In this document: piece after piece, positions 1 through 64,000 of the stretch | Layout: every line of letters begins with the position of its first letter | How positions within the stretch are numbered: position 1 is the stretch's first letter | Assembly (NCBI GenBank): GCA_964373045.1 | Contig: CAYJSI010000001.1 | Location: 31,650-95,649 of the forward strand | Length of the DNA stretch: 64,000 nucleotides | Direction of reading: 5' to 3' | DNA from: an uncultured bacterium | Lineage (GTDB): Bacteria > Omnitrophota > Omnitrophia > Omnitrophales > Aquincolibacteriaceae | The notes under the pieces: generated by a model | Told to the model about the DNA's origin: nothing | The model's input: the letters and a program-made list of their open reading frames with translations, nothing else | Databases searched by the model: none | Position numbers and translations under genes: made by a program

Positions 1-278
1 ATCGTATTGCAACCCTTCTTACTTTTCAGGGCATTCGTGATTCCCAATGCGGTTTTAAGGGTTTTACCCGCAAGGCCGGAAGGGAGCTTTTTCAGCGTCA
101 GAGATTAAACGGATTCTCATTCGATGCCGAGATTCTTTTTCTCGCTCAAAGACTGGGATACCGTATCCTGGAACTCCCCGTAACGTGGAGGAACTCACCT
201 CAAAGCCGTGTCAACCTTCTTCGGGATCCGGCAGCTATGTTCCTGGATCTTTTACGGATACGCATGATTCATCACTGA
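1..278 (+). CDS. GT2-family glycosyltransferase, C-terminal fragment; the gene begins upstream of the window
   Basis: In-frame translation ends ...FDAEILFLAQRLGYRILELPVTWRNSPQSRV...RMIHH* with a stop near 276-278. This matches the conserved C-terminus of DPM1-like GT2 enzymes. Confidence 0.45.
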   Translation, partial: RIATLLTFQGIRDSQCGFKGFTRKAGRELFQRQRLNGFSFDAEILFLAQRLGYRILELPVTWRNSPQSRVNLLRDPAAMFLDLLRIRMIHH

Positions 279-279
279 T

Positions 280-1992
280 GTGAATAATTCAAATCGATTA
301 GTTCAATACCTCCTTCCCCTTACCCTGATTCTTGGATTTGGCCTCAGGATGACAAGCATTCAATTTGGCTTGCCGCATCTTTATCATGCCGATGAGCCCA
401 TCGTGGTGAACCATGCCCTTGCTTACGGAACGGGAGATCTTAATCCTCATTACTTCAAATTTCCTCCTCTCATCACCTATCTTTTGTTTATGGTGTACGG
501 CTTCTATTACATTATTTCACTCCTGCTCGGCCGCGTCTCAAGTGTTGCTGATTTCCAAAACCTATTTCTCTCGGATCCTTCCTCCTTTTATCTGATCGCC
601 CGCATCATCTTCGGGGCGGGGCTGGGCACCCTCGGAATCGCAGTTTTCTATCGCCTGCTGCGCCGTTTTTTCAGTAACTCCCTTGCCCTTACGGCAAGTT
701 TTTTTCTTGCAACCAATTTTATGCATGTGCGAAATTCGCACTATTTTTATCTCGATATTCCTTTAATGCTTGTAATGATCTTGAGTTATTTTCCCATTTT
801 GAATGTCCTCACCCAAAAAAGGGCGCGGGATTATTATCTCTTTGGCGTTTGCTTAGGGTTAGCTGTCGGCACTAAATACAACGGATTTTTTATCGTCATT
901 CCTTTTTTATACGCCCATTTTGCCGCACAAGGGTGGAATTGGCGGGGGTATGTGCAATGGAAATTAATGGCCGCAGTAATTTTATCTCTTTTGACATTTG
1001 TTGCGGTAAACCCCTACGCCCTTTTGGATTACCCCGCATTTCTCCGCGACATCCTGAGCCTGCATGAATTTGAAGGGTATTTGGGCTGGACGCATCATTT
1101 TGTCTATTCTCTTCGACACGCCCTGGGCCTCCCGATGCTCAGCTTGGCGATGGTGGGGCTGATTCTTAATCTCTTCAAACCCGAAAAAAAGAAACTGGCA
1201 TTTATATTTTTTGCGGTTCCTTACTATGTCCTTTTGTGCCACTTTAGCGAACAGCACGCCCGTTATATTTTGCCGCTTCTTCCTTCGATGATGTTTTTTG
1301 CCGCCGACGCGCTCGACCGCCTCGGCCGCGTCTTACCGAAATTTGCGAAACTGGTGTCCCTTGCGGGAATTCTTGTCGTAACCCTTCCCTCGCTTTCCAG
1401 GATTTATCATTTAGACCGTATCCTGCAAAGTGAAGACATTCGCACAACCGCGCTGGGATGGATTAAAGAAAATATTCCGCAGGGTTCACGGATCGCACTT
1501 GACTCGTCCTTCTTTATGCCGCGTTTAAAGCCGACCTTGGCTCAGCTTCAAGATAAAGCGCAAGAGGCACATCTGAAGAATCAGCCGGCCAATATCAAGC
1601 GCATGCAATGGATGATCGATGACGCTAAAGCCCATCGGAGGCCGCGCTATGAACTTTATTTTCTGAATAAGAATCCGGATAGCGAGTTTTTGTTTGCAAA
1701 ACCCGTTTTGCCCTACGACGTGGGGGTGCTTAAGGATGCCGGAATCGAATACGTACTCGCGGTCCGATTAAGCCCTGATCACTTGCGGGATTTTTACGAG
1801 GCCCTTGACCGTGGGGGAGAAAAGATCCGGCGTTTCACTCCCTATTTTGATTCCCATCGGGACTGGCCCCTTTCAACACGACCGCTCACGGGTGCGCCGC
1901 TTACTTGGGAGGAGTTGGTTTCCCGCAGGCAAAATGGTCAGATTATCGATCTTTATAAGTTATCGCCCGCCCAGCCCGCTGACCCCGCTTAA
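280..1992 (+). CDS. Multipass membrane glycosyltransferase, GT-C fold (GT39/ArnT/PMT-like)
   Basis: 570-aa ORF with a GTG start 2 nt after the upstream stop. It has many hydrophobic helices and an N-terminal loop with a YHADEP acidic motif (typical of GT-C), followed by a C-terminal soluble domain. It is immediately followed by a GT2 polyprenyl-P-sugar synthase. Confidence 0.5.
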   Translation: MNNSNRLVQYLLPLTLILGFGLRMTSIQFGLPHLYHADEPIVVNHALAYGTGDLNPHYFKFPPLITYLLFMVYGFYYIISLLLGRVSSVADFQNLFLSDPSSFYLIARIIFGAGLGTLGIAVFYRLLRRFFSNSLALTASFFLATNFMHVRNSHYFYLDIPLMLVMILSYFPILNVLTQKRARDYYLFGVCLGLAVGTKYNGFFIVIPFLYAHFAAQGWNWRGYVQWKLMAAVILSLLTFVAVNPYALLDYPAFLRDILSLHEFEGYLGWTHHFVYSLRHALGLPMLSLAMVGLILNLFKPEKKKLAFIFFAVPYYVLLCHFSEQHARYILPLLPSMMFFAADALDRLGRVLPKFAKLVSLAGILVVTLPSLSRIYHLDRILQSEDIRTTALGWIKENIPQGSRIALDSSFFMPRLKPTLAQLQDKAQEAHLKNQPANIKRMQWMIDDAKAHRRPRYELYFLNKNPDSEFLFAKPVLPYDVGVLKDAGIEYVLAVRLSPDHLRDFYEALDRGGEKIRRFTPYFDSHRDWPLSTRPLTGAPLTWEELVSRRQNGQIIDLYKLSPAQPADPA

Positions 1993-2056
1993 GCCAAAGT
2001 GGATGGGCTCATCATTCTGTGATAATATTCCCATTCGTTAAAAAAACAAAGGCTCT

Positions 2057-3013
2057 GTGGGTGCCATGAATCGAGAATTGACTATTAGCGTTGTCGCGCC
2101 GGTTTATAACGAGGCTGAGACACTAGAGGAGTTCTATCGCCAGGTTGTTCGGGTCCTGGAGGGGTACGACTATGAAATCATCTTCGTCAATGACGGAAGC
2201 GTTGATAATTCTTGGGAAGTCCTTCGCAAGATTTCGGAAAAGGACAACCGAGTTCGCTCGCTTCGGTTTTCCCGCAATTTCGGGCACCAGGCTGCGATTT
2301 CGGCCGGGCTTGACCACGCCAAAGGCGATGCGGTGATTATTATGGATTCAGACTTGCAGGACCCGCCCGAGCTCATCCCCGCTATGATCGCCAAATGGAG
2401 GGAAGGTTACGATGTGGTGTATGGGACACGCTCAGAGCGCCAAGGGGAGGGACTTTTTAAAAAATGGACTGCGACATTTTTTTACCGGCTTTTTCGTCAA
2501 ACCACGAATATCGACGCCCCGCTTGAAGCCGGTGATTTCAGGCTTCTATCCCGTCCTGTGGTGGAGGCGATTCGCCAGCTTCCCGAACGTGTACGATTTC
2601 TACGCGGCTTGGTCAGCTGGGCGGGTTTTCAGCAGGTCGGTATCCCTTACTCCAGAAAAAAAAGGTTTGCAGGGACCTCTAAATATCCGCTCTGGAGAAT
2701 GCTGCGCTTCGCCTTTGACGGGATTACCTCCTTCAGCAGTGTGCCGCTTCAGTTTGCAAGCTTCCTCGGACTCGTGGTCACTATGATCGCTTTTCTCGTC
2801 GGGCTTTATTCTCTTTATATCCGCCTGTGCACCCCTACGGCGGTTCAGGGCTGGACATCAATTTTAATCGTGATTATTTTTCTCGGCGGCATTCAATTAG
2901 TGATGATTGGCGTCATCGGAGAATACATTGGGCGCATTTACGAAGAGGTCAAACGGCGCCCACTCTATCTCGTCCAGGAAAAGATCGGATTTGAAGCAAA
3001 AAAGTTGATTTAG
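2057..3013 (+). CDS. GT2 polyprenyl-phosphate sugar synthase (ArnC/GtrB/DPM1-like) with C-terminal TM anchors
   Basis: ISVVAPVYNEAETLEEF...DGSVDNS...NFGHQAAISAGLDHAKGDAVIIMDSDLQDPPELIP are canonical GT2 DxD-type motifs, with two C-terminal hydrophobic helices. An AAGG Shine-Dalgarno sits 4 nt before the GTG. Confidence 0.7.
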   Translation: MGAMNRELTISVVAPVYNEAETLEEFYRQVVRVLEGYDYEIIFVNDGSVDNSWEVLRKISEKDNRVRSLRFSRNFGHQAAISAGLDHAKGDAVIIMDSDLQDPPELIPAMIAKWREGYDVVYGTRSERQGEGLFKKWTATFFYRLFRQTTNIDAPLEAGDFRLLSRPVVEAIRQLPERVRFLRGLVSWAGFQQVGIPYSRKKRFAGTSKYPLWRMLRFAFDGITSFSSVPLQFASFLGLVVTMIAFLVGLYSLYIRLCTPTAVQGWTSILIVIIFLGGIQLVMIGVIGEYIGRIYEEVKRRPLYLVQEKIGFEAKKLI

Positions 3014-3014
3014 C

Positions 3015-4811
3015 GTGATTAAGTCCGATCGTTCCCTCCAAGTCTTTTTCATCCTCTCACTTTTTTTTGCCCTCACCCAAGGGGCCTTCTTCGCCGGTTG
3101 GGAACTGATGAAGGCCTGCGGCGATCTGATCCAATTCCTCTCCCTGTTCTTCCTTGGAGCGGTGGGTTTTCTTGCCTACGGGCGCTACAAGCGTGATCCA
3201 ACCTCTTTTTTCTCGCTGGAGCCCATACACTCCCTGTCCTCCATCCTTGCCCGGGAATCTATCCTTCCCATTCTTCTTTTGTTTGGTATCTATTATTTAA
3301 CCCAACTTGTGAATCAAATCACCATGCACTTGGCGCTCGAAACAGCTCTCTGGGATCTTGCATTTTATGATCAGGTCATCTGGAACACCGCCCATGCTGA
3401 CTTTATGATCACCTCCGTTCGCGGGGGCCTGCACATCTTTGCCGAGCACTTTAAACCCATCCTTGCCCTGCTGGCCCCGTTTTACTGGATCAAGGATCAT
3501 GTCTATCTTTTGTTTGCCTTCACGACTTTTATTACCTCAAGCACCTTGATTGCGGTCTATCTCATTAGCGGACAGGTTCTTCGCTCGCACACGACGTCCC
3601 TCGTTCTTGTTCTTTGCGTTTTCTTCTACTCGCCCCTTCGAAACGGCATCAGCTTTCTTTATCACACGCAAACCCTTGCCGACCCGTTTCTCTTGTTTGG
3701 CTTATTTTTCATCGTGACCTCGCGGACGGTCCTCGGACTTTTTTTCTTCACGATGGCGTTACTTTGCAAAGAGAACATTACAATGGACGTCTTGGGGATC
3801 GGCTTGTTTTTAACCGCTCGGGGAGAAAAGAAGGGGTTGGCCGTGACGGCCCTTGCCTTGAGCTTTCTTGCGTTCATTTTGTTTTATATCGAGCCGCGTT
3901 TTCATTTCCCTTATCACTTTGTCAATAAATGGAATTTTTACGCGCATTTTTTTGCCCCGACCTGGGAGCGGTGGCTTAAACTACTTGAGCCCAATCCGCT
4001 TACGTTCCTATTTTTAATCTTTGCTCCCTTTCTTTTTTTAACGTTCCGTTGCAAGGGTTGGGTGTGGCTGCTCGGGCCCTCGCTCGCTATTCGGCTCCTC
4101 AGTGCCTGGCCCGGATTCAGGGAGATTATTTATCACTATACGGCCGGATTGAACGCCCTGATTTTTATATCGGTCATCTACGGCTTGGCCGACATCAAAC
4201 AAGCGCATTCTCAGGATGAAAAGACGCTGCCCCTTTTTCTTCAGGCTAAATTTTTAAACGTCCTTTTGCTTTTAAGCGCGCTTGTGTTTGCTGGGAGATC
4301 CCAGCTTTTTAAAATAGACAAATATTTATGGTGGGCTTCAGCGCCCGAGATTCAGCGTTCGGTTCGAATCCTAGAAACAATCCCCAGCCATTTTTCGGTT
4401 CTTACTTCCGAGCGCTTTTCACCGCACGTTTCTCACCGTTCTCATCTTTACGTTTTCTTTAACATGTTTCCTCATACCCCTTATGAAAAGGCGGCAGAAT
4501 ACCCCGATCTGGTGATTGCCGATGAGGGGACGGCCCATGATCGGGACCGTAAGGCAATGCAGGATTTTGAGGAAAAAGGATACCGGCTCATTTTTGAGAC
4601 GATGCCTTTGAAAATCTACGAGCGCCCTTCCAAAGAGGCCCTCATCCCGCAATCCTTAAAAGAGCAGTGGACTGAGACGGTTCGCGCCCCCGTGATTGAT
4701 TATAGGGGACTTGTGACTTTCACTTATCGCGTCAGCGCGGGACTTGCGGGGATGGCGCTCCTTTGCCTGATCGCCGTGAGGAGGAATCTGCCGGAGGCGA
4801 AGGTAGGTTAG
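3015..4811 (+). CDS. Large integral membrane protein, DUF2079-like (putative GT-C-type glycosyltransferase)
   Basis: 598 aa and highly hydrophobic, with motif ALWDLAFYDQVIWNTAH reminiscent of DUF2079. The GTG start is directly after the upstream stop. Its stop overlaps the stop of the convergent gene. Confidence 0.4.
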   Translation: MIKSDRSLQVFFILSLFFALTQGAFFAGWELMKACGDLIQFLSLFFLGAVGFLAYGRYKRDPTSFFSLEPIHSLSSILARESILPILLLFGIYYLTQLVNQITMHLALETALWDLAFYDQVIWNTAHADFMITSVRGGLHIFAEHFKPILALLAPFYWIKDHVYLLFAFTTFITSSTLIAVYLISGQVLRSHTTSLVLVLCVFFYSPLRNGISFLYHTQTLADPFLLFGLFFIVTSRTVLGLFFFTMALLCKENITMDVLGIGLFLTARGEKKGLAVTALALSFLAFILFYIEPRFHFPYHFVNKWNFYAHFFAPTWERWLKLLEPNPLTFLFLIFAPFLFLTFRCKGWVWLLGPSLAIRLLSAWPGFREIIYHYTAGLNALIFISVIYGLADIKQAHSQDEKTLPLFLQAKFLNVLLLLSALVFAGRSQLFKIDKYLWWASAPEIQRSVRILETIPSHFSVLTSERFSPHVSHRSHLYVFFNMFPHTPYEKAAEYPDLVIADEGTAHDRDRKAMQDFEEKGYRLIFETMPLKIYERPSKEALIPQSLKEQWTETVRAPVIDYRGLVTFTYRVSAGLAGMALLCLIAVRRNLPEAKVG

Positions 4812-5686
4812 CGGCTTTTGCCTTTGATGAATTGATGAATCCGGTCAAGCGCACCTAAAAGACCGCTCGCGAACCGATCGTTAAAATTAAGCCGGCGTTT
4901 CAAGGCATCGTAAGTTCGTAAGACCATTTTATCCAGATAAATCCAAACGCCGCGCATGCCTTCTCCCGGCCGGGCGCGATATTCTGTGGAGTGGATGAAG
5001 GGATTTTTTTCCTCCGTAAAATAATAGAGCGCGATGGATTTTCGAGTCACCCCTTCTGGGCACTGAAGGGGTTCCGGGTGACCGTGAAAGGAGTTGGAGC
5101 GCGTATTAAAAATGACCGCGCGGTTAAAAAGGGGTGCGACGCGATGAGCGCAATGCCTCATTTTCCGGTCCCAGAGTTCTAAGTGGCCTCCGTAAGCCTC
5201 CTGCCAATTTTCGTTGAGATAAACCAGAACGTTTATGCGCCGCCGCCAGTTGCGGCGCTGGGGATGCACCGTGAAGTCGGCATGAATATTTAAACGTCCC
5301 CCGGGGCCCGTTTGATGCAGTCCGCCTCCTTCCAGCGAATCATCCGCAAGCAGATTTTTAATTCCCGAAAGCTGCGACAAAAAATCAATAAATCGGGGTG
5401 AATTTAGCTCTTGAACGATGGCCCGAAGCATCGGAGGAAAGGAATCGAGATCCGTTTTCCCAAATTTTCTTTCATTGAAATGCACATAACGAATCCATTC
5501 GCCAGAATTTAAGGGAGGGAATTCCCCAAGGCCGGCTTTGAGTATTTCCGGATCGAGAAAGTTGTCGAGGACGATGTGAGGATAGGGTTGGGCAAAGCGG
5601 TATTGATTGCGTAAACGGTCTATTTGGGGAAGCCATTTCGATTGGGGGGCTATGGATCCCGTCTTCGCTGCTTCAGAGCGAATCAT
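4808..5686 (-). CDS. 2OG-Fe(II) oxygenase superfamily protein (prolyl-4-hydroxylase-like)
   Basis: NIHADFTVHPQRRNWRRRINVLVYLNENWQEAYGGHLELWD resembles the His/Asp...His iron-binding region of the jelly-roll 2OG-oxygenase fold. Its ATG overlaps the stop of the upstream TylF-like gene (TAATG). Confidence 0.5.
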   Translation of the reverse strand: MIRSEAAKTGSIAPQSKWLPQIDRLRNQYRFAQPYPHIVLDNFLDPEILKAGLGEFPPLNSGEWIRYVHFNERKFGKTDLDSFPPMLRAIVQELNSPRFIDFLSQLSGIKNLLADDSLEGGGLHQTGPGGRLNIHADFTVHPQRRNWRRRINVLVYLNENWQEAYGGHLELWDRKMRHCAHRVAPLFNRAVIFNTRSNSFHGHPEPLQCPEGVTRKSIALYYFTEEKNPFIHSTEYRARPGEGMRGVWIYLDKMVLRTYDALKRRLNFNDRFASGLLGALDRIHQFIKGKSR

Positions 5687-6633
5687 TATCTTTGCCTCGC
5701 CTTGGCAGCAGAGGAAACAGGGTCCTCTTTGCCTTCGAACATCTTGCCCGGAGTTGTAAGCCTCGCTGCCGCACCGAGCCCTAATTTAAGTCCGCCCACC
5801 TGCGGAAAACTCTTGAAAGCAACCTTTGAGGGGTTTTTGAGCGTAAACCCCAATGAGCTCGTAAAATAGGAGTCCGTTAGGATTTTCAGTCCCACACCCG
5901 TACCCGCGCCCACAAGACCCGGAGGTTCTGTTTGCAGGTTTTCCCTCCACCATGCCTCAGAATAAAACAGAGCCGCTATTTCCCTGTGCTGAGATTCATG
6001 CGTATACAAGTAACAACCGTCCCTTAGAAGCGGCCAAAGATATTTTAAGCATGTTTCCAAGGAAGAGCGATAATCCACATCCAGCCACACCTGAACGCAT
6101 TTTTCGCGATAAGAAGGCAACGTTTGATCAAAAAAACCCTTATGAAATCGGCACACATCAGCGTTTCCATAACGCCGGACGTTTTCTTTGACCTCCTCGA
6201 ATGTCCCGCACCACCAGCCCTTTTGATAGGTGTGAATTTCCTTGGAGCCGATAAGGGTGTGGGCCTTATCCTGATCACTGGGCTCCGGCAAGCCTTCAAA
6301 GGAATCAAAAACATCGAGCCGGCGGCGGACAAGGGCGCAGACCAGCGACATATTGGCGGCACTGACTCCCTTATAAGCCCCGCACTCCACAACAACCCCT
6401 TCGAGCGAAGGGGGAAGTCTCAAGAGAGTGGCGGCCATGAGGAGGTGCTCAATGAAGCTTGACCCGGAGACAATGCGGCTGTTATTCCAGGCCATGCGAA
6501 GCACCAGAGCCAATTTCTTCCAGAAGCCGACACCATAGGCCTCCCCCGTTTCACGAGCAAAAAATCCGCTCAGAAACACGGGGATGCACAGCAGCTGCAG
6601 GATGATTCGGTAAAGCTTGCCCAGGAGTTTCAT
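5686..6633 (-). CDS. TylF/MycF-family SAM-dependent O-methyltransferase (macrocin-O-MT-like) with an N-terminal hydrophobic segment
   Basis: VVECGAYKGVSAANMSL...VFDSFEGLPEP...VWLDVDYRSSLETCLKYLWPLLRDGCYLYTHE matches TylF-family signatures. Confidence 0.55.
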   Translation of the reverse strand: MKLLGKLYRIILQLLCIPVFLSGFFARETGEAYGVGFWKKLALVLRMAWNNSRIVSGSSFIEHLLMAATLLRLPPSLEGVVVECGAYKGVSAANMSLVCALVRRRLDVFDSFEGLPEPSDQDKAHTLIGSKEIHTYQKGWWCGTFEEVKENVRRYGNADVCRFHKGFFDQTLPSYREKCVQVWLDVDYRSSLETCLKYLWPLLRDGCYLYTHESQHREIAALFYSEAWWRENLQTEPPGLVGAGTGVGLKILTDSYFTSSLGFTLKNPSKVAFKSFPQVGGLKLGLGAAARLTTPGKMFEGKEDPVSSAAKARQR

Positions 6634-6667
6634 ATTAAGGATTGCCTTGATGCAGTAAGTTCAATGA

Positions 6668-6696
6668 TAGACAGGGCTTAGCAAAGCCGATATAAT
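6668..6696 (+). promoter_or_regulatory. Sigma70-like promoter TAGACA-17 nt-TATAAT in the divergent intergenic region
   Basis: Seen in the 138-nt gap between the minus-strand TylF-like gene and the plus-strand GT2 gene at 6772. The -35 matches 5/6 and the -10 matches 6/6. Confidence 0.3.
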
Positions 6697-6771
6697 GCAA
6701 ACCTTTATGTTGCAAGCTGTTATATATCATAAAAGGAGAGAGCGCACAAGCACTTCGGCAGCTAAACAGTT

Positions 6772-7542
6772 ATGATCCTCGGAAAAAAAATAGTTGTCAC
6801 TATGCCCGCCTACAATGCCGAACGGACTTTAGAGCGGACCTACCGCGAAATTCCGCGCGATGTGGTGGATTTGGTCATCTTAGTGGATGACTTAAGCCAA
6901 GACCGCACCGTTCAGCTGGCGCGCGATCTTAAAGTGGACGTCGTGATCACCCATAAAAAAAATAGGGGCTACGGCGCGAATCAGAAGACCTGTTACCAAG
7001 AAGCCCTTAGGCAGGGTGCTGACATTGTCATCATGCTTCACCCCGACTATCAGTATACCCCCGCCCTGATTGAGCCTTTGGCGTGGCTTGTGGCTCATGA
7101 CACCTACGATGTGGCCATTGCGTCAAGATTGCTTGGCAATAGCACCCTAAGCGGGGGAATGCCCGTTTATAAATATGTCTCCAATCGGGTGTTGACCTTA
7201 CTCGAAAACATTATCCTTTGGCAGCACGTCTCCGAGTACCACACGGGTTACCGTGCCTTTTCGAGAAGGGTTTTGGAAACCATCCCTTTTTTAAATAATT
7301 CCGACGGCTTCGTTTTTGATAACGAGATTTTAGCCCAGATATTCTATGCGGGATTCCGTGTCGGCGAAATCTCCTGCCCGACCAAATATTTTGACGATGC
7401 CTCGAGCATCAGCTTTCGTAACAGCTTAAAATACGGCTGGGGCTGCGTGAAAACCATGCTGAAATATCGGCTTCAATGCTGGCGCCTTATCGATCACAAA
7501 ATCTTTGCAGGGTTTAAACGGGGCCGGCCCACTCCTCATTGA
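6772..7542 (+). CDS. GT2 glycosyltransferase (polyprenyl-P-sugar synthase, CsbB/DPM1-like)
   Basis: VVTMPAYNAERTLERT...VILVDDLSQDRTVQLA...IVIMLHPDYQYTP. GT2 motifs present. Confidence 0.65.
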   Translation: MILGKKIVVTMPAYNAERTLERTYREIPRDVVDLVILVDDLSQDRTVQLARDLKVDVVITHKKNRGYGANQKTCYQEALRQGADIVIMLHPDYQYTPALIEPLAWLVAHDTYDVAIASRLLGNSTLSGGMPVYKYVSNRVLTLLENIILWQHVSEYHTGYRAFSRRVLETIPFLNNSDGFVFDNEILAQIFYAGFRVGEISCPTKYFDDASSISFRNSLKYGWGCVKTMLKYRLQCWRLIDHKIFAGFKRGRPTPH

Positions 7543-7579
7543 TTAACCGCGTATTCTTTAAAGCGCCCATAATTCTGCC

Positions 7580-9430
7580 ATGATACTTCAAACATTATTC
7601 GCCTTCCTTGCCTGGGTCGTTATTCTTCCCGCATGCTTTGTGAGCGGCCTTACGGCAAAGCGATGGTTCGATACGGAAGATGAAATCTTAAATGGGGTCA
7701 TCGCCTGTGCCTTAGGCTTTGCGGTTCTTTCTTACGGGGTGGTCGTTCTAAGCTACTCAGTGGGTTTAAATACGTTCACCCTCTGGGCGTTTCTAGGGAT
7801 AATTCTTTTGCTTCGTGTCAAACAATTACCCGAATGCGTTTACTGGCTCCGTGCGATCCCCCGCGATCTTCTCCGAGTTGATCTCACCCATTCCAGTTTT
7901 CTCGTGATCCTGTCGTGGGCCGCCATTTCGGTATTATTTTTTGCGGCCCTGACCCCTGAAATCGGGGGTGACTCCCTTGTTTATCACCTCAATCTCCCCA
8001 AGGTCTTCTTATCCCAAGGATCCCTAACACCCAGCGCCAACGATCCTAATTCTTATTTTCCGCTTTTCATGAACAATCTTTACCTGGCAGGGCTCGCCAT
8101 CGGAGGCGTTCTCACCGCAAAACTTTTCAGCTTCATGACCGGTTTTTTGATGTGGACGGGAGTGCAGCGGATCGTTTTCCGAGAAACCGAGCAAAGGAAC
8201 TTGGCGCTTGGCGCGGGTCTTGCCCTTTTGCTTACGCCGGTATTCTATAACCTGTTATCCACCACTTACGTCGATCCCGCTGTTGCCTTTTACACTCTTT
8301 TGTCGGTTTTTTTATTCGTCGAGGCATCTTCGAAAAATAGGTTGGCGTTTTTTGGCATGAGCGGATTTCTGATCGGCTGCGCTTTCGCCATTAAATATTT
8401 AGCCGTGGTATCCATCTTGACATTCGGCGCGCTTTGGATTTGGCAGCTCTTAGAGACAAGAAACCCTCGCGCATCCTTCAAGGGGTTTTCTCTCTGGTTT
8501 ACGGGATTGCTGCTGGGCGGGGGATATTGGTTGGTGCGAAACTGGTTTTTGCTGAAAAATCCTATTTTTCCCTATCTGGGCTCGGTGTTCGGAACCCCGG
8601 AGCTTTCAGCAGCCCATTTTGAAATCTATGGTATTGGAAAATCAATGTTTCATTTTTTTGTGCTTTTCTGGCATCTATTCAGGTATCCGGCGGAGTTCGG
8701 CGCTTTTAGCGATCGGATCGGACTTTTTTATCTGCTGGCGCTGCCTTTTGTCATTCTGGCTGTTATTCGCGTGCCTCGCACACGGCCTTATTTTATTTTT
8801 GGGGCTGCATTTTTGCTTCTGTGGTTTTTTGTCTGTCAGGCCAATCGCTACCTTTTGCCCATATTGCCCATGATGTTGATCTTGGCCGCGGTTGGGATAA
8901 AGGCGGCGGGGGATAGGATCCAACACTCAGCCCTCATAAAAAAAATTGCCGTTCTTTTAATTAACGGGTGTCTTATGTTTTATCTTGCTGCCGGAATTTT
9001 TCACTACCGTTATGCAGCGCTTTTGCATCTTGGGATCTGGAGGCCCGCGGAGTATTTGAAGAACCTGGAAAGGACGATCCCTATTGCGACCTGGATCAAT
9101 CGCAATCTCGCCCCCGACGCTAGAATCCTGCTCGCCTCGGAACCCCGGCAATTTTATTTCAACCGCTTCCTCATCCGCGACGTCTTCCTTCAATACAGAA
9201 CAAGCTACGGCGAAAAAAAGTGGGAGATGAAAGAGCTTCACGATTTTTTTAAATCAGAGGGGATTACTCATCTGCTGTTAAGCCGTCCCAAACCCGATCA
9301 GGATGGGGTGAGCGCAGCGCCCCTGCTTGAGGAGTTTGCGGCAAGCGCTTTTGCGAAACCAATCCACAACGAAACCTCAAGCAATATTCGAGATGCCCAG
9401 TATCAATACGACCTCTTCGAGCTTAGTTAA
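7580..9430 (+). CDS. Multipass membrane glycosyltransferase, GT-C fold (GT39/PMT_2-like)
   Basis: 616 aa with more than 10 predicted TM helices and an IGGDSLVYH loop. It is positioned after a GT2 synthase. Confidence 0.45.
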   Translation: MILQTLFAFLAWVVILPACFVSGLTAKRWFDTEDEILNGVIACALGFAVLSYGVVVLSYSVGLNTFTLWAFLGIILLLRVKQLPECVYWLRAIPRDLLRVDLTHSSFLVILSWAAISVLFFAALTPEIGGDSLVYHLNLPKVFLSQGSLTPSANDPNSYFPLFMNNLYLAGLAIGGVLTAKLFSFMTGFLMWTGVQRIVFRETEQRNLALGAGLALLLTPVFYNLLSTTYVDPAVAFYTLLSVFLFVEASSKNRLAFFGMSGFLIGCAFAIKYLAVVSILTFGALWIWQLLETRNPRASFKGFSLWFTGLLLGGGYWLVRNWFLLKNPIFPYLGSVFGTPELSAAHFEIYGIGKSMFHFFVLFWHLFRYPAEFGAFSDRIGLFYLLALPFVILAVIRVPRTRPYFIFGAAFLLLWFFVCQANRYLLPILPMMLILAAVGIKAAGDRIQHSALIKKIAVLLINGCLMFYLAAGIFHYRYAALLHLGIWRPAEYLKNLERTIPIATWINRNLAPDARILLASEPRQFYFNRFLIRDVFLQYRTSYGEKKWEMKELHDFFKSEGITHLLLSRPKPDQDGVSAAPLLEEFAASAFAKPIHNETSSNIRDAQYQYDLFELS

Positions 9431-9431
9431 T

Positions 9432-11807
9432 ATGAAGCGAGCCCATTCAACAGATCTTTCTTCAAAAAGGCAGGAGTGGCTGCCGCTCCTCGGGCTTGCC
9501 CTGTCACTTTTTATTTTTTATCCTGAACTTTTTTTTGCCAAGGCTGCTTCTTTAATGGGGGACCACATCGAACAGCACTATCCCTGGGCCCTTCTTCTTG
9601 CGGACTCACTTAGGCAGTTTCAGATCCCTTTCTGGACGCCTCTCATCCACTCTGGATTTCCCATCGCGGCGGAAAGTCAGATCGGGATTTTTTATCTTCC
9701 CAACCTCATTCTTTACTTTCTTTTTCCGTTTCATGTCGCTTACTCTTATATGAATCTCGTCCATTTTTACCTCGCAGGGGCCTCGACCTATCTTTACGCA
9801 CGCCTGATAAAGCTGGAGCGCCTCCCGGCTTTTACGGCCGCCTTTATTTTTCTTTTCGGCGCAGCCTATGGAGGGGCCTACTATAACATCACGTCCCTTA
9901 AAACCATTTGCTGGCTGCCTCTGGGTCTTTATCTTTTTGAAAAATATTACCAGGAGGGGCATAAAAAGTATCTCGTGGGCTTAAGTTTTTCTATGGCCAT
10001 GTCCATCGTTGCGGGCTACATGCAAGTCGCTGCCCTAACCTGGCTGATCTTTGCCGTTTATGTGTTTCTTCGATTAATTTTTTTTCCGCATGAAAAAGAT
10101 GCCGCTCAAACACCTCTAAGCCACGCTTTTGCTTTAATCCTCACGGCCGCAGGCGCTTCTCTCATCGCAGCCCCGCAGATCTATTTGACCTTTGAGCTGG
10201 CGATCCAGTCCAACCGGACAGGATTAGAGGAGGGCTACGCCTACGTGGGATCCCTCTCACCCTTTGCTTTGAGCACCTTGATCGATCCGGTCGCTCAAAG
10301 GATCTTCCGGGGAAGCAGCCTCTACGGCGGTCTTTTTTCACTCTTTCTTGTTCTGATTTCATTTTGTTCACGGGAGGTCAGAGGAGATAAATTTTTCCGG
10401 CTTTGGTCCGTCCTTGCCGTTTTTTGCTTATTCATGGCCTTGGGCCGTTGGAGTCCCCTGTATGTGGCTTTTGTCAAACTCACCCATTTTTATTCCTTTC
10501 GGATTCCTGCAAAGTTTTCGGTCTTTGTGTGTCTGGCCCTGGCTTTTTTATCAGGGATGGGGCTTCAAGGGGCGATGAAGGCTATGAAAAACGACGTTCA
10601 TGCCGTGAGACCTGTTTTATTAGCAGCAAAAGGTTACCTTGGTGTAGTCGTCATTTTTCTGTTAGCCGGCAGCGGTGTTTATTTTTTTGCCACTGCAGGG
10701 AAGGAATGGGCGCTCTTAATCGGAAAGTCGTATATCCAGCAATTTATTTATGGACACCCCGGCCACCCCCACTCCCTAGAAACATACCTGGAACGATTGT
10801 CCGGTTTTCCCGATAGCGTCTTGACCTTGTTTGCCCTTCATGAATGGGTCAATGGCTGGACATTGGGCATGATCTTAGGGAGTCTTGGGGGGGCTGTTTT
10901 TTTATTAAAAAGTCGGCGCCTTTCGAGGCGATGGATGATCAGCGGATTGATTTTTCTTGCCATCGATCTATACGGGTACGCTTGGTTTGACATCAAGCGT
11001 GACTTTGCCCGCTACGACGATGTTTTACGTCCTTCTGCGGTGGTCGAGGCTCTTAAAATGGAAAAGGCAAGAGGGGAGATGGGGCGTCTTTATGGGCGGA
11101 GAAATCCGGGAGAAGATTTAGCGCTTGTGCCAAGCATCAATATGCTCTATGGCCTCGAAGACATCGGGGCTTACTCTCCCTTTGTGACAAGGCGTTACCA
11201 TGAAACCGTCGGACGCTTTGGGAATGTAAATGACTCCAATTTTGCTTACCCATTGGACCCCCAATTTTTTAACGAACACGCGCCCCTCCTAAATGCCTTG
11301 GACGTGTCCCATATCCTTTCGAGTCAAGTGATCGATCACCCGGCTTGGACCTTGCTGATCGAGGATCAAAAAACGCCCGCCTATCTCTATAAAAATTCAG
11401 CTTCTCGATCACGGGCGCATTTTGTTCAGGCCTATCGCTCTTTTTCAAGTTGGGAAACCCTGCGTGAGGTGTTTCTCACGCCTCATTTTGACCCAAAAAA
11501 AGAATTGCTTCTGGAAGAGACAGAGCTTAAAAAATTACCGGTCGATTTTGTCAAAGATCTTCAACCAGAGAATGAATCCGCCGGGGTAGAGCTGATCAAT
11601 CGATCGGATGCAGGAGAGACCTGGGTCGTTCGTCATTCCCATGCCGGATTCTTGGTAGTGATGAATACGGCGTATCCGGGTTGGAGGGCAAACGCAAACG
11701 GCGCCGACCTCCCCTTGATCCAAGCCTACGGACTCTTTCAGGCCGTGTGGCTCAAAGAAGGCGGTCAAGACCGTGTCCACTTTTCTTACGCACCGTTTCG
11801 GGACTGA
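9432..11807 (+). CDS. YfhO-family membrane glycosyltransferase (GT-C)
   Basis: The ORF track begins at 9327 and overlaps the previous gene. An in-frame ATG at 9432, directly after the upstream TAA, is preferred. The protein is about 790 aa. Its N-terminus GDHIEQHYPWALLLADSLRQFQIPFWTPLIHSGFPIAAESQIGIFY is typical of YfhO, with many TMs and a C-terminal soluble domain. The GT2 + YfhO pairing is known from CsbB/YfhO-type LTA/WTA glycosylation. Confidence 0.5.
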   Translation: MKRAHSTDLSSKRQEWLPLLGLALSLFIFYPELFFAKAASLMGDHIEQHYPWALLLADSLRQFQIPFWTPLIHSGFPIAAESQIGIFYLPNLILYFLFPFHVAYSYMNLVHFYLAGASTYLYARLIKLERLPAFTAAFIFLFGAAYGGAYYNITSLKTICWLPLGLYLFEKYYQEGHKKYLVGLSFSMAMSIVAGYMQVAALTWLIFAVYVFLRLIFFPHEKDAAQTPLSHAFALILTAAGASLIAAPQIYLTFELAIQSNRTGLEEGYAYVGSLSPFALSTLIDPVAQRIFRGSSLYGGLFSLFLVLISFCSREVRGDKFFRLWSVLAVFCLFMALGRWSPLYVAFVKLTHFYSFRIPAKFSVFVCLALAFLSGMGLQGAMKAMKNDVHAVRPVLLAAKGYLGVVVIFLLAGSGVYFFATAGKEWALLIGKSYIQQFIYGHPGHPHSLETYLERLSGFPDSVLTLFALHEWVNGWTLGMILGSLGGAVFLLKSRRLSRRWMISGLIFLAIDLYGYAWFDIKRDFARYDDVLRPSAVVEALKMEKARGEMGRLYGRRNPGEDLALVPSINMLYGLEDIGAYSPFVTRRYHETVGRFGNVNDSNFAYPLDPQFFNEHAPLLNALDVSHILSSQVIDHPAWTLLIEDQKTPAYLYKNSASRSRAHFVQAYRSFSSWETLREVFLTPHFDPKKELLLEETELKKLPVDFVKDLQPENESAGVELINRSDAGETWVVRHSHAGFLVVMNTAYPGWRANANGADLPLIQAYGLFQAVWLKEGGQDRVHFSYAPFRD

Positions 11808-11813
11808 AAGAAA

Positions 11814-12728
11814 ATGACCATCCTTGCATCTAAAGACATTCGGTTGGCTTCACAAAAGCTTTGCCCTGCCTGCGGCGGAAGTAAGCGCACGAGGCTCTTC
11901 AAAATTACCGCCTCCGAAGTCTTTCGCTGTATGGAATGCGGACTCAAATACCTGGATCCCTGCCTCTCCGAGGGCTCCATGTCCGCCGCTTATGAATCCG
12001 GCGAATCCCTTAAATCCTTTCATGATTTTCATGAAGGTTACTATGACTACGGAGAACTCAGCCAAAAAAGCAAAACGCGGGATGATTTCCAGGAAGGACT
12101 GCTCCGTTTAGAAAAACACTTAAGTCCGGGACAGCCGAGGAAGATTTTGGATGTCGGGTACGGTAACGGATTCTTTCTTGCGGTTGCACGCCAAAGAGGC
12201 TGGCAAGTGGACGGTATTGATACAAGCGCAGAGAACCGAAAGATAGCCAAAGCAAGGTTCGGCCTGCAGCTTCGATCGGGCGGCTTTGAGCAGGACATTC
12301 CGAACGATCAAACTTATGGCGCCGTGGCCTTTTGGGACGTGATCGAGCATCTTGCCAATCCGCATCGCACGCTTCAAAAGGTGAGGCGCATTCTAAAACC
12401 CGGCGGGCTTGTCCTGATCGCTCTTCCTAATGATCAAAACTTACTAATGATCATTGCATCGTTCTTGTATAAAATCACGGCGGGCGTATTTAATTTTGGT
12501 CTCAAAAAATTATATTTCCTGGAACACGTTTGCTATTATGAACAAAAATCACTCAACGCATTGCTGGAAAAGAACCGATTTGTGAATCAGGATTATTTTT
12601 TCACAAACACCGATTTGGCAAAGTACCGGTTGCCGCGATGGGAGAAGATCGTGGCGGGGACCCTGCTTCAAATCGGCCATTGGCTGAGACTCGATAACAG
12701 ACTCGTCGTGATCTACCAAATTTTATGA
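11814..12728 (+). CDS. Class I SAM-dependent methyltransferase with an N-terminal Zn-ribbon
   Basis: CPACGG...CMECG zinc ribbon, then ILDVGYGNGFFL (motif I) and a Methyltransf_11/23-like core. Confidence 0.6.
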   Translation: MTILASKDIRLASQKLCPACGGSKRTRLFKITASEVFRCMECGLKYLDPCLSEGSMSAAYESGESLKSFHDFHEGYYDYGELSQKSKTRDDFQEGLLRLEKHLSPGQPRKILDVGYGNGFFLAVARQRGWQVDGIDTSAENRKIAKARFGLQLRSGGFEQDIPNDQTYGAVAFWDVIEHLANPHRTLQKVRRILKPGGLVLIALPNDQNLLMIIASFLYKITAGVFNFGLKKLYFLEHVCYYEQKSLNALLEKNRFVNQDYFFTNTDLAKYRLPRWEKIVAGTLLQIGHWLRLDNRLVVIYQIL

Positions 12729-13411
12729 TGCATTTAGCTAAAAAAGCATTCTATAAATTAATCGGACTAAATCCCTACCTTGACCGCTGGATTCGCTACC
12801 GAAATCCAAGAAAATATTGGTCCGAGAGGGGCGGTGACCGCTACTTCATTGAACAGGAATCAGTTCAGGCGAGGACGCTTCGCAGCGAATTTATTACAGA
12901 TCACCTTAGACAATACCCGGCACAAAGCATTCTGGAAGTCGGATCGGGCTACGGAAAGCAATTAAAAAACCTTGCTCGCGAGGGCCTGTTGCTCGCCGGA
13001 TGCGATTTCAGCCGGCCGCAGCTTCTGAAATCGCGCGACCATTGTCAGGGAATTGAGTTATGCCTTGCGGAAGCGGATGCGGAGCATATTCCCTTTGCCA
13101 GTCAGTCGATGGACTTGGTGTTTTCTTCCGCGGTCATCCTGCACAATCGCTATCCCAAGGCGCAGGGGATCATCGCCGAGATGATCCGAGTGAGCCGCAG
13201 GTGGATCGCTCACAATGAAGACACGGACGTTACGTTTTCGCGCTACGGCTATGACATGAAAAAGACCTACGAGAAACTCAATTTTAAAATTCACGAATCG
13301 ATCCAAATCCCTTGCGCCAATCAGCCCTCCATTACACAATTTACAGTGGTGGAACTTCCCAGCCCCGGCATTCAAATCGCCCCGAAGGATATCCCGCTTC
13401 AGTACCACTGA
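12725..13411 (+). CDS. Class I SAM-dependent methyltransferase
   Basis: ILEVGSGYGKQL motif I...MDLVFSSAVILHN. Overlaps the upstream gene by 4 nt (ATGA). Confidence 0.55.
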   Translation: MMHLAKKAFYKLIGLNPYLDRWIRYRNPRKYWSERGGDRYFIEQESVQARTLRSEFITDHLRQYPAQSILEVGSGYGKQLKNLAREGLLLAGCDFSRPQLLKSRDHCQGIELCLAEADAEHIPFASQSMDLVFSSAVILHNRYPKAQGIIAEMIRVSRRWIAHNEDTDVTFSRYGYDMKKTYEKLNFKIHESIQIPCANQPSITQFTVVELPSPGIQIAPKDIPLQYH

Positions 13412-13420
13412 GGCGCATCC

Positions 13421-14185
13421 ATGAAACCGATCATTGTCATCCCGACTTATAACGAGCGTGAAAACATTTCAGAGCTCGTGTCCTTGATCCACAAGGAAGC
13501 GGGAGAGTGGTCGCTAAGCATCCTCGTCGTCGACAGCGCTTCTCCGGATGGAACCGCAAAGGTCGTCCGCAAGCTGCAAGGGCAGTATCCCCATCTGTAT
13601 CTTTTGGAACAGACCGCAAAACGCGGGTTGGGGAATGCCTACCTCGAGGGGATGCGCTGGGCGCTGGAAAGAGATTTCGATTATTTGATTACTATGGATG
13701 CCGACTTCTCGCACCACCCCGGTCATCTGAACGACATGTTACAAAAAATTGAGCACTCGGACCTTGTGGTCGGATCTCGGTACATCGCGGGCGGGGAGCT
13801 TCGGAATTGGCCCAAAAGACGCCGCTTCCTCAGTCAATTTGCAAACTGGTATGCACGCACCTTGACGGGGCTTCCGTTTTCGGATTTAACCAGCGGATTC
13901 CACTGCTTTCGGACCCCTCTTCTTCGCAAAATTCTGCGTTATCGCATCCATGCGGAGGGCTATGCCTTTTTAATCGAGCTCAAATTCCTCGCCATCCTAC
14001 AAGGGGCCCGTTTCGGCGAAATTCCTATCATTTTTAATGATCGGACCAAAGGAGATTCCAAGATTTCAAAAAGGGTTATCCTTGAATCAATTTTAATTGT
14101 ACTGCTGCGCAGCCTCCATCGCGCCCGGATCTTACGGCTTGTGAAACAAGCCAAATCGCAGACCTCTCATGCCCAAGTTTCATAA
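13421..14185 (+). CDS. GT2 polyprenyl-phosphate glycosyltransferase (DPM1-like)
   Basis: IIVIPTYNERENISELV...VVDSASPDGTAKVV...YLITMDADFSHHP are canonical DPM1-family motifs. Confidence 0.7.
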   Translation: MKPIIVIPTYNERENISELVSLIHKEAGEWSLSILVVDSASPDGTAKVVRKLQGQYPHLYLLEQTAKRGLGNAYLEGMRWALERDFDYLITMDADFSHHPGHLNDMLQKIEHSDLVVGSRYIAGGELRNWPKRRRFLSQFANWYARTLTGLPFSDLTSGFHCFRTPLLRKILRYRIHAEGYAFLIELKFLAILQGARFGEIPIIFNDRTKGDSKISKRVILESILIVLLRSLHRARILRLVKQAKSQTSHAQVS

Positions 14186-15731
14186 AAAACAAGTCGCGCT
14201 TCTTGGATTCCTTGTTTTAGTGGTGCTGGGGATCCAGCTTTCAACCATTCAAAGACCCTTTGTCGGCCATTATGCAAGCTACCAGGGGACGGTTATGGCC
14301 GCCATGGCACGTAATATGGTTCGCGAAAATTTCAGGGAAATCCTTCTTCCCAAAACAGATGCCGTTATCGGAGGCGAGAGATCGCTCCATCTGAATCAAT
14401 ATCCTTTTCCATCACTTCTGGCGGCGCTCGGCGTTCGCTTCGTGGGGGGGAGCTATGAATTCTGGGGACGATTTCAAGCGGTTTGTTTCAATCTTTTCTC
14501 GCTCATCCTTCTTATATTGATTGCACGCAGACTTTTTGACCCCATGACCGCCCTTGTGGCGGGTTGCCTTTACGCTTGGTCGCCTTATACGCTCATTTAT
14601 GGTCAAAGTTTTATGTCGGAGGCGAGCTCGTTATGTTTTTTACTCCTTGCGCTTTGGTCGCTTCTTAAAAATTCTTCCTTTGTGGGTGTAACGCTCAGTG
14701 CACTATTTTTTTCAATCGCCGTCACGGGGCGCGTGCATTGGGCGCTTCTCTGGCCGGTTTTTGGCTTCAGTTTGTGGAGGGAGCCTCCGGGAATAAGATT
14801 TAAAAAGATGATCCTTTTTACGATCATTGCCTCGATCCTTCCCGTCGCGTGGTACGCCCACACTTATTTCGTCTCACTCGGGGCCACCAACCTTCATACC
14901 AACTTATTTCTCCAGGCATCGGCTCAAAAATCAGATCAATTTTGGTTGTTTTCAAACCCCATTTTTTTTATAAAAACCGTTCGCATTTTTTTTGGAATGA
15001 TGCTCACCCCGCTCCTCGCACCTTTTTTCTTTGCGGGCCTTATCCTGGGAGATCGAAAAAGTCATTCTTTTAAAGTGACGGCGATAGGAATCTTGGCGGC
15101 CGTCCTCGTTGCCTTTCTCGCTCCTTTAAAAGTCATAACGCATGATTTTTATCTTTACGCCGCCACTCCCTTTTTTATCATGATGGCTTCTGTGGGGCTT
15201 GCCCGGATCAGAGAGCGATTTCGGTTCTTGGCCAAATCTCTCTCTATCGGGATTTTTTTGGCGCTCTACGGAGTGGTTTCATTCCGTTTTTTTTCCCATC
15301 CCATTTTTGTTTACCCGGAAAATGAAATCCAGGCCGCGGAACGGGCTCAAATCGTAAAGAAAACATCCGAAAAAGGTGCTCTTGTTATCGCAGCAGGTGA
15401 GAATGCCCCCATCCTGGCTTATTATGTGGACCGTCCATCGTGGCAATTTCAACCCAGTCAAATCGGAGGGGCGCTGGAGGATTATCAGCGGGTTGAGGGA
15501 CTGAGCGGCAATGACCTGAACGAACTGCGAGAACTCGAAGCAGCGCAAAGGGATGGAATTAGCTGGGTCGAGTATCTAAAAGATCGTGGGGCGACCTACT
15601 TTTTCGCTCCCCACAAGGAAGAAATTGATCGGGTTCCGAATCTCTCAGAGCACCTTAGGAGTCATTACCAAAATCTGGCCAAGGATGAGGACGGCTATTA
15701 TTTTTATAGAATGGGTCCAACGCCAGCCTAA
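14169..15731 (+). CDS. Multipass membrane glycosyltransferase, GT-C fold (GT39/ArnT-like)
   Basis: 520 aa and hydrophobic, with a C-terminal soluble domain. It immediately follows the DPM1-like GT2. Confidence 0.45.
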   Translation: MPKFHKKQVALLGFLVLVVLGIQLSTIQRPFVGHYASYQGTVMAAMARNMVRENFREILLPKTDAVIGGERSLHLNQYPFPSLLAALGVRFVGGSYEFWGRFQAVCFNLFSLILLILIARRLFDPMTALVAGCLYAWSPYTLIYGQSFMSEASSLCFLLLALWSLLKNSSFVGVTLSALFFSIAVTGRVHWALLWPVFGFSLWREPPGIRFKKMILFTIIASILPVAWYAHTYFVSLGATNLHTNLFLQASAQKSDQFWLFSNPIFFIKTVRIFFGMMLTPLLAPFFFAGLILGDRKSHSFKVTAIGILAAVLVAFLAPLKVITHDFYLYAATPFFIMMASVGLARIRERFRFLAKSLSIGIFLALYGVVSFRFFSHPIFVYPENEIQAAERAQIVKKTSEKGALVIAAGENAPILAYYVDRPSWQFQPSQIGGALEDYQRVEGLSGNDLNELRELEAAQRDGISWVEYLKDRGATYFFAPHKEEIDRVPNLSEHLRSHYQNLAKDEDGYYFYRMGPTPA

Positions 15732-15768
15732 GTGCAGAGGATCGGTTGCTGCGCCATGAATTCAGTCG

Positions 15769-16476
15769 TCAAGCGCCGCGATGTTTTGAGGCTTTTAACA
15801 CCGCAAGCAAGGCAAAACGTTCCGGCCAAAAATGCGCCATCCGGTAACGGATCTTCCACGGCAAGAAACTGAGGCATAAGTTGACGCATTGAATGACCTT
15901 TCGGCTCCATGAAGAGTTCTTGCGAATGTCGCTCAAAATGGAGTCTCGCATCGTATAAGCCGGCACATAGTCGACCCACTCAATTTTAAAACCCGATTTT
16001 TTCAAATCTGCCGCCAGCTCTTTGGGGTAATAACGCCGTACATGCTGCACCCCGTCGGCGCGCATATTGGGCTGACCCACGTATAAGATCCCGCCCTCTT
16101 TGAGAACATGGAAAATTTCAGAAAGGGTCACTAAAGGGCTGTGGAGATGTTCCAAGACCTCAAAAAGAAAAACCGTATCATAGGTATCTTCCGGGATCGG
16201 AAATCGGCCTTGAATATCCCCAAGGATCGGGTTAAACCCGGATTGTTTTGCGACTTCAAGCCCTGAGGGGCTGATATCGAGCACATCGGCATCCTGAACT
16301 CCCAGGTATTTTAGAAATTGGCCGTTTCCTCCCGCCACATCCAGAATGCGATCCGACGGGTTGTGACGAATCTTCGGGAGTAAATGGGCATAAAGACGCT
16401 CATAATAGGCGCGCTTTTCCCGACATTCTTTTGCGCCCACCCAATAATTTTTATAATACTCCTCGGTTTTCACCAT
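15769..16476 (-). CDS. Class I SAM-dependent methyltransferase
   Basis: ILDVAGGNGQFL motif I, DISPSGL, VFLFEVLEHL. The ORF track extends to 16566 using a TTG codon. The internal ATG (MVKTEEYY) at 16476 is preferred and leaves a 125-nt divergent promoter region. Confidence 0.5.
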   Translation of the reverse strand: MVKTEEYYKNYWVGAKECREKRAYYERLYAHLLPKIRHNPSDRILDVAGGNGQFLKYLGVQDADVLDISPSGLEVAKQSGFNPILGDIQGRFPIPEDTYDTVFLFEVLEHLHSPLVTLSEIFHVLKEGGILYVGQPNMRADGVQHVRRYYPKELAADLKKSGFKIEWVDYVPAYTMRDSILSDIRKNSSWSRKVIQCVNLCLSFLPWKIRYRMAHFWPERFALLAVLKASKHRGA

Positions 16477-16601
16477 GGGCAATACCCGGCTCCGATCAGA
16501 ATGCGAAATTGTACAGCGGACGTAAGGAAAACGGAAGTGTTTGTTGCCTTTTGGCCGCCTTGCCAAGCCCCGCGCTCTTATAGTAGAATGCCGCTTCCTT
16601 T

Positions 16602-17624
16602 ATGAAGAAAATCATTGTTACGGGCGGCGCCGGCTTTATCGGCAGCCACTTAGTCGAAGCCTTGCTGGCCGAGGGCCATAGGGTCACCGTGCTGGACAAC
16701 CTTTCAACGGGCCGCCGAGAGAATCTCTCTCATCTTTTTTCCCAAAAGAATCTAACCTTCCATCAAGTTGATGTCGCCGATTTCGAAAAAATCCAGCCGT
16801 TTTTTAAGGATATTGACTGGGTTTTTCATCTTGCAGCGCTTGCCGATATCGTTCCATCGATTGAGCAGCCGCTTCACTATTACCGTTCAAATGTTACGGG
16901 TACGGTCTCTGTCTTAGAGGCTAGCCGACTGGCCAAGGTCAAGCGGTTTCTCTATGCGGCTTCGTCATCCTGCTACGGCATTGCCGAGGTGACGCCAACC
17001 CCTGAGGAGGCAAAGATTCAACCGCAATATCCTTACGCTCTAACGAAATATCTCGGGGAAGAGGCCATGCGGCATTGGGGCAAGGTTTACAACCTTCCCA
17101 GCGTGTCACTCAGGCTTTTTAATGTCTATGGTCCCAGGGCAAGAACCGCCGGAACCTACGGGGCCGTTTTCGGTGTTTTCTTGGCCCAAAAATTAGCGGG
17201 AAAACCCTTCACCGTCGTGGGGGATGGGAGTCAAACTCGTGATTTTACGTTTGTCACAGATGTTGTGCAGGCATTTTTGAGTGCCGCAAAATCAAATATC
17301 AGCGGAGAAATCTTTAACGTAGGGTCCGGCGGAACTTACAGCGTCAATCGACTCGTTCAGCTTTTGGGAGGTCCGGTTGTTTATATCCCGAAACGTCCCG
17401 GAGAACCTGATTGCACATTTGCAGACACCCAAAAAATTCAGTCTGCGTTGAAGTGGGAACCCAAAGTCGACTTCGACGAAGGTGTCGGAATGATGCTTGA
17501 CCATATCAACGACTGGAAAAGCGCGCCCGTTTGGACCGAAAAATCCATCGCGGAAGCAACCAAAGATTGGTTTAGCTATCTTGGAGAAAAGGAGTCCCTT
17601 CCGGCCGCGTCCGGTAAGAGGTAA
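16602..17624 (+). CDS. NAD-dependent epimerase/dehydratase (extended SDR; GalE/UXS-like)
   Basis: [15 protein letters not shown] Rossmann motif and YALTK catalytic YxxxK. Confidence 0.7.
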
Positions 17625-17625
17625 A

Positions 17626-18234
17626 ATGAAGAACGAATTCCTCGTGACCCCCAAAATTTATTTTGAAAAATTAGCTTCTTTGTTACAAACCACCGAAGTC
17701 ACTCGTCTTGACGGCTCTGTGATTTCCCTTGAAGAGGCCGGTAAAAAATCGGTGGGCCTGATCGTCTCGACAAAAGCAGCCGCCTCCAAGATGATGCTGA
17801 TTGGAAATGGGGGAAGCGCGGCGATTGTCAGCCATATCCAAAACGATTTGTGTGATTCGGTCGGGGTTCGGGCCATTGTGTTTAATGAGCCGCCTTTTCT
17901 TACCGCCGTGGCTAATGACCATGGCTATGAAACCTTCTTTGAGCAAGCCGTACGCCTATGGGCTGAAAAAGGGGATCTCTTGTACGCGGTGAGCAGCTCG
18001 GGCCGCTCCAAAAGCATCCTGCGCGCGGTTCAGGCTGGAAAAGAAAAAAGAGTGACGGTCATCACCTTTTCAGGGTTTCTTCCTGATAACCCGCTTCGTC
18101 AACTTGGCGATATCAATTTCTACGTGAAATCAGAAATCTACGGATTTGTGGAAACGGCGCACGCGGTCTTGGGACATTTTCTGACCGATAGCGCCATTCA
18201 AGCTGAAAAATCTTTGAAACCGGCGAGATCCTAA
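17626..18234 (+). CDS. gmhA: SIS-domain sugar-phosphate isomerase (GmhA-like phosphoheptose isomerase)
   Basis: LIGNGGSAAIVSHIQNDL and AVSSSGRS are GmhA-type SIS motifs. The ATG at 17626 directly follows the upstream stop. The longer track ORF from 17497 is an artefact of overlap. Confidence 0.55.
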   Translation: MKNEFLVTPKIYFEKLASLLQTTEVTRLDGSVISLEEAGKKSVGLIVSTKAAASKMMLIGNGGSAAIVSHIQNDLCDSVGVRAIVFNEPPFLTAVANDHGYETFFEQAVRLWAEKGDLLYAVSSSGRSKSILRAVQAGKEKRVTVITFSGFLPDNPLRQLGDINFYVKSEIYGFVETAHAVLGHFLTDSAIQAEKSLKPARS

Positions 18235-18235
18235 T

Positions 18236-19273
18236 ATGGCGTCTATTAAACGAGTTTTAGTGACCGGCGGGGCGGGTTATGTGGGCGCAGTGCTCGTGAC
18301 TAAATTGTTAGCCCAAGGGTATCAAGTCCGAGTTTTAGACCTCTATCTTTTTGGCGAACACCTCTGGAATGATCTTCCTGACCGATCTGGGCTCGAAGAG
18401 ATAAAAGGCGATATTCGCGATACCGACCTCCTCCGCCGTTCGGTCAAAAACTGTGACGCAGTCATTCACCTGGCCTGCATTTCTAATGATCCGAGTTTTG
18501 AACTCAATCCCGCACTCGGACGCAGCATCAATTATGAAGCCTTTCCGCCCCTTGTGAAACTAAGTAAGCAGGCCGGTGTGAAGCGATTCATTTATGCCTC
18601 CTCCTCGAGTGTTTACGGTATTAGCGAGATTCCCAATGTGACGGAAGATCACCCCTTAAAACCGCTCACCGACTACAGTAAGTTCAAACAGCTTTGCGAA
18701 CCTATCTTACTTGCTGAACAGGCAGCGGATTTCACGACTTTGGTACTGCGGCCCGCCACCGTTTGCGGTTATTCTCCGCGCTTAAGGCTGGATCTTACCG
18801 TTAACATTTTAACGAACCACGCTGTCACCCACGGCAAGATTAAAGTTTTTGGCGGAAAGCAGCTCCGCCCCAATATTCACATTGGCGATATGACGGATCT
18901 TTACGTTCAACTGATGGAACTGCCGGATAAGGAAATCGCGGGGAAAACGTATAACGCGGGATATGAAAATGTTTCGGTCATGGATCTTGCAAAAATCGTT
19001 CAAAAGGTCGTGCAAGAAAAAATGCCCGAACGAAGAAAGATCGATATTGAAGTCACGCCCACGGACGATGAAAGGTCCTACCATATTTCGTCCGAGAAAA
19101 TCAAAAAGGAACTTGGTTTTGTCCCGCGCCGCAATATTGAAGATGCGGTGAATGACCTTGTGACTGCGTTCCAGGCGGGAAGGATTCCGAATCCCATGAC
19201 GGATGAGCGCTATTACAATATTAAGACTATGCAGCACACGGAACTCTTAAACTCACTCCTCACAAGCCGTTAA
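18236..19273 (+). CDS. NAD-dependent epimerase/dehydratase (extended SDR)
   Basis: VLVTGGAGYVGAVL Rossmann motif; SSSSVYG; YSKFK catalytic YxxxK. Confidence 0.65.
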   Translation: MASIKRVLVTGGAGYVGAVLVTKLLAQGYQVRVLDLYLFGEHLWNDLPDRSGLEEIKGDIRDTDLLRRSVKNCDAVIHLACISNDPSFELNPALGRSINYEAFPPLVKLSKQAGVKRFIYASSSSVYGISEIPNVTEDHPLKPLTDYSKFKQLCEPILLAEQAADFTTLVLRPATVCGYSPRLRLDLTVNILTNHAVTHGKIKVFGGKQLRPNIHIGDMTDLYVQLMELPDKEIAGKTYNAGYENVSVMDLAKIVQKVVQEKMPERRKIDIEVTPTDDERSYHISSEKIKKELGFVPRRNIEDAVNDLVTAFQAGRIPNPMTDERYYNIKTMQHTELLNSLLTSR

Positions 19274-19283
19274 ACCTGCCGTT

Positions 19284-20522
19284 GTGACCCGAGATCCCTC
19301 CCTCGCGATCATTGGTGGCGGCATCGTGGGTCTTTCCACGGCCATGCAGCTTGCCCGGCAATTTCCGGACCTAAGTCTCACCCTCCTCGAAAAAGAAAAC
19401 GAACTTGCGAGCCACCAGACCGGTCATAATAGCGGCGTTATCCATTCTGGGATTTACTACGCCCCCGGTTCCCTTAAGGCACGCCTTTGTGTCGAAGGGG
19501 TGAAGCGACTTCTTGCTTTTGCGGATGACAATCAAATCCGCTACGAGCTTTGCGGAAAAATAATTATTGCGACAAGTGAACGCGAAGTCTCGGCACTCCG
19601 CACCCTCTTTGAACGCGGAAGGGCAAACGGTGTCACCGGCCTTGAGCGGATTGATCAAAAAAGAATCCGTGAACTCGAACCTCATGCCGCAGGCAGGGAG
19701 GGGCTCTATTCTCCTCGAACGGGAATCATGGACTTTCGCGCCGCGGCGATTGCCATGTCACGGCGCTTTTGCGATGCAGGCGGTGTCATTCGCACTCAGT
19801 CCAAGGTTCTGAAAATTATCCGGGAGGGCGATTCCTATATCCTCGAAACAACTTCCGGTGAGGTCCGCTCGAAGTATCTCATCAATTGCGCAGGACTTCA
19901 TGCCGACAAGATAGCGAGATTGGCAGGTGTTCAAACCGATTTAAGGATTATCCCCTTTCGAGGAGAGTACTGCCGGGTACGCAAAGAAAGAAAATCTCTT
20001 GTCAAAAACCTTATCTACCCTGTTCCGCTGCCCGAGCTGCCTTTCCTGGGAGTCCATTTTACTAGAACCGTTGACGGCGTCCTGGAAGCCGGGCCCAATG
20101 CGGTCCTGGCGCTGGCGCGCGAAGGCTATCGCCGAACGCAGATTCATTTCGGAGATGCGATCGAGATGGCAGCAACAGGGAATTTTTGGAAGATGGCGGG
20201 AAAATATTGGAAGACGGGTATTTTTGAATCTTATCGGGCCATGAGCCGGAAGGCCTTCGCCCGCGAACTCCAAAAACTGGTTCCGGAAATCCGTGAAGGG
20301 GACCTGACGGAAGGGCCGAGCGGTGTGCGCGCCCAGTGTGTGGATGGGGACGGATCCCTTGTGAATGATTTTAAAATTCTAGAAGCGCCTCACGCCATCC
20401 ATGTACTCAATGTGCCGTCTCCCGCCGCAACAGCATCGCTTGCGATCGGTGAATACCTTGTTGGGTTAGCAAAAAAATCTTTTGAACTCAAAGGAAGGGA
20501 AAAAGCAACTCGTAGTTTTTAA
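19284..20522 (+). CDS. lhgO: FAD-dependent L-2-hydroxyglutarate oxidase/dehydrogenase-like protein
   Basis: AIIGGGIVGLSTAMQL (FAD-binding fold), HQTGHNSGVIHSGIYYAPGSLKARLC, FRGEYCRV, GPNAVLALAREGYRR and VLNVPSPAATASL all match my recollection of LhgO/YgaF-family sequence. Confidence 0.55.
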   Translation: MTRDPSLAIIGGGIVGLSTAMQLARQFPDLSLTLLEKENELASHQTGHNSGVIHSGIYYAPGSLKARLCVEGVKRLLAFADDNQIRYELCGKIIIATSEREVSALRTLFERGRANGVTGLERIDQKRIRELEPHAAGREGLYSPRTGIMDFRAAAIAMSRRFCDAGGVIRTQSKVLKIIREGDSYILETTSGEVRSKYLINCAGLHADKIARLAGVQTDLRIIPFRGEYCRVRKERKSLVKNLIYPVPLPELPFLGVHFTRTVDGVLEAGPNAVLALAREGYRRTQIHFGDAIEMAATGNFWKMAGKYWKTGIFESYRAMSRKAFARELQKLVPEIREGDLTEGPSGVRAQCVDGDGSLVNDFKILEAPHAIHVLNVPSPAATASLAIGEYLVGLAKKSFELKGREKATRSF

Positions 20523-20528
20523 TCTCTT

Positions 20529-21260
20529 ATGCTTCCCTCAGTCAAATCTCTCACCATCATCATTCCCGCCTACAACGAAGAAAAAAATATCCGACCGACG
20601 TGCGAGGGGATGATCCGTCTCGCTGAAAGGCACCTGAAGGATTACGAAATATTAGTATTTGATGATACAAGCCAGGACCGAACGAGCGATGTAGTTCGTG
20701 AGCTCCAAAAAACGAACCCTCATTTGATCTTAATTCGGAATCCTGTGAATATGGGCCTTGGATATAATTATCGTGCCGGGGTGCTCAAGGCACGGTGCCA
20801 ATATGTCATGATGGTGCCCGGAGATAACGAGATGGTCGCCGAGGCCTTAGACGATCTCTTTCGGGAGATCGGCACCGCCGATATGTTTATCTGCTATTCG
20901 GCCAATCCCGAAGTGCGGCCCGGTTGGAGGCAGTTCATTTCAAAGCTTTTTACCGGAACCCTAAACATGCTTTTTGGGCTTAAGATCCGTTATTATAATG
21001 GCCCTTCCGTCATTCGGACCGATTTGGCAAAAGAGTTTCTTCCCTCTACCAACAGCTTTGCCTATATGGCCGTCATGCTGGTTCAGCTCCTGAAGGCAGG
21101 TTACGCCTATAAACATATGACCTTCGCCCTCCAACCGAGGCAATTCGGCATGACCAAGGCCTTTCAATTCAAAAATGTGGTCAATGTGATACGAGATATC
21201 CTGATCCTTTTCTGGAAAGTACGCATCTTGCGTTCTTGTAAGGGATTAAGCAGGCCTTGA
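20529..21260 (+). CDS. GT2 glycosyltransferase
   Basis: LTIIIPAYNEEKNI...ILVFDDTSQDRTSDVV...MMVPGDNEM are GT2 motifs. Confidence 0.6.
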   Translation: MLPSVKSLTIIIPAYNEEKNIRPTCEGMIRLAERHLKDYEILVFDDTSQDRTSDVVRELQKTNPHLILIRNPVNMGLGYNYRAGVLKARCQYVMMVPGDNEMVAEALDDLFREIGTADMFICYSANPEVRPGWRQFISKLFTGTLNMLFGLKIRYYNGPSVIRTDLAKEFLPSTNSFAYMAVMLVQLLKAGYAYKHMTFALQPRQFGMTKAFQFKNVVNVIRDILILFWKVRILRSCKGLSRP

Positions 21261-21278
21261 CAGGCCTAGGCCTGTCAA
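21257..21278. promoter_or_regulatory. Perfect 22-bp palindrome TTGACAGGCCTAGGCCTGTCAA overlapping the GT2 stop codon (candidate operator or stem-loop)
   Basis: Read directly from the sequence. It lacks a T-tract, so it is not a classic intrinsic terminator. It lies 96 nt upstream of the B12-radical SAM gene. Confidence 0.25.
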
Positions 21279-21374
21279 ATTAACATAGGGCGTTCACAGT
21301 CGGCCGTTGGCCGGTGCGCTGAGAGAGGGAATCAAGAAACGGCGTCTTTCGTCGACATTTAGACTAGGAAACCA

Positions 21375-23309
21375 GTGAAAATTCTCTTTATCCACAAAGA
21401 AGAAGATCCGATCGATCCCATGCAGATTGAGCTTCTTTCCGCCCTTGCGAGGCGGGAGGGGCACGATACCTTCCTCAATATTCTTCAGCATAAAAATCTT
21501 GCCGAGGATCTGCGCCGGATCCGTCCCAACCTCGTGGCTTATACCGGGAAAACCGGTGAGCACAATACGCTTCTAAAGGTCAATCGCTACATCAAAGACA
21601 CTTACGGTGACAAGGTCTTCACGATCATGGGAGGCCCGCATACGACCTTCAATCACAGCGGCATGCAGCTCTACGGAGAGAGCGACGACGAGTTTCAAAA
21701 TTTTCGCAATACCCGTGCTGAGCTAAAAATTTTTACGGGAAACAAACAACGTCATGTGGTGGCTGAAAAATCAGAACTCGATGCCCTCTGTTTTGGCGAA
21801 GGGGATGATGCGTGGGTTGAACTATTAAAAGCCCTCCAAGAGGGCCAGTCGATTGATGACATCCCTAATATCATTACGCGCACCAACCGTAAAAAATATC
21901 CGGAACCTCAGTTCCGTGAGCGCCGCATTGATCTTGACGATCTCCCTTTCTACGACCGCAAGCTGGTTTATGACAAAACCTTTCTCGCCCATTTTCCGAT
22001 GCGCAGTTTTATGTCGAGCCGCGGCTGCCCCTACCGGTGCACGTATTGTTTTAATTTTGACTACAACCGGACTTACAGCAAGGCCGGAAAAATGGTCAAG
22101 ATGCATAACCGCTACGGCGTCGACCGCTTGATTGCGGAGGTCAAAGACTGGCTTGCCCTGGAAGAAAAGCACGGCTATACCAAAACCCAATTCATCAAAT
22201 TTTATGATGATATGTTCGAATTCCGGGTGAGCCCGTGGCTTGAGGAATTCTCTGAAAAATTTCCGCGGGAGGTCGGCCTCCCGTTTTCCTGCCTGGTCCG
22301 CTGCGACGTTTTTTCCCACGAAAACAAGGACGGCTCGGTCCAGGAGCGAGAAGAAATCCTTCACTACCTCAAAAGAGCAGGCATGCGTTCCATTAATATG
22401 TCGATTGAGGCGGGAAATAATTTCATCCGTGAAAATGTTCTGGTGCGCGACATGACGGAAAAAGAAATCCGCTCGTCCTTTAACATGATGAAACGTAACG
22501 GTATTGGTACGTTTGCCAATACCATTCTAGGAATTCCCGCGCCCGTGATCCCGCGACGCTCGGATCCGCAATTTGACCAAAAGCTCGGTGTCTCCATCGA
22601 TCAAGTGCACAAGGCTTTTTTTGTGGCAAAAAAACAAGCAGGGGGTTCTCAGGGGCCGAAATATCCGGAAGTCTTCGATTCCATTGCCGATCATATCGCG
22701 ACCGGAACGATCACAGAGGACATGCGCCAGCAGGCGGTTCAAATCATGGAATCCATGCAAATGCGCTATGACGTCCTGGATTACGATATCGAATCCGTCG
22801 AACTCAATGTTCAGCTTGGCGTTCATCAAGCCCTTTTCCCGCGTCTTGAGCCGTATCCGGGCACCATTGTCACCGATTACACGATCGCCATTGGAGTTTT
22901 TGACGGAGATTTTGAAAAGCTCCACAGTTCCTGCCTTTCAAGCTCTGCCTTTCTGTGTTATGACAAAAGACAGCGCATGGTGCAGGACAACCTTTCATTT
23001 CTCGGTCAGGTCTGTACGGTTTGGCCGTGGCTCTGGCCCCTTTCCAAAAAATTTCTGATTTATCTTCCGCTCACCCATCTTTACTGGATTATGTTCGTTC
23101 TTGCAAAATCGTATGTTGTAAATAAGCATGTTTATCCGATGAAATTCAGCGTTAAGGATTTTATCCGGTCCGCCTACCGCATTATTCTTTTTGAAGTCAA
23201 ACAGTTTTTTCGGCCCGAAGCAGGAGAAAATTTTTACAAGAAGCCCAAAGGATGGATGGCGCGCGCTGCAAGCCCCACGGACACCCTCGGCGGTCGTTGG
23301 GAGTCCTAA
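21375..23309 (+). CDS. B12-binding-domain radical SAM protein
   Basis: CPYRCTYC (CxxxCxxC) about 215 aa in, after an N-terminal Rossmann-like domain. A long C-terminal extension carries hydrophobic segments. Confidence 0.55.
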   Translation: MKILFIHKEEDPIDPMQIELLSALARREGHDTFLNILQHKNLAEDLRRIRPNLVAYTGKTGEHNTLLKVNRYIKDTYGDKVFTIMGGPHTTFNHSGMQLYGESDDEFQNFRNTRAELKIFTGNKQRHVVAEKSELDALCFGEGDDAWVELLKALQEGQSIDDIPNIITRTNRKKYPEPQFRERRIDLDDLPFYDRKLVYDKTFLAHFPMRSFMSSRGCPYRCTYCFNFDYNRTYSKAGKMVKMHNRYGVDRLIAEVKDWLALEEKHGYTKTQFIKFYDDMFEFRVSPWLEEFSEKFPREVGLPFSCLVRCDVFSHENKDGSVQEREEILHYLKRAGMRSINMSIEAGNNFIRENVLVRDMTEKEIRSSFNMMKRNGIGTFANTILGIPAPVIPRRSDPQFDQKLGVSIDQVHKAFFVAKKQAGGSQGPKYPEVFDSIADHIATGTITEDMRQQAVQIMESMQMRYDVLDYDIESVELNVQLGVHQALFPRLEPYPGTIVTDYTIAIGVFDGDFEKLHSSCLSSSAFLCYDKRQRMVQDNLSFLGQVCTVWPWLWPLSKKFLIYLPLTHLYWIMFVLAKSYVVNKHVYPMKFSVKDFIRSAYRIILFEVKQFFRPEAGENFYKKPKGWMARAASPTDTLGGRWES

Positions 23310-23327
23310 CTCCTGTCCGAGCTCTCA

Positions 23328-23837
23328 TTGACTTTGACCCTCCGTCTCCTCGTTATTCCCTTTATCAGTTTCGCGGGATGCCTGATCTTCCATATTCTTT
23401 TATGGAGGTTTTATCGCCCGAAACATCAAGCCTCAGCCTTATTAGGGATCCTTATCGGCCTGCCCTTTATGATTTTTCTCTTCTGGAAGCTCCCCCGGCC
23501 CTATTTTCCCTGGACGGATTTTTATGCCATCCTGCTCCTCCACACCTCCCTTAGCCTCGCCTATATTCTGGTGTACCCGGCGAGCCAAGCCGATAGCCCG
23601 TCCTTTAAAATCCTTCTTCACGTCGGGAGGGCTATGCCGTCGGGATTAAGCACTGAGGAGATTCAATCACGGTTTCCTGCCAGCGCTCTGCTCGATGCCC
23701 GTATCCAGGACTTGATCAACGCCAACCTGGCCCGCGTTCAATCAGATAGGTTAATTTTAACGCGCCAGGGAAGGTACTTCATAAAACCCTTTATCATGCT
23801 GCGCAAAGCGCTGGGGCTTCCCGCCGGCGCCGGTTAA
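23328..23837 (+). CDS. Hypothetical small membrane protein (4 predicted TM helices plus a basic C-terminal domain)
   Basis: ORF only; no recognisable family. Confidence 0.35.
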   Translation: MTLTLRLLVIPFISFAGCLIFHILLWRFYRPKHQASALLGILIGLPFMIFLFWKLPRPYFPWTDFYAILLLHTSLSLAYILVYPASQADSPSFKILLHVGRAMPSGLSTEEIQSRFPASALLDARIQDLINANLARVQSDRLILTRQGRYFIKPFIMLRKALGLPAGAG

Positions 23838-23845
23838 TTTCAACC

Positions 23846-24373
23846 GTGGCTTTCTTCCTTTTTTTGCTGACCCTATCCCCGCTGCTTGCCTTTGCCATTC
23901 ATTTCCTCATGGCGTGGTTTGTCCAGATTTGTCACCTTCGAATGACTCCGCTGGCCGTTGCCCTTAGGGCCGTCCTGTCAGGTTACGTCGTCATGAATTT
24001 CCTTAGCTTGAAACATGTGATACTGCTTAAAGGATTTCATTTCGGCATTTTCTTTTATTTCCTATACGGGACACTCGTCTATGGGGGTCTTGCATTTTCT
24101 TATTTTCAATTTTTCGCCATGACGGAGACGGCAAGGCGCATTCGAATTTTGCGTGCTGCGTACGAAAGCGAGGGGCTTTTTATCGCCGACTTAAAAAAAA
24201 GTTATGACGCAGAGGATATGCTGAGCGTCCGTCTGGATCGACTGGTGACGTGGAAGCAGCTTAAGATGAACGAGGGGAGATTCGTCCTGGCAAGCCATAC
24301 CCTCCACAGAATCGCAAAAATTATCGATGCCTGGGCCGTCGTCCTTGGTTTTTCAAAGCGCGGATCCTCATGA
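23846..24373 (+). CDS. Hypothetical small membrane protein, apparent paralogue of the preceding ORF
   Basis: Similar size (about 170 aa) and similar TM-plus-C-terminal-domain architecture to 23328-23837. Confidence 0.35.
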   Translation: MAFFLFLLTLSPLLAFAIHFLMAWFVQICHLRMTPLAVALRAVLSGYVVMNFLSLKHVILLKGFHFGIFFYFLYGTLVYGGLAFSYFQFFAMTETARRIRILRAAYESEGLFIADLKKSYDAEDMLSVRLDRLVTWKQLKMNEGRFVLASHTLHRIAKIIDAWAVVLGFSKRGSS

Positions 24374-24882
24374 AATTTCAGGCCCTTACCAACCACGTCC
24401 TTCGGGATCATGTGCTGATCGGCGGCCTTGCGGCGGCATGTCTTGCGCCGTTCTGGGGCCCGTGGGAAAGTCTCGCCTTTTGGATCGCCACGGTCATGGT
24501 CGACGCCGACCATTATTTACACTATCTCAGCTGTACAAAAGGGAGACACTTTGGCATTGGCCCCATGCTTCGCTTTCACGAGGAACTTTTCTCTAGGCGC
24601 CACCGTCCCGAGCTCCTCGTTTTGGAAATTTTTCATACGGTTGAATTTGTCCTCCTGCTGGGATGGGCCGCTTTTAATTATTTTCAAGGCCTCATCCCGG
24701 TTTTTTGGGGTGTTGTCTTTCATATGGCCGTGGATTTTATCCATCTCAAACGATATGGAATTTTGAGCAAGCGGGTCAATAGCTTCCTGGAATACGAGTG
24801 GCGAAAGAAGGGGCTTCTGAAGCAGGGCTTAGATCCCAGTCGGCTGATGGAAGAGACGTTGAACGCCGCAAATTTAAGGTAA
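24370..24882 (+). CDS. Hypothetical His-rich membrane protein (possible membrane-bound metal-dependent hydrolase, DUF457/YdjM-like)
   Basis: VDADHYLHY and HMAVDFIH histidine clusters flank hydrophobic helices. Confidence 0.3.
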   Translation: MKFQALTNHVLRDHVLIGGLAAACLAPFWGPWESLAFWIATVMVDADHYLHYLSCTKGRHFGIGPMLRFHEELFSRRHRPELLVLEIFHTVEFVLLLGWAAFNYFQGLIPVFWGVVFHMAVDFIHLKRYGILSKRVNSFLEYEWRKKGLLKQGLDPSRLMEETLNAANLR

Positions 24883-24895
24883 CGGTGCGGTTTGC

Positions 24896-26659
24896 TTAGG
24901 CAGGCAGATCGATTCGATAGATGATGACCTCGTGCTTTTTGATGCGGCGCCCCACCTTCAATTTCATGAAGTTCAGCAGCTTCAAATATCGCATAAACCC
25001 CGTGGGGGCATCGTAGAAATTGTAACGATTCCAGAGCGTGACGCGGTACCCTGCCCTTCGGAACGATTCTAGCCGTTCGGCGTCTTCGCTGCGCGAAAAG
25101 AAATAAAGCAAACCTTCCTTCTCTATTTTGGCACGCGCCGTTTCAAACCAATCAGCCGGAAGATTGTACCAATCGATCACCCTGAATCTCTGCTCAAGCT
25201 CTGAGTGTTTGAGATAGATCTCCCAAGGCCCCGGCTCTTTTCCGTAGGCTTCTCGAAAAAGATCCTTCTCGGCCTCGACCTGCACCCACTGCATGCCTGC
25301 GAAATGTTTGGAGATTCCAGTATAAAATCCGTAATTCGGAATGGCAGTAAAGAGAATCGCGCCGGTCAGAACCCAACGAAACATTGACCGGCGATTACGC
25401 AAAAATTCGAAGCGCTCACTCCAGACTCCCATCCCCATAAAAAAAAGCAAGACCCCGGGGACATAGGCAAAGTTTAAGAACCGCGTGTCATCCACCGTTA
25501 ATCCGTTGGCAAATCCCGCCACCGTGGCCGCGAACCAAATCAAAAGGATCCAAAATTCATGCTCGAGCCGTGCCGGGTCCATCGATACTTTTGAAAAAGA
25601 CTTCTTTCGAAACCGTGAAAGGATCCATGGAAGCAAGAGCAAGTTAAGCCAGAATAACCATCCGATAAAAAACCCCATATTTTCCGTAAGAGATCGCGGG
25701 ATCTTTTTGCGGCAAAGCGTGGTCAAGGGAAATTCTCCACCCGCAACAAAAAAAGTCCGCTGCAACATATTTTTCCAGTGAAAACTCAGGGTTGTTTTAT
25801 CTTTGCTATCCACATCTTCAGCAACTTCAGAGGAGGCCACGCCCGGCTGGGAGGCAGTCGTGTGGGATTGAGTTTTGAAGGGGATAACCAACATTATCAT
25901 CGCCAACGCGGTCACGATCAAGAGGGAGAGGCGCCGAAGACCGATGCGAGTCGTTATGAACCGAAATCGCCAAACAAAAAAACCCAGACAAACCAAAGGC
26001 AAAATTTTCTCACTGGATTTAAGTTTGATGGCAAGCCAGATCGCGAGCACCCAGCCCATGATTTGAAGGAGAAAGCTCGCAAAGGATGGGGAACGTTCAA
26101 AGGTTAAACGCGACAATAAGAGTAGGGCCGTGATTGAAAGAATTGAAATGGTGGGCTGAAAATCACCGGAAAAAGTCGAGGTTAGTGTGTAATAATTTGT
26201 AGGAAAACTTGTGTAGAGAATGACAGCGAGCCAGGCGAAAAGTTTGCTCCCTGTCCAGCGATAGATCAGGAAAAAAAAGAGGGCCGATAAAAGTCCCGCG
26301 CCTACGGCAGCGGTCAGATGAAAGGGGATCAATGAATCAGCAAAAAGATCGAAATAAGACTTCATCCATAAAAACTGAAGTGGTCGTAAGAATTCCATCA
26401 TCCGATCCGGGGGATAAAACCATGCGGGGGACAGGGGATTTAAGGTCCGCAAGAAGAGATCGGAATAAGTGGAGGCGTTTACCCCGCGCAAGTTAATTGT
26501 GATGTGATCCGAATTAAAATCTGTCGGCAGGCCCAACCAGTAAAAGCAAATAAAGGCAAAGGAGAACAAGAAGGCTAAGAGAAGATGCTTTTTAATCGGG
26601 GCGGGAACCCAGAATGTCGTGGACGTCATAGGAGCTTTCATGATAACATTTTGTGTCAT
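24896..26659 (-). CDS. Large multipass membrane protein (putative GT-C-type glycosyltransferase) with a C-terminal soluble domain
   Basis: 587 aa with more than 10 hydrophobic helices. It is divergent from the carrier-protein cassette. Confidence 0.4.
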   Translation of the reverse strand: MTQNVIMKAPMTSTTFWVPAPIKKHLLLAFLFSFAFICFYWLGLPTDFNSDHITINLRGVNASTYSDLFLRTLNPLSPAWFYPPDRMMEFLRPLQFLWMKSYFDLFADSLIPFHLTAAVGAGLLSALFFFLIYRWTGSKLFAWLAVILYTSFPTNYYTLTSTFSGDFQPTISILSITALLLLSRLTFERSPSFASFLLQIMGWVLAIWLAIKLKSSEKILPLVCLGFFVWRFRFITTRIGLRRLSLLIVTALAMIMLVIPFKTQSHTTASQPGVASSEVAEDVDSKDKTTLSFHWKNMLQRTFFVAGGEFPLTTLCRKKIPRSLTENMGFFIGWLFWLNLLLLPWILSRFRKKSFSKVSMDPARLEHEFWILLIWFAATVAGFANGLTVDDTRFLNFAYVPGVLLFFMGMGVWSERFEFLRNRRSMFRWVLTGAILFTAIPNYGFYTGISKHFAGMQWVQVEAEKDLFREAYGKEPGPWEIYLKHSELEQRFRVIDWYNLPADWFETARAKIEKEGLLYFFSRSEDAERLESFRRAGYRVTLWNRYNFYDAPTGFMRYLKLLNFMKLKVGRRIKKHEVIIYRIDLPA

Positions 26660-26738
26660 TTTTGTTTAGCCAATTGTGCTGTGAGCTTCCAGGAAATCCC
26701 AAAGGAAACCCAATCGTCTAAAGGAGATAAACTTATTT

Positions 26739-27041
26739 ATGGTTTCAGAAGACCGCGTCAAAGAGCTAATGCTAGAGGCCCTCAAAAAAGTGAAGGAGGC
26801 CGAAGAGATTTATAAAAACCTTCCTTTGAATGATCAGACCATCGTCCTGGGACGGGGCGGGGCCTTCGATTCCATCGCCTTTACAGCCTTTGCCACGGAT
26901 TTTGAGGAAAAAATGGAAGATGAGACAGGTTCTGAGTTTATTCTTAAAATGGACGAGCTTTTTTCTAAAAGTAAAGGCAAGTCCGACTTTACAGTGGCCG
27001 ACCTCGCAAGGTTCGTGGCCGGAAAGAGTGGGCGCAACTAA
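26739..27041 (+). CDS. Acyl/peptidyl carrier protein-like (phosphopantetheine attachment Ser in GAFDSIAF)
   Basis: 100 aa and acidic, with a DSI serine motif in the position of the ACP DSL motif. AAGGAG Shine-Dalgarno lies 12 nt upstream of the ATG. Confidence 0.45.
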   Translation: MVSEDRVKELMLEALKKVKEAEEIYKNLPLNDQTIVLGRGGAFDSIAFTAFATDFEEKMEDETGSEFILKMDELFSKSKGKSDFTVADLARFVAGKSGRN

Positions 27042-27044
27042 CCG

Positions 27045-28118
27045 ATGGAAAAGGTCGTTTCTTCTGAGGGGCCCATGACCGCCGAAAGCAAAATCACGGA
27101 GGAACTCTCGACCCTCATTCGTGGTTTTTTCGCCACTCCCGTGATTTCTGGTTTGGGGAGAACAGGCGTGCTAAAAATGATTCTGGAGCGTGAGCGCTTC
27201 TCGCCGGGTGACTTTGCGGCCGTCCCCAATAAGCAATTGCTCACCTACAGCTTCCGATACCTTGCACGAATCGGCCTTCTTGAACCTGAAAATGAATTAA
27301 GGGGCGAATACCGCGCCAGCGAACTCGGCCGCCAGGTTTTTCAGCGGGTGAACTCTTTTTATGCCCCTCACTCTTACCGCGATTACATGCTCCATTACCG
27401 GGAGCAGTTATTGAACGCGGGCCCTTATCAAACGCTCAAGGTTGACCGTCTGGAAAATATCATCGGAAGCGGGCGCACTCATGAGCGTTATTTTCCGCCG
27501 GCGGTTTCTTTCTTAAAACGAAAGGTTCAATTTGATGTTTTGGCCGATATCGGGTGCGGAGACGGGCGGTTCTTGGAGTTTGCTTTAAAAGGCATTCCTT
27601 CCATCAAAGTTGTCGGAATTGACTTATCGGAGATTTCAACAGAAACCACGCGAAAAAATCTTCAACAGAAATATCCCGACCGCACAATCCATACCCTCTG
27701 CTCAGACGCAAGCGATATTGAAAAGTGGAGCGAACCGCTTACCCGTTTTGTCGGAAAGGAAACCCTTGCTATCTCCATGTGGTTTTTGCTCCATGAAATT
27801 TCGCGGAGTGAACCGAAAAATGTTTTGGAATTTCTCCTTCAGGTCCATCGCCTCTTTCCTAAGACACCGCTTGTGATTTGTGAGCTGGTCCGTCAAAGCG
27901 CTGAAGTTTTATCGCGATCCCGCAGGGAAATGATCATGCCGGAGTATTTGTTTTTTCACGACATTTCGCTGCAAGGAGTCCTCTCCTGGCGGGACTATCA
28001 ATCCATCCTCAAAAATATTCCCTACCAACTGGCAAGCGAAAGGCTCTTTGACGAGATTGGGAACGAAGGGGCGAAGGAGCCCGCCACTTTTGTGTGGTGC
28101 CTCACCCCCCGGCAGTGA
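27045..28118 (+). CDS. SAM-dependent methyltransferase, plant-type OMT-like (dimerisation domain + class I MT)
   Basis: An N-terminal winged-helix dimerisation-like region is followed by VLADIGCGDGRFLEF motif I. Confidence 0.55.
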   Translation: MEKVVSSEGPMTAESKITEELSTLIRGFFATPVISGLGRTGVLKMILERERFSPGDFAAVPNKQLLTYSFRYLARIGLLEPENELRGEYRASELGRQVFQRVNSFYAPHSYRDYMLHYREQLLNAGPYQTLKVDRLENIIGSGRTHERYFPPAVSFLKRKVQFDVLADIGCGDGRFLEFALKGIPSIKVVGIDLSEISTETTRKNLQQKYPDRTIHTLCSDASDIEKWSEPLTRFVGKETLAISMWFLLHEISRSEPKNVLEFLLQVHRLFPKTPLVICELVRQSAEVLSRSRREMIMPEYLFFHDISLQGVLSWRDYQSILKNIPYQLASERLFDEIGNEGAKEPATFVWCLTPRQ

Positions 28119-28130
28119 CCCTCCAATTCC

Positions 28131-29138
28131 ATGCCGTCCGTGACGCAATCTGATTTTGGTGTTGGGATTTCCGGACTTGGAAAATATCTTCCTCGGAAAA
28201 CGATCACCAACGCCGAGTTAGGTAAAAAAATCAAGATCCTCCCTTCTGAAATTTCTGAGCGCTCAGGCATCACGACCCGCCATTTTGCCGGAAAAGATGA
28301 GTCAGCTTCCCGGATGTCGGCCGACGCCGCAAACGCTGCGCTTCGCCAAGCAGGCGTCAAAGCTGACAAGATCAATCTGATTATCTGCTGCACAACTTCG
28401 GGGGATTACCTATTTCCCGCCACGGCCGCAAAGGTTCAAGGCTTGATCGGTGCGGAGCATGCGGCTGCCTTTGATCTTTCGGCAAGCGCGGCGAGCTTTC
28501 CTCTGGCGCTCGGTCTCGCCCATGACCGATTGCGTTCCCGTCCGGAGCTAAATCATATTTTAGTGATCGGCACGGCGGTGCAGTCGCCTTTTATTGACTG
28601 GCGGAATCATAGCCTTGCGGCCTTGCTCGGGGACGGGTCCGGGGCCGCTCTTCTTTCTCGTGTCCCTGTGCCCTACGGCATTCTTGCCAATGAATCAATA
28701 GTCAAAGGGGAACTCTTTGAAGCGGCACGCTTGCGGGGCGGGGGGTCCGCCTTTCCCATGAAAAAAGACAACGTCGATCAAGGATTGCAATATATCGAAA
28801 TGGATGGCCCTACGATCGGTCGTGAGTTTCTTAAAACACAGCCGCAATTAATCGATCAAGCCCTCAGCCGAGCCGGTCTGAAGCGTTCAGATATTGATTT
28901 AATTATTTTTCACCAAGCCAATCTCCGTCTGATTCAATATGCCATGGAGCGCCTTAAGCTCCCCATGTCAAAAACCTATGCTAATGTCAGCCGAGTCGGC
29001 AACACGGCTGAGGCCTCCATCCCCATGGCCTTGTGTGAAGCTGGGGAGAAGGGCTTGATCAAGCGGGGCTCGCTCGTTGTCTTATCCGGGGTCGGTGCCG
29101 GCTGCATCTTGAGCGTCACGGTGATGCGATGGCATTAA
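28131..29138 (+). CDS. 3-oxoacyl-ACP synthase III (FabH)-like protein, apparently lacking the nucleophilic Cys
   Basis: FHQANLRLIQ (His) and GNTAEASIP (Asn) are conserved. The region corresponding to FabH AFDVAAACAGF reads AFDLSASAASF, with no Cys. Confidence 0.55.
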   Translation: MPSVTQSDFGVGISGLGKYLPRKTITNAELGKKIKILPSEISERSGITTRHFAGKDESASRMSADAANAALRQAGVKADKINLIICCTTSGDYLFPATAAKVQGLIGAEHAAAFDLSASAASFPLALGLAHDRLRSRPELNHILVIGTAVQSPFIDWRNHSLAALLGDGSGAALLSRVPVPYGILANESIVKGELFEAARLRGGGSAFPMKKDNVDQGLQYIEMDGPTIGREFLKTQPQLIDQALSRAGLKRSDIDLIIFHQANLRLIQYAMERLKLPMSKTYANVSRVGNTAEASIPMALCEAGEKGLIKRGSLVVLSGVGAGCILSVTVMRWH

Positions 29139-30124
29139 ATATGCAGGATTCCTCCATCACTTATATTTTTGCGGCGGAGAAGGATGCGCCAGAGCTCGCC
29201 CAACTCTACGCAGAATTTTACCCTCATCTTTTGTGGTCGGAAGCGTATCTTAAGTGGCAATATTTTGAGAACCCGGCCGGCCAGGCTCGCGTCCTTGTGG
29301 CAAAAATTGGCAATAAAATCATCGCCACTTACGCCATGGTTCCTCACACGATGAAGATCCGAGGCAGGCTCAAAACAGGATTCAGGATCCAGGATGCGCT
29401 CACGCGCCCGGAGTACCGCGGGTATGGGATCTATCACGCTTTCTCGCGGCGGGCAAAAAAGGAACTTATGATTCCCGATTACCCCGTCAATTTTACCTTT
29501 CCCAATGATAAGTCGTATAACGGGTTTATCAAAACGGGTTGGCAATCGGTCTTCAAAATTCCCTTAAGGATTGTACCGAATCCTCAGAAGATAGACTTGG
29601 GTGATGTCTCAGCCAAGATCGAACCCTTGACTCAGTTCAATGAACGCACAGATCAAATCTGGAGTTCATTCCTAAAATCCTGCTGCGTTGACTACGCCGT
29701 CGAGAGATCCGCAGCCTATTTAAACTGGCGTTATCTCAAACGCCCCGGAGCCACGTATCATCCTTTCGTCGTGCATTCAAAAGAAGATCGGCTTGTCATC
29801 ATCCTTAAAGATTACGAGCGTGAAAATGGGGAGCGCTGGGCTCACATCTGCGATCTTTTTCAGTCCAATCCCAACCCTCCCTTGACCGAAGCGGCTCTTG
29901 TTTTTGCCATCCGTTTTGCCTCGGAACGCAAATGCCGGGCGTTGAGTTTGTGGTCTCTTCCCGGTGGTCCGATAAGCGAGGCGCTTAAAAGGTATCCGAA
30001 CAAAGAACCCAAAGATTTTAGCCGGTGGTTTGTTTTGAATGTCAATCCTGCTGATGAAATAGTAGCGCCGTGTGTTGATGCCGGCCGTTGGCATCTTTCC
30101 ATGGGGGATAGCGATGTCTACTAA
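29129..30124 (+). CDS. FemAB-like / GNAT-fold two-domain acyl- or aminoacyl-transferase
   Basis: 331 aa. The first half has a GNAT-like core (VLVAKIGNKIIATYAMVPH...RGYGIYHAF). The second half repeats the fold, as in FemAB-related PEP-CTERM-associated proteins. Confidence 0.4.
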   Translation: MALNMQDSSITYIFAAEKDAPELAQLYAEFYPHLLWSEAYLKWQYFENPAGQARVLVAKIGNKIIATYAMVPHTMKIRGRLKTGFRIQDALTRPEYRGYGIYHAFSRRAKKELMIPDYPVNFTFPNDKSYNGFIKTGWQSVFKIPLRIVPNPQKIDLGDVSAKIEPLTQFNERTDQIWSSFLKSCCVDYAVERSAAYLNWRYLKRPGATYHPFVVHSKEDRLVIILKDYERENGERWAHICDLFQSNPNPPLTEAALVFAIRFASERKCRALSLWSLPGGPISEALKRYPNKEPKDFSRWFVLNVNPADEIVAPCVDAGRWHLSMGDSDVY

Positions 30125-30899
30125 AACGAAATGCGGTTTCGGAATCGCCCATTACGAGGAAATTCTTTCCACCGGGATTGAGAAGGGGTATCGATTCATC
30201 CGTTTCGACGAACTGTCAAAACAAGCCGCGGGTCAGAAACTCTGCGTTCTTCGTCATGACGTTGATTACCTGCCGGAACGAAATCTCAGGTTTGCAGAAA
30301 TTGAAAATCGTTTAGGGATCCGTGCCGCCTATTTTTTTCAAATTGGTGCCATGCCGTACAATTTGCGGGAGGCTAAAAATTATAGGGTGGTCCGAGAGCT
30401 TTCGAAGATGGGTCATGTCATCGGCCTTCACTTTGATTTCACATGGAAAGAGAATGTTCGGTGGGACGAATTAGCGGCCCTGTGCAAGGGCGATAAAAAA
30501 GTATTCCAGGCGATTACTGGGATAACCCCCTGCGAAATCATTTCATTCCACAACCCGCATCGCTTCACCGAACGGATTCTCAATCAAAAAATAGCCGGGA
30601 TGTGTCATACGTACGAAGCAGATTACTTTTCTTCGATTAAGTATATTTCGGACAGCCAGGGATGGTACGAGGGCTGCATGTGCGGCCTTTTCCGCTCTGC
30701 GAAATATCCGGCCTATCAATTTCTGACGCATGACTATATCTGGCCGGACCGATCCTCGGGAGATTTCATCACGGACATGGCCCATATGATCAAGGGCAGG
30801 GGCAATGAGCTCCTGCGGTACATGATCGAGTTCCATCCTGTCTGCCGCAAGCACCAGGATCGCCTTCGCAAAGAGCTGGCTCACTTGCGCACGCAATAG
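30114..30899 (+). CDS. Polysaccharide deacetylase-like (CE4 superfamily) protein
   Basis: VLRHDVDYLPERNL...IGLHFDF resembles NodB-type metal-site motifs. The ATG at 30114 is preferred over the overlapping track start at 30072. Confidence 0.4.
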   Translation: MSTKTKCGFGIAHYEEILSTGIEKGYRFIRFDELSKQAAGQKLCVLRHDVDYLPERNLRFAEIENRLGIRAAYFFQIGAMPYNLREAKNYRVVRELSKMGHVIGLHFDFTWKENVRWDELAALCKGDKKVFQAITGITPCEIISFHNPHRFTERILNQKIAGMCHTYEADYFSSIKYISDSQGWYEGCMCGLFRSAKYPAYQFLTHDYIWPDRSSGDFITDMAHMIKGRGNELLRYMIEFHPVCRKHQDRLRKELAHLRTQ

Positions 30900-30967
30900 T
30901 TTCTCTCCCTTTCCTTCATTGAATATCATTGACTATTACTGACGTCTAATGATACATTTGCGCATTC

Positions 30968-32131
30968 ATGAAGATCATTCCCTACAGTCGCCAAACTATT
31001 CTCGCGCAGGACATCCGGGCCGTTTCACAAACCTTGCGCGCGGGCTGGATCACCCAGGGCCCCAAAATTTCCGAGTTTGAAAGCGCTATCGCGCTCTATT
31101 GCGGGGCCAAATATGCCGTGGCTGTCGCGAATGGAACCGCCGCGCTTCACTTGGCCTGTTTAGCCGTCGGATTAGGCAAGGGAGACGAAGCCGTTACGAC
31201 TCCGATCTCTTTTCTTGCAACTTCAAACGCCGTAATCTATGCGGGAGCGACGCCTGTATTTGCGGATATCGATTACGACACCATCAATATCGATCCTGAA
31301 AAAATCCGGACTCAAATCACGGCGAGGACAAAAGTCATCTTGCCGGTTGATTTTGCAGGGCTTCCGGCCCCCATGAAAGAAATTAAAAAATTGGCCTCAC
31401 GACACGGCCTGGCGGTCATTGAAGACGCCTCTCACGCCCTAGGGGCCCGGTATGACCGGACCGCAAAAGTGGGGTCGTGCCGGTATTCCGATATGACGAC
31501 GTTTAGTTTTCATCCCGTAAAACATATCACGACAGGGGAGGGCGGGTGCATCACCACCAACAGCCGCGTCCTTTATGAGAAGCTGAAGGCCCTTCGAAGC
31601 CACGGCGTTTATCGCAACAGCGGCGTGCAAAAAAAACTGGGACCCTGGTACTACGAAATGAAAGAGCTTGGGATGAATTATCGACTCACCGACTTCCAGG
31701 CCGCCTTGGGGATGTCGCAGCTGAGACGTCTCGAGCAGTTCATTGAGCGCCGGGACCTGATTTGTAAAAGATATGACGAGGCCTTCCGCGATCTGAAAAA
31801 AGTGCTAAAAATTCCGACGCAGAAAATCCTGCAGGGAAGTCACGTCCGGCATTTGTATTTACTCCGTTTAGCGGCAGAGCGGCCCGCCCCTTTACGGCGC
31901 CGGCTCTTTGATTATTTGCGGGCTAACCGTATCCAACCGCAAGTGCACTACATCCCTATTTACCGCCAACCGTATTACCGGCGTTTCTTTCAAAATAAGA
32001 AAGTGCGCTGTCCTCAGGCGGACCGTTATTATGATGAAGTGCTCAGCCTTCCTCTCTATCCTGATATGAAAGAGCATGAAATCCGTCACACGATCAATAC
32101 CGTAAAAAGATTTTTCGGCTCATTTTTATGA
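30968..32131 (+). CDS. pseC: UDP-4-keto-6-deoxy-HexNAc C4 aminotransferase (DegT/DnrJ/EryC1 family), PseC-like
   Basis: IIPYSRQTI...GPKISEFE...SFHPVKHITTGEGG (catalytic Lys motif typical of PseC). Confidence 0.65.
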   Translation: MKIIPYSRQTILAQDIRAVSQTLRAGWITQGPKISEFESAIALYCGAKYAVAVANGTAALHLACLAVGLGKGDEAVTTPISFLATSNAVIYAGATPVFADIDYDTINIDPEKIRTQITARTKVILPVDFAGLPAPMKEIKKLASRHGLAVIEDASHALGARYDRTAKVGSCRYSDMTTFSFHPVKHITTGEGGCITTNSRVLYEKLKALRSHGVYRNSGVQKKLGPWYYEMKELGMNYRLTDFQAALGMSQLRRLEQFIERRDLICKRYDEAFRDLKKVLKIPTQKILQGSHVRHLYLLRLAAERPAPLRRRLFDYLRANRIQPQVHYIPIYRQPYYRRFFQNKKVRCPQADRYYDEVLSLPLYPDMKEHEIRHTINTVKRFFGSFL

Positions 32132-33168
32132 TTAAACGTGTTTTGATTAGGGCCGATGCCCATAGCCGGGTCGGGTACGGTCATCTCATGCGTTCAATCG
32201 CTTTGGCTCAGGCCTTGAGCAGGGAAGGAGTCGCGGTCAGCTTCTGTACCGCCACTTCCGAGGATTCCCTGTGTCGTTATTTACAAGCACAAGCCTTCCC
32301 GACGCACTTTTTAACTCTCTCCGAGAAAGAATTAGGCTCCGACCGGGATCTGGAACAGATGCAAAAATGGATCGCCTCGCCGCCGGATTGGGTGGTGTTA
32401 GACAACGAATATTTTGCAACATCATACCAAACGCTAGTTCGCGAGACTGGGGCACGTCTACTTGTGTTGGATGATCACAATCGACGAGATTTTGATGCCG
32501 ATCTCATCGTCAACCATTCTCTTCATGCGGAAACTCTGGGATATAAAAAAGGGGGCGGGTGTCGGCGTCTTTTGGGACCTCGTTATGCCTTAATTCGCCA
32601 GGAGCTTCTCGATTTTCCACAAACTGAAAACAAATGCCTACGGCACGTGCTCGTCACGTTAGGGGGAAGTCCTCAGGAGGAAATGTATAAAAAAATTCTC
32701 ACTGCTTTATCGCAAATCAAAACCCACGAACTCCAAATACGGCTATTAGCGGGGTCGTCTCAGCGATCGGTTATTCAAAGCTTAACGGCCAAATTTCACT
32801 CTCATGAGATCGAGCTTTGCGAGACAAGTTTCGACTTGGCATCACTCTATGATTGGGCCGGTTTAGCAGTTTGCGCAGCAGGTGGCACTTGTCTTGAGCT
32901 ATGTTTTTTTGGCGTGACAGGACTTGTTGGAGCGTTGGAGTCTTGTCAGCTACCCGTTACTGAATCCCTGGCTACAGCGGGCATATTTCAGTCGATCGGA
33001 GATTACAGGGCAGCAAAACCGGATGATTTAGCTCACGCGATAAGTCTACTCCTAAAATCTCCCTCAGAGGAAAATGTTAGATGCACAAAAATCGGACGCC
33101 TTATAGACGGAGGGGGGGCGAATCGTATTTTAGATGTAATAAAAATGATTACTAATGACATCCTATAA
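32128..33168 (+). CDS. pseG: UDP-2,4-diacetamido-2,4,6-trideoxy-beta-L-altropyranose hydrolase (PseG-like, GT-B fold)
   Basis: N-terminal RADAHSRVGYGHLMRSIALAQAL matches the PseG signature R.D....G.GH..R...LA. Overlaps pseC by 4 nt. Confidence 0.55.
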   Translation: MIKRVLIRADAHSRVGYGHLMRSIALAQALSREGVAVSFCTATSEDSLCRYLQAQAFPTHFLTLSEKELGSDRDLEQMQKWIASPPDWVVLDNEYFATSYQTLVRETGARLLVLDDHNRRDFDADLIVNHSLHAETLGYKKGGGCRRLLGPRYALIRQELLDFPQTENKCLRHVLVTLGGSPQEEMYKKILTALSQIKTHELQIRLLAGSSQRSVIQSLTAKFHSHEIELCETSFDLASLYDWAGLAVCAAGGTCLELCFFGVTGLVGALESCQLPVTESLATAGIFQSIGDYRAAKPDDLAHAISLLLKSPSEENVRCTKIGRLIDGGGANRILDVIKMITNDIL

Positions 33169-33184
33169 CTAGTAAGAATAGTTA

Positions 33185-33213
33185 TTGACACTAAATAACC
33201 ATCATGCTAAAGT
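33185..33213 (+). promoter_or_regulatory. Sigma70-like promoter TTGACA-17 nt-TAAAGT
   Basis: Seen in the 66-nt gap after pseG, 22 nt upstream of the HTH ORF. Confidence 0.35.
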
Positions 33214-33234
33214 TACACCTCCCAAATCAACAAA

Positions 33235-33522
33235 TTGGATAACCGAGGCCCTATGGAAATCAATGAAAATGAGGTTTATACGACTGCAGAAATGCGGCAA
33301 ATCTTGAAGATTAGCCAGAGCACGGCGATGCGAATGCTTAAAACCGGTCTTATTCGTGCCGCGAAAGTGGGAAAGCAATACCGGATCATGGGAAAAGAAC
33401 TTTTGCGCCTTGTTTCACCTAAACTCGAAGACGAAGTGGGCAAAATTTACAACAAGGGACGGAGCTGGGTTCATGAGGGGGTCGGTCAAAACCCTAAATC
33501 GGTAGCGCAAAATGAGCTTTAA
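33235..33522 (+). CDS. Helix-turn-helix DNA-binding protein, excisionase/MerR-like family
   Basis: YTTAEMRQILKISQSTAMRMLKTGLIRAAKVGKQYRI matches the excisionase-family HTH pattern. It carries a C-terminal extension and overlaps the pseB start by 11 nt. Confidence 0.45.
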   Translation: MDNRGPMEINENEVYTTAEMRQILKISQSTAMRMLKTGLIRAAKVGKQYRIMGKELLRLVSPKLEDEVGKIYNKGRSWVHEGVGQNPKSVAQNEL

Positions 33523-34582
33523 GGAATTATTTAAAGGTAAGACCGTCTTAATCACCGGCGGTACCGGATCTTTCGGAAAAAAATTCACGCGAAAAGTCTT
33601 GCAAGAATGCCACCCTAGGCGTTTGATCATTTTTAGCCGGGACGAATTCAAGCAATTTGAATTGTCCCAAACTATCAGCCCGAAGGACCACGACACCATC
33701 CGCTATTTTGTCGGCGATGTTCGCGATAAAGAGCGCCTTTATCGTGCTTTTCATAAGGTGGATTACGTAATTCACGCCGCCGCCTTGAAGCAAGTTCCCG
33801 CCTGCGAATACAATCCCTTTGAAGCTGTAAAAACCAACATTCTTGGAGCTCAAAATGTCATCGATGCCGCTATTGATCAAGGTGTGAAAAAGGTCCTTGC
33901 CTTAAGTACGGATAAAGCGGCCAATCCTATCAACCTTTACGGTGCGACAAAATTATGCTCCGACAAACTTTTTGTTGCAGGTAACTCATATTCCGGCGCG
34001 GACAACTGTTGTTTTGCCGTAGTGCGGTACGGCAATGTCATCGGCAGTCGCGGCAGCGTTATTCCTTCTTTTCTCGAGCAGCGTAAAACAGGTGTGTTAT
34101 CAATCACAGACCCTCAAATGACTCGCTTTTGGATCACGTTGGATTACGCTGTTGATTTCGTACTTTCTTGCTTGGAATCCATGGTCGGCGGGGAGCTTTT
34201 TATCCCAAAAATTCCAAGCATGAATATCATGGACCTTGTGAAAGTTATTGCACCTAAATGTGCCACGAAAATCATAGGCATTCGGCCCGGGGAAAAGCTT
34301 CACGAAGTTTTGCTGCCTCAAAATGAAGCCCGAAAAACCTTAGAACTGGAAACTCATTATATTGTCCAGCCTGATTTTGAGTTTTGGGGAAAGCGGTTTA
34401 TCAAAAACAGTGGAAAACCAGTCGCGCATGACTTTGAATATAACTCGCAAACGAACCCATACTTTCTCGCCGCTGATGAGATGCGCAAAATTATCGTCGA
34501 ACAAATGGAAGGATTCGGCGTGCTTGATGAAGCGATTGAAAAAAGATATAAAAAAGATAAAGCGAAAATGAGGGTTTGCTGA
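33512..34582 (+). CDS. pseB: UDP-N-acetylglucosamine 4,6-dehydratase (inverting) PseB/FlaA1
   Basis: Near-identical signature blocks to PseB: KTVLITGGTGSFGK, FVGDVRDKERL, HAAALKQVP, EYNPFEAVKTNILGAQNVIDAA, LSTDKAANPINLYGATKLCSDKLFVAGN. Confidence 0.8.
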   Translation: MSFKELFKGKTVLITGGTGSFGKKFTRKVLQECHPRRLIIFSRDEFKQFELSQTISPKDHDTIRYFVGDVRDKERLYRAFHKVDYVIHAAALKQVPACEYNPFEAVKTNILGAQNVIDAAIDQGVKKVLALSTDKAANPINLYGATKLCSDKLFVAGNSYSGADNCCFAVVRYGNVIGSRGSVIPSFLEQRKTGVLSITDPQMTRFWITLDYAVDFVLSCLESMVGGELFIPKIPSMNIMDLVKVIAPKCATKIIGIRPGEKLHEVLLPQNEARKTLELETHYIVQPDFEFWGKRFIKNSGKPVAHDFEYNSQTNPYFLAADEMRKIIVEQMEGFGVLDEAIEKRYKKDKAKMRVC

Positions 34583-35805
34583 TGATTCGATGCACGAAAT
34601 GCGTGATGCCCGAGACCCAGGAAACGATTCATTTTGATAGCGAGGGCGTATGTAGTGTATGTCGCCAGCATGAGTATAAGCAAAACGTCAAATTCGATGG
34701 GCCGCAGAAAAAGCAAGAGTTTGATTCTCTGATCCAGCAATACCGGGATAAATATGACTATGACTGCATTGTGCCTTTTAGCGGTGGCAAGGACAGTACG
34801 TTTACGCTTTATCATCTGGTTAAGGAATATAAAGTTAAGCCGCTCGTGGTTCAGTTCGATCACGGATTTTTCCGCCCCAAGTTGCTTGAAAATAACAAAC
34901 GCACATTTCGAAAATTAGGCGTGGATGTTCATAGCTTTGCGCCGAATTGGCATGTTGTTCGAAAGCTCATGCTGCAGTCCTTGCTTGAGAAAGGCGATTT
35001 TTGCTGGCATTGTCATACCGGTGTTTATTCCTATCCCATGTGGGTGGCCATCCGCTATAAAGTACCGCTTGTAATTTGGGGCGAGCCCTCAACGGAATAT
35101 ACTTCTTACTATAGTTACGACCAGCAGGAAGAAGTAGATGAAAAGAGGTTTAATCGAATTGTTAACCTTGGTATTAACGCGGACGATATGGCGCTGCGTC
35201 TGCAAGGGGCTCTTGAGGAGCGCGATTTAAAGCCATTTAAGTATCCTCTGTTAAAAGAACTAAAGGCACTTAATTACCGCTCCGTTTGCCTTGGATCTTA
35301 CCTCCCTTGGGATACAAAAAAACAGGCGCAGGTGTTACGTGAAAACTTAGGATGGGAAGGGGATGAAGTCGAAAATGTCCCCCCAGTTTATCATTACGAA
35401 AAAATCGAATGCTACATGCAGGGAGTACGCGACTATTTAAAATATATAAAAAGAGGTTTTACTCGTCCTACGCATCTCGCTTCACTTGATTTGCGCAACG
35501 GCCGAATGACAAAGGATCAGGCCCTAGAAATGATTCGGCAATATGAAGGGAAACGCCCGGCGAGTCTTGATATTTTTTTGCAGCTACTGGGAATCACTGA
35601 AGAGGAATTTATGGAGATTGCGATGAGCCATGCGGTCTCTCCTTACGAACACGATCCCACCAAAGTTTCGTCCGGAAAAAAGACAAAAGATTTCGATCAA
35701 TGGAGCCAGGAAGGAGCGATGTCTCACGATGAAGCTCTTAAGCAAATACGAAGGTGGCGTGATAAATCCGAGAAGAAGTCCGAGACCGAAATACAAATTG
35801 AATGA
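34576..35805 (+). CDS. pseA: N-acetyl sugar amidotransferase (PP-loop ATPase; WbuX/PseA-like)
   Basis: SGGKDSTFTLYHL PP-loop, plus an N-terminal Cys-rich motif (CTKC...CSVC). Confidence 0.6.
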   Translation: MLMIRCTKCVMPETQETIHFDSEGVCSVCRQHEYKQNVKFDGPQKKQEFDSLIQQYRDKYDYDCIVPFSGGKDSTFTLYHLVKEYKVKPLVVQFDHGFFRPKLLENNKRTFRKLGVDVHSFAPNWHVVRKLMLQSLLEKGDFCWHCHTGVYSYPMWVAIRYKVPLVIWGEPSTEYTSYYSYDQQEEVDEKRFNRIVNLGINADDMALRLQGALEERDLKPFKYPLLKELKALNYRSVCLGSYLPWDTKKQAQVLRENLGWEGDEVENVPPVYHYEKIECYMQGVRDYLKYIKRGFTRPTHLASLDLRNGRMTKDQALEMIRQYEGKRPASLDIFLQLLGITEEEFMEIAMSHAVSPYEHDPTKVSSGKKTKDFDQWSQEGAMSHDEALKQIRRWRDKSEKKSETEIQIE

Positions 35806-36431
35806 ATGGGTCTGTGATCGGGGTTGTCGATTATGCTCGCGGAAATTTGCTTTCGATCATGAATGCGCTCCGAATGATTCCGGGTGTGAAGCTGGTCTTA
35901 TGCCGCACCCCCGAGCAGATCATGAAAGCGGATCGTATCATCTTACCCGGGGTCGGCGCTTTTGGAGATGGAATGGCCAATTTAAAGTTTTCAGGCCTCA
36001 TCGAGCCACTGCGGGAAGCAGCGTTAAATAAGAAAAAACCATTTCTGGGAATTTGTTTGGGTATGCAGCTTCTGGCCCGCAAAGGTTATGAATCGGGCGT
36101 CTATGATGGCCTTGGCTGGATAGACGGCGAAGCTATTCGACTAGCGCCGGAAGATCCTAAATTTAAAGTTCCGCATGTAGGTTGGAATGATGTTCAATGG
36201 AAATCGAACAGCCCTATTTTTCAAGGGTTGCCAGAATTTCCGGATTTTTATTTCGTTCACTCTTATTATCTAAAGTGTGATGCAACTCACATTGACGCCA
36301 CAGTGGATTACGGGGGGCGGGTAACAGCGGCCATTCGCAAAGAAAATATTGCCGGGGTGCAGTTTCATCCTGAAAAAAGTCAGGATATGGGACTCAAAAT
36401 TTTAGAGAATTTTGTAAATTGGAACCCCTAA
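35802..36431 (+). CDS. Class-I glutamine amidotransferase, HisH-like (WbuY-type)
   Basis: IGVVDYARGNL...ILPGVGAFGD...GICLGMQLL...HVGWN...FHPEKS are GATase catalytic-triad motifs. Confidence 0.7.
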   Translation: MNGSVIGVVDYARGNLLSIMNALRMIPGVKLVLCRTPEQIMKADRIILPGVGAFGDGMANLKFSGLIEPLREAALNKKKPFLGICLGMQLLARKGYESGVYDGLGWIDGEAIRLAPEDPKFKVPHVGWNDVQWKSNSPIFQGLPEFPDFYFVHSYYLKCDATHIDATVDYGGRVTAAIRKENIAGVQFHPEKSQDMGLKILENFVNWNP

Positions 36432-36439
36432 GTTAGCAA

Positions 36440-37234
36440 ATGCTAAAGAAGCGGCTTATTCCCAAGCTGTTATTAAAGCGGCGCCTGATCGATCGGGCTG
36501 AAAAACTTGTGCTGGTGACATCATTGATGTACCGTGATTTTTTTGAAATTGGCGATCCGGTTTCGCAGGCAAAAATTTACGAAGCCCAAGCTGCTGATGA
36601 ACTACTTTTTCTTGATCTTGACCGCTCCCTTTTGGGACCACAACGTGACATGCTGGGACAAGTCATCGTGAAAGTCGCTGAAGAAATATTTATGCCGTTG
36701 ACTGTGGGCGGTGGAGTTCAGACGTTAGATGATATTAGGTTCTTGCTTTTAAACGGTGCCGATAAAATTAGCATCAATACCAGTGCGCTTGAAAATCCTG
36801 GATTGATTAATGAGGCCGCTTGCGCCTATGGCTCGCAGTGCGTTATCGTGAGTATCGATTTTCGAAAAGACGAGTTCGGTTCCTATTGGGTTTGGGCTAA
36901 TGGAGGGAAAATGAAAACGGATTATGACCCCGCTTCTTGGGCAATCGAGGCTGAGAAAAGAGGCGCCGGAGAAATTCTGCTTTCCTCCATTGATCGCGAC
37001 GGCACGCAAACAGGTTTAGAGCTTGAGGTCGTCCGTGATGTCAGTAACCGTGTCTCGATTCCGGTCATTGCGTCGGGGGGATGCGGTGTCGCCAAACATT
37101 TTATTGAAGGTTTTTATCAGGGTAACGCGGATGCGGTAGCCGCGGGAACCTTTTTCGCTTCAAAAGATCAAAGTCCAATGCAGACAAGATCTCATCTTAA
37201 AAATGCCGGCATACCTATACGAACTCATTTTTAA
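36440..37234 (+). CDS. Imidazole-glycerol-phosphate synthase cyclase subunit HisF-like (WbuZ-type)
   Basis: (beta/alpha)8 HisF motifs: LTVGGGV, IDRDGTQTG, VIASGG. Confidence 0.7.
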   Translation: MLKKRLIPKLLLKRRLIDRAEKLVLVTSLMYRDFFEIGDPVSQAKIYEAQAADELLFLDLDRSLLGPQRDMLGQVIVKVAEEIFMPLTVGGGVQTLDDIRFLLLNGADKISINTSALENPGLINEAACAYGSQCVIVSIDFRKDEFGSYWVWANGGKMKTDYDPASWAIEAEKRGAGEILLSSIDRDGTQTGLELEVVRDVSNRVSIPVIASGGCGVAKHFIEGFYQGNADAVAAGTFFASKDQSPMQTRSHLKNAGIPIRTHF

Positions 37235-37260
37235 AACCGTCTTATGAGGGCGCTTCCATT

Positions 37261-38286
37261 ATGAAATTCGGGAAAATAAAACGATTAATTTTGTTCGGAG
37301 GATCAAAACTGATGGTTGAATTTATCAACCGCTTAGATTTTAAGTTTTATGAAGTGGTTGTGTTCACAGATCCCCGCCATTTGGAAGAAATGGCTTCGCG
37401 CGAAAAGCTTACGCTTCAAGCTTGTTTGGAGAAAGCAAGAATCCCTTATTTCTGCGCGCCCGATATAAATTCGGATCCTCATTTAGAAAGCTATATCGAC
37501 AAGCAGACGTTAGGTATCGGAATGGGTGAAGTTTGGAAGTTTTCAAAAAAAATAATCGAGTTATTTGAAGGCAAACTGGTTGACCTTATGGCCATTCCAT
37601 TACCGCAATTCCGCGGGGGAGCTCATTATTCGTGGCAAATCCTTTCCCAGAGCTTTAAGGGAGGGTCTCACATTCAAATTATCAATGAGGCTATGAGACC
37701 CGGCTGCTTTGATTCCGGCGGAATTATCAAAGCTTATTATTACCGGTTTCCCACCGAAGCAAGAACACCTCAGGATTATTTTGATTATGCTGGAAAAATT
37801 GATTTGGAATTCCTGTTGGAATTTTCACAAGAGATCCGCGACGACATAGATTTTACTATGATGTCGATACGAGAAGATATCAGTAGCTATTTCCCGAGGC
37901 TTAACACGCAACTTCAAGGGTTCATCAATTGGGGTTGGAAAGTCGGGGATCTGGACCGGTTTATCTGCGCCTTTGGCCGGCCTTATGCAGGCGCCTCCAC
38001 ATTTTGCAATGCGCAGCGCTATTACCTCAGGGAATCCCAAGTTATTTATGATGAAGGATTGTTTCACCCCTTCCAGGCGGGACTTATCTACAAGAAAATA
38101 GATCACGAACTTTACATTGCAGCAAACGGTGGGACGCTCATTATTCGCGAAGTTTTGGATGAAAGCGGCAATCCTGCCGATAAGGAATTAGGTATAGGTA
38201 TGCGTTTTTACACTCCCGCGGAACGTCTTGAAAATGCCATGCTGCTCGTGGCGGAGTATGACCGATATGAAAACACAAAAGTCTGA
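37261..38286 (+). CDS. Formyltransferase-family protein (Fmt/ArnA N-terminal-like), candidate sugar N-formyltransferase
   Basis: LPQFRGGAHYSWQIL and IQIINEAMRPGCFDSGGII align with the Fmt LPRYRGAAPIQWAI / MDEGLDTGDI catalytic region. Confidence 0.45.
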   Translation: MKFGKIKRLILFGGSKLMVEFINRLDFKFYEVVVFTDPRHLEEMASREKLTLQACLEKARIPYFCAPDINSDPHLESYIDKQTLGIGMGEVWKFSKKIIELFEGKLVDLMAIPLPQFRGGAHYSWQILSQSFKGGSHIQIINEAMRPGCFDSGGIIKAYYYRFPTEARTPQDYFDYAGKIDLEFLLEFSQEIRDDIDFTMMSIREDISSYFPRLNTQLQGFINWGWKVGDLDRFICAFGRPYAGASTFCNAQRYYLRESQVIYDEGLFHPFQAGLIYKKIDHELYIAANGGTLIIREVLDESGNPADKELGIGMRFYTPAERLENAMLLVAEYDRYENTKV

Positions 38287-38845
38287 AACCGAACGTCCAA
38301 ATGATGAAACGGTTTATCATCCTTACCTCGAAGCGGAAAATATATACCTGCGGGAAGTTCGAATATCGGATGTGAATGAGGATTATTACAGCTGGTTAAA
38401 CGATATTGAAGTTACGCGCTTTTTGGAAACCCGCTTTGCTCCTCAGTCCATGCAGTCTATCGCAGAGTATGTTCAGCGATACACCGAGCAGCAGAAGGAT
38501 TCTATTTTCCTAGCCATTATCGAAAAAAAATCAAATCTTCATATCGGAAATATTAAAGTCGGCCCTATCAATTGGTACCACCGTTTTGCGGATGTTTCTA
38601 TTATTATCGGGCGCAAGGAAAGTTGGGGGAAAAATTACGCCACGGAGGCCATCAAAACCGTGACCGAATATTCTTTTAAGACTTTGAACCTACATCGGCT
38701 GAGTGCTTATATTTATAATGACAATATTGCCTCCACCAAGGCCTTTTTAAAATCAGGATTCAAACAGGAAGGGGTCTGTTACCGAAAACGGTTTTCGGAG
38801 GGCCAGTACGTGGACGAAAAAATTTATGGCATCGTTAATGAATAA
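38267..38845 (+). CDS. GNAT N-acetyltransferase (RimJ/RimL-like, Acetyltransf_3)
   Basis: LREVRISDVNEDYYSWLND...IGNIKV...WGKNYATEAIK is a GNAT core. The ATG at 38267 is preferred over the track start at 38228. Confidence 0.5.
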   Translation: MKTQKSETERPNDETVYHPYLEAENIYLREVRISDVNEDYYSWLNDIEVTRFLETRFAPQSMQSIAEYVQRYTEQQKDSIFLAIIEKKSNLHIGNIKVGPINWYHRFADVSIIIGRKESWGKNYATEAIKTVTEYSFKTLNLHRLSAYIYNDNIASTKAFLKSGFKQEGVCYRKRFSEGQYVDEKIYGIVNE

Positions 38846-38863
38846 ACGGAAACAAGAACTTCC

Positions 38864-40204
38864 ATGAACATGTTAGAACTCTTAAATAAAATTTATATGC
38901 TACGTCTTGCACCTTCTTCACCTGATACGACCCTCGGCAATAAGATATTAAAAAATGAATTGCCATTTCGTACGCACGAATTTGAACCGGATCAGGAATG
39001 GAACGGATGGGTGGTTCCAAAATCGTGGAGTGTAAAGAAGGCATCAATTAGGAAAAACGGTAAACTTATCTATGATGGAATGGCTCACCCCCTTGGAGTC
39101 ATTGGGTACTCGCAATCTTTCAGCGGAACTATTAGCCTTGAGGAGCTTCAATCTCACCTTTTTTCAGATACCTCTCGCCCGGAAGCCATCCTTTATCACT
39201 GCGCCTTGTATTACCGTATGATGCTCAAACAATGGGGTTTTTGCATCCCTCATAAGCTTCGCGAGAGGCTGGAGAACGGGAAGTATGAAGTTGAGCTTGT
39301 CACGTCTTTCATAAATGCTCCAATGCAAGTGCTCGATTTTACTTTGCCGGGTGAGACAGAAAACACGCTGGTCTTGAACGCGCACAACTGCCATGCTGCG
39401 CAAGCCAACGACGGCACCAGCGGGATTGTCGTGGGAGTCGAATTAATAAAGCGTTTGATGCAGAAAAAGAATCGTCGACTCAGTTACAAGCTTGTCATTG
39501 CACCGGAGCATTTGGGGACCGTTTTTTATTTGTCGTGCCTTCCTGATGAGGAAGCGGCTAACCTTAAATACTGTATTTTTTTAGAAATGCTTGGCTCTAA
39601 AGGACCTTTTGCTTTACAGGAAACGTTTACAGGCGCTAGCTTGCTTGACAGGGCAAGTCATCACGTGTTGCAGCATTCGTTTCCGGATTATTTTTCCGAT
39701 AAATTCCGTAAGATTGTCGGCAATGATGAAACCGTTTGGGAGGCGCCCGGTTTGGAGATTCCAACGATATCCTTATCTCGCTTTCCCTATAACGAATACC
39801 ATACAAATTTCGATAATCATGAAATTATTCTTGAGTCTAAACTCGAAGAGGCCGTAACGGCCGGCCTTGACGTGATAAATATTCTGGAAACCAACACGTA
39901 CCTCAAACGGCGCTTCAAAGGTCTCGTGGCCCTTTCTAACCCTAAATACGATTTGTATATGCACACGCGGGATCCTGCCGCAACACCGAATGTAACCTCA
40001 ACGCAAAAGAAATGGAATTACCTCATGGATTGCCTACCGCGCTGGTTTGATGGAAAAACTTCAATTCTAGATATCGCGGAAAAGCACGATCTGCCTTATC
40101 GCCAGGTCTATGACTATCTTAAACGGTTTGAACAAAAAGAACTGGTTGAGTTTTGTCCACTAGAGCAGGCGGCGTTTTCCGCATCGTTGCCGGAGTCCAA
40201 CTAA
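38864..40204 (+). CDS. Hypothetical protein with a peptidase-like (M28/DUF4910-type) domain
   Basis: 446 aa. HNCHAAQANDGTSGIVVGVELIKRL is reminiscent of an aminopeptidase-like fold. Assignment is weak. Confidence 0.25.
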   Translation: MNMLELLNKIYMLRLAPSSPDTTLGNKILKNELPFRTHEFEPDQEWNGWVVPKSWSVKKASIRKNGKLIYDGMAHPLGVIGYSQSFSGTISLEELQSHLFSDTSRPEAILYHCALYYRMMLKQWGFCIPHKLRERLENGKYEVELVTSFINAPMQVLDFTLPGETENTLVLNAHNCHAAQANDGTSGIVVGVELIKRLMQKKNRRLSYKLVIAPEHLGTVFYLSCLPDEEAANLKYCIFLEMLGSKGPFALQETFTGASLLDRASHHVLQHSFPDYFSDKFRKIVGNDETVWEAPGLEIPTISLSRFPYNEYHTNFDNHEIILESKLEEAVTAGLDVINILETNTYLKRRFKGLVALSNPKYDLYMHTRDPAATPNVTSTQKKWNYLMDCLPRWFDGKTSILDIAEKHDLPYRQVYDYLKRFEQKELVEFCPLEQAAFSASLPESN

Positions 40205-40210
40205 CTTAAT

Positions 40211-41134
40211 ATGAAGGATTATTTGCAGGCAGATCTGATAAGAGCCCTTCAAGAAATTGGGCTTAAGAAAGGTGATGTCGCGCTGGTATCCACAGAGCTT
40301 TTTGCTATGGGGAAACTAAAAACGGCCCAGACTAAAGAAGAGCTCTGTCGTCTTATTTGTGAAGCCATTTTGAGTATCATCGGCGCAGAGGGCACCTTGG
40401 CGGTCAATGCCTATACGACTTATACCCAGCGATACGGCCTTCCGTTTGACCGGGAGCGGTCCAGGCCAACAACTGGTGTTTTCAGCGAATATATTTTGTT
40501 TCATCCTGACAGCATCCGAAGCACGCATCCGATCCACTCCGTCGCGGCACTTGGAAAATACAAAGAAAAAATATGCTTAGATACGAGCCCGTCGAATTAT
40601 GGTTTTGATTCGCCGGTTGACCGAATGTTAAATTTGAATTGTCAAATTCTCCGTTTGGGTGTTGATTTCGGTGACAATGTCTTTACTCATTACGTCGAGG
40701 GACTTTACGGGCTGCCATATTTTTATAACAAACTACTTGATGTGGACGTGGTTGTTGATGGAAAAAAAACGGACCGACTTTTTTTTGCGACCGTCCGCCA
40801 CCTGAATTTGACGATGGAAGATAATTACGAGCCAATTAAGGCTGCCTTGGTCAAAGCGAAACGGGTTTATTCTGCCGCCGTAGGCGATGGGTGGGTACAT
40901 CGAATAGACGCAAAAGAATATTGCCGGACATTAATTGAACTGCTTAACCAAAATCCATGGGCACTTGTAAAAAATCCACCCAACTTTAAAAAGGGGGAAA
41001 TCCCATTTGATGGGGCCACTAAAGGACGCGATGGGGTTGAAACGAGGGCCAATTTTTTGTTTGAGGAATTGCGCGGCACCAAGAGCCAAAATCAAGAGCC
41101 GATCTCCCTTCCTAAGTCCGCAGTCGCGAATTAA
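40211..41134 (+). CDS. AAC(3)-family (Antibiotic_NAT) N-acetyltransferase-like protein
   Basis: N-terminal DLIRALQEIGLKKGDVALVSTELFAMG matches the AAC(3) signature (L..LGV..GD.LLVHSSL...G). Confidence 0.5.
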   Translation: MKDYLQADLIRALQEIGLKKGDVALVSTELFAMGKLKTAQTKEELCRLICEAILSIIGAEGTLAVNAYTTYTQRYGLPFDRERSRPTTGVFSEYILFHPDSIRSTHPIHSVAALGKYKEKICLDTSPSNYGFDSPVDRMLNLNCQILRLGVDFGDNVFTHYVEGLYGLPYFYNKLLDVDVVVDGKKTDRLFFATVRHLNLTMEDNYEPIKAALVKAKRVYSAAVGDGWVHRIDAKEYCRTLIELLNQNPWALVKNPPNFKKGEIPFDGATKGRDGVETRANFLFEELRGTKSQNQEPISLPKSAVAN

Positions 41135-41188
41135 CTTACTCGTTTCTTTTACTGTCGTAGAAATACATTGAAAGGTGTTCCGATAAAA

Positions 41189-42103
41189 ATGGAACTAGGT
41201 CTTGGAACCGCCCAACTTGGACTCGATTATGGAATTACAAATGCCAGAGGAAAAGTGTCTGAGCGGGAAGCTGAAAATATTCTGAAAGCAGCCATCAAGC
41301 ATGGAATTGAATTGTTTGACACCGCGCCAGGATACGGCACGAGTGAGGAAGTCCTCGGAAAATTATTACTCCCCAATTCTCGATTTAAGATAGTGACGAA
41401 AGTGCCTCGTTTTGATAAATCGGTACTTGTTCCTGAGGATTGCCACAATTTACTTGCGGTTTTTCATCGCTCACTTAAAAAATTAAGGCAAGATGCGGTT
41501 TATGCGCTACTTTTCCATTATCCTCAAGATCTTTTGACGGACGGAGCCGAAGGACTTTTTGAAGCGGCGCAAGCTCTAAAAATAGAGGGAAAAATAAAAA
41601 AAATCGGTGTTTCTGTATATACGCTTGAAGAAGCAGAAATGATTATGGGCCGGTTTCCCATCGAGGTCATTCAAATTCCAGTGAATATTCTGGACCAGCG
41701 ATTCCCGAAATCTGGGATTTTGAAAGAACTCAAAAATCGCGGTATTGAGATTCACGGCCGTTCCATTTTTTTGCAGGGGATATTGCTTGCCGATCCAGAG
41801 GCTTTGCCGTCTTTTTTCCTGCCTCTCAAACCTCTTTTGCATCAATACCAGCACACGTTGAGTAAGAAAGGATTGACGCTCATTGAGGGGGCTATGGGAT
41901 ACGTGCACCAGCTAGAAATTGATTTTACCATTGTTGGCGCTGCTTCTGAGAGTGAGTGGAAGGAATCCCTTTCGGCTTTTGAATCTGCAAAACACTTATC
42001 GGGAGTAGATTTTTCTATATTTTCCTGCGAAGACAGCGACATGATCAATCCAACGAAATGGCCGAGCGCTTCAATGAAAACCCGAAAGGCCGTGCGATTA
42101 TGA
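41189..42103 (+). CDS. Aldo/keto reductase
   Basis: MELGLGTAQLGLDYG...ELFDTAPGYGTSEEVLG is an AKR signature. The track start at 41168 is a TTG; the ATG at 41189 is preferred. Confidence 0.6.
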   Translation: MELGLGTAQLGLDYGITNARGKVSEREAENILKAAIKHGIELFDTAPGYGTSEEVLGKLLLPNSRFKIVTKVPRFDKSVLVPEDCHNLLAVFHRSLKKLRQDAVYALLFHYPQDLLTDGAEGLFEAAQALKIEGKIKKIGVSVYTLEEAEMIMGRFPIEVIQIPVNILDQRFPKSGILKELKNRGIEIHGRSIFLQGILLADPEALPSFFLPLKPLLHQYQHTLSKKGLTLIEGAMGYVHQLEIDFTIVGAASESEWKESLSAFESAKHLSGVDFSIFSCEDSDMINPTKWPSASMKTRKAVRL

Positions 42104-42834
42104 TTTTGGGGATCTTGCAAGCCAGAATGAATTCACGGCGGTTTCCCGGGAAGGTTCTGAAGCCGATTCTGGGTGTGCCTATGATTCTCCGCCAAATTGA
42201 GCGTCTAAAGCAGTCAAAAAAAATGGACCACCTCTTGGTCGCGACCAGTCGAGAGGTTTCAGACGATCCGATTGCTGAAGTTTGCCGGTATAACCGAATC
42301 GAATGTTTTCGCGGCCATTTAGAAGATGTCCTAGACCGTTTTTATCAGGCCGCCGCTTTGCACCAGCCTGAGCATGTTATTCGGTTTACGGGTGATTGCC
42401 CACTTGCTGATGCTTACGTTATTGACAATCTCGTAAACTTTTACTTAGATGGAAATTTTGATTATGCAAGCAATGCTCTTGAACCCACCTATCCCGACGG
42501 CCTTGATGCTGAAATCTTTCGATTTTCGTCCTTAGCTCAGGCCTGGAAAGAAGCTGTCGCATCTTTTGATCGTGAACATGTAACACCTTATTTTTACTGT
42601 CATCCCGAAAGATTTAAAATAGGTAGTTTAAAAGGAGCTAGAGATTTATCCAGCATGCGCTGGACCGTCGATGAAGAGGATGATTTTAAATTTGTAACCT
42701 GTATTTTCGACGGTCTCTATCACCATAAGCCGACATTCGAAATGGCCGATATTTTAGAACATCTTAAACATCATCCCGAGCTCCAAGCCATCAATGCGTC
42801 GCATACCCGCAATGAGGGGGCACATCCATGCTAA
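42100..42834 (+). CDS. pseF: SpsF/FlmC-type (COG1861) cytidylyltransferase; candidate CMP-pseudaminic acid synthetase
   Basis: ILGILQARMNSRRFPGKVL is the SpsF/FlmC motif. The ATG at 42100 overlaps the upstream stop (ATGA). Confidence 0.45.
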   Translation: MILGILQARMNSRRFPGKVLKPILGVPMILRQIERLKQSKKMDHLLVATSREVSDDPIAEVCRYNRIECFRGHLEDVLDRFYQAAALHQPEHVIRFTGDCPLADAYVIDNLVNFYLDGNFDYASNALEPTYPDGLDAEIFRFSSLAQAWKEAVASFDREHVTPYFYCHPERFKIGSLKGARDLSSMRWTVDEEDDFKFVTCIFDGLYHHKPTFEMADILEHLKHHPELQAINASHTRNEGAHPC

Positions 42835-44120
42835 CTGGTCGTTACGCACTCTCGGAGGATTTGCTTGAAAAAACCCTCCGCATTATCCCGCTAGGGACTC
42901 AAACTTACAGTAAAAGTAAAACCCAATATCCGCGCGGCGTCTCACCGTACTTTATTACCAAGGGACGCGGGAGCAGAGTTTGGGATGTTGACGGTAATGA
43001 GTATATTGACTTCGTCAACTCATTAGCTGCCGTTACATTGGGTTATAACGACCCCAGCGTTAACCGTGCGGTGCGTAATCAACTAAGGAACGGCGTTTTG
43101 TTTTCTTTGCCTCATCCACTCGAACTCGAAGTTGCCAAAATAGTTACGGAAATGGTCCCATGTGCCGAAATGGTGCGCTTTGGGAAAAATGGGTCAGATG
43201 CGACAAGCGGTGCTGTTCGTTTAGCGCGTGCCTATACAAAGCGAGATCATATCGTAGTTTGCGGGTACCATGGCTGGCAGGATTGGTATATTGGTTCAAC
43301 TTCACGGAACGCCGGGGTGCCTAAATGCGTTCAAGAATTGACCCATTCATTTATCTATAACGAAATCGATTCCTTAAAAAAACTTTTTTCAGTCTTTCCC
43401 GACCAAATAGCAGCCGTTATGCTTGAACCCATGAACAAGCAGGAACCGCGTGACGGCTTTCTCTCAACAGTTAAAAATTTAGCGCATGAAAACGGCGCAC
43501 TGCTTATTTTTGACGAAGTCATCACCGGTTTTCGCTTTGCCAATGGGGGAGCTCAGGAATATTTTGGGGTCATTCCTGATCTTGCTACTTTTGGCAAGGG
43601 GCTTGCCAACGGTTTCCCGCTTTCTGCGATTGCAGGTCGAAAAGAATTTATGCAATATCTCGAAGACATTTTCTTTTCATTTACTTTTGGAGGCGAGACT
43701 CTCTCATTGGCTGCCGCAAAAGCAACGCTTGAAAAACTTCAGAAGGAACCCGTTGTCAATACGCTAAAAAGCCGTGGGACGAAAGTCCGTTCCGGGGCAG
43801 AAAGTCTCATACAAGCTCACGATCTTGGAAATGTCATACGGATTTCAGGGCATCCTGCCTGGTCTTTTCTGAATTTTACAGATACGCCAGAGGCTAACCA
43901 GTGGCAAATAAAAACTCTCTTTTTACAAGAAGTTTTTTCGCGTGGGATCCTTACGCTTGGTAGCCACAATATGAGCTATGCCCACACAGATAAGGATGTC
44001 GAACGATTGCTTGATGTCTATGATGAGACATTTGCGATTCTTAAAAAAGCGATTAAAAGTCAAAACATTAATGACTTCTTAAAAGGCGAGGTTTTAACGC
44101 CATTATTCACGGTTCGATGA
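42828..44120 (+). CDS. Class III PLP aminotransferase (glutamate-1-semialdehyde 2,1-aminomutase-like)
   Basis: RVWDVDGNEYIDF, LIFDEVITGFR and TFGKGLANGFPLSA (Lys) are class-III aminotransferase motifs. Confidence 0.65.
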   Translation: MLTGRYALSEDLLEKTLRIIPLGTQTYSKSKTQYPRGVSPYFITKGRGSRVWDVDGNEYIDFVNSLAAVTLGYNDPSVNRAVRNQLRNGVLFSLPHPLELEVAKIVTEMVPCAEMVRFGKNGSDATSGAVRLARAYTKRDHIVVCGYHGWQDWYIGSTSRNAGVPKCVQELTHSFIYNEIDSLKKLFSVFPDQIAAVMLEPMNKQEPRDGFLSTVKNLAHENGALLIFDEVITGFRFANGGAQEYFGVIPDLATFGKGLANGFPLSAIAGRKEFMQYLEDIFFSFTFGGETLSLAAAKATLEKLQKEPVVNTLKSRGTKVRSGAESLIQAHDLGNVIRISGHPAWSFLNFTDTPEANQWQIKTLFLQEVFSRGILTLGSHNMSYAHTDKDVERLLDVYDETFAILKKAIKSQNINDFLKGEVLTPLFTVR

Positions 44121-44620
44121 CCAAACGGGTCAGGCAGTCCTCTGCCACGGCAGAAATTCTGAACCTGCGGGCGGTTCAACCGAGCGATAAAAAAATCCTA
44201 TGGGAATGGAGTAACCGGCCTCAAACGAGACGCTATTCATTCAACTCAAAACCAATTTCCTGGGCGGAACACGTTAAGTGGTTTGCCTCAAAAATGCGAG
44301 ACCGACGATGCTATTTTTATGTCGCAGAAAACTGTGGAAACCGGCCCGTGGGCCAGATTCGGTTTGAGAGAAAGGGTGAGGTAGCGATTGTTTCTTTAAT
44401 GGTCGATAAGAAATATCAAGGACGGGGATATGCCAGTGAAATGCTGACGCTTTCGTCAAAGAAACTCTTTAAAAACAACATAAAAAAAATACTGGCTTAC
44501 GTGCTGCCGCAAAATTATATTTCGTTGGAATTTTTTAAAAAGAATGGATTTAAAAAGTCGGGTTTTATTTTTGTCAATAAGAAGTCGGCTTACAAGTTGG
44601 AACTTCGGAGAAAACGATGA
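44117..44620 (+). CDS. pseH: GNAT N-acetyltransferase, PseH-like
   Basis: 167 aa. LRAVQPSDKKILWEWSNRP...VGQIRFERKGEVAIVSLMVDKKYQGRGYASEML shows PseH-like architecture. It sits between the cytidylyltransferase/aminotransferase and pseI. Confidence 0.5.
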   Translation: MTKRVRQSSATAEILNLRAVQPSDKKILWEWSNRPQTRRYSFNSKPISWAEHVKWFASKMRDRRCYFYVAENCGNRPVGQIRFERKGEVAIVSLMVDKKYQGRGYASEMLTLSSKKLFKNNIKKILAYVLPQNYISLEFFKKNGFKKSGFIFVNKKSAYKLELRRKR

Positions 44621-45678
44621 CGGGATTTATCGAAATAAGCGGAAGAAAGATCGGTCCGGGATTTCCTGCCTATGTGATAGCAGAACTTTCCGCCAATCAT
44701 CATCAGCAGCTAAGAGTTGCCACCCGGCTTATTCACGAAGCCAAAAATGCAGGCGCAGATGCCGTTAAAATTCAGACCTATACAGCAGATTCGCTCACTT
44801 TGGATTGCCGCAATCGTTATTTTAAAATCGGCGGCGGAACGCTTTGGGATGGCCATACGCTTTATGACCTTTATAAAGATGCCTACACACCTTGGGAGTG
44901 GCACCCTAAACTCAAAAAGGTAGCTGAGAAGTTAGGGCTCGGTTTTTTTTCGTCACCTTTTGATTTCGTTGCCATTGACTTTCTCGAAAATCTAAAAATG
45001 CCGGCTTATAAAGTTGCTTCATTTGAGATTGTCGATCTCCCGCTTATTCAAAAAATGGCAAGGACCGGTAAGCCTATAATTCTTTCTACGGGCATGGCAT
45101 CCTTCAAGGAAATTGCAGACGCCGTTAAGGCTGCCCGCGAAGTCGGCGCCAAGCAAATCGCACTCCTGAAGTGTTGTAGCGCTTATCCCGCGCCTTCGAG
45201 TGAGATGAATATCAAGACAATAACCCATATGCAAAAAGCGTTCAAAGTCCCGGTGGGCATTTCCGATCATACCTTGGGCATCGAAGTTCCCGTCTCAGCG
45301 GTTGCGCTTGGCGCCTGCATTGTTGAGAAACACTTTATTTTGTCCCGCAAAGAGAAAGGACCGGACAACGCTTTTTCCCTTGAACCCGTAGAATTTGCAG
45401 CCATGGTAAAGGGAATCCGAATTGCTGAAAAGGCGGTTGGGAAAGTTCAGTACGGACCCACAGCGCACGAAAAGTCGAGTTTGCCATTCCGCAGATCTTT
45501 ATTTGTGGTGGAATCAGTCACGAAGGGGGAGGTTCTAACGGCGGCAAATGTCCGCTCAATTCGGCCGGCACACGGCCTTCCCCCAAAATATCTTCCCGAG
45601 ATTGTAGGACGCCGGGCACAGAGAAATATTAAACGAGGGACTCCTTTAAAATGGGACCACTTAGCTCCGAAAAGATAA
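44617..45678 (+). CDS. pseI: Pseudaminic acid synthase (NeuB family, with C-terminal SAF domain)
   Basis: IAELSANHHQQLRVATRLIHEAKNAGADAVKIQTY and ILSTGMAS are NeuB-family motifs. A C-terminal antifreeze-like SAF domain is present (IRPAHGL). Confidence 0.75.
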   Translation: MTGFIEISGRKIGPGFPAYVIAELSANHHQQLRVATRLIHEAKNAGADAVKIQTYTADSLTLDCRNRYFKIGGGTLWDGHTLYDLYKDAYTPWEWHPKLKKVAEKLGLGFFSSPFDFVAIDFLENLKMPAYKVASFEIVDLPLIQKMARTGKPIILSTGMASFKEIADAVKAAREVGAKQIALLKCCSAYPAPSSEMNIKTITHMQKAFKVPVGISDHTLGIEVPVSAVALGACIVEKHFILSRKEKGPDNAFSLEPVEFAAMVKGIRIAEKAVGKVQYGPTAHEKSSLPFRRSLFVVESVTKGEVLTAANVRSIRPAHGLPPKYLPEIVGRRAQRNIKRGTPLKWDHLAPKR

Positions 45679-48449
45679 GCTCTCACAAACTGACGAGCGA
45701 TCCAATTTCCTGTCTCCTAGAGATTCCGAAAAGGAATAAAAACCGAGTTTTTTTAGTCGATGGGATTGAAAATCGGGAGTGGACTTTTGGGCAAATCCAC
45801 GAACAGGCCTGCGCCATATCCGAATGGCTGCATCGGCACGGGTTAAAAAAAGGTGATCGCCTTGCGGCCGTGTTACCAAATGCGTCCTCCACTGTGCGGC
45901 TTTATTTTGGCTGTCTTTACGCCGGAATTGTAATTGTTCCACTCAACCCCATCTCATCTCCAAAGGAAATGGAATTTATTATCCGGGACAGTTCTGCAAA
46001 AATGATCGTACTTTCTAATCGTGAAATAAACAAAATTAAAGACGTGAATTTGCCAAAGGATATTCAAATAATCACCTTAGGAGGTTTAGACGAGGAATCG
46101 GATTGTGAAGTCCTCAATCTGAATCGTTTGAGTTTAAGCGCACAAGATTTTTCTTTTAAAAATGTTACGGCCAACGACGATTTAATTATTATTTATACTT
46201 CAGGAACGACCGCCGATCCAAAGGGAGTTATCCACCGCATCGCGGACTTGGTCCATAATGGAAAAGCATTTGGAGAGCTGTTCGGTATCGGTCACGAGAA
46301 TCGTTTTTATAATAATCTTGCCCTCACTTATCTTGGTGGTTATTACAATTTGCTTTTACTGCCTTATGTCTGTGAATCAAGCATTGTCCTCTCCGAAACC
46401 TTTAATCCCGCATCTGTGATTAATTTTTGGGGTCCAATTATGCAGCACCAAGTGAATACTCTCTGGCTTGTCCCAAGCCTCATGGCGATATTACTAGAAA
46501 TGGACAGGTCTAACCAAGGCGAAAGATACTGCAACGAGAAAGTAAAGCTCATCTTCGCTGGCATGGCACCTCTGCCGCCGGCAATTCGTATCAAATTTGA
46601 GGAACGATACCGTCAGCCCGTATATGAAAATTATGGTCTATCAGAAACATTGTTTATTTCAACCAATCAACCCGGCATCCCAATTCAGGATGGAAGTGTT
46701 GGAACCATACTTTCGGGAGTTCAGATTTCAATTAGAGATAAAGATGAGAATGAGCTAAGTAACGAAGAGGAAGGTGAAATCTGGGTTAAAACGCCTTATC
46801 TGATGCGGGGATACGTTGAGCGGCTTAAACAAAACAAGAGCTGGGAATTATCGACGCAAGATTGGTTCCCGACCGGGGATTTGGGAGTGCTTTCAATTGA
46901 CAAAATGCTTTCAATTACGGGAAGAAAAAAAGATCTTATTATCCGGGGAGGAATCAACATTAGTCCTGCGAGCATCGAAAATACACTCTATCTTCATCCT
47001 GCCGTTATGGAGTGTGCCGTGGTCGGTGTTCCCCACAAATTCTCCGGAGAAGAAGTTGTTGCCGTGGTGCGTTTAGTTGAGGGCTCTAATTCCGGAGAAG
47101 TTCGTAAAGAACTCGTTGTGCTATGCCAGAAAAATCTTGCACGAATTAAGCAACCGAGCCAGTTTGTCGAGGTTATTGAATTTTCACATACGACTTCGGG
47201 AAAAATTCAAAAAAGAAAAATTAGAGCATGGCTGATGCAAAGAAACGAGGTGCTTATCACACCGCCGACGGTTATTCCAGCCTCAAAATCCGAACCACAT
47301 TTCATGCCTTCAAAAATCGTGGAAGCCAGCGTTGAGGCAATGTCGATTAAGTTTAATACTATGGTTTATGAAATGCAGCGGGAAAAAATTGATGTAACCG
47401 TTCTTTCGCTAGGAGAGGCCTTTTTTGATATTCCGCTTTTCGACTTTAGTAGTCTGCCGTTCCCAAATATCTATCATTATTCGCATCCGCGTGGCATTCC
47501 AGAACTCAGGGAAACCCTAGCGAAATATTTTCAGGACGAATATGACGTTACTTTTAATCCAAAAAATGAAATTCTTATCACTGCTGGATCAAAAATTGCC
47601 ATTCATATGACGCTGATGACGGTAATTAATCCGGGGGACGAGGTTCTTTATTATGAACCGGCCTGGGTAAGCTATCCAGAGCAGATTAAGTTATGCTATG
47701 GCGTCCCAGTTCCAATCCCTTACTATGAAAAGATCTCAAATTTCGAAAACTATATCACCAATCGGACTCGAATGCTGATCATCAACAATCCAACAAACCC
47801 AACGGGGCGCGTTCTTAACCTTGACGAACTCGGCTATCTCCATACTCTCGCCAAGAAATATAATTTATTTGTACTTTCCGACGAAGCCTATAGTGATTTT
47901 CTTTTAAACGACGGAGAATTCATATCGTTGGCAAACCTAGACATCGAAAAGCAGCATACATTGATTGTAAATTCTCTTTCTAAAAATTTTGGGATGTCCG
48001 GATGGCGCCTGGGATATGTCATTGCAAATCCGGCATTAATTGAGCAAATTCTAAAAATTAATCAGCATTTAGTTACCTGCCCGCCTACCATCCTAGAGTA
48101 CTATGCTACTAAGTATTTTGATGAAATTATCCGGGTCACAAAGCCGCAGATTCGAAATTTGGTGACTCGTCGCGCGCAGATCCAAGAATTTATGGATGAA
48201 TTAGGGCTTGCCTATATGTCGGGAACCGCAACGTTTTACCTCTTTGTTTCGATTGATCCCTCCAAGCTTTCTTCAGTGGATTTTTGTATGCAATTTCTGG
48301 AACGTTATCACGTCTGCGTTGTTCCGGGAATCGGATATGGAAAAAGCTGCGATCGCTTTGTCCGGGTTTCGGTGGGAACGGAAAGCCTAAGCCGCCTCAA
48401 AAGAGCGCTCAAGCTTCTAAAAGATTTTATTAAGGAGAGCTCGAAGTGA
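45651..48449 (+). CDS. Fusion protein: ANL adenylation domain (AMP-dependent ligase, DltA/acyl-CoA synthetase-like) plus class I/II PLP aminotransferase
   Basis: The N-terminal half carries IIYTSGTTADPKGVIH (A3), YGLSET (A5), TGDLG (A7), GRKKDLIIRGGINISPASIE (A8) and SGKIQKRKI (A10). The C-terminal half carries ITAGSKIAIH, NNPTNPTGRVL and NSLSKNFGMSGWRLGYV (catalytic Lys), typical of fold-type I aminotransferases. Single continuous 932-aa frame. Confidence 0.6.
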   Translation: MGPLSSEKISSHKLTSDPISCLLEIPKRNKNRVFLVDGIENREWTFGQIHEQACAISEWLHRHGLKKGDRLAAVLPNASSTVRLYFGCLYAGIVIVPLNPISSPKEMEFIIRDSSAKMIVLSNREINKIKDVNLPKDIQIITLGGLDEESDCEVLNLNRLSLSAQDFSFKNVTANDDLIIIYTSGTTADPKGVIHRIADLVHNGKAFGELFGIGHENRFYNNLALTYLGGYYNLLLLPYVCESSIVLSETFNPASVINFWGPIMQHQVNTLWLVPSLMAILLEMDRSNQGERYCNEKVKLIFAGMAPLPPAIRIKFEERYRQPVYENYGLSETLFISTNQPGIPIQDGSVGTILSGVQISIRDKDENELSNEEEGEIWVKTPYLMRGYVERLKQNKSWELSTQDWFPTGDLGVLSIDKMLSITGRKKDLIIRGGINISPASIENTLYLHPAVMECAVVGVPHKFSGEEVVAVVRLVEGSNSGEVRKELVVLCQKNLARIKQPSQFVEVIEFSHTTSGKIQKRKIRAWLMQRNEVLITPPTVIPASKSEPHFMPSKIVEASVEAMSIKFNTMVYEMQREKIDVTVLSLGEAFFDIPLFDFSSLPFPNIYHYSHPRGIPELRETLAKYFQDEYDVTFNPKNEILITAGSKIAIHMTLMTVINPGDEVLYYEPAWVSYPEQIKLCYGVPVPIPYYEKISNFENYITNRTRMLIINNPTNPTGRVLNLDELGYLHTLAKKYNLFVLSDEAYSDFLLNDGEFISLANLDIEKQHTLIVNSLSKNFGMSGWRLGYVIANPALIEQILKINQHLVTCPPTILEYYATKYFDEIIRVTKPQIRNLVTRRAQIQEFMDELGLAYMSGTATFYLFVSIDPSKLSSVDFCMQFLERYHVCVVPGIGYGKSCDRFVRVSVGTESLSRLKRALKLLKDFIKESSK

Positions 48450-49417
48450 GAACTTTGTCATTAAATTCAAAAACCCGCAAAGGCGTCGACACCATTTTAT
48501 TTAACTGCGGGCAGTTAAAGAGGGGGGAAACTTGCTGCGTTGTGTCCGACAAAAAAACGGCTCACTTGGGCGATGCCCTAGTCGAGGCCTCAAATGCCGA
48601 AGGAGTGACAGCGAAACATTTTGTCATCGAGCCTTTTTCAATTCACGGGCAAGAACCACCATCCGAAGTAGCGCGCGAAATGCGGGAAAGTGATCTTGTC
48701 ATTGGTCTGACCAAATATTCGATGGCGCATACTTCAGCTCGTTATGAGGCCTGTCGCAACGGTGCCAGATATTTGAGCTTACCGGATTATTCGGAAAAGG
48801 TCCTCGGGCACCCGTCGCTTCAGGTTGATTATGAAAGAGTGGGAGAAGGGGGAAGAAAGCTTGTGGCTAAATTATCGAGGGGGAAAAGGGTTCATATCCA
48901 AACAAAAGCAGGAACGGACATTAGATTAAATTATGAGGGCAGGCCTTGGAATTTTTGCCCCGGTTATGTCAACACCGAGAAGTTAATTCTTGGTTCGCCT
49001 CCGGATATTGAAATTAACGTCGCGCCGCTTGAAGATCAATCGGAAGGAATTGTGGTTGTGGATGGATCCATCCCCGTCCCCGGGCTTGGCAAACTAGATT
49101 CTTCAGTCACCTTACTCGTACAAAAGGGGAAAATCGTAGAATTTAAAGCCAAGCGCCGCTATAAACAATCGCTGGAAAAACTATTTAGACCGCACGCCAA
49201 AAAAGCCCGTGTCCTCGCAGAGTTCGGTATCGGTTTGAATCCTAAGGCAAAGCTCTGCGGTATTCTTTTGATTGATGAAGGCTGTTTGGGCACCTTTCAT
49301 TTTGGTTTTGGTTCGAACGCCACTATAGGAGGTAAAAACGCGGTAAAGTTTCATGTGGACTTTGTATTTTATGCCAGCTCATTTTGGCTCGATGGAAGGC
49401 TAATGAAAGTTTCCTGA
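48446..49417 (+). CDS. M29 (aminopeptidase T/AmpS)-fold protein, short form
   Basis: HIQTKAGTDIRLNYEG, EGCLGTFHFGFGSN and HVDFVF...DG align with the C-terminal metal-binding blocks of AmpS-like proteins. Confidence 0.3.
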   Translation: MRTLSLNSKTRKGVDTILFNCGQLKRGETCCVVSDKKTAHLGDALVEASNAEGVTAKHFVIEPFSIHGQEPPSEVAREMRESDLVIGLTKYSMAHTSARYEACRNGARYLSLPDYSEKVLGHPSLQVDYERVGEGGRKLVAKLSRGKRVHIQTKAGTDIRLNYEGRPWNFCPGYVNTEKLILGSPPDIEINVAPLEDQSEGIVVVDGSIPVPGLGKLDSSVTLLVQKGKIVEFKAKRRYKQSLEKLFRPHAKKARVLAEFGIGLNPKAKLCGILLIDEGCLGTFHFGFGSNATIGGKNAVKFHVDFVFYASSFWLDGRLMKVS

Positions 49418-50616
49418 TGACGACAGCATTAAAAGCGCTCGCGTATAAAATTCCTGAGGATGTCATCTTCCATATTTCCAAAGAGCGTCTTATCGCCACC
49501 AACGTTTTTGCCCGGACCCATGTAGAGATCAATGACGATCTTGTCAGGTTGACAAGATTTCTGTTCAAAATGAGGTCTTTGGATGACATCCTTGAATTTA
49601 TTCAAAATTGCAATCTGAAACTTGCGGCAACGGACCGTACTATCTTCTCAAACAAAAAGGGGCTTTTGGCGGATCCGACCAATCTTGAAATAAGCCAGAC
49701 GTCCCAACCGCAAACCCAGTGGGAAGAGGTCCTTAAATTGTTTTTGAGCCGGTTCATTTTAATTCAGGACGAAAAAAAGTACCGTGGCTATTTTAAAGCC
49801 AAAGACAATGTCTTTGATAATGACCATTTCGGAAATTTTCATCAGCAACTCGGGTTTAATCTTCGCCTCTTAGAAAGAGTCGATCCTGATTTGTGGTGGG
49901 TGGAGCAAAAATACCGCCACGATGAAGACGCTCTCGGCGATAATCTTTATAAGCACATTCAGTTGTATTTTTACGAACGTTTTTTTACACCTGAAAGGAT
50001 AAGAGGTAAAAGAGTGCTTGATGTCGGATGCGGTACGGGGTTTTACTCGCGATTGCTTGCCCGGCAGGGTGCTACGGTTTTAGGCATTGATCCCAACGGA
50101 AAACATATTCAACGCGCTAAATCATTGCATACCGAAGGACTACGAGTTGAATACCGAGTCGTGGATATAGCGAGCGGTTCGGCTTTGGAAAATCTCGCAT
50201 CCGATTCCTTCGACCTAATCTTTTTCCAGGACGCATTGATGTTTTACTTCGTTCCCTACGGCAACCAGCCTTTGACAACGTGTCAAAAAGTGCTTTCTGA
50301 ATTGAAGCGATGCCTCAAAAAAAACGGCAGTTTTTGGGTGATTGAGCCCCACGGTATGTTCTGGCTTTCACCCTGGTTCGGAAGCGATGAATACCCCTTT
50401 AGTGTCATCACCGAATATGCGCACAAAACTTATGGCGTCACTCCGACGCTGGAGCAATTATCAGCTGCTTTTGAAGATGCAGGACTTTTAATTAAGCGGA
50501 TCCATGAGCTTGAAGTTTCTGAAAAAGCTCAAAAAGATGACGTGCGCGCCTTTTCGTTCAGCCGGGAATTTCCGCAGTGGTGGGCTTTTGAATTAGTGAA
50601 AGGTGGAGAATCATGA
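49417..50616 (+). CDS. Class I SAM-dependent methyltransferase with an N-terminal accessory domain
   Basis: VLDVGCGTGFYSRLL motif I, LGIDPN, FDLIFFQDALMF. The ATG at 49417 overlaps the upstream stop. Confidence 0.55.
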   Translation: MTTALKALAYKIPEDVIFHISKERLIATNVFARTHVEINDDLVRLTRFLFKMRSLDDILEFIQNCNLKLAATDRTIFSNKKGLLADPTNLEISQTSQPQTQWEEVLKLFLSRFILIQDEKKYRGYFKAKDNVFDNDHFGNFHQQLGFNLRLLERVDPDLWWVEQKYRHDEDALGDNLYKHIQLYFYERFFTPERIRGKRVLDVGCGTGFYSRLLARQGATVLGIDPNGKHIQRAKSLHTEGLRVEYRVVDIASGSALENLASDSFDLIFFQDALMFYFVPYGNQPLTTCQKVLSELKRCLKKNGSFWVIEPHGMFWLSPWFGSDEYPFSVITEYAHKTYGVTPTLEQLSAAFEDAGLLIKRIHELEVSEKAQKDDVRAFSFSREFPQWWAFELVKGGES

Positions 50617-50870
50617 AAGAATTGATCACTAAACAAATTATGAATTATTTAAATGATTCCGGATTGTCGGTCAATGCCTTGCGACCACATGACATGCTAT
50701 TTGAGACGGGTGCCCTTGACTCATTTAGCATGGTTGAACTCATCACATTTCTGGAGAATAAGTATTCAATGCGATTTAGCGCCGATGATTTGAAAAGAGA
50801 ATATTTGGAATCGGTCGACAAAATCGTTGAACTTATCTCTAACAAAATGGAACTAAAGCGACATGGGTAA
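50613..50870 (+). CDS. DltC-like (D-alanyl-type) carrier protein
   Basis: 85 aa. ETGALDSFSMVELITFLENKY closely resembles DltC EEGLLDSFGTVELLLAIENRF (phosphopantetheine Ser). Confidence 0.5.
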   Translation: MKELITKQIMNYLNDSGLSVNALRPHDMLFETGALDSFSMVELITFLENKYSMRFSADDLKREYLESVDKIVELISNKMELKRHG

Positions 50871-52620
50871 AGCTCTCATCTTGGAAGAACGAGTCTCGGA
50901 CAGGGCAGCCGATTATGATCACGTTTTCTCGTTTTCGTCTAATCCGGCAGATTCATTTCCCGAAGATTACATTACGCAGTCTGAAATCAATGAAATTTAC
51001 GATCAGACTTACGAGGAGGTTTGCTCACGGTTGGCATCGGCGTTTAACCATCTTCAGTACCGAAAAGTTAGTCTGCTAACTTGCTTTAGAAAGCCCATTT
51101 TCCTTCATACTTTTTATGCGCGCGCCTTCGCTGTTATTTTCCAACGTGTTCGCTTAAAAAACCAATCCTGCGATTTTTATTTAAAAAACTCGACTCATGA
51201 AAAAAATTGGTCCTACCTGAGTCAAATTCTGGAGCAACAGGATTCTCTTGGCCCCATTCACATTATTTATGACAACTCAGGTAATCACTCAATAAAGCAT
51301 GATCCGGGTCACAGGCTCAAGTTGTTCGGGCCTTCCAAAGTTTCATTTGGCAATCTTCGTAGTTGCCGCGTAGCTTTTTTTTCTGATTATGAAAAATCAA
51401 AGGCTGTATTGCAAAGATTACATGGTAATGATTGTATTTTATTCTCAACAACCGTGTCGGCGCGGACATTGATGCGAGCTTTTAAGCATCACACAGCGCT
51501 ATTTCAGGTTCAGACCAATTCCATGGAGCACTCTCGACGGAATGCCGTTTGCGAATCTTATATTTCGGAATGGTTAGCCAGCAACCCGTTTAGTAACTTA
51601 ATGCTTAACGATTTCTCGGGCATTAAGTTTATTGTTCAAAAGGTCGCAGAATTGCTACGGGAAGGTCTGCCTAAGCTATTGTGTGAAATTGACGCGATGT
51701 TTAATTTTTTCATAAAAGCACATTCACTAGAGAGTGCCTTATTAGATGAAGACGTCTCGCCCGCAAAAAATGCGTTTTGTCAAATTGCAAGAATGTTTGG
51801 GATACAAACCTACGTTGAATGTCACGGTGCACTTGGTGGGCGGCATGGCCTTGTCCCGATTACAGCCGATCATATATTTGTTTGGGGAAATGCTCAAAAA
51901 AGAAGGTTGCTGCAATGGGGCTGTAAAAACGAAGAGGTTATTGTCTCGGGACGAAGCCAATATGAGTCCTACAAGATCCTTGACAAGGATAAGGTTAAAA
52001 GAAAAATCTTCAAACGGTTCAATTTACACCCGGATAAGAGAACGGGCTTGCTTGCCATGCCGACACTTGGGGCTTCGTGGTTCTTCTTTTTTGAGAACAA
52101 AATGAAGCGAATTACTTTGGAAGCGTTAGATCTTGTATATGACTTGGTGAAATTGCAGGATATGCAGTTTATCATTAAGCTTCATCCGGTGGACCCATCG
52201 ATTAATTTTTACTCAGATTGGGTGAATCGGCACTCTTTGACTAAAAAAGTTGTAGTGATTAAAAGTTATGATCCGCTTTTGCTTGCAAAAGCGTCTGATT
52301 TCATGATTGCCTATGGCTCGACCACCTATGCAATTGATGGGTTTGCCTTAGGTCTACCTGTCATTTGTCTTGATTCAGACATGGAGTCCTATTACGAAGA
52401 ACTCAAGCCATACTCGATATTCCGTTTTGTTAATAACAGGCGAGAACTAGAAAAGGCGATCGCGGATCTTAATGTGGGTAAACTCGGCCCTGATCCTGAA
52501 ACCTTGAACCTGGCCAGAAGGGAATGTCTCAACGAAAACGGGCTTCCGCCTGATGAAATTATTGCATCTTATTTAAAAAATGGCTCTCTTCCAGGCGCTG
52601 CTCAAAAATATGCCGGTTAA
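50863..52620 (+). CDS. GT-B-type transferase, TagF (Glyphos_transf)/Capsule_synth (KpsS/KpsC)-like; candidate nonulosonic-acid or polyol-phosphate transferase
   Basis: C-terminal DFMIAYGSTTYAIDGFALGLPVI resembles the TagF D.LITDYSS...KP.I block. ECHGALGGRHG is His-rich. Confidence 0.3.
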   Translation: MGKALILEERVSDRAADYDHVFSFSSNPADSFPEDYITQSEINEIYDQTYEEVCSRLASAFNHLQYRKVSLLTCFRKPIFLHTFYARAFAVIFQRVRLKNQSCDFYLKNSTHEKNWSYLSQILEQQDSLGPIHIIYDNSGNHSIKHDPGHRLKLFGPSKVSFGNLRSCRVAFFSDYEKSKAVLQRLHGNDCILFSTTVSARTLMRAFKHHTALFQVQTNSMEHSRRNAVCESYISEWLASNPFSNLMLNDFSGIKFIVQKVAELLREGLPKLLCEIDAMFNFFIKAHSLESALLDEDVSPAKNAFCQIARMFGIQTYVECHGALGGRHGLVPITADHIFVWGNAQKRRLLQWGCKNEEVIVSGRSQYESYKILDKDKVKRKIFKRFNLHPDKRTGLLAMPTLGASWFFFFENKMKRITLEALDLVYDLVKLQDMQFIIKLHPVDPSINFYSDWVNRHSLTKKVVVIKSYDPLLLAKASDFMIAYGSTTYAIDGFALGLPVICLDSDMESYYEELKPYSIFRFVNNRRELEKAIADLNVGKLGPDPETLNLARRECLNENGLPPDEIIASYLKNGSLPGAAQKYAG

Positions 52621-54073
52621 AAAAGAAATAGTAAAGCAGGTCACGGCCTATACTGTAAGCTCTCAAACTGCCCAATTAATTACCTTGGCCGCTGCACTTC
52701 TCACCCGGCGTTTTCTCGGCCCTCTTCAAATGGGCATTTGGACAACCCTTCAAATCGTCGTGGAATATTCAAAGTACACAACGTTGGGTGTTACGACGGC
52801 CATGAGCCGTGAAATTCCTTATCTCTTAGGAAAACAGCAAGACGATAAAGCTGAAGAAATAAAAAATCTCGTTTTTACTTTCTCCATTGCTACCGGTTTT
52901 TTTGTGTCATTGGGAATCGTACTTTTTTCTTTTTTGACCAATGGCATTTTTCGACCGGAAATCACATACGGTCTCCTTTTTGTATCAGCGATGATATTTC
53001 TGCTTCGTCTTAATAACATCTATGTTTCTCTTCTACGCTGCTATAAGAACTTTTATCTTGCTGGGAATCAACTTATTTTATCCGCAATCGTCAATGCATT
53101 ACTTATCGCCTGGTTGGGATACGCTTTTAAAATTTACGGCTTCATGGCTGCTCTTCTTCTGAGTCTTCTTTTCAATATTGCTTTCGTTCAATATTTTACC
53201 CGGTGGAAATTTAAATGGCGCTTTAGCCGACCGGAGTTTCAACCTCTGATGGCCTACGGCTTTCCTTTGATGATGACAGGGATTTTAACGACTGTCTTTC
53301 GTAGTCTAGACAAAATTTTTATCGCGAAGCAAATGGGATTCGAGATGCTTGGTTACTACAGTTTGGGGGTGATGGCCTCAAGTTTCATATCTAACATATC
53401 GACCTCGATCGGGATTGTTCTTTTTCCCCATTTTCAGAATAAATTTGGTGAGCGAGATAGTCGTAATGATCTCAAAAACTACGTACTGAAATCGTCCGTG
53501 GGCTATGCCCTTTTAATGCCCTTAATTATTGGACCGGTTTGGACCTTTTTGCCTTGGTTAATCTCCGTTTTCCTGCCCCATTTTGTTCCAGGTATCCCTG
53601 CGATGAAATATTTGAGTTTGAGTCTTTATTTTGCGGCAGTCGCGGAACCCTTTCAGCATTTTTTGATCACAGTTAAGAAACATATGATGTTTTTTCCCGC
53701 AATGGGCTCGGCCATAATTGCCACCTGCCTCGGTATCTCATATGCCATCATGCTTGGTTGGGGAATATCAGGAGTAGCCTGGATCATGGTATGCGCATTT
53801 TTTATATATTTCTCAATACTGTTCGCTACAGCGGGGTCTATGATTTTTGCTGGAAGGGAGGCGCTCAAAGTTTATTCGAAGTTGGTAGTACCTCTTGTAT
53901 ACTTAGTGGGCGCGATAACTCTTATTGGGCGACTCTTCGCAGCATCACCTCTCGACTTTTACTCGGCTGCTTTCCAGACATTATCCTTGTGGATTTTTCT
54001 AATCCCATTGGTGATTTTTTTAAACTCTAAATCTCACGTATTTTTTGCATTTTTTCCAAGAAACTTATCGTAA
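52610..54073 (+). CDS. wzx: Wzx-type oligosaccharide flippase (MOP superfamily, Polysacc_synt)
   Basis: About 12-14 TM helices. The N-terminal pattern LTRRFLGPLQMGIW...TAMSREIPY matches Polysacc_synt. ATGs at 52580 and 52610 are both possible starts. Confidence 0.55.
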   Translation: MPVKKEIVKQVTAYTVSSQTAQLITLAAALLTRRFLGPLQMGIWTTLQIVVEYSKYTTLGVTTAMSREIPYLLGKQQDDKAEEIKNLVFTFSIATGFFVSLGIVLFSFLTNGIFRPEITYGLLFVSAMIFLLRLNNIYVSLLRCYKNFYLAGNQLILSAIVNALLIAWLGYAFKIYGFMAALLLSLLFNIAFVQYFTRWKFKWRFSRPEFQPLMAYGFPLMMTGILTTVFRSLDKIFIAKQMGFEMLGYYSLGVMASSFISNISTSIGIVLFPHFQNKFGERDSRNDLKNYVLKSSVGYALLMPLIIGPVWTFLPWLISVFLPHFVPGIPAMKYLSLSLYFAAVAEPFQHFLITVKKHMMFFPAMGSAIIATCLGISYAIMLGWGISGVAWIMVCAFFIYFSILFATAGSMIFAGREALKVYSKLVVPLVYLVGAITLIGRLFAASPLDFYSAAFQTLSLWIFLIPLVIFLNSKSHVFFAFFPRNLS

Positions 54074-54131
54074 CTACTTGCAAACAAAAGAGTAAGGAGT
54101 GAATCGGCCGCTGGACCGGGGAAAGTTTGTA

Positions 54132-54160
54132 TTTACAGATGGCGCTATTTGCTGTATTAT
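54132..54160 (+). promoter_or_regulatory. Sigma70-like promoter TTTACA-17 nt-TATTAT, with a TG dinucleotide directly upstream of the -10
   Basis: Seen in the 153-nt intergenic gap upstream of the HldE-like gene. Confidence 0.3.
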
Positions 54161-54226
54161 ACGTGCTTTATCCGCGTCAGAACACATTGCTACGCATGAT
54201 GTTATATCCAAAATCAATAGAGTGGA

Positions 54227-55798
54227 GTGGTTATGGGACGAACCTTTGAAAACATAGTGAAGGAACCCAAAATTAGGGCAGAGAGCAAGATACGAGCTCT
54301 TGAAGAGCTTGCCGATATTGCCAATGCCCTCAAAGCTGAGGGAAAGAAAATTGTCCATTGTCACGGAGTCTTTGATCTCCTCCACGTCGGCCACGTGCGG
54401 CATTTTCATCATGCTAAAAAAATGGGGGACGTCCTTATCGTGACGATCACCCCCGACCGATATGTCAACAAGGGCCCTCACCGACCGGCCTTTTCTGACC
54501 ACCTTCGAGCCGAGGTCATTGCCGCCTTAGAGCCCGTTGATTACGTGGCCATCAACAAGTGGCCCATAGCCACGGAAGCCATTCGTCTTATTCAGCCTCA
54601 TTTTTATGTGAAGGGCTCTGATTACAAGGACGCCGAGAAGGATCCCACGGGAGGGATCAAACTCGAAAACGAGGCCGTAAAGTCGGTGGGGGGACAGCTG
54701 GTTTTTACGGAGGATATCACTTACAGCTCCTCGAACCTGATTAATCGTCATTTTTCTTCGTTTTCGGAGGAGGTCAATGCCTATCGGCTTGAATTTGCTT
54801 CCCGCCACTCCCTGGATGAAATCGTTGGCTGCCTTGACCGCGCCCGCAATCTCAAAGTCCTTGTTGTGGGTGAGGCCATCATTGATGAGTATCAATATGG
54901 TGAGGCTATCGGAAAATCTTCGAAAGAGCCGATGCTGGCTGTGAAGCGGCTTTCTACGGAACAATTCGCCGGCGGATCTCTTGCCGTCGCCAACCACGTC
55001 GCCAATTTTTGCGACCATGTAGGGCTAGTGACTTTTTTAGGCGACCACCATTCTCAGGAAGAATTTATCCGTCAAAATCTCAACTCAAAAATTCAGGCCC
55101 GTTTTTTGTACCGCAAGGATTCGCCGACCATCGTAAAGCAACGATTCATCGAAAGCTATTTCTTCTCCAAAATGATGGAGCTTTATGAGATTAATGACGG
55201 TGCCTTGGATCCTTCGGACAATCAGGCCTTATGCCGTGCGCTGGAGGCTGAAATCGCCGAATACGACGTCGTGATTGTGATGGATTTTGGTCATGGGATG
55301 ATGACCAAAGAGGTTATTGATCTTCTGTGCCGTCGATCCAAATTTTTAGCGGTGAACGCTCAATCCAACGCCGGCAATATAGGGTACCAATCCATCGTCA
55401 AATACCCTCGGGCCGATTATGTTTGTATGGCTGAAAATGAAATCCGGATGGAAGAACGGGACCGGCGGGGCGATTTAAAGCAATTAATTTTGAACTTATC
55501 CAAAAAATTTGATTACGGCAGAATTACCGTAACGCGGGGAAAGTCGGGGTGCATCTGTTATAGTCAGGAGGAAGGATTTGTCGAAGTGCCTGCCTTTGCG
55601 GGAAAAGTCATTGACCGCATGGGGGCCGGAGATGCCTTTCTTTCCTTGACGGCTTTGTGCGTGGCCCAAAAAATTCCATCGGAAGTCGTCGGATTCATCG
55701 GCAATGTTGTCGGCGCCCAAGCCGTGGCCACCGTGGGCCACCGGCGATTTATCGAACGCGCGCCGCTCTATAAACATATCGAGTCCATCTTGAAATAA
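54227..55798 (+). CDS. Bifunctional sugar-phosphate nucleotidyltransferase (HldE domain-II/TagD-like, N-terminal) plus PfkB-family sugar kinase (C-terminal); domain order permuted relative to E. coli HldE
   Basis: N-terminus HCHGVFDLLHVGHVRHF...DVLIVTITPDRYVNKGPHRP...ALEPVDYV aligns with RfaE domain II. The C-terminal half has PfkB motifs (VVGEAIIDEY...GAGDAF). Confidence 0.5.
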   Translation: MVMGRTFENIVKEPKIRAESKIRALEELADIANALKAEGKKIVHCHGVFDLLHVGHVRHFHHAKKMGDVLIVTITPDRYVNKGPHRPAFSDHLRAEVIAALEPVDYVAINKWPIATEAIRLIQPHFYVKGSDYKDAEKDPTGGIKLENEAVKSVGGQLVFTEDITYSSSNLINRHFSSFSEEVNAYRLEFASRHSLDEIVGCLDRARNLKVLVVGEAIIDEYQYGEAIGKSSKEPMLAVKRLSTEQFAGGSLAVANHVANFCDHVGLVTFLGDHHSQEEFIRQNLNSKIQARFLYRKDSPTIVKQRFIESYFFSKMMELYEINDGALDPSDNQALCRALEAEIAEYDVVIVMDFGHGMMTKEVIDLLCRRSKFLAVNAQSNAGNIGYQSIVKYPRADYVCMAENEIRMEERDRRGDLKQLILNLSKKFDYGRITVTRGKSGCICYSQEEGFVEVPAFAGKVIDRMGAGDAFLSLTALCVAQKIPSEVVGFIGNVVGAQAVATVGHRRFIERAPLYKHIESILK

Positions 55799-55800
55799 AA

Positions 55801-56796
55801 ATGGAAAAAAGCGCCTCAAGCATCCTCACCAAGAACGGTATTTTGCTTAAATGCTACCGGGACATGCTGCGCATCCGCCGGGTCGAAGAACGCATTGCGG
55901 AACTTTATCCGGAACAGGAAATGCGCTGTCCAGTTCATCTTTGCATCGGCCAGGAAGCGATTGCGGTCGGTGTGGCCGCGGCGCTCGATAAAAAGGACTA
56001 CGTTTTAAGCAACCACCGGTCCCACGGACATTACTTAAGCAAGGGCGGCAATCTCAAGGCCATGATGGCCGAGCTTTACGGAAAAGCCACCGGATGTACT
56101 CAGGGCAAGGGCGGATCCATGCACCTGATGGATCTTAGCGTGGGTTTTTTGGGCGCCGCGCCGATCGTAAGCAGTACCATCCCCCTGGCCGTCGGAGCCG
56201 CCTTCGGATCCGTGATGAAAAAAGAAAAGAAGGTGACGGTTCCTTTCTTCGGGGAAGCCGCAACCGAAGAGGGTGTCTTTCACGAGAGTCTCAACTTCGC
56301 TCAGCTCAAAAAACTTCCCGTCATCTTTGTCTGTGAAAATAATTTATACTCTGTCTATTCTCCCTTGTCCGTGCGCCAGCCCCGCGAGCGCCAGATCTTT
56401 GAAATGGCCGAAGGCCACGGAATGGTAAGTTGCCAGGCGGACGGCAATGACGTTGAATCGGTAGCCGCCTTAGCCCAAGAGGCCGTGGCTAGGGCGCGGC
56501 GGGGAGAGGGACCGACCTTTTTAGAATTCATGACCTACCGTTGGCTCGAGCATTGCGGCCCGAATGATGATACGAGTGCGGGTTATCGAAGCGAGGCGGA
56601 ATGTCAGGAGTGGCGCAAGAAATGCCCGATTCAACGCGCTGAAAAAAAATTAAGGGAATCGGGGGACCTCACGGAAGAAGCGATTGACTCCATGCACCAA
56701 GAACTGGACGCAGAGATTGCAGAGGCCGTGACCTTTGCCAAACAAAGTCCGTTTCCTGCAAAAAATCTCGTTTGGGAGCACATCTACGCGTCATGA
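55801..56796 (+). CDS. Thiamine-diphosphate-dependent dehydrogenase E1 component, alpha subunit (pyruvate/acetoin dehydrogenase E1-alpha-like)
   Basis: YRDMLRIRRVEERIAELY, HLCIGQEAIAVG, GKGGSMHL and FGEAATEEGVFHESLNFA are E1-alpha TPP-binding signatures. Confidence 0.7.
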   Translation: MEKSASSILTKNGILLKCYRDMLRIRRVEERIAELYPEQEMRCPVHLCIGQEAIAVGVAAALDKKDYVLSNHRSHGHYLSKGGNLKAMMAELYGKATGCTQGKGGSMHLMDLSVGFLGAAPIVSSTIPLAVGAAFGSVMKKEKKVTVPFFGEAATEEGVFHESLNFAQLKKLPVIFVCENNLYSVYSPLSVRQPRERQIFEMAEGHGMVSCQADGNDVESVAALAQEAVARARRGEGPTFLEFMTYRWLEHCGPNDDTSAGYRSEAECQEWRKKCPIQRAEKKLRESGDLTEEAIDSMHQELDAEIAEAVTFAKQSPFPAKNLVWEHIYAS

Positions 56797-57857
56797 CCCG
56801 CCACCTTAAATTTTTCCAAGCCATCCACGAAGCCACCGACCTTGCGATGGAAAAAGATCCGCGTGTCTATTTGATGGGTCTGGGCGTCCCCGACCCCAAG
56901 GGCATTTTTGGAACTACGCTCGGGCTGCAGCAAAAATACGGACCGGGACGCGTCATGGATATGCCGACGGCGGAAAACGGCATGACCGGTGTCGCCATCG
57001 GCTCCGCCATGGTGGGAATGCGTCCCTTGATGGTCTTTCAGCGCGTCGACTTTGCGCTGCTTGCCATGGATCAAATTGTGAACACGGCGGCCAAATGGCA
57101 TTACATGTACGGCGGCAGAGAAAATATTCCCATGGTTATGCGTCTCATTATTGGACGCGGATGGGGACAGGGGGCTCAGCACGCGCAAAGCCTGCAGGCC
57201 TGGTTTGCTCACGTACCGGGTCTCAAAGTGATCATGCCGGCGACCCCGCACGATGCCAAGGGATTGCTGCTTGCCAGTATCGAAGATAATAATCCCGTCA
57301 TTTTCCTCGAGCACCGTTGGCTTCATAACACGTTTGGACCCGTGCCGGAAGGCTACTATACCGTTCCGATCGGAAAGGCCCGTGTCGCCCGCGAGGGAAA
57401 AGACGTTACCATCGCCGCCACATCCCAGATGTTCGTCGAGGCCTTGCATGCGGCTCAAATCCTAAGCGAGCAGGCTCAAATTGAGGCCGAGGTTGTGGAC
57501 ATCCGAACCTTGAGACCGCTCGATTCAGAAACGATTCTTAGGTCTGTAGCCAAGACGGGGCGTCTTATCGTGGCAGACACCGGTTGGAAAACGGGCGGAT
57601 TTGCGGGCGAAGTGATTGCGGTTGCAGCCGAGAAAGCGTGGGATGTCTTGAAATCTCCGCCAAGAAGGGTTGCCTCGGAAGACTGTCCTGTGCCCACAAG
57701 CCAGGCCCTTTCCATCCATTGCTATTCTCGAACCATGGATATCGTTTATCAGGTTTGTGAGATGGTTGGATCCGACAAGGAAAGCATTCGAGTTCCCGAG
57801 GAAATTTTAGCCGTACCGGCCGATATCCCCGATGCCAGCTTCGCAGGTCCTTTTTAA
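56793..57857 (+). CDS. Thiamine-diphosphate-dependent dehydrogenase E1 component, beta subunit
   Basis: FQAIHEATDLAMEKDPRVYLMGLGV, ENGMTGVAIGSAMVGMRP and the transketolase C-terminal-like region. The ATG overlaps the alpha-subunit stop (ATGA). Confidence 0.7.
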   Translation: MTRHLKFFQAIHEATDLAMEKDPRVYLMGLGVPDPKGIFGTTLGLQQKYGPGRVMDMPTAENGMTGVAIGSAMVGMRPLMVFQRVDFALLAMDQIVNTAAKWHYMYGGRENIPMVMRLIIGRGWGQGAQHAQSLQAWFAHVPGLKVIMPATPHDAKGLLLASIEDNNPVIFLEHRWLHNTFGPVPEGYYTVPIGKARVAREGKDVTIAATSQMFVEALHAAQILSEQAQIEAEVVDIRTLRPLDSETILRSVAKTGRLIVADTGWKTGGFAGEVIAVAAEKAWDVLKSPPRRVASEDCPVPTSQALSIHCYSRTMDIVYQVCEMVGSDKESIRVPEEILAVPADIPDASFAGPF

Positions 57858-59003
57858 ATGAAAACTTCCGTTATTCAGCCGCAAACGCAATCCTCAGCAC
57901 GCCAAATTCCGTACGTGAATATTGCCCGGCAGCACGCCCCGCTCAAGGCCCGCCTGCTCGAGGCCATCGGCCGCGTGATCGATAGCGGTCAATTTATTTT
58001 AGGAGATGAGGTTCAAACCTTTGAGAAACGCTTTGCGGCGTTTTGCGGCGTTCGTTTTGCCGTCACGGTTAATTCGGGCACAGATGCTCTTATTCTGGCA
58101 TTGCGTGCCTTAAATATCGGTCCAGGGGACGAGGTAATCACGGCGCCGAATTCATTTGTTTCCTCGGCAGCCTGCATTGTCATGGTGGGCGCTCGGCCTG
58201 TCTTTGCCGATATCGGTGCGGATTACAATATCGATCCGGCCAAAATCGAAAAGGCCGTTACTTCGAAAACGAAAGCCATTTTACCGGTTCATTTAACAGG
58301 CCGGCCTGCAGATATGGACGCTATCCTAAAAATTGCCAGCACCCGCAGACTCGCCGTCGTAGAAGACTGTGCCCAAGCAGGGGGCGCCGAATATCGGGGT
58401 CGGAAAGTCGGCTCCTTTGGCAGGTTGGGTTGCTTTAGCCTGCATCCTCTTAAAACATTGAATGCCTGCGGTGACGGCGGCATCATTACGACAGACGATC
58501 AGGCCTTATACCAAAGACTCAATTTGTTACGCAATTTAGGCCTTGAAAAACGCGAGAATAGTGTCCTTTGGAGCAGCAATTCACGCCTGGATACTATGCA
58601 GGCCGCCGCCCTGCTTGTCAAAATGGATTACCTGGAGGAGTGGACAGAGAAAAGGCGCCGGAATGCCGCCTTCTATCAAAGAAATTTGGTCGGAATTGTG
58701 GAAGTGCAAACACCGGTTGATCGCTCCCATGAAAAGGCCGTCTACCACACCTTCGTGATTCTGGCGGAAAGAAGGGACGAGCTTAAAACCTTTCTTTTTC
58801 AAAACGGCATTGGCACCAACATTCATTATCCCATCCCCATTCATCTTCAGTCGACGGCTCAATCGTTGGGATACGGACCCGGTTCTTTTCCAGTGACAGA
58901 ATCGCAGGCTAAAAAAATATTGAGTCTGCCCGTTTATCCCGAACTGTCCGCTTCAGATTTGGAATACATCGTTCAAAAAATTGAAGAGTTTTACAACCGA
59001 TAA
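57858..59003 (+). CDS. DegT/DnrJ/EryC1/StrS-family PLP/PMP sugar aminotransferase or dehydrase
   Basis: GDEVQTFEKRFAAFCG, VNSGTDAL, SLHPLKTLNACGDGG (Lys). Confidence 0.7.
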   Translation: MKTSVIQPQTQSSARQIPYVNIARQHAPLKARLLEAIGRVIDSGQFILGDEVQTFEKRFAAFCGVRFAVTVNSGTDALILALRALNIGPGDEVITAPNSFVSSAACIVMVGARPVFADIGADYNIDPAKIEKAVTSKTKAILPVHLTGRPADMDAILKIASTRRLAVVEDCAQAGGAEYRGRKVGSFGRLGCFSLHPLKTLNACGDGGIITTDDQALYQRLNLLRNLGLEKRENSVLWSSNSRLDTMQAAALLVKMDYLEEWTEKRRRNAAFYQRNLVGIVEVQTPVDRSHEKAVYHTFVILAERRDELKTFLFQNGIGTNIHYPIPIHLQSTAQSLGYGPGSFPVTESQAKKILSLPVYPELSASDLEYIVQKIEEFYNR

Positions 59004-59005
59004 CC

Positions 59006-60121
59006 ATGACCACCAAAACGATTCAGGTGAAATTTTCATACCTAGATAGGCAGTTTGAAGACATCGAGCCTTATTTAAACGATATTCGCACACTTGTACT
59101 CTCAGGTGATTTTACCCTCGGCCGCGCCGTTCAAGAATTTGAGACACGATTCGCCAAACTTTGCGAGATGCCCTTTGCGGTCGGCGTAGGTTCCGGAACG
59201 GATGCCATTGCCCTTGCCTTGCGTGCGCAGGGGATCGGACCCGGCGATGAAGTCATCACCCCATCCATGACCTTTATTGCCACCGTAGGGGCCATTGTCA
59301 TGACCGGGGCGAAACCTGTCTTTGTGGATAGTGAAAACGGTTTTGTGATTGACACACAAAGAATCGAGGCGGCGATCACCCCCAAAACAAAAGCCATTGT
59401 TCCCGTCCACTATACCGGCAACGTGCCCGATATGCCCCGCATCAAAGCCCTTGCGGAGAAGCAAGGCCTGCTCGTCGTAGAAGACGCGTGCCAATCGATG
59501 GCCGCGAGGCTAAACGATCAGCCGGTGGGTACGTGGGGGAGTGCGGCTTGTTTCAGTTTGCATCCCTTAAAGAATCTTAACGTATGGGGAGACGCGGGGG
59601 TGATTGTCACGCGTTCTAAAAAGCTGGCGGATGAATTAAGGCTCTGGCGTAATCACGGACTTAAAAATCGTGATGAGGTCGCCCTCTTTGGATGGAATTC
59701 CAGACTGGACACTCTTCAGGCTGTCATCGGAAACCGTCTGATCGATCAAACGGATTTCATCACCCGTCAGCGCATTGAAAATGCCAAGCGCTATGACGAA
59801 GGGCTAAGCGCCATTCCTCAGATTCGGGTCCCCGCGCGCCGCCCAGGAGTCAAACATGTCTATCACTTGTATATTGTCCGCGCCGAGCGCCGCAACGAGC
59901 TGCTTACCTATTTGAATCAAAACGACGTGGAGGCCAAGGTGCATTATCCCATCCCGGTCCATTTGCAGGAAGCGGCGAAATCCTTAGGGTATAAAAAAGG
60001 GGATTTCCCGATTTGCGAGGAAGACTGTCGCAACATGATCACCTTGCCGGCACATCAGCATCTCACCCCGGATGAGATCGATTATGCGATCGATCAAGTG
60101 CGCTCCTTTTACAAGAAGTAA
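59006..60121 (+). CDS. DegT/DnrJ/EryC1/StrS-family PLP/PMP sugar aminotransferase or dehydrase
   Basis: GRAVQEFETRFAKLCE, VGSGTDAI, SLHPLKNLNVWGDAG (Lys). Confidence 0.7.
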   Translation: MTTKTIQVKFSYLDRQFEDIEPYLNDIRTLVLSGDFTLGRAVQEFETRFAKLCEMPFAVGVGSGTDAIALALRAQGIGPGDEVITPSMTFIATVGAIVMTGAKPVFVDSENGFVIDTQRIEAAITPKTKAIVPVHYTGNVPDMPRIKALAEKQGLLVVEDACQSMAARLNDQPVGTWGSAACFSLHPLKNLNVWGDAGVIVTRSKKLADELRLWRNHGLKNRDEVALFGWNSRLDTLQAVIGNRLIDQTDFITRQRIENAKRYDEGLSAIPQIRVPARRPGVKHVYHLYIVRAERRNELLTYLNQNDVEAKVHYPIPVHLQEAAKSLGYKKGDFPICEEDCRNMITLPAHQHLTPDEIDYAIDQVRSFYKK

Positions 60122-60213
60122 CTCAAAAAAATGACGGCGCCCACACAATCGCCCATCACGAACGAAAGAATCGGGGCTTTTAAAACTTTTAAAGCAAAAT
60201 TCAAGACGATAAC

Positions 60214-61911
60214 ATGGCTCACGTGAAACAACCTTCTTACATGCTGCCGAGGAACATTGCATATACAAAACCTCCGAATCCGTTAGCGGTCGATGATGCT
60301 TTTGCGAGATATGCCAATCCGGACCCAACGACAAGCCGCACGATCACACTGATTAAGCCCCCAATCTTCTTCTCTAAAAATTCGTACAGCACCCCTTTAA
60401 CTATGCCGCTTGGCTTGGCTTATCTAGCGGCCGTTCTTGAAAAGGCTGGATATCGAGCGAAGATCATCGATTGTCCTGCTCTGGGCTTGGATCAGATCCG
60501 GTTGACATCCAATGGGCGTTTCAAAGTACAGGGTCTCGAGGATGAAAAATCGATCGAAAGGATCGACCGCAAATCCGACATCATTGGTATCACCATCATG
60601 TTTTCTGAAGAATGGCCGCATGTTCGCGATTATATCAATAAGATTCGGCAAGCGTTTCCTGAACAAACGATCATTGTTGGAGGTGAACATCCCACGGCAA
60701 TGCCCGAATATACTTTGCGAGACTGTCCTACGATCGATTATTTGGTGACGGGTGAAGGGGAATTGACCTTGCTCGAATTAGTCTACAGGTTGCGTTCCGG
60801 TCAATCGGTCCATGATGTCAACGGGATCGCTTATCTTGAGGGTAAAAAATTTTATCAGAAAGGGCTCTCTCCACGACTCACAGAAATAAGAGGAATACCT
60901 TGGCCTGCATGGCACCTTATTGATGTGCAAGCTTATTTTCATCCGAACTATACGATGGGTATTGGATACGGCAAAAATATGGCAATGCTTGCAACGCGCG
61001 GCTGTCCCTATCAATGCACTTTCTGTTCGAATCCACAGATGTGGACAACCCGCTACGTCATGCGTCCCGTCAAAGATGTCGTCGATGAAATCGTTCACAA
61101 TATTGAAACCTATGGCGCAAACAGTATCGACTTTTATGACCTTACGGCCATTGTAAAACGTGAATGGATCCTAGACTTTATCGCCGAGCTTGAAAGTCGT
61201 GCTGTTCATATTGTATGGCAGCTCCCTTCTGGAACCCGATCAGAAATTTTGGATGAACCGGTCCTTAAAGGGCTTGCGAAAACAGGTTGCGGTTTTTTGG
61301 TTTACGCTCCAGAGAGCGGCTCGCAAAAAACTCTCGATATGATTAAAAAGAGAGTGAATCTCAAAAATCTTCAACGCTCCGTTCGTACGGCACTACGGTA
61401 CGGCATTGTGGTGAAGATCAATTTTATTATCGGATTTCCTTTCGAAACGAGAAGCGACATTTTTAAAACACTCCTTTTTATCTGGAAGCTTGCTCTCATC
61501 AAAGCCGATGACTGCAACATTTCTACATTTTCGCCTTATCCAGGATCTGAACTATTTTTGGAACTTGATAAAGAAGGCACATTCGGCAAAATCAGCGATC
61601 GCTATTTTGAAAATTTGATGACACAATTCGATTTCACTGTAACCCAGACATTTTGCCGTCATGTGGGCTCTGCGGAAATAGTGCTTTACCGTATTTTTGG
61701 GATGTCTCTATTTTATATTCTGAGTTATCTCCGCAGGCCCGGCCGTTTGATAAGCTTAGTCAAATGCTTATTTCAAAAAGGGCCTTTCCAACCTAAAAGT
61801 TTGTTTGAACAACGAATCTATGACGTGGTCGCTCGGCGTCGACAAAGTGCTTCCATCGCGAATGTAAAGAGGGACGAGACTCCAGCGGTACTGGTTGCAA
61901 CGCAAAAATAA
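60214..61911 (+). CDS. Class B (B12-binding) radical SAM enzyme, candidate C-methyltransferase
   Basis: The N-terminal B12-binding domain (LGLAYLAAVLEKAGYRAKIIDC...IIVGGEHPT) is followed by TRGCPYQCTFC (CxxxCxxC). Confidence 0.6.
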   Translation: MAHVKQPSYMLPRNIAYTKPPNPLAVDDAFARYANPDPTTSRTITLIKPPIFFSKNSYSTPLTMPLGLAYLAAVLEKAGYRAKIIDCPALGLDQIRLTSNGRFKVQGLEDEKSIERIDRKSDIIGITIMFSEEWPHVRDYINKIRQAFPEQTIIVGGEHPTAMPEYTLRDCPTIDYLVTGEGELTLLELVYRLRSGQSVHDVNGIAYLEGKKFYQKGLSPRLTEIRGIPWPAWHLIDVQAYFHPNYTMGIGYGKNMAMLATRGCPYQCTFCSNPQMWTTRYVMRPVKDVVDEIVHNIETYGANSIDFYDLTAIVKREWILDFIAELESRAVHIVWQLPSGTRSEILDEPVLKGLAKTGCGFLVYAPESGSQKTLDMIKKRVNLKNLQRSVRTALRYGIVVKINFIIGFPFETRSDIFKTLLFIWKLALIKADDCNISTFSPYPGSELFLELDKEGTFGKISDRYFENLMTQFDFTVTQTFCRHVGSAEIVLYRIFGMSLFYILSYLRRPGRLISLVKCLFQKGPFQPKSLFEQRIYDVVARRRQSASIANVKRDETPAVLVATQK

Positions 61912-62036
61912 TTGCATCATGTCTTTAAGCCAAACAACCCTTTGCTTGAATTATTTTTCGCGTTATCGATGAGGCCGCTTGCGCCTGACATCACAGTGTG
62001 CGTTTTGTCTTTGCATGGAGATTCCAAAACTTGGAA

Positions 62037-62804
62037 ATGAAAGCAGTTATTTTGGCGGGTGGGCGCGGAACGCGCCTCAGCGAGGAAACCGATAGCATCC
62101 CAAAACCCATGGTTCTCATTGGGGGGAAGCCGATTCTGTGGCACATCATGAAGACTTATTCTGCGTACGGGATAAACGACTTCATCATCTGCTGTGGATA
62201 CAAAGGTTATGTGATCAAGGAATATTTCGCCAATTATTTTCTTCATATGTCGGACGTTACTTTCAATCTGGCAAAAAATAGCATGGAGGTGCATCAGAAC
62301 TCCGCAGAACCATGGCGCGTTACTTTGGTCGATACGGGTGAACATACGATGACCGGTGGACGGCTCAGACGCATTGCCAATTACGTGAAGGGTGGAACTT
62401 TTTGCATGACCTACGGCGATGGCGTTGGCAACATCAATATGAATGAATTGATTGAGTTTCATAGGAAGGGGCGATATCTGGCAACTGTTACCGCAGTTCG
62501 CCCCCCAGGCCGTTTTGGTTCTTTGATTATTGACAAAGGCAGGGTGACTCATTTCTGTGAAAAAGTTCCTGGAGACGGCGGGTGGATCAACGGTGGTTTT
62601 TTTGTTTTAGAACCGCAAGTAATCGATTACATTCAAGATGATTCGACGTTGTGGGAGCGGGACACGATGCGGATCTTGGCTGAAGATGGAAAACTTGCTG
62701 CCTTCCAATATTATAACTTCTGGCAGCCGATGGACACCCTGAGAGATAAAAAACATTTAGAAACTCTCTGGGAGTCCGGCCAAGCGCCGTGGAAGGTTTG
62801 GTAA
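62037..62804 (+). CDS. rfbF: Glucose-1-phosphate cytidylyltransferase
   Basis: [26 protein letters not shown]...[11 protein letters not shown]...LVDTG...GGRL is highly characteristic of RfbF/DdhA. The ATG at 62037 is preferred over the track start at 61998. Confidence 0.75.
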
Positions 62805-63958
62805 TGGATACATCAGGTTTGTTTCATGAGTTTTTTCGCAACAAGACGATACTCGTCACGGGACATACCGGTTTTAAAGGATCATGGCTCTCACTTTGGT
62901 TGCGAGAACTCGGGGCAAATGTCGTCGGATATTCTCTTCAGCCACCTTCACAGCCCAACTTATTTGAACGATGTGGTCTCGATAAAAAGATTCGATCTAC
63001 TTTCGGAGATATTAGAGATCTGAACCACCTCCGAGACGTCATTTCTGAGACAAAACCTCACGTCGTCTTTCACTTAGCCGCACAACCATTGGTTCGCACC
63101 TCTTATCTCACGCCTGTGGAAACTTTTTCGACGAATGTGATCGGTACGGTTCATGTGTTAGAAGCGGTCCGCCAAGCGGGCTCCTCGGTACGCGTGTGTC
63201 AGACCGTAACTTCGGACAAATGTTATGAAAATCTAGAAACAGAGCACACTTATGCCGAAACGGACTCCATGGGTGGGCGCGATCCTTATAGCGCAAGCAA
63301 AGGTGCTGCGGAATTAACGATTGCGGCCTATCGATGCTCTTTTTTTCCACCTCAAATGATTCATGAGCATGGGGTATCGCTAAGTTCCGTTCGAGCTGGA
63401 AATGTCCTGGGGGGAGGGGATTGGGGCGAAGGTCGTCTTTTACCTGACTGTGTCCGTGCCCTCTCAAAAAACCAGTCTATCGAAATCAGAAATCCAACTG
63501 CCGTACGCCCATGGCAATATGTCCTTGACGCACTGTCGGGAAATCTGCATCTCGCGGAACAGCAGGCGAGCGGCTCAGCGATCTATGCCGATGGGTGGAA
63601 TTTTGGTCCCGATGTCACTGAAGGTTTAAGGGTGGCGGACCTTACCGAAAAAGTGATTCAGCATTGGGGCTCCGGAAATTGGTTTCACGCCAACGGCAAC
63701 AACGTATCAGAACGAAACTCCTTCCGTGAGGCCAAACTCCTGAGGTTAGATTGTTCCAAAGCGAACAGACTTTTGAACTGGCGTCCTGTCTTTAATAGCG
63801 AAGAATGCATAGCAGAAACCGTACGTTGGTACAAGCTCGCGTATCAAGACACGAACTTCGACGCTTTTACATACACAATGGACTGCATCAAAAAATACAT
63901 CAAAGCTGCAAAAGAACGTGGGGCACCATGGGCCATTCAACAAAAAGCGTTCCGATAA
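62804..63958 (+). CDS. rfbG: CDP-glucose 4,6-dehydratase
   Basis: KTILVTGHTGFKGSWLSLWL, FHLAAQPLVRTSY and YSASK (YxxxK) are RfbG/DdhB signatures. The ATG at 62804 overlaps the rfbF stop. Confidence 0.75.
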   Translation: MDTSGLFHEFFRNKTILVTGHTGFKGSWLSLWLRELGANVVGYSLQPPSQPNLFERCGLDKKIRSTFGDIRDLNHLRDVISETKPHVVFHLAAQPLVRTSYLTPVETFSTNVIGTVHVLEAVRQAGSSVRVCQTVTSDKCYENLETEHTYAETDSMGGRDPYSASKGAAELTIAAYRCSFFPPQMIHEHGVSLSSVRAGNVLGGGDWGEGRLLPDCVRALSKNQSIEIRNPTAVRPWQYVLDALSGNLHLAEQQASGSAIYADGWNFGPDVTEGLRVADLTEKVIQHWGSGNWFHANGNNVSERNSFREAKLLRLDCSKANRLLNWRPVFNSEECIAETVRWYKLAYQDTNFDAFTYTMDCIKKYIKAAKERGAPWAIQQKAFR

Positions 63959-64000
63959 GAGCCGAGGAGATACGGGCTCAGATATTGGAATTAGTTGAAG

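Follow-up and report, generated by a model that had tools for sequence, protein, structure and literature searches.

Predicted iterated modules of GT2 glycosyltransferases and GT-C membrane transferases at a conserved locus of Candidatus Omnitrophota

About 27 kb of genomic DNA from a member of Candidatus Omnitrophota encode five GT2 enzymes, predicted to load sugars onto lipid carriers, and six large membrane proteins predicted to act as extracytoplasmic GT-C transferases. They were identified in the window, the whole stretch of 64,000 nucleotides that was analysed, where the module-rich region extends to about 26.7 kb rather than to 15.7 kb. An earlier, sequence-only reading had named ten ORF starts (280, 2057, 3015, 6772, 7580, 9432, 13421, 14169, 20529 and, on the minus strand, 24896); all of them match ORF boundaries, and the class given to each was correct according to Pfam or, for 9432 and 24896, to AF2 models and PDB matches. 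The ORFs are labelled below, the first coordinate being the one by which each is known:

3..278, plus strand: g00, soluble GT2, C-terminal 91 residues, cut by the left edge of the window (blastx)
280..1992, plus strand: g01, PMT/PMT_2-like GT-C, 570 aa (Pfam PMT and PMT_2, both E 6e-12)
2057..3013, plus strand: g02, GtrB/ArnC/PgfS-type polyprenyl-phosphate glycosyltransferase, 318 aa (Pfam Glycos_transf_2, E 2e-39)
3015..4811, plus strand: g03, DUF2079 membrane protein, 598 aa (Pfam DUF2079, E 3e-40)
6772..7542, plus strand: g06, soluble GT2, 256 aa (Pfam GT2, E 3e-18)
7580..9430, plus strand: g07, PMT/PMT_2-like GT-C, 616 aa (Pfam PMT 27.3 bits, PMT_2 26.9 bits)
9432..11807, plus strand: g08, distant YfhO-family GT-C, 791 aa (AF2 model, Foldseek and Pfam matches of orthologues)
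13421..14185, plus strand: g11, DPMS/DPM1-like soluble GT2, 254 aa (Pfam Glycos_transf_2, E 6e-27)
14169..15731, plus strand: g12, PMT_2-like GT-C, 520 aa (Pfam PMT_2, 29.1 bits against a cut-off of 26.1)
20529..21260, plus strand: g18, soluble GT2, 243 aa (Pfam GT2, E 3e-22)
24896..26641, minus strand: g23, GT-C-fold protein, 581 aa (confident AF2 model, PDB matches)

The earlier assignment of g02 as a polyprenyl-phosphate-sugar synthase was confirmed by a full-length match to the GtrB structure 5EKP (E 1e-93), and the protein conserves the equivalents of GtrB D94/D96, R122, R125, K132, D157 and R200, which are all of the functionally tested residues (PMC4728340). It also carries two C-terminal TM helices (residues 233-251 and 269-287). 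The DPM1-like character proposed for g11 is borne out by its similarity to the Dol-P-Man synthase 5MLZ (E 1e-30, residues 1-240) and by retention of the DAD, SRY and SGF motifs and the R200 equivalent. The truncated g00 contains an ALG5/DPM1-like motif (QCGFKGF...FSFDAE) and shares 55-66% identity (blastx) with the C-terminus of a GT2 of about 240 aa whose gene immediately precedes the g01 orthologue in at least 15 loci. Its full-length orthologues retain DAD, the R122 equivalent and xGF, and g00 is likely to be the donor synthase for g01.

The g06 and g18 proteins are more divergent and are missing one or two of the residues that have been called universal for GT2 enzymes acting on lipid phosphates. 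In g06, HPD occupies the DxD position and the R200 equivalent is missing; its top PDB match is the DPMS 5MLZ (E 3e-7), and its top NCBIfam matches, PpgS and Dol-P-hexose transferase, are both weak. Orthologues of g06 adjoin those of g08 or g07 in five loci, and the protein is probably a polyprenyl-phosphate sugar synthase serving g07 and/or g08. In g18, PGD stands in the DxD position, the R122 equivalent fails to align, and the full-length matches to GtrB (E 4e-6) and DPMS (E 1e-5) are weak, so that its role as a lipid-phosphate glycosyltransferase is uncertain. Given the missing residues and the weak similarity to DPMS and GtrB, both proteins may instead be Leloir GT2 enzymes of the ordinary kind.

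Each of the six large proteins is polytopic and contains 7-12 hydrophobic segments. Three of them, g01, g07 and g12, are mutually homologous, with hhalign probabilities of 98.6-99.3% (g01-g07 99.3%, g01-g12 99.0%). The Pfam score of g01 (46 bits) exceeds the gathering score, and those of g07 narrowly exceed the cut-offs; g01 has an extramembrane domain of about 200 aa at its C-terminus, and g07 an additional N-terminal extension of about 100 aa plus four TM helices. The DUF2079 protein g03 is connected to these proteins by hhalign probabilities of 92-96% overall (96.4%, E 1e-9, to the g01 family and 95.3% to g12), and we infer that it is a GT-C enzyme as well.

For g08, whose ATG at 9432 lies within an ORF opening with TTG at 9327, the proposed YfhO likeness was supported: 11 of 40 orthologues match PF09586 (YfhO, best E 6e-14), whereas the window's own protein has no Pfam match and does not reach the YfhO model. 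The protein has a beta-rich C-terminal domain at about residues 540-791; its AF2 model has a pLDDT of 89, and the best 28 Foldseek matches in the PDB are all GT-C enzymes (AftD, STT3, AftA, PglB and others). The g23 protein has no match among Pfam or NCBIfam models, and its named homologues are all from Omnitrophota; the top PDB matches of its AF2 model are exclusively GT-C enzymes, including ArnT (5F15).

An acidic-loop motif had been predicted for the large membrane proteins, and a conserved Asp directly after a TM helix in the N-terminal region is present in five of the six (g01, g03, g07, g08 and g23). In g01 it forms part of a HADEP motif (D38-E39) following TM1, in g03 it is D114, invariant in 71 sequences, with K252/E253 also conserved, in g07 it is D131 (conserved in 97%), and in g08 the invariant D44 lies in a GDHxEQHYPW motif. 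The exception is g12, where a conserved His takes the canonical loop-1 Asp position (H34 aligns to g07 D131); E97 and E151 are conserved in this protein.

Genes for predicted sugar-tailoring enzymes and SAM methyltransferases are interleaved with these modules:

4808..5686, minus strand: 2OG-Fe(II) oxygenase, tailoring enzyme (Pfam 2OG-FeII_Oxy_3, E 3e-19)
5686..6633, minus strand: TylF-like O-methyltransferase (Pfam TylF, E 7e-14)
11814..12728, plus strand: g09, SAM methyltransferase (Pfam Methyltransf_23, E 2e-23)
12725..13411, plus strand: g10, SAM methyltransferase (Pfam Methyltransf_11)
15769..16566, minus strand: g13, SAM methyltransferase (Pfam Methyltransf_23/11)
16602..20522, plus strand: g14-g17, NDP-sugar epimerase/dehydratase, SIS-domain isomerase, second epimerase and DAO-type FAD oxidoreductase (Pfam)

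The 2OG oxygenase gene also adjoins g05/g06 orthologues in loci L018 and L031. A conserved block member, g09 has orthologues of g07/g08 on one side and of g11/g12 on the other in at least ten loci; its N-terminal match to Zn_ribbon_IS1595 is weak (E 9e-4, 19.6 bits, under the cut-off of 25.4). Orthologues of g10 (54-67% identical) take the same position in L011, L012, L019 and L020.

Gene order was compared across 25 loci that are 15 kb or longer and belong to other Omnitrophota species, centred on the g08 (YfhO-like) orthologue. Within 10 kb of the YfhO-like gene, every locus has one or more GT2 genes and two or more GT-C genes, and in 20 of the 25 a GT2/GT-C pair is adjacent and co-oriented; the arrangement is therefore no chance co-occurrence. 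The recurring blocks are GT2-g01, g06-g08/g07, and g09-g10-g11-g12 with its two methyltransferases. In the ORF list, start/stop coupling is seen for g02/g03 (a gap of 2 nt from stop to start), g07/g08 (1 nt) and g11/g12 (a 17-nt overlap). The sequence-only reading had combined the GT2 at 2057 with the GT-C at 280 and the DUF2079-like protein at 3015. However, the conserved partner of 280 is the truncated GT2 at 3-278, and 2057 is translationally coupled to the DUF2079 gene at 3015, so the likely donor/transferase pairs are g00 with g01, g02 with g03, g06 with g07 and g08, and g11 with g12. A fourth pair suggested for 20529 and 24896 found no support in synteny; g23 orthologues directly follow the g11/g12 block in other genomes, and g11 is possibly the donor for g23 also.

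The core of the sequence-only reading, iterated GT2 synthases and extracytoplasmic GT-C enzymes with methyltransferases among them, is thus supported by the families and folds computed for the proteins, by conserved residues of catalytic type, by translational coupling and by a gene neighbourhood conserved across the phylum. Taken as a whole, bases 1-26.7 kb probably encode an iterated multi-component transmembrane glycosylation system, in which the sugars, the flippase, the final acceptor and the topology are inferred, as is the use of a lipid-phosphate acceptor by g06 and g18. At the cytoplasmic face, each of five candidate GT-A-fold GT2s, g00, g02 (GtrB-type, carrying two TM helices) and the soluble, DPM1-sized g06, g11 and g18, would load undecaprenyl (polyprenyl) phosphate with one sugar taken from a nucleotide sugar. 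Tailoring of the nucleotide or lipid-linked sugars probably falls to the neighbouring epimerases/dehydratases, SAM methyltransferases, the 2OG oxygenase and a B12-radical-SAM enzyme, so that the donors would differ among themselves and some would be methylated. A flippase would then carry the lipid-linked monosaccharides over the inner membrane, and in the periplasm g01, g07 and g12 (PMT_2-like), g03 (DUF2079), g08 (YfhO-like) and g23 would place the sugars on the acceptor. There are precedents for GT-A enzymes that are soluble, for flippases of the Wzx type and for several GT-A/GT-C pairs per organism (PMC8035078), and likewise for GT-Cs with carbohydrate-binding modules and for the tailoring of lipid-linked sugars (PMC11127046).

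No GtrA/SMR-type flippase occurs in the window, nor does any of the inspected neighbourhoods contain one. The window's sole flippase candidate is the following, and the function may also reside in a gene outside the window:

52580..54073, plus strand: Wzx/MOP-type flippase (Pfam Polysacc_synt_3, E 6e-22, about 10 TM segments)

This gene lies in the 27-64 kb part together with a large nucleotide-sugar (nonulosonic acid) pathway, which is consistent with a mixed pathway, a reading that we regard as possible. There, only g00, g02 and g11 would make lipid-phosphate sugars, g06 and g18 would be ordinary cytoplasmic Leloir GT2s extending an Und-PP-linked repeat unit, for which the Wzx at 52.6 kb would be the exporter, and the GT-Cs would add only a few periplasmic side-chain decorations, similar to Gtr-type O-antigen modification. 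The altered DxD and R200 or R122 positions of g06 and g18 and their weak matches to DPMS and GtrB fit this view, as does a Wzy_C gene beside DUF2079 genes in locus L078. However, the window ORFs of at least 150 aa include no initiating phosphoglycosyltransferase, Wzy or WaaL, and g06 orthologues lie repeatedly immediately upstream of g08 or g07. It would also leave three donors for six GT-Cs, although one donor can serve two (PMC8035078).

Somewhat more doubtful is protein O-glycosylation, in which the PMT-like GT-Cs would use lipid-phosphate sugars to modify Ser/Thr residues of proteins that are secreted or displayed at the surface (pilins, S-layer or the giant surface proteins characteristic of Omnitrophota), as in actinobacterial Ppm1/Pmt or Streptococcus mutans PgfS/PgfM1/PgfM2. 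The PMT matches span just the middle of the model (positions 83-229 of 245), searches for PMT_4TMC and MIR domains detected none, and the NCBIfam PgfS match of g02 falls far short of its cut-off (301 bits, with 500 required). Structural similarity does not tell the acceptors apart, as ArnT, Aft, ALG and STT3 score alike, and PMT_2 also includes ArnT and the polysaccharide-modifying GacL, GtlB and CsdD (PMC8035078).

ArnT/EptA-style modification of lipid A phosphates or LPS core with charged or neutral sugars appears improbable. The g02 protein matches ArnC structures (E 6e-56) and ArnT is among the best structural matches of g23, but g02 is much nearer to GtrB, no ArnA, ArnB, ArnD or ArnE/F equivalents flank it, and six transferases far exceed the number in known lipid A modification systems. 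PMT_2 is the family to which ArnT belongs. That the large proteins are transporters or other non-glycosyltransferases incidentally clustered with GT2s, a reading for which the missing Pfam matches of g08 and g23 speak, was rejected as extremely improbable, because all six classify as GT-C by Pfam, hhalign or Foldseek, transporters rank below the GT-C block in Foldseek (probabilities ≤0.3, TM-scores about 0.1), profile-profile links connect g01, g03, g07 and g12, and the neighbourhood is conserved in all 25 loci.

For the iterated transmembrane system, the presence of six GT-Cs, one with a large beta-rich C-terminal domain, favours a glycan that is assembled or decorated step by step in the periplasm over a single protein O-glycosylation step, and the acceptor is most likely a surface polysaccharide or lipoglycan. 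The locus would represent a dense form, conserved across the phylum Omnitrophota, of a glycosylation scheme that other bacteria are already known to use.

The ORF map reproduced all gene positions of a sequence-only reading, which had described repeated GT2 and GT-C glycosyltransferase modules in the first part of the window, and the family classes given there were confirmed. The genes of these modules (numbered within g00-g23) and two B12-radical-SAM loci are the following:

280-1992, forward strand: g01, GT-C protein of 570 aa
2057-3013, forward strand: g02, GT2 protein of 318 aa
3015-4811, forward strand: g03, DUF2079 protein of 598 aa
6772-7542, forward strand: g06, GT2 protein of 256 aa
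7580-9430, forward strand: g07, GT-C protein of 616 aa
9432-11807, forward strand: g08, GT-C protein of 791 aa, with its ATG one base past the g07 stop and within a longer TTG ORF
13421-14185, forward strand: g11, GT2 protein of 254 aa
14169-15731, forward strand: g12, GT-C protein of 520 aa
20529-21260, forward strand: g18, GT2 protein of 243 aa
21375-24882: B12-binding radical SAM enzyme (PhpK/HpnR-like methyltransferase class, weak matches), then three membrane ORFs of ~170 aa
24896-26641 (ORF 24896-26659), reverse strand: g23, GT-C protein of 581 aa, with the start placed at Met7 as in its homologues
60214-61911: second B12-radical-SAM gene

Four proteins (g02, g06, g11 and g18) matched Pfam Glycos_transf_2, and three exceeded the gathering score of PMT/PMT_2 (g01, 46 bits; g07, 27 bits; g12, 29 bits). 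The protein g03 belongs to DUF2079 (PF09852, E 3e-40), and g08 and g23 had no Pfam match. Each of the six GT-C proteins contains 7-12 hydrophobic segments, g02 has two at its C-terminus, and the other GT2 proteins have none. Interspersed among these genes, Pfam identified a 2OG-Fe(II) oxygenase, a TylF-like O-methyltransferase, three more SAM methyltransferases, two NDP-sugar epimerase/dehydratases, a SIS isomerase, a DAO-type flavoenzyme and the first B12-radical-SAM enzyme. No tRNA marking an island boundary was found.

GtrB-type PI-GTs combine a GT-A domain with two juxtamembrane helices and two C-terminal transmembrane (TM) helices; the GtrB residues R122 and R200 are reported to be universal among lipid-phosphate glycosyltransferases, and D157 is the putative catalytic acid (PMC4728340). 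The protein g02 aligned over its full length to the GtrB crystal structure 5EKP (E 1e-93) and to ArnC (E 6e-56), retains equivalents of GtrB D94/D96, R122, R125, K132, D157 and R200, and has TM helices at 233-251 and 269-287. It is predicted to be a PI-GT of the GtrB/ArnC/CsbB type. Residues 1-240 of g11 align to residues 23-256, the catalytic region, of the Pyrococcus Dol-P-Man synthase (DPMS) structure 5MLZ (E 1e-30), with the DAD and SRY motifs and the R200 equivalent kept, which bears out the earlier call of a DPM1-like GT2 at 13421 and points to a DPMS-like enzyme. This protein has no TM domain, and a search for a small membrane partner identified none.

The truncated gene g00 (bases 3-275, frame 3, stop codon 276-278) encodes the last 91 residues of a GT2 protein and is 55-66% identical to a ~240-aa GT2 whose gene directly precedes the g01 orthologue in 15 or more related loci. 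Its full-length orthologues contain the DAD motif, the R122 equivalent and a QCGFK motif, with Ser at the R200 equivalent. The two remaining GT2 proteins, g06 and g18, are divergent, and their best solved relatives (DPMS, or DPMS and GtrB) are weak matches (E 1e-5 to 3e-7); g06 lacks the R200 equivalent, and in g18 the R122 equivalent is unaligned and the first Asp of the DxD motif is missing. The complete GT2 genes (g02, g06, g11 and g18) share only 21-30% mutual identity; they are old paralogues, not recent duplicates.

Pfam, hhalign or fold comparison supports the GT-C class for all six large membrane proteins. In hhalign, g01 matched g07 at 99.3% and g12 at 99.0% probability; a phmmer search of g01 against PDB sequences gave no match. 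In g01 and g07, the PMT profile was matched over positions 83-229 of 245 only, and no PMT_4TMC or MIR domain was found by Pfam, for which reason these proteins were filed as PMT_2/ArnT-like and not as GT39. A DE motif occurs in g01 (D38-E39 of HADEP, in a loop after a TM helix near the N-terminus), and GT39 PMT membership is defined by this motif together with a C-terminal PMT_4TMC domain (in eukaryotes also MIR domains), a combination that neither g01 nor g07 carries. Thus, g01, g07 and g12 are best described as putative PMT_2/ArnT-like GT-Cs with GT39 membership not demonstrable. The N-terminus of g07 carries an extension of ~100 residues and four TM helices (window 7580-7900) without counterpart in g01 and g12, with a weak match to the Leptospira LIC_10190 family model (35 bits; cut-off 100).

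GT-C enzymes of such systems are expected to carry a conserved acidic motif, a modified DxD, in their first extracytoplasmic loop. A conserved Asp follows a TM helix of the N-terminal region in five of the six GT-C proteins, including g07 (D131, 97% conserved). The exception is g12, where His34 aligns to D131 of g07 and the acidic positions conserved instead are E97 and E151. This His34, within GHYASYQ, is conserved in the PMT_2-like family of g12, whose members may have a variant catalytic arrangement or be non-catalytic. The DUF2079 protein g03 has an invariant D114 (71 sequences) and was connected by hhalign to the families of g01 (96.4%, E 1e-9), g12 (95.3%) and g07 (92.5%), from which we infer that DUF2079 is a GT-C family; no mention of DUF2079 was found in the literature searched. 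Positive-inside counts (K+R) based on crude hydropathy were contradictory between the GT-C proteins and do not fix the membrane side of the acidic loops.

For g08, an AF2 model built from a 40-sequence alignment (pLDDT 89, pTM 0.90) has a beta-rich domain at residues ~540-791, and its best 28 Foldseek PDB matches were all GT-C proteins (AftD, STT3, AftA, PglB, AglB, Emb, PMT and DPY19). Asp44 of this protein is invariant within a GDHxEQHYPW motif. The description of g08 as YfhO-like stands as a distant subfamily with a GT-C fold, since PF09586 was matched by 11 of 40 orthologues (~45% identity, best E 6e-14) and not by the window protein itself even at E<=5. The protein g23 has invariant D41 and D45 in a GLPxDFNxDH motif. 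Probabilities stayed below 10% when g08 and g23 were compared by hhalign with PMT_2-like families and with each other, and the g08 family profile had no match among PDB sequences. The link of both proteins to the GT-Cs comes from fold comparison only, and by fold g23 probably represents a GT-C family that has no Pfam or NCBIfam model. In Foldseek, transporters fell far below the block of GT-C matches with negligible scores, in agreement with the original assignment of the large membrane proteins as transferases.

Look-ups of the exact g07 and g08 sequences matched no recorded contig. Homologues of g08 and g23 come almost exclusively from metagenome-assembled genomes (MAGs) of Candidatus Omnitrophota. 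A scan of GTDB species representatives yielded 69 loci, most of them in this phylum, with Planctomycetia relatives at 26-28% identity. The window proteins were mapped onto the related loci, and conservation was counted in the 25 Omnitrophota loci that span 15 kb or more. In all 25, one or more GT2 genes and two or more GT-C genes lie no further than 10 kb from the g08 orthologue (median three of each), and 20 of them contain an adjacent, co-oriented GT2/GT-C pair. Three blocks recur: epimerase-GT2-g01; g06-g08 or g06-g07-g08; and g07-g09-g10-g11-g12, in which g09 and g10 are methyltransferases and the order of g11 and g12 is inverted in some loci. Gene lists of four loci (L001, L003-L005) revealed similar islands with B12-radical-SAM and nonulosonic-acid genes nearby. 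In two Planctomycetia MAGs (L044 and L051), a g01-like GT-C gene precedes a distant g08 relative (26-28% identity) with GT2 genes upstream, and in a third (L060) the g08 relative is followed, after ~8 kb, by a g01-like gene; the module layout may therefore predate Omnitrophota.

The likely donor/transferase pairs, based on synteny and on gene spacing in the window, are g00 with g01, g02 with g03, g06 with g07 and then g08, and g11 with g12. The genes g02 and g03 are separated by 2 nt and g11 and g12 overlap by 17 nt, and the 1-nt gap between g07 and g08 suggests that one donor may serve two transferases. Two of the pairings initially proposed were revised. The GT2 gene at 2057 had been grouped with the transferases at both 280 and 3015, which spacing and synteny assign to g00 and g02, respectively. 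The tentative pair of the genes at 20529 and 24896 (g18 and g23) was rejected as unsupported: in loci L011 and L015, the g23 orthologues are convergent and directly follow the g11/g12 block, from which g23 is separated in the window by the g13-g22 cassette. Possibly, g23 is also served by g11, and g18 has no conserved GT-C partner. A strict pairing of GtrB with DUF2079 was likewise rejected as a general rule. DUF2079 orthologues occur in similar islands with varying neighbours, and elsewhere in Omnitrophota they adjoin soluble GT2, methyltransferase, B12-radical-SAM, PMT_2 or Wzy_C genes.

Neither the ORFs of the window nor the neighbour lists of related loci contained a GtrA-family match, and a Wzx-like gene at 52580-54073, 26 kb from the modules, is the sole flippase candidate in the window. 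The three small membrane ORFs at 23328-24882 had no GtrA-, GacJ- or DPM2/3-like match (Pfam, E<=5), no other Pfam or NCBIfam match, and no tblastn match across 74 related loci (L001-L074), and were for these reasons left out of the system.

The best-supported model for these genes is the known multi-component scheme of transmembrane glycosylation, for which the direct support in this analysis comes from homology, fold, conserved residues and conserved neighbourhood. Cytoplasmic GT-A enzymes would synthesize undecaprenyl phosphate (Und-P) monosaccharides, a flippase (the Wzx-like protein being the candidate) would export them, and GT-C enzymes would move the sugars onto an acceptor outside the cytoplasm, as described for other bacteria (PMC8035078, PMC11127046). 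Precedents exist for soluble GT-A enzymes (GacI), Wzx- or MATE-type flippases, several pairs per organism (Lactococcus CsdAB/CD/EF), one donor for two GT-Cs (Listeria GttA), tailoring of lipid-linked sugars, and carbohydrate-binding domains on GT-Cs (PMC8035078, PMC11127046). The lipid acceptor of g06 and g18, the sugars and their methylation, the flippase, the topology and the final acceptor are putative elements of this model. For the acceptor, we lean towards a polysaccharide or lipoglycan, given the many GT-Cs and the large, beta-rich C-terminal domain of g08, a protein whose best structural match (AftD) also has carbohydrate-binding domains outside the cytoplasm; protein O-glycosylation is a less likely alternative.

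Similar logic is found in GtrA/GtrB/GtrC of Shigella and Salmonella, CsbB/GtcA/YfhO and GtlA/GtlB of Bacillus, Listeria and Staphylococcus, CsdAB/CD/EF of Lactococcus and GacI/J/K/L of Streptococcus pyogenes (PMC8035078, PMC5836110). In these systems, a GT2 enzyme of the GT-A fold produces an Und-P-monosaccharide that a GT-C (YfhO, PMT_2 or unclassified) transfers outside the cytoplasm, several pairs can occur per organism, and a Wzx-type flippase can stand in for GtrA. The membrane-anchored g02 resembles CsbB, and the soluble g06, g11, g18 and g00 resemble GacI. In contrast to these pairs, which are for the most part scattered, single side-chain modifiers, five GT2 and six GT-C genes lie here within 27 kb in a block conserved across a diderm candidate phylum, with SAM methyltransferases conserved inside the block and without a detected GtrA-type flippase or GacJ-like partner. 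The g02 protein is also homologous to ArnC of lipid A modification and to PgfS of the Streptococcus mutans protein glycosylation system (PgfS/PgfM1/PgfE/PgfM2), both of which use PMT_2-type GT-Cs. However, it scores below the equivalog cut-offs of both (PgfS, 301 versus 500 bits; ArnC, 203 versus 529 bits), and the accessory genes of the Arn and Pgf systems are absent here.

In mycobacteria, the aftA-embCAB genes are clustered. The Omnitrophota block shares with mycobacterial arabinogalactan and LM/LAM assembly (Ppm1, DPPR synthase, DprE1/E2, AftA-D, EmbA-C, PimE and MptA-C; PMC3485146, PMC12041299) its many clustered GT-C genes and, in the proposed model, the use of polyprenyl-phosphate monosaccharides tailored before use and the stepwise building of a polymer outside the cytoplasm. 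AftD, the best Foldseek match of g08, has large extracytoplasmic carbohydrate-binding domains. However, the relation is at the fold level only (~9-12% identity in Foldseek), DPPR synthase and DprE-type genes are absent here, the donors come from GT2 enzymes, and the host is a diderm unrelated to Actinobacteria. The three-component GT136 pentofuranose system of Citrobacter youngae O antigens would parallel this block in four features: its sugar donor is linked to a lipid phosphate, its flippase candidate is of the MOP/MATE type, its GT-C bears a carbohydrate-binding domain at the C-terminus, and an auxiliary epimerase diversifies the donor. However, its donor synthase is a PRPP-dependent PPPRS rather than a GT2, and it comprises a single module as opposed to several here (PMC11127046). 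No paper describing Omnitrophota modules of this kind was found in the literature searched. The logic is well known; new here are the density of the genes, their conservation throughout a phylum, the methyltransferases inside the block, and two GT-C families that have hardly been charted.

A more far-reaching reading, improbable in our judgement, is that the block forms a complete periplasmic assembly line producing a methylated heteroglycan or lipoglycan wholly from polyprenyl-phosphate monosaccharides, instead of a set of side-chain decorators. The block would then be the diderm counterpart of mycobacterial LM/LAM/arabinogalactan synthesis. It would be conserved throughout Omnitrophota, with a part shared by Planctomycetia, and would use at least one GT-C family without Pfam or NCBIfam model (g23) as well as the His-variant g12. 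If this were true, such a glycan could be a component that defines the envelope of these ultra-small, host-associated bacteria.

From 27 to 64 kb, the window continues as a single uninterrupted island of glycan biosynthesis, with genes for methyltransferases, KASIII, GNAT acetyltransferases, DegT-type aminotransferases, a PseB-like dehydratase, WbuX/HisH/HisF-type amidotransfer proteins, NeuB, a CMP-sugar synthetase, an acyl-CoA-ligase/aminotransferase fusion, the Wzx-like flippase, an HldE-like enzyme, a TPP-dependent E1 pair and the second B12-radical-SAM enzyme. A nonulosonic-acid-type pathway at 33512-50616 includes NeuB, a CMP-sugar cytidylyltransferase, the PseB-like dehydratase, WbuX (337 bits, above the cut-off) and HisH/HisF-like amidotransfer genes; also encoded there are GNATs, a methyltransferase and a protein whose C-terminal domain is that of a formyltransferase. 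The GC content is 0.42-0.46 over 33-54 kb, with flanks at 0.48-0.52, suggesting that the nonulosonic-acid cassette was separately acquired or is variable.

Directly after NeuB, a 932-aa fusion of an acyl-CoA/AMP-binding ligase and a class I/II PLP aminotransferase (45651-48449), unusual in a sugar cluster, may acylate or aminoacylate the nonulosonic acid. A 585-aa soluble protein without Pfam match, encoded directly upstream of the Wzx-like gene (50863-52620), had weak NCBIfam matches to TIGR04396 ('surface carbohydrate biosynthesis protein', 45 bits) and the BFO_1060 family of glycosyltransferases (41 bits), and is a candidate nonulosonic acid transferase. The HldE-like bifunctional heptose enzyme (54227-55798) has a reversed domain order (N-terminal adenylyltransferase, C-terminal PfkB kinase), and this gene and the SIS (GmhA-like) gene at 17497-18234 hint at heptose-derived sugars. 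The E1 alpha/beta pair (55801-57857; TPP-dependent dehydrogenase/transketolase-like), located amid sugar aminotransferases, may form a branched-chain or two-carbon-extended sugar. At 26739-30124, genes for a methyltransferase, a KASIII-type ketosynthase and a GNAT-domain protein come after a 100-aa ORF without family match, a gene set which suggests that an acyl substituent is made for the glycan.

Since the mechanism is textbook, the value of these findings lies mainly in annotation and hypotheses. The locus provides a functional context for DUF2079 and adds a GT-C family without model (g23) and a distant YfhO subfamily (g08). The bacteria of the phylum Omnitrophota are uncultivated, in many cases ultra-small, and seem to depend on a host; their cell surface is, to our knowledge, essentially uncharacterised. 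For these organisms, the block predicts that a major glycan or glycoprotein of the envelope is produced largely outside the cytoplasm.

Follow-up and report, generated by a model that had tools for sequence, protein, structure and literature searches.

Two radical SAM enzymes, encoded by an uncultured bacterium within a giant island of sugar-chain genes, share a layout in which an N-terminal Rossmann domain of the B12 type is followed by a radical SAM barrel with the CxxxCxxC motif and a C-terminal helical domain. Their domain architecture, sequence motifs, and gene neighborhoods are conserved among relatives, and it is likely that both enzymes tailor sugars via radical chemistry. We take them to be functional enzymes of class-B architecture that belong to two different, uncharacterized, glycan-linked families, and we place slightly less than even confidence in the overall explanation of their roles given below. 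Cobalamin binding, substrates, order of steps, and reaction type are what we infer for the two enzymes.

A first-pass annotation of the window (the whole 64,000-nucleotide stretch of DNA that was analyzed) had proposed both proteins as candidate sugar C-methyltransferases. The ties to glycan genes and the retained Rossmann domain speak for this proposal, whereas methylation is unproven and neither protein reaches a curated methylase model. Both of the open reading frames that it reported are present and bear the domains that it described:

21375-23309, + strand: rSAM-1 (copy 1), 644 aa, GTG start, class-B architecture
rSAM-1, about aa 1-200: Rossmann domain of the B12 type, with an insert at aa 101-133
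rSAM-1, about aa 206-395: radical SAM barrel, C218/C222/C225
rSAM-1, aa 396-485: helical insert
rSAM-1, aa 531-612: aromatic-rich C-terminal helices
rSAM-1, aa 613-644: disordered tail
60214-61911, + strand: rSAM-2 (copy 2), 565 aa, ATG start, class-B radical SAM enzyme with a C-terminal helical domain
rSAM-2, aa 64-189: B12-binding domain with invariant W134 and the motif GGEHxTA
rSAM-2, aa 253-445: radical SAM barrel, C264/C268/C271

Architecture and family assignment

The folds of both proteins (AF2 models, pLDDT 84) resemble those of TsrM, TokK, CysS, MgmA, OxsB, and AprD4, but not that of HemN. Cysteines of the cluster motifs, RGC218PYRC222TYC225 in rSAM-1 and RGC264PYQC268TFC271 in rSAM-2, are invariant in 39 rSAM-1 homologues and 41 rSAM-2 homologues. 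Fold and profile scores speak against HemN and rule out a HemN-like (class C), coproporphyrinogen oxidase-like, or other non-class-B assignment; a coproporphyrinogen oxidase-like type had been the example of a non-methylating enzyme in the first-pass annotation. When scored against Pfam (cut-offs of 29.5 bits for Radical_SAM, PF04055, and 32.1 bits for B12-binding), rSAM-2 carries both domains (62.2 and 70.4 bits, respectively). The more divergent rSAM-1 passes for Radical_SAM (35.1 bits) but falls 0.6 bit short for B12-binding (31.5 bits). The N-terminal Rossmann B12-binding domain expected of class B is present in both proteins and conserved in both families, which answers the further concern that B12-binding determinants might be absent.

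The two enzymes are not recent paralogues, as they share 26% identity over 136 aa and an hhalign alignment spans only 284 columns. Neither reaches the family cut-off of any curated NCBIfam model compared (PhpK, Sden_1168, HpnR, HpnJ, BchE, KedN5, MJ_0865/MgmA, BzaD, and TsrM-type). The best model for rSAM-1 is PhpK (58.5 bits versus a cut-off of 600), and the best models for rSAM-2 are Sden_1168 (173.6 versus 575) and BchE (142.6 versus 481). By sequence, AprD4 is the top match among solved structures for both radical SAM cores.

What had been described as a long hydrophobic C-terminal extension of rSAM-1 is a domain conserved throughout the whole family and does not stand out as a membrane-spanning segment. 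Scored over 19 residues, its Kyte-Doolittle hydropathy peaks at 1.51, below the usual transmembrane threshold of 1.6. This hydropathy, the family-wide occurrence, and packed helices modeled confidently to approximately residue 600 rule out a private transmembrane anchor.

The expectation that few such enzymes exist beyond antibiotic pathways is at odds with the number of relatives, all from MAGs, which exceeds 5000 in the database for rSAM-2 (E <= 1e-5) and amounts to 369 clusters at 50% identity for rSAM-1 (E <= 1e-30). To our knowledge, cobalamin-type radical SAM enzymes are known almost wholly from antibiotic, cofactor, and lipid pathways, and we found nothing relevant in the literature on a B12 radical SAM enzyme tied to heptose, O-antigen, or Omnitrophota glycans. 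GenK, GenD1, and MoeK5 from aminoglycoside and moenomycin pathways are Csp3 methylases (PMC12931638). These enzymes carry out class-B methylation of unactivated sugar carbons, and theirs is the function that the first-pass annotation proposed for rSAM-1 and rSAM-2. Whereas they reside in actinomycete antibiotic clusters, the two families described here occur widely among uncultured Gram-negative phyla in loci for cell-surface glycans.

Gene neighborhoods of the two enzymes

Both enzymes had been placed next to sugar aminotransferases and CDP-sugar genes. This description fits rSAM-2, which is flanked by two DegT-type genes and by CDP-glucose genes, but not rSAM-1, whose neighbors encode a SIS isomerase, two SDRs, a FAD oxidase, and a GT2. 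The relevant genes are as follows:

16602-17624, + strand: SDR1, which recurs beside rSAM-1 relatives
17497-18234, + strand: open reading frame of a GmhA-like SIS isomerase (domain from aa 83), which recurs beside rSAM-1 relatives
18236-19273, + strand: SDR2, which recurs beside rSAM-1 relatives
19284-20522, + strand: FAD oxidoreductase, L-2-hydroxyglutarate oxidase-like (522 bits, cut-off 299)
20529-21260, + strand: GT2a, family-2 glycosyltransferase of 243 aa, conserved upstream partner of rSAM-1
23328-23837, + strand: sm1, 169 aa, three predicted transmembrane helices and a soluble C-terminal domain
23846-24373, + strand: sm2, 175 aa, two predicted transmembrane helices and a soluble C-terminal domain
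24370-24882, + strand: sm3, His/Asp-rich small membrane protein of 170 aa, conserved downstream partner of rSAM-1
24896-26659, - strand: multi-pass membrane protein of 587 aa, no family match, convergent with the rSAM-1 operon
54227-55798, + strand: fusion of an HldE-like nucleotidyltransferase and a PfkB kinase in inverted domain order, a cassette member in other phyla
55801-56796, + strand: PDH-type E1 alpha, forming a thiamine-diphosphate enzyme pair with E1 beta
56772-57857, + strand: PDH-type E1 beta; elsewhere the E1 pair immediately precedes GT2a and rSAM-1
57858-60121, + strand: two DegT/PseC-type sugar aminotransferases, directly upstream of rSAM-2
61998-62804, + strand: glucose-1-phosphate cytidylyltransferase, RfbF (440 bits, cut-off 300)
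62789-63958, + strand: CDP-glucose 4,6-dehydratase, RfbG (456 bits, cut-off 278)

Promoter and terminator scans around the two radical SAM genes yielded site counts that were not above those of shuffled controls.

GT2a aligns over its full length only to the polyprenyl-phosphate glycosyltransferases GtrB (5ekp, 7-211) and DPMS (5mlz, 8-225), with E values of 4e-6 to 1e-5, and it has no transmembrane helix of its own. It thus resembles, at the level of sequence, a polyprenyl-phosphate glycosyltransferase with this lipid as its putative acceptor. The three small membrane proteins noted after rSAM-1 are indeed encoded there, each with two to three predicted hydrophobic helices, and their genes follow at an 18-bp gap (sm1), an 8-bp gap (sm2), and a 4-bp overlap (sm3). 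No family match was obtained for sm1 or sm2 among Pfam and NCBIfam profiles. In contrast, sm3 is probably a YdjM-like metal-dependent hydrolase, given its invariant residues H14, D45, D47, H48, Y49, H89, E92, H118, and D122. PF04307 is matched by 15 of 23 sm3 family members (best E 4.6e-5) and Zn_dep_PLPC by three, with no match for the protein in the window. An assignment of the small membrane proteins as GtrA-type flippases is unsupported. Among the remaining neighbors, the FAD oxidoreductase belongs to the version of the operon in its own lineage only and is missing from rSAM-1-related loci, and the 587-aa membrane protein has a counterpart of 47% identity at the matching position in one Omnitrophota locus.

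Relatives of rSAM-1 occur in a cassette of fixed order, consisting of PDH-E1alpha, E1beta, a 250-aa GT2, the radical SAM enzyme, and a small YdjM-like membrane metallohydrolase. Of 84 related loci, approximately 50 have this cassette; they represent at least eight phyla, with carriers in Elusimicrobiota, Omnitrophota, Nitrospira, Rokubacteria, Thermodesulfobacteriota, and Planctomycetota. Counted singly over the 84 loci, E1alpha appears in 46, E1beta in 50, and sm3 in 41, with sm1 and sm2 found in 10 and 8. Frequent additional members are a SIS protein, a kinase-nucleotidyltransferase fusion, an SDR, and a radical SAM/SPASM enzyme. In Acidobacteriota, the partner of the rSAM-1 relatives is instead a GT2 together with an LPG_synthase_TM membrane protein. 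Because the E1 pair in the window is located 33 kb from rSAM-1, where it adjoins rSAM-2, the logic of the rSAM-1 cassette is carried over from other genomes. A tblastn search of the window and the next 10 kb recovered no radical SAM/SPASM, GT9-like, or third radical SAM cassette gene.

The E1 alpha/beta pair lies within a sugar pathway and lacks E2 or E3 partners. Similar PDH-E1-like pairs, AviB1/AviB2 and AlmDI/AlmDII, put two-carbon branches on deoxysugars, and the pair described here may be analogous. We know of no B12 radical SAM partner in those pathways. A second parallel is offered by HpnI-HpnJ-HpnK (hopanoid cyclitol ether) and ArnC-ArnD (lipid-linked Ara4N), in which a GT2 joins a sugar to a lipid and a neighboring enzyme remodels it at the membrane. 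In the Hpn pathway, the remodeling enzyme is the B12-type radical SAM protein HpnJ. The order of GT2a, rSAM-1, and the membrane hydrolase appears to mirror this arrangement, although the NCBIfam HpnJ model yields 43 bits against a cut-off of 578 and no hopanoid genes are present here. Moreover, unlike Hpn and Arn, the rSAM-1 cassette adds the thiamine-dependent E1 pair and heptose-type activation genes.

Reaction types and substrates

Cobalamin binding of the class-B kind (base-off, no His ligand) is a putative property of both enzymes, with indirect evidence from the conservation of the N-terminal domain and, in rSAM-2, from W134. For TokK, W76 is positioned beneath the cobalt, and the same is predicted for CysS and ThnK (PMC13331322). 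The alignment of the rSAM-2 family profile to TokK begins with invariant W134 set against this residue, and this correspondence gives specific support for methylation by rSAM-2. TokK, ThnK, and CysS are cobalamin-dependent radical SAM C-methyltransferases (class 1, Rossmann type) that have the three-domain layout in common with rSAM-1 and rSAM-2. However, they share only 12-18% sequence identity with them, and their substrates are carbapenam or aryl ethers of antibiotic pathways rather than glycan precursors. The best reading of rSAM-2 is that of a putative cobalamin-dependent sugar C-methyltransferase, and we judge the chances for and against its being a methylase to be evenly balanced.

If so, rSAM-2 most likely binds cobalamin base-off with Trp134 beneath the cobalt, as in TokK and, by prediction, CysS and ThnK. 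A 5′-deoxyadenosyl radical and methylcobalamin would then serve to methylate an unactivated carbon of a 6-deoxy(amino)hexose, which the flanking genes would derive from CDP-glucose. Beyond the window, the pathway continues with genes for a 446-aa DegT-family protein, an SDR, a GT2, and YfhO. The methylated sugar would be transferred to polyprenyl phosphate by the downstream GT2 and then to the final glycan by YfhO.

The situation differs for rSAM-1, in which a TokK-type Trp under the cobalt was not found in the alignments. TokK W76 aligns with G61 of rSAM-1, and hhalign sets N64 against W134 of rSAM-2. The loop expected beneath the cobalt reads K-T-G-E in place of the TokK Trp and holds no obvious TokK-, TsrM-, or OxsB-like residue. 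Specific support for methylation, such as W134 gives for rSAM-2, was not found for rSAM-1, and we consider its identity as a methylase doubtful, if conceivable. Somewhat better placed, although still tentative, is the proposal that rSAM-1 acts on a lipid-linked substrate. We know of no cobalamin-type radical SAM enzyme shown to use a lipid-linked sugar in cell-envelope glycan synthesis.

The sugar-nucleotide genes and the thiamine enzyme might generate an unusual sugar, possibly C2-extended or branched, which GT2a would put onto polyprenyl phosphate. The aromatic-rich C-terminal helices of rSAM-1 would keep it at the membrane surface, where it could then abstract a hydrogen atom from the lipid-linked sugar, followed by methyl transfer or rearrangement, and the small membrane proteins would process or pass on the product. 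On this basis, the cassette may represent an undescribed pathway, found in many uncultured Gram-negative phyla, that assembles on a lipid carrier a new kind of sugar, branched or extended in its chain, with rSAM-1 performing radical chemistry on the lipid-linked sugar at the membrane surface. We regard this full scheme as speculative and on balance rather unlikely.

The competing explanation that fares best, though we still find it unlikely, holds that one or both enzymes bind cobalamin without methylating, and that rSAM-1 in particular catalyzes a radical rearrangement, ring contraction, cyclization, or C-C bond formation on a sugar. Class-B architecture is also found in OxsB, BchE, and HpnJ, which do not methylate, and in AprD4 and ArsL, which are free of cobalamin (PMC12931638). 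OxsB is among the top structural matches, and NCBIfam matches of rSAM-1 and a 498-aa relative are spread evenly over a ladderane-lipid enzyme, HpnJ, BchE, BzaD, and methylases, with no preference for the last. The rSAM-1 cassette, with its E1 pair and up to two more radical SAM enzymes, looks suited to rebuilding a carbon skeleton; in Thermodesulfobacteriota it comprises three radical SAM genes, E1alpha/beta, a GT2, and a GT9-like gene. In the HpnI/HpnJ arrangement, too, a GT2 precedes a B12-type radical SAM enzyme. Methylation is favored over this explanation by the TokK-like Trp of rSAM-2 and by the class members characterized so far, which are mostly methylases (PMC12931638, PMC11659888).

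It is also conceivable, but improbable, that the Rossmann domain is a structural relic and that the enzymes are cobalamin-independent dehydratases, epimerases, or dehydrogenases of sugars, for example in radical deoxygenation of a CDP-linked or lipid-linked sugar. AprD4, the radical SAM 1,2-diol dehydratase of the apramycin pathway, has an aminosugar as its substrate. Both AprD4 and ArsL share a similarity network with true B12 enzymes and yet bind no cobalamin, and thus the fold by itself is no proof of cobalamin binding (PMC12931638). The B12 score of rSAM-1 below the Pfam cut-off is in keeping with such a relic. However, the N-terminal domains match the radical SAM cores in conservation (0.74 versus 0.70 and 0.71 versus 0.77 in the two families), and this conservation, together with the invariant motifs GGPHxTFN in the rSAM-1 family and GGEHxTA and W134 in that of rSAM-2, counts against a relic. 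Furthermore, profile alignments to AprD4 cover cores only (residues 195-351 in the rSAM-1 family, 218-463 in that of rSAM-2) and leave the N-terminal domains unaligned, and the NCBIfam AprD4 model (NF033070) scores rSAM-2 at 83.8 bits versus a cut-off of 500 and does not match rSAM-1. An AprD4-like 3-deoxygenase role for rSAM-2 in the CDP-sugar pathway is unlikely because the 446-aa DegT-family protein just past the window has the size of the RfbH 3-dehydrase and would already serve for deoxygenation.

Least probable of all is that the substrates are not sugars but lipids, peptides, or cofactors, with the position in the island being incidental. This would be more plausible for rSAM-2, given that two relatives (70% and 63% identity) stand alone among unrelated housekeeping genes, that 14 of the 48 loci made informative by a flank of 4 kb or more lack any glycan gene up to 5 kb away, and that lipids or peptides are the substrates of many class-B enzymes among the NCBIfam matches. 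Against it, glycan genes (GT2, SDR, DegT, NTP-transferase) lie within 5 kb in the other 34, the order rSAM-2, RfbF, RfbG recurs in loci L143 (70% identity) and L138, and a GT2 adjoins rSAM-1 in approximately 66 of 84 loci (GT2a in 54 and a different, downstream GT2 in 12 of Acidobacteriota type). In the window, each enzyme gene is co-oriented with its sugar-gene neighbors, with gaps of approximately 90-125 bp.

Implications for envelope glycans

The sugar-tailoring reading ties two uncharacterized families to cell-surface glycan loci of Omnitrophota, Elusimicrobiota, Nitrospirota, Acidobacteriota, Rokubacteria, and Thermodesulfobacteriota. With its five to eight genes, the rSAM-1 cassette is a defined unit whose co-expression could reveal the product. 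If the enzymes methylate or rearrange unactivated sugar carbons, they would enlarge the small set of biocatalysts that functionalize unactivated sugar C-H bonds, and the envelope glycans of uncultured bacteria would hold sugar types that are not yet cataloged. The synthesis of such sugars would then depend on B12, a point relevant to the cross-feeding of this vitamin within groundwater and sediment communities.

Two class B radical SAM proteins in a glycan island

Nearly all of the 64-kb window (47.7% G+C) is a single glycan island of co-oriented genes, comprising pairs of family-2 (GT2) and GT-C glycosyltransferases, methyltransferases, a nonulosonic-acid module with NeuB, a PseB-like enzyme, and a CMP-sugar synthetase, a Wzx-type flippase, and the CDP-glucose pathway. 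The first-pass annotation had reported two B12-type radical SAM ORFs with CxxxCxxC motifs, and this observation is confirmed by the ORFs, the motifs, and Pfam matches to Radical_SAM and B12-binding domains.

21375-23309, + strand: rSAM-1, 644 aa, cluster motif RGC218PYRC222TYC225
60214-61911, + strand: rSAM-2, 565 aa, cluster motif RGC264PYQC268TFC271
33512-50616: nonulosonic-acid module (PseB-type dehydratase, HisH/HisF-like amidotransferase pair, formyltransferase-like gene, GNATs, CMP-sugar synthetase, class-III aminotransferase, NeuB)
54227-55798: HldE-like bifunctional protein with inverted domain order, nucleotidyltransferase first and PfkB kinase second

In rSAM-2, Pfam scores Radical_SAM at 62 bits and B12-binding at 70 bits; the corresponding rSAM-1 scores are 35 and 31.5 bits, the latter lying 0.6 bit below the gathering score. 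A single public contig of 136,641 bp encodes exact copies of both proteins. The nearest relatives of rSAM-1 are encoded in Omnitrophota MAGs (69% identity at full length; 79% over a partial match). Recent duplication is excluded as the origin of the pair, given a BLAST identity of 26% over 136 aa; a profile-profile alignment extends over 284 columns, with 23% identity. The radical SAM barrel and the N-terminal Rossmann domain place both proteins in the class B structural group. Neither belongs to any curated functional family of that class, and both stay under the curated cut-offs of all NCBIfam models (best scores: PhpK, 58 versus 600, for rSAM-1; Sden_1168, 174 versus 575, and BchE, 143 versus 481, for rSAM-2). 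They represent new families of a known kind.

Several other features of the island deserve mention. In the region 280-15731, several GT2 enzymes are each paired with a large membrane protein of the GT-C type (PMT_2 or DUF2079). The nonulosonic-acid module also encodes a 932-aa protein (45651-48449) in which an AMP-binding enzyme is fused to a class I/II aminotransferase, pointing to N-acyl decoration of an unusual type. In the region 26739-30124, a 100-aa ORF without a Pfam match contains the sequence "GGAFDSIAF", which by eye resembles an ACP motif. Genes for a methyltransferase, a FabH-type ketosynthase III, and a GNAT come next, and an acyl side chain may be the joint product of the set. 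The gene at 24896-26659, which converges on the rSAM-1 operon, encodes a multi-pass membrane protein of 587 aa that matches no family and has a counterpart of 47% identity in an Omnitrophota locus, and a small HTH_17 (excisionase-type) ORF is located mid-island (33235-33522).

Cofactor determinants

Class B enzymes bind cobalamin in the base-off form without the histidine of DxHxxG, and the loop after strand 3 supplies the residue under cobalt: Trp76 in TokK, Arg69 in TsrM, and Asn186 in OxsB, with Trp predicted at this position for CysS and ThnK (PMC13331322). The alignment of the rSAM-2 family profile with TokK starts with an invariant W134 that faces TokK W76. The corresponding loop of the rSAM-1 family reads K59-T60-G61-E62, is almost invariant, and resembles no known solution. 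The earlier proposal that both proteins are sugar C-methyltransferases is plausible for rSAM-2, given W134 and its CDP-glucose context, open for rSAM-1, and unproven for both. Cobalamin-dependent but non-methylating chemistry is a rival explanation that is strongest for rSAM-1.

A second rival is a cobalamin-free enzyme similar to AprD4, which, like ArsL, shares the fold and the similarity network yet binds no cobalamin (PMC12931638). However, the AprD4 alignment reaches only the cores of both families. Moreover, the Rossmann domain shows the same level of conservation as the catalytic core (0.74 versus 0.70 for the rSAM-1 family; 0.71 versus 0.77 for the rSAM-2 family) and carries invariant motifs (GGPHxTFN and GGEHxTA, respectively). 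Together, these features favor, but do not prove, a working cofactor domain in both families.

Genomic associations of rSAM-2

A non-glycan substrate is a third rival, mainly for rSAM-2, whose family is large (>5000 relatives at E <= 1e-5) and variable in context, with two relatives of 63-70% identity residing among unrelated genes; nevertheless, GT2, SDR, DegT, or nucleotidyltransferase genes lie within 5 kb in 34 of the 48 metagenomic rSAM-2 loci that have 4 kb or more of flanking sequence. The gene order rSAM-2, glucose-1-phosphate cytidylyltransferase, CDP-glucose 4,6-dehydratase is repeated in L143 (70% identity) and L138, and CDP-glucose genes also occur near the rSAM-2 relative in four further loci (L089, L109, L111, and L153). 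Past the window end, 3′ of the CDP-glucose 4,6-dehydratase (L169, 6259-13754), are genes for a DegT-family protein (446 aa, matching the RfbH 3-dehydrase in size), an SDR, a 347-aa GT2, an 802-aa YfhO protein, and a DUF2079 protein. These genes constitute a dideoxy- or amino-hexose (CDP-deoxyhexose) route into a lipid-carrier and GT-C transfer system.

A conserved cassette and candidate reactions for rSAM-1

An exhaustive search for rSAM-1 relatives yielded 369 clusters at 50% identity (E <= 1e-30), among which forms of ~480 aa are common and few are as long as the window protein. Three homologous loci (Elusimicrobiota, Omnitrophota, and a third assembly) were compared by precomputed Pfam annotation. 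All three share an SDR, a nucleotidyltransferase-PfkB kinase fusion, a GmhA-like SIS isomerase, a radical SAM/SPASM protein, an E1alpha/E1beta pair of the PDH type (or split transketolase), a ~250-aa GT2, and the rSAM-1 homologue, which is directly followed by small membrane proteins in two of them. A wider scan with one genome per species gave 80 loci, every one from a MAG, whose ORFs were compared with the window proteins. Across 84 loci with an rSAM-1 relative, the partners are GT2a (the GT2 at 20529-21260; 54 loci), E1beta (50), E1alpha (46), and the small membrane protein sm3 (41), typically in the order E1alpha, E1beta, GT2a, rSAM-1, sm3. No description of this cassette was found in the family libraries or literature searched.

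The cassette is longer in Thermodesulfobacteriota, where it is preceded by a radical SAM/SPASM gene and followed by a GT9-like gene and a third, small radical SAM gene; NCBIfam names none of these. In L046, L059, L061, L067, L074, L075, and L080, the three radical SAM proteins are ~356 aa (SPASM), ~495 aa (B12-type), and ~292 aa (small), the GT9-like gene resembles heptosyltransferases, and PMT_2 and TPR membrane proteins are encoded downstream on the opposite strand. An Acidobacteriota subgroup lacks the E1 pair and is partnered by a 324-aa GT2 and an LPG_synthase_TM membrane protein. In one such locus (L170, 10001-13865), a 596-aa relative is convergent with both genes; these membrane partners differ from those found with the enzyme family elsewhere.

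In the window, the cassette is split between 16.6-24.9 kb (SDR1, SIS, SDR2, GT2a, rSAM-1, and sm1-3) and 54.2-57.9 kb (the kinase-nucleotidyltransferase fusion and E1alpha/E1beta), the latter adjoining rSAM-2. No radical SAM/SPASM gene was found in the window. The rSAM-1 operon includes an FAD oxidase resembling L-2-hydroxyglutarate oxidase (19284-20522; NCBIfam 522 bits versus a cut-off of 299) that has no counterpart in the 84 related loci, which usually carry the radical SAM/SPASM gene; it may be an oxygen-tolerant substitute for that enzyme. The heptose-pathway cut-offs lie far above the scores of both halves of the HldE-like protein and of the SIS isomerase nearby, and therefore a sugar other than a standard heptose may be activated.

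GT2a has no TM helix of its own, and its only full-length alignments are to GtrB and DPMS, which are glycosyltransferases of the polyprenyl-phosphate type. The sm3 protein (24370-24882) is probably a membrane metallohydrolase, based on invariant residues in its family alignment (H14, D45, D47, H48, Y49, H89, E92, H118, and D122) and on Pfam matches to YdjM (weak, 15 of 23 members) and zinc phospholipase C (3 members); it does not resemble a flippase. Its neighbors sm1 and sm2, each with two to three N-terminal helices and a soluble domain of no assigned family, occur only in the Omnitrophota/Elusimicrobiota locus type and a few others. Along with these small membrane proteins, a long hydrophobic C-terminal extension had been singled out in rSAM-1. 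This region is not particular to that copy but is conserved family-wide. Its sequence abounds in Trp, Tyr, and Phe, its hydropathy stays under the value normally taken to mark a transmembrane segment, and the structure model folds residues 531-612 into packed helices. The best interpretation is a C-terminal cap domain like those of OxsB, TokK, and TsrM, which may also have an affinity for the membrane surface.

The nearest functional analogues of the two proteins are the sugar methylases GenK, GenD1, and MoeK5, likened by function rather than by sequence comparison, the methylases TokK and CysS, AprD4, and the HpnI/HpnJ pair. From architecture, motifs, and gene neighborhoods, which are all that is observed for rSAM-1 and rSAM-2, we infer their cobalamin binding, substrates, step order, and reaction type. 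We propose that rSAM-2 is a cobalamin-dependent radical methylase, wherein the 5′-deoxyadenosyl radical would take hydrogen from an unactivated carbon of a CDP-glucose-derived sugar, and methylcobalamin, its cobalt tuned by Trp134 as in TokK, would then supply the methyl group. For its part, rSAM-1 would act after GT2a on a polyprenyl-phosphate-linked sugar whose carbon skeleton might be extended or branched by the E1 pair, carrying out a methylation or rearrangement whose product would then be processed by the YdjM-like hydrolase.

What the first reader, a model, noticed from the sequence alone, without database searches (positions are those of the whole stretch)
26739..30899. Carrier-protein tailoring cassette (ACP + OMT-like MT + Cys-less KAS III + FemAB/GNAT + deacetylase-like) directly upstream of the pse operon
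Five co-directional, tightly packed genes encode (1) a small acidic carrier protein with a DSI phosphopantetheine-type serine, (2) an OMT-like methyltransferase, (3) a FabH-like condensing-enzyme fold lacking the Cys nucleophile, (4) a two-domain FemAB-like GNAT and (5) a CE4 polysaccharide-deacetylase-like protein. The block ends 68 nt before pseC. This gene set resembles, from memory, the uncharacterised exosortase/PEP-CTERM-associated set (ACP, FemAB-like, PEP-CTERM-locus polysaccharide deacetylase, AMP ligase) that is thought to install an unknown acyl or aminoacyl decoration on exopolysaccharide. Here it is wired to a pseudaminic-acid pathway. That suggests a non-acetyl N-acyl group built on a carrier protein and transferred to a sugar amine. 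I am not aware that this has been characterised biochemically.
Basis: partly seen in the sequence, partly recalled or inferred. Interest (0 to 1): 0.8.

Follow-up and report, generated by a model that had tools for sequence, protein, structure and literature searches.

The report
Carrier-protein acyl-swap cassette for pseudaminic acid
Five tightly packed genes just upstream of a pseudaminic-acid sugar operon appear to build a small, probably methyl-branched acyl group on a dedicated carrier protein and to swap it for an N-acetyl group on the sugar; no such decoration route has been described, and none of it has been tested biochemically.

Summary
In detail: five co-directional, nearly abutting genes (26739-30899) end 68 nt before pseC. 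Tools changed several labels. The 100-aa ORF matches no carrier-protein HMM, but its model is a four-helix carrier-protein fold with an invariant Ser45. The methyltransferase is closest to the metal-dependent malonyl-ACP C-methyltransferases AprA MT1 and SxtA MT, not to O-methyltransferases. The FabH-like protein belongs to a small clade in which the nucleophile Cys is Ala, Gly or Ser (never Cys) while His and Asn are kept, which fits a decarboxylase. The GNAT is Eis-like, not FemAB-like. The fifth protein has a CE4 deacetylase fold.

Synteny splits the block into two modules. ACP-MT-KAS III is found in ten distinct loci, always in this order, and every informative one is a nonulosonic-acid locus. 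GNAT-CE4 is an adjacent pair found across phyla, often without the trio.

Best model (inferred): malonyl-ACP is C-methylated and decarboxylated to propionyl- or isobutyryl-ACP, the CE4 enzyme frees a sugar amine, and the GNAT re-acylates it.

The recalled exosortase/PEP-CTERM resemblance found no HMM support. Verdict: a real, uncharacterised new variant of carrier-protein-dependent aminosugar acylation.

The parts
26739..27041 (+). Free-standing acyl carrier protein (100 aa, pI 4.8). The predicted phosphopantetheine site is Ser45 in FDSIAFTAFA.
26871..26873 (+). Codon of Ser45, the predicted prosthetic-group attachment site.
   Evidence: conservation.
27045..28118 (+). SAM-dependent methyltransferase (357 aa), related to the AprA MT1 / SxtA MT / 2-ketoarginine MT / MppJ class of C-methyltransferases. 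Key motifs: lid VDRLENIIGSGRTHERYF (res 133-150), SAM motif DIGCGDG (168-174), and H250-E251...H305.
   Evidence: Pfam Methyltransf_25 and AprA MT2-like hits. Family profile against PDB: AprA MT1 1.5e-8, 7ucl 1e-7, 2-ketoarginine MT 5e-7, MppJ 3e-3, with the lid motif and HE...H aligned. Homologues are 61-66% identical and always sit between the ACP and KAS III genes.
28131..29138 (+). KAS III (FabH)-fold protein (335 aa) without the nucleophile Cys (Ala120). His261 and Asn291 are kept. Predicted (methyl)malonyl-ACP decarboxylase.
   Evidence: NF006829 271.7 bits (cut-off 249); TIGR00747 253.9, below its 292.1 cut-off. Alignment to solved FabH structures. The clade has A/G/S at the Cys site in 9 of 9 members, while 140 of the 150 nearest cluster representatives are Cys-His-Asn.
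28488..28490 (+). Codon of Ala120, at the position of E. coli FabH Cys112.
29129..30124 (+). Eis-like GNAT acyltransferase (331 aa; alternative start 29141) with an invariant C-terminal WHLSMGDSDV[YF]. Predicted N-acyltransferase acting on the sugar amine.
   Evidence: Pfam Acetyltransf_9 36.4 bits on residues 15-138. Profile hits Eis-family structures 2i00, 3n7z, 2hv2 and 2ozg. Always adjacent to the CE4-like gene.
30114..30899 (+). CE4-fold (NodB-type) deacetylase-like protein (261 aa from ATG 30114; the longest ORF starts at GTG 30072). Predicted sugar de-N-acetylase.
30968..33168 (+). pseC and pseG, the start of the pseudaminic-acid operon that the cassette abuts (context).
   Evidence: TIGR03588 474 bits and TIGR03590 167.6 bits, both above their cut-offs. 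No terminator-like signal beyond chance between 30899 and 30968.
24896..26659 (-). Divergently transcribed 587-aa polytopic membrane protein with no family assignment. It is a conserved neighbour of the ACP gene (context; function unknown).
   Evidence: No Pfam or NCBIfam hit. Homologues (48-68% identity) sit divergently upstream of the cassette position in L014, L042, L044, L045 and L046.

Best explanation
The block is a tailoring cassette of a pseudaminic-acid (Pse) locus, made of two separable modules.

Module A (ACP, methyltransferase, Cys-less KAS III) makes a short acyl donor on a dedicated carrier protein. The holo-ACP is loaded with malonate by housekeeping enzymes. The AprA-MT1/SxtA-type methyltransferase C-methylates malonyl-ACP once or twice. 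The KAS III-fold protein has lost the nucleophile but kept the His/Asn decarboxylation machinery and the ACP-docking Arg, and it decarboxylates the product to propionyl- or isobutyryl-ACP. This is the logic of the AprA/SxtA/CurA polyketide loading modules, here as free-standing proteins and with a KAS III fold doing the job of the GNAT decarboxylase.

Module B (Eis-like GNAT plus CE4-fold hydrolase) swaps an N-acyl group on the sugar. The CE4 enzyme removes an N-acetyl group from a Pse precursor, Pse or CMP-Pse; the likeliest target is the GlcNAc-derived acetyl that ends up on N5. The GNAT then re-acylates the freed amine, from acyl-ACP where module A is present and presumably from an acyl-CoA where it is not.

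Shown here: gene anatomy, folds, active-site residue patterns and synteny. Inferred: every chemical step, the acceptor, the position on the sugar and the identity of the acyl group.
For: - Context: the block sits 68 nt upstream of pseC and pseG, which both pass their equivalog cut-offs. Downstream are pseB-like, WbuX-type amidotransferase, hisH/F-like, PseH-like GNATs, a CMP-transferase and NeuB.
- MT: the family profile hits AprA MT1 (1.5e-8), an SxtA-type protein (7ucl, 1e-7), 2-ketoarginine MT (5e-7) and MppJ (3e-3). It shares the lid motif R-x2-N-x3-SG-x2-H-x2-[FY]-F just before the SAM motif, and its H-E...H aligns to the 2-ketoarginine MT. [quoted passage not shown]
- KAS III: in 9 of 9 clade members the Cys position holds Ala (window, L044, L046), Gly (P0023) or Ser (L005, L010, L042, L043, P0025). 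The HQAN and GNT motifs were found wherever the recovered sequence covers them. By my recollection of E. coli FabH structure papers, Arg151 binds CoA and Arg249 docks ACP; the Arg151 equivalent is lost and the Arg249 equivalent kept in all 5 members aligned. A site that tolerates Ala and Gly cannot carry an acyl-enzyme intermediate, but it is compatible with decarboxylation, as in KSQ/CLF and the Cys-to-Ser KS of HMG-synthase cassettes (established knowledge).
- Synteny: ACP-MT-KAS III appears in that order in all six loci found with the ACP as query. The trio or parts of it occur in ten distinct loci, and every one with informative flanks is a NulO locus. In L046 the trio is followed by an SGNH/AlgX-like protein instead of GNAT-CE4, as expected for a portable donor module.
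- GNAT-CE4 pair: adjacent or overlapping in all 11 distinct loci that carry a close GNAT homologue with readable downstream sequence. They include MAGs named Omnitrophota, Vicinamibacterales and Sericytochromatia.
- CE4-like relatives elsewhere sit next to other acyl transferases: a formyltransferase four genes away in L047, and an LbH plus a GNAT in L050.
- Precedent: a deacetylase plus formyltransferase in a Leg cluster of Kuenenia, with CMP-NulOs carrying a free or formylated amine (bioRxiv 10.64898/2026.04.20.719630).
- A canonical PseH-like GNAT is also present next to pseI, so the Eis-like GNAT is an extra acyl-transfer step rather than the pathway N-acetyltransferase.
Against: - No biochemical data exist for any of the five proteins.
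- The MT similarity to AprA MT1 and SxtA is partial (37 bits; about 105 of 357 residues plus a weak N-terminal stretch). Pfam's significant hits are generic, apart from a 31.8-bit AprA MT2-like hit. It could instead methylate the sugar or another intermediate.
- Known KS-type decarboxylases belong to the KAS I/II branch, and I know of no characterised KAS III decarboxylase. Five of nine clade members have Ser, which could be a nucleophile as in DpsC, so the Ala/Gly forms could be degenerate.
- No malonyl transferase, PPTase or acyl-ACP ligase lies in the block.
- The CE4-like His pair is spaced H-x4-H rather than the canonical H-x3-H, and activity is unproven.
- The GNAT's donor and acceptor are unknown, and its C-terminal half was not modelled.
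- To my knowledge, N-propionyl and N-isobutyryl nonulosonic acids have not been reported.
Confidence: 0.42

Rival explanations
1. The KAS III-like protein is an acyltransferase rather than a decarboxylase. A Ser at or next to the old Cys site would form an acyl-O-enzyme, as in DpsC, or it would act like the KAS III-type sugar acyltransferases CerJ and ChlB6. It would move an acyl group from CoA to the ACP, or from the ACP to the sugar.
For: Five of nine clade members have Ser at the nucleophile position, and the window protein has Ser at -1. KAS III-fold acyltransferases that decorate sugars are established (CerJ, ChlB6; from memory). In L046 no GNAT follows the trio.
Against: The window protein, L044 and L046 have Ala and P0023 has Gly at that position, with no indel in the 7-residue FD...F segment that could shift a Ser into place. 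Asn is retained rather than the Asp of DpsC. The equivalent of E. coli FabH Arg151, which I recall as a CoA-binding residue, is lost in all five members aligned. A separate acyltransferase (GNAT or SGNH) is always encoded downstream.
Confidence: 0.15
2. The trio simply supplies acetyl-ACP (malonyl-ACP decarboxylated, with no C-methylation), or another unmodified acyl-ACP. The methyltransferase then acts elsewhere, for example O- or N-methylating the nonulosonic acid or its acyl side chain.
For: Methylated Pse/Leg derivatives are common (C. jejuni di-O-methylglyceroyl and N-methylacetimidoyl forms). The MT's significant Pfam hits are generic. The window carries many other sugar-locus methyltransferases.
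Against: The MT is always locked between the ACP and KAS III genes, at 61-66% identity. It is absent from the eight GNAT-CE4 loci that lack the trio (the L002-L004 locus, L008, L013, L014, L015, L048, L049). Its best specific relatives are malonyl-ACP and alpha-keto-acid C-methyltransferases, with a shared lid motif and HE...H residues. An ACP-bound acetyl donor would be redundant with acetyl-CoA.
Confidence: 0.17
3. The KAS III-like protein is a non-catalytic partner or scaffold, like PqsB or a chain-length factor. The cassette's chemistry would then be carried by the MT and the GNAT, with the GNAT acting as decarboxylase as in the CurA/AprA loading modules.
For: The nucleophile is lost. In the AprA, SxtA and CurA modules the decarboxylase is a GNAT-like domain adjacent to the MT and ACP (established knowledge; PMC10784701 for SxtA and AprA).
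Against: The His and Asn motifs were found wherever the recovered sequence covers them (7 and 6 of the 9 members), the ACP-docking Arg equivalent is kept in all 5 aligned members, and identity is 44-60% across the clade, which argues for catalytic constraint. The GNAT here is Eis-like and occurs with the CE4 partner in many loci that have no ACP or MT, so its core job does not depend on malonyl-ACP.
Confidence: 0.08
4. One reading: the set is a relative of the exosortase/PEP-CTERM-associated ACP / FemAB-like / polysaccharide-deacetylase / AMP-ligase system, and it installs an aminoacyl or acyl group on a polysaccharide after polymerisation.
For: There is a superficial match of parts (ACP, two-lobed acyltransferase, CE4-fold protein). 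The window is a large surface-glycan island with a flippase and GT-C enzymes. An AMP-binding enzyme exists 15 kb downstream.
Against: The GNAT and the CE4-like protein match no NCBIfam model, TIGR03019 and TIGR03006 included, even at E <= 10. The GNAT profile matches Eis-family proteins, not FemAB. The pair is embedded among nucleotide-sugar and NulO precursor genes (PseC/G/F/I) in every locus. No exosortase or PEP-CTERM genes were seen in the window.
Confidence: 0.03

Closest known systems
GNAT-type polyketide loading modules that start from malonyl-ACP: AprA (MT1-psiGNAT-MT2-ACP), SxtA (MT-GNAT-ACP-AONS), CurA (GNAT-ACP)
   Same: They use the same inferred logic: malonyl-ACP is C-methylated by a metal-dependent MT and then decarboxylated to a short (branched) acyl-ACP. 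The window MT profile hits AprA MT1 and an SxtA-type structure best, and shares the lid motif. A dedicated ACP is encoded alongside.
   Different: Here the parts are free-standing proteins in a glycan locus, not domains of a PKS. The putative decarboxylase has a KAS III fold, not a GNAT fold. The product would be used to acylate a sugar, not to prime a polyketide. Similarity to the MTs is partial (37 bits).
KS-type malonyl-ACP decarboxylases: KSQ loading domains, chain-length factor, and the Cys-to-Ser KS of HMG-synthase beta-branching cassettes (CurC, PksF, MupG) with their donor ACPs (CurB, AcpK)
   Same: This is a condensing-enzyme fold with the nucleophile replaced and the decarboxylation residues retained, encoded next to its own ACP. 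The best structural match of the window ACP is CurB.
   Different: Those enzymes are KAS I/II-type with Gln or Ser at the site. This one is KAS III-type (NF006829), with Ala, Gly or Ser at the site. Activity is untested.
Carrier-protein and fatty-acid-like genes inside flagellin or Pse glycosylation islands: C. jejuni Cj1299 (acpP2) and Cj1303 (fabH2), with Cj1304 (acpP3) recalled from memory only; Aeromonas group II islands (ACP, 3-oxoacyl-ACP reductase, AMP-dependent synthetase, luxE, luxC)
   Same: ACP and FabH-like or other acyl-handling genes are embedded in Pse loci and are presumed to make non-acetyl substituents (PMC3229698, PMC6109747, PMC7874193). The window also carries the DUF4910 plus Antibiotic_NAT pair that corresponds to Cj1295/Cj1296-7.
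   Different: Those genes are known only as annotations, and their sequences could not be compared here. The Aeromonas set has a different composition (reductases, ligase). No MT / Cys-less KAS III / Eis-like GNAT / CE4 combination is described.
Deacetylase plus acyl- or formyl-transferase steps in nonulosonic-acid and aminosugar pathways: the Kuenenia Leg cluster (deacetylase + formyltransferase), Aeromonas group IE/IF deacetylases, and ArnD/ArnA in Ara4N
   Different: The window protein belongs to a distinct, unannotated CE4-like family (no Pfam hit; H-x4-H spacing). Its fixed partner is an Eis-like GNAT, here fed (by inference) by an ACP.
Eis-family GNAT acetyltransferases (Pfam Acetyltransf_9; PDB 2i00, 3n7z, 2hv2, 2ozg)
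   Same: The N-terminal roughly 195 residues match by HMM. Like Eis, the protein is longer than a single GNAT domain and has a strictly conserved extreme C-terminus.
   Different: It is 331 aa rather than about 400, with no SCP2-type third domain detected. Eis acetylates aminoglycosides and proteins from acetyl-CoA, whereas this family is fixed in NulO loci next to a CE4-like gene.

Membership tests
Acyl/peptidyl carrier proteins (PP-binding, PF00550) | Four-helix bundle carrier fold | tested here: met
Acyl/peptidyl carrier proteins (PP-binding, PF00550) | Conserved Ser in a D-S-(L/I) motif at the N-terminus of helix 2 | tested here: met
   F-D-S45-I at the start of helix 45-63, invariant in 10 homologues.
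Acyl/peptidyl carrier proteins (PP-binding, PF00550) | Match to the family HMM | tested here: not met
   No Pfam or NCBIfam carrier-protein hit at E <= 10 for 4 members.
Acyl/peptidyl carrier proteins (PP-binding, PF00550) | 4'-phosphopantetheinylation of the Ser | not testable with these tools
   Needs Sfp or AcpS treatment and intact-mass analysis.
Beta-ketoacyl-ACP synthase III (FabH) | Family HMM above the curated cut-off | tested here: inconclusive
   NF006829 subfamily scores 271.7, above its 249 cut-off. TIGR00747 fabH scores 253.9, below its 292.1 cut-off.
Beta-ketoacyl-ACP synthase III (FabH) | Cys-His-Asn catalytic triad | tested here: not met
   Ala120 stands at the Cys112 position; His261 and Asn291 are present. 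Clade members have A, G or S at that position.
Beta-ketoacyl-ACP synthase III (FabH) | Acyl-CoA primer site (E. coli Trp32/Arg151 stacking on the CoA adenine; role recalled from memory) | tested here: not met
   The window has Glu at the W32 column and His at R151. R151 is lost in all 5 clade members aligned.
Beta-ketoacyl-ACP synthase III (FabH) | ACP-docking Arg (E. coli Arg249; role recalled from memory) | tested here: met
   Arg is retained in all 5 clade members.
KS-type malonyl-ACP decarboxylases (KSQ / CLF / HMGS-cassette KS) | Nucleophile replaced while the decarboxylation residues are retained, with a dedicated ACP partner | tested here: met
   A/G/S at the site and His plus Asn kept. 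The ACP gene lies two genes upstream in all six ACP-query loci and the window.
KS-type malonyl-ACP decarboxylases (KSQ / CLF / HMGS-cassette KS) | Belongs to the KAS I/II (Ketoacyl-synt) branch | tested here: not met
   Pfam ACP_syn_III and ACP_syn_III_C; only a sub-threshold Ketoacyl-synt_C trace. So it may work like these enzymes, but it is not a member.
KS-type malonyl-ACP decarboxylases (KSQ / CLF / HMGS-cassette KS) | Decarboxylase activity on (methyl)malonyl-ACP | not testable with these tools
   Needs an in vitro assay.
Metal-dependent C-methyltransferases of the AprA MT1 / SxtA MT / MppJ / 2-ketoarginine MT class | Sequence similarity to solved members | tested here: met
   Profile A5: AprA MT1 1.5e-8, 7ucl 1e-7, 8r4z 5e-7, MppJ 3e-3. 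Single sequence: 8r4z 9e-5. TIGR04543 scores 47 bits, far below its 425 cut-off, so it is not an equivalog.
Metal-dependent C-methyltransferases of the AprA MT1 / SxtA MT / MppJ / 2-ketoarginine MT class | 2-His-1-carboxylate metal site (H-[DE]...H; pattern recalled from memory) | tested here: inconclusive
   H250-E251 and H305 are invariant in the family and align with H-E and H of the 2-ketoarginine MT 8r4z. Their identity as metal ligands rests on my recollection of MppJ and AprA structures, and the alignment to AprA does not reach this region.
Metal-dependent C-methyltransferases of the AprA MT1 / SxtA MT / MppJ / 2-ketoarginine MT class | Domain of a PKS loading module (for AprA and SxtA) | tested here: not met
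   It is a free-standing 357-aa protein in a glycan locus.
Carbohydrate esterase family 4 (NodB / Polysacc_deac_1, PF01522) | Distorted (beta/alpha) barrel NodB fold | tested here: met
Carbohydrate esterase family 4 (NodB / Polysacc_deac_1, PF01522) | Family HMM match | tested here: not met
   The window protein has no Pfam or NCBIfam hit. One distant relative (P0244, 38% identity) carries PF01522.
Carbohydrate esterase family 4 (NodB / Polysacc_deac_1, PF01522) | Asp-His-His metal triad and catalytic Asp (motifs TFDD and H-S/T-x-x-H) | tested here: inconclusive
   Invariant R-H-D(-x-D) and two invariant His in G-H-V-I-G-L-H (H-x4-H, one residue longer than canonical). A structural superposition of the ligands was not possible.
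FemAB family / TIGR03019 (PEP-CTERM-associated FemAB-like) and TIGR03006 (PEP-CTERM-locus polysaccharide deacetylase) | HMM match | tested here: not met
   No NCBIfam family at E <= 10 for the GNAT or the CE4-like protein. This assumes the TIGRFAM models are in NCBIfam release 20, and HMMER filters drop most hits above E of about 0.1.
Eis-like GNAT (Acetyltransf_9, PF13527) | N-terminal GNAT domain matching the family HMM | tested here: met
   36.4 bits against a 25-bit cut-off on residues 15-138. The profile hits the Eis-family structure 2i00 at 2.9e-5, plus 3n7z, 2hv2 and 2ozg.
Eis-like GNAT (Acetyltransf_9, PF13527) | Three-domain architecture (GNAT-GNAT-SCP2, about 400 aa) | tested here: not met
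   The protein is 331 aa, and nothing was detected beyond residue ~195.
Pseudaminic acid biosynthesis locus | PseC and PseG equivalogs, plus PseB-, PseH-, PseI- and PseF-type genes | tested here: met
   TIGR03588 474.2 bits (cut-off 423.5) and TIGR03590 167.6 bits (cut-off 153.55). Polysacc_synt_2, Acetyltransf_3, NeuB and CTP_transf_3 are present.

The most novel reading that the evidence does not exclude
A free-standing, glycan-dedicated counterpart of the AprA/SxtA polyketide starter module, in which a KAS III-fold enzyme that has lost its cysteine acts as the (methyl)malonyl-ACP decarboxylase. That activity has not been described for the KAS III branch. Its propionyl- or isobutyryl-ACP product would be installed on pseudaminic acid by a deacetylase/GNAT acyl-swap pair, giving an N-acyl nonulosonic acid type not yet reported. 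The trio would then be a portable 'acyl-donor' module that can be plugged onto different transferases (Eis-like GNAT here, SGNH/AlgX-like in L046).
Probability: 0.3. Interest if true: 0.78.

Novelty: new variant of a known kind. Interest (0 to 1): 0.62.

Why it matters
Nonulosonic acids such as pseudaminic acid decorate flagella, capsules and S-layers. Their N-acyl groups control charge, hydrophobicity, immune recognition and phage susceptibility. Yet the genes behind most non-acetyl substituents, including the ACP and FabH-like genes long annotated in Campylobacter and Aeromonas glycosylation islands, remain uncharacterised.

This cassette offers a compact, testable route of five soluble proteins, with mass-shift read-outs on an ACP and on CMP-sugars. 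If the model holds, it would do three things:
- Add a decarboxylase function to the KAS III fold.
- Show that the methylate-then-decarboxylate logic of cyanobacterial polyketide loading modules also operates in primary glycan tailoring, in candidate phyla such as Omnitrophota.
- Give a deacetylase/GNAT pair usable for chemo-enzymatic diversification of Pse for vaccines and probes.

If it fails, the conserved GNAT-CE4 pair alone still marks a widespread, unannotated N-acyl editing step in NulO pathways.

Tried and rejected
- Pfam and NCBIfam on the carrier-like ORF and three homologues, up to E 10: no PP-binding hit.
These sequence methods failed; fold methods succeeded.
- phmmer of the ACP, the GNAT and the CE4-like protein against PDB sequences: nothing useful.
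- The word-indexed homologue search found only 4 ACP and 14 GNAT relatives. Exact-cluster look-ups gave no names or accessions, so the source organism is unknown. It is probably Omnitrophota, judged from the nearest loci L012 and L014.
- Promoter and terminator scans of 26300-33700 gave counts equal to the shuffled expectation, so they say nothing about operon structure.
- Literature searches for ACP or FabH together with pseudaminic or nonulosonic acid, for Cys-less KAS III decarboxylases and for Pse deacetylase/acyltransferase pairs found only annotation-level mentions. One search was rejected for a term that was too long.
- The AprA and SxtA primary papers (PMC5784268, PMC9462956, DOI 10.1021/acschembio.7b00746) are not held. 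The metal-ligand assignments for that family therefore rest on memory and on a secondary citation.
- I could not obtain C. jejuni Cj1298-Cj1304 sequences to test homology with this cassette, because no suitable collection or search remained.
- Rejected: the FemAB / exosortase-associated reading (no HMM support).
- Rejected: a bona fide condensing FabH (no Cys, no CoA-binding Arg).
- Rejected: 3-hydroxybutyryl synthesis. No KR, DH or ER is in the block; only an aldo-keto reductase lies 11 kb downstream.
- Rejected: a link between the 932-aa AMP-ligase fusion and the ACP. The fusion is 15 kb away, has no carrier domain, and did not recur in the related loci searched by tblastn.

Full report
**1. 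What is in the sequence**

The region 26739-30899 holds five ORFs on the + strand:
- a 100-aa ORF (26739-27041);
- a 357-aa ORF (27045-28118);
- a 335-aa ORF (28131-29138);
- a 331-aa ORF (29129-30124);
- a 275-aa ORF as the longest reading (30072-30899).

They are separated by 3 nt, 12 nt, a 10-nt overlap and a further overlap. For the last gene, the ATG at 30114 overlaps the preceding stop by 11 nt. It gives 261 aa, in line with the 252-270 aa of homologues, so it is the likelier start. Sixty-eight nt downstream lies an ORF that passes the PseC equivalog cut-off (TIGR03588, 474 bits against 423.5), followed by PseG (TIGR03590, 167.6 against 153.55).

Further downstream lie:
- a pseB-type dehydratase;
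- a WbuX-type N-acetyl-sugar amidotransferase (TIGR03573, 337 bits) with HisH/HisF-like partners;
- a formyltransferase-like protein;
- two PseH-type GNATs;
- a CMP-transferase;
- NeuB;
- a flippase.

The rest of the 64-kb window consists of glycosyltransferases, PMT-like GT-C proteins, DUF2079, methyltransferases, sugar dehydratases and aminotransferases. There is no FabD, phosphopantetheinyl transferase, KR/DH/ER or PKS gene. Promoter and terminator scans were no better than shuffled sequence. The window comes from a metagenome (Logan ERR3478686). The nearest named relatives of its genes are Omnitrophota MAGs.

**2. The five proteins**

*(ii) Methyltransferase.* Pfam gives generic class I hits and a 31.8-bit hit to the 'AprA MT2-like' model. 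A profile of six orthologues (61-66% identity) searched against PDB sequences gave these hits:

| PDB hit | E-value |
|---|---|
| AprA methyltransferase 1 | 1.5e-8 |
| Two entries of a 'polyketide synthase-related protein' (7ucl, 7uci; by entry-number adjacency to 7uch probably SxtA, from the same study) | 1e-7 |
| 2-ketoarginine methyltransferase | 5e-7 |
| MppJ | 3e-3 |

The invariant stretch VDRLENIIGSGRTHERYF, just before the SAM motif DIGCGDG, aligns with vnRtlNvvaSGfqHekfF of AprA MT1 and idRtlNvigSGfqHqkyF of 7ucl. H250-E251 and H305 align with H-E and H of the 2-ketoarginine enzyme. [quoted passage not shown] All of these relatives methylate a carbon next to a carbonyl. 'OMT-like' is thus right at most for the fold class.

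*(iii) KAS III-like protein.* It passes the NF006829 subfamily cut-off (271.7 against 249) but not TIGR00747 (253.9 against 292.1). It aligns end to end with solved FabH structures. At the position of E. coli Cys112 it has Ala120, while His261 and Asn291 are present. Of the 150 nearest 50%-identity cluster representatives among 1.84 billion proteins, 140 have Cys-His-Asn. The few closest relatives, together with the orthologues recovered from related loci, form a clade in which the position is:
- Ala in the window, L044 and L046;
- Gly in P0023;
- Ser in L005, L010, L042, L043 and P0025;
- never Cys.

The FD...F segment has the same length in all members, so no Ser can slide into place. In the five members aligned, the equivalent of E. 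coli Arg151 is lost and the equivalent of Arg249 is kept. By my recollection of the E. coli FabH structure papers, Arg151 stacks on the CoA adenine and Arg249 docks ACP.

*(iv) GNAT.* Residues 15-138 match Acetyltransf_9. A 14-sequence profile hits the Eis-family structures 2i00 (2.9e-5), 3n7z, 2hv2 and 2ozg over residues ~8-195. No FemAB, TIGR03019 or other NCBIfam model matches. The family ends in an invariant WHLSMGDSDV[YF] at the very C-terminus.

**3. Comparative genomics**

*GNAT-CE4 pair.* I took close GNAT homologues (33-52% identity) that have readable sequence downstream. Each has the CE4-like gene immediately downstream, often overlapping. This holds in 11 distinct loci, counting the window, the L002-L004 locus and the L005-L007 locus once each. 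They include MAGs named Omnitrophota, Vicinamibacterales and Sericytochromatia. Two loci found from the CE4 side, L048 and L049, show the same pair. With one exception, all of them lie among PseB/C/G/F/I-type, DegT and NeuB genes. The exception is L049, where only about 500 nt of sequence are held beyond the pair.

*ACP-MT-KAS III trio.* It is present upstream of only some of these pairs (window; L005-L007; L009-L012). It is absent from others: the L002-L004 locus, L008, L013, L014, L015, L048 and L049. In L014 a B12-binding radical SAM gene occupies the trio's place. Searching metagenomes with the ACP alignment returned six further loci, and every one has the order ACP-MT-KAS III:
- L042 continues into the GNAT.
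- L041 follows pseC-pseG.
- L043 follows a WbuX-like gene.
- L046 continues with an SGNH/AlgX-like protein, an HTH-CMP-transferase fusion, a Gfo/Idh/MocA oxidoreductase and a DegT aminotransferase.

No locus shows FAS or PKS genes.

*Other partners of the CE4-like family.* Relatives elsewhere sit beside other acyl transferases. In L047 a formyltransferase lies four genes downstream, beside a DegT gene. In L050 an LbH acetyltransferase, a GNAT and WbqC are adjacent.

*Divergent neighbour.* The 587-aa membrane protein transcribed divergently from the ACP gene is conserved in that position in five other loci.

**4. Mechanism**

The block splits into a donor module (ACP-MT-KAS III) and an acyl-swap module (GNAT-CE4).

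*Donor module.* An AprA-MT1/SxtA-like methyltransferase sits between a dedicated ACP and a condensing-enzyme fold. That fold cannot form an acyl-enzyme (Ala or Gly tolerated) but keeps His/Asn and the ACP-docking Arg. This points to malonyl-ACP being methylated and then decarboxylated to propionyl- or isobutyryl-ACP. KS-type decarboxylases (KSQ, CLF, the Cys-to-Ser KS of HMG-synthase cassettes) are the mechanistic precedent (established knowledge), but they belong to the KAS I/II branch.

*Swap module.* The Pse pathway already has a PseH-type acetyltransferase here. The N5 acetyl of Pse derives from GlcNAc (established pathway knowledge, restated in the preprint read). A CE4 de-N-acetylase locked to an N-acyltransferase is the simplest way to replace that group. 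A 2026 preprint reports the analogous deacetylase plus formyltransferase in a Kuenenia legionaminic-acid cluster, with CMP-NulOs carrying free or formylated amines.

Every chemical step, the acceptor and the regiochemistry are inferred. I put the full model at about 0.4, and the weaker claim (an ACP-dependent, non-acetyl acyl decoration of a Pse-type sugar) at about 0.7.

*Rivals:*
- KAS III as a Ser-dependent acyltransferase, contradicted by Ala/Gly in four of nine members, including this one.
- The MT acting on the sugar, with the trio supplying only acetyl-ACP. This is contradicted by the MT's strict linkage to the ACP and KAS III genes and by its nearest relatives.
- KAS III as a dead scaffold with the GNAT as decarboxylase, contradicted by conservation of the KAS III active-site residues and by GNAT-CE4 pairs that lack an ACP.
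- The exosortase/FemAB analogy, which has no HMM support.

**5. Relation to what is known**

Carrier-protein and fatty-acid-type genes inside Pse glycosylation islands are documented as annotations:
- Cj1299 (acpP2) and Cj1303 (fabH2) in C. jejuni (PMC6109747, PMC3229698).
- ACP, 3-oxoacyl-ACP reductase, AMP-synthetase, luxE and luxC in Aeromonas group II islands, and deacetylases in groups IE and IF (PMC7874193).

None of these has been characterised, and I could not compare their sequences with the window. ACP-dependent N-acylation of aminosugars is an established theme; the V. cholerae O1 tetronate genes are an example I recall from memory. The kind is therefore known. The specific combination appears in none of the literature I could search: an AprA/SxtA-type C-methyltransferase, a Cys-less KAS III, an Eis-like GNAT and a divergent CE4 protein, organised as two portable modules. 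I rate it a new variant of a known kind.

**6. Verdict**

- The finding is a real, conserved, uncharacterised cassette with a concrete and cheaply testable mechanism.
- Interest is 0.62. A specialist in nonulosonic-acid glycobiology or PKS/FAS enzymology would find the Cys-less KAS III and the AprA-like MT in a sugar locus surprising. However, the evidence is entirely computational, and the theme of acyl decorations on Pse is not new.

Noticed in passing
window 45651-48449 (+), with 48446-49417 and 49384-50616: A 932-aa fusion of an AMP-binding acyl-CoA-ligase domain (residues ~27-531) and a class I/II PLP aminotransferase domain (~555-930) sits directly after pseI (NeuB, 44617-45678). An M29-peptidase-like protein and a methyltransferase follow. 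No carrier domain lies between the two halves. It could make an amino-acyl or keto-acyl substituent for the sugar.
   Followed up: partly
window 38864-40204 and 40211-41134 (+): A DUF4910/DUF2172 (M28-like 'aminopeptidase') gene is followed by an Antibiotic_NAT gene. This is the same pair as C. jejuni Cj1295 and Cj1296/7, where Cj1295 is required for the dimethylglyceric-acid derivative of Pse (PMC3068675). A formyltransferase-like gene (37261-38286), a GNAT (38228-38845) and an aldo-keto reductase (41168-42103) flank it.
   Followed up: partly
window 24896-26659 (-): A 587-aa polytopic membrane protein with no Pfam or NCBIfam family, transcribed divergently from the ACP gene. Homologues at 48-68% identity occupy the same divergent position in L014, L042, L044, L045 and L046, so it may be functionally tied to the cassette (a transferase or transporter for the modified sugar?).
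   Followed up: partly
window 21375-23309 and 60214-61911 (+); L014 8391-9944: Two B12-binding radical SAM proteins lie in the window. In the related Omnitrophota locus L014, a B12-radical SAM gene sits directly upstream of the GNAT-CE4 pair, exactly where the ACP-MT-KAS III trio sits here. This hints at an alternative way of methylating the acyl group.
   Followed up: no
L046 2757-3944: In this locus the ACP-MT-KAS III trio is followed by a 395-aa SGNH/GDSL, AlgX-like protein instead of the GNAT-CE4 pair. That suggests the same acyl-ACP donor can feed an O-acyl-type transferase.
   Followed up: partly
window 33235-33522 (+); L046 4072-5049: A small HTH_17 (excisionase/MerR-like) protein is encoded between pseG and pseB. 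In L046 the same HTH_17 domain is fused to the N-terminus of the CMP-transferase.
   Followed up: no
window 34576-37234 (+): A WbuX-type N-acetyl-sugar amidotransferase (TIGR03573, 337 bits) with HisH- and HisF-like partners predicts an acetamidino-type Pse derivative in the same locus. The L002-L004 and L048 loci each carry two WbuX-like copies flanking the GNAT-CE4 pair.
   Followed up: partly
window 23328-24882 (+): Three consecutive ORFs of 169, 175 and 170 aa with no Pfam hit lie between the radical SAM gene and the 587-aa membrane protein. Similar-sized ORFs occupy the same place in L014 (about 5038-6638).
   Followed up: no
L005 7966-8247: A 93-aa ORF with a weak SxtJ (saxitoxin operon protein) Pfam hit (24.6 bits) lies in a NulO locus that also carries KAS III-GNAT-CE4. 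It is curious given the SxtA-like methyltransferase link, but it may be chance.
   Followed up: no
window 55801-60121 (+): E1 dehydrogenase alpha and beta subunits (TPP-dependent) are followed by two DegT-family aminotransferases, then a B12-radical SAM, a nucleotidyltransferase and a 4,6-dehydratase. This looks like a second, separate unusual-sugar pathway, possibly for a branched or acylated aminosugar.
   Followed up: no
window 280-15731: Three PMT/PMT_2-type GT-C proteins (280-1992, 7580-9430, 14169-15731) and a DUF2079 protein (3015-4811) are interleaved with GT2s, a TylF-like O-methyltransferase and a 2OG-Fe(II) oxygenase. This is an unusually large concentration of lipid-linked-sugar transferases for one locus.
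   Followed up: no
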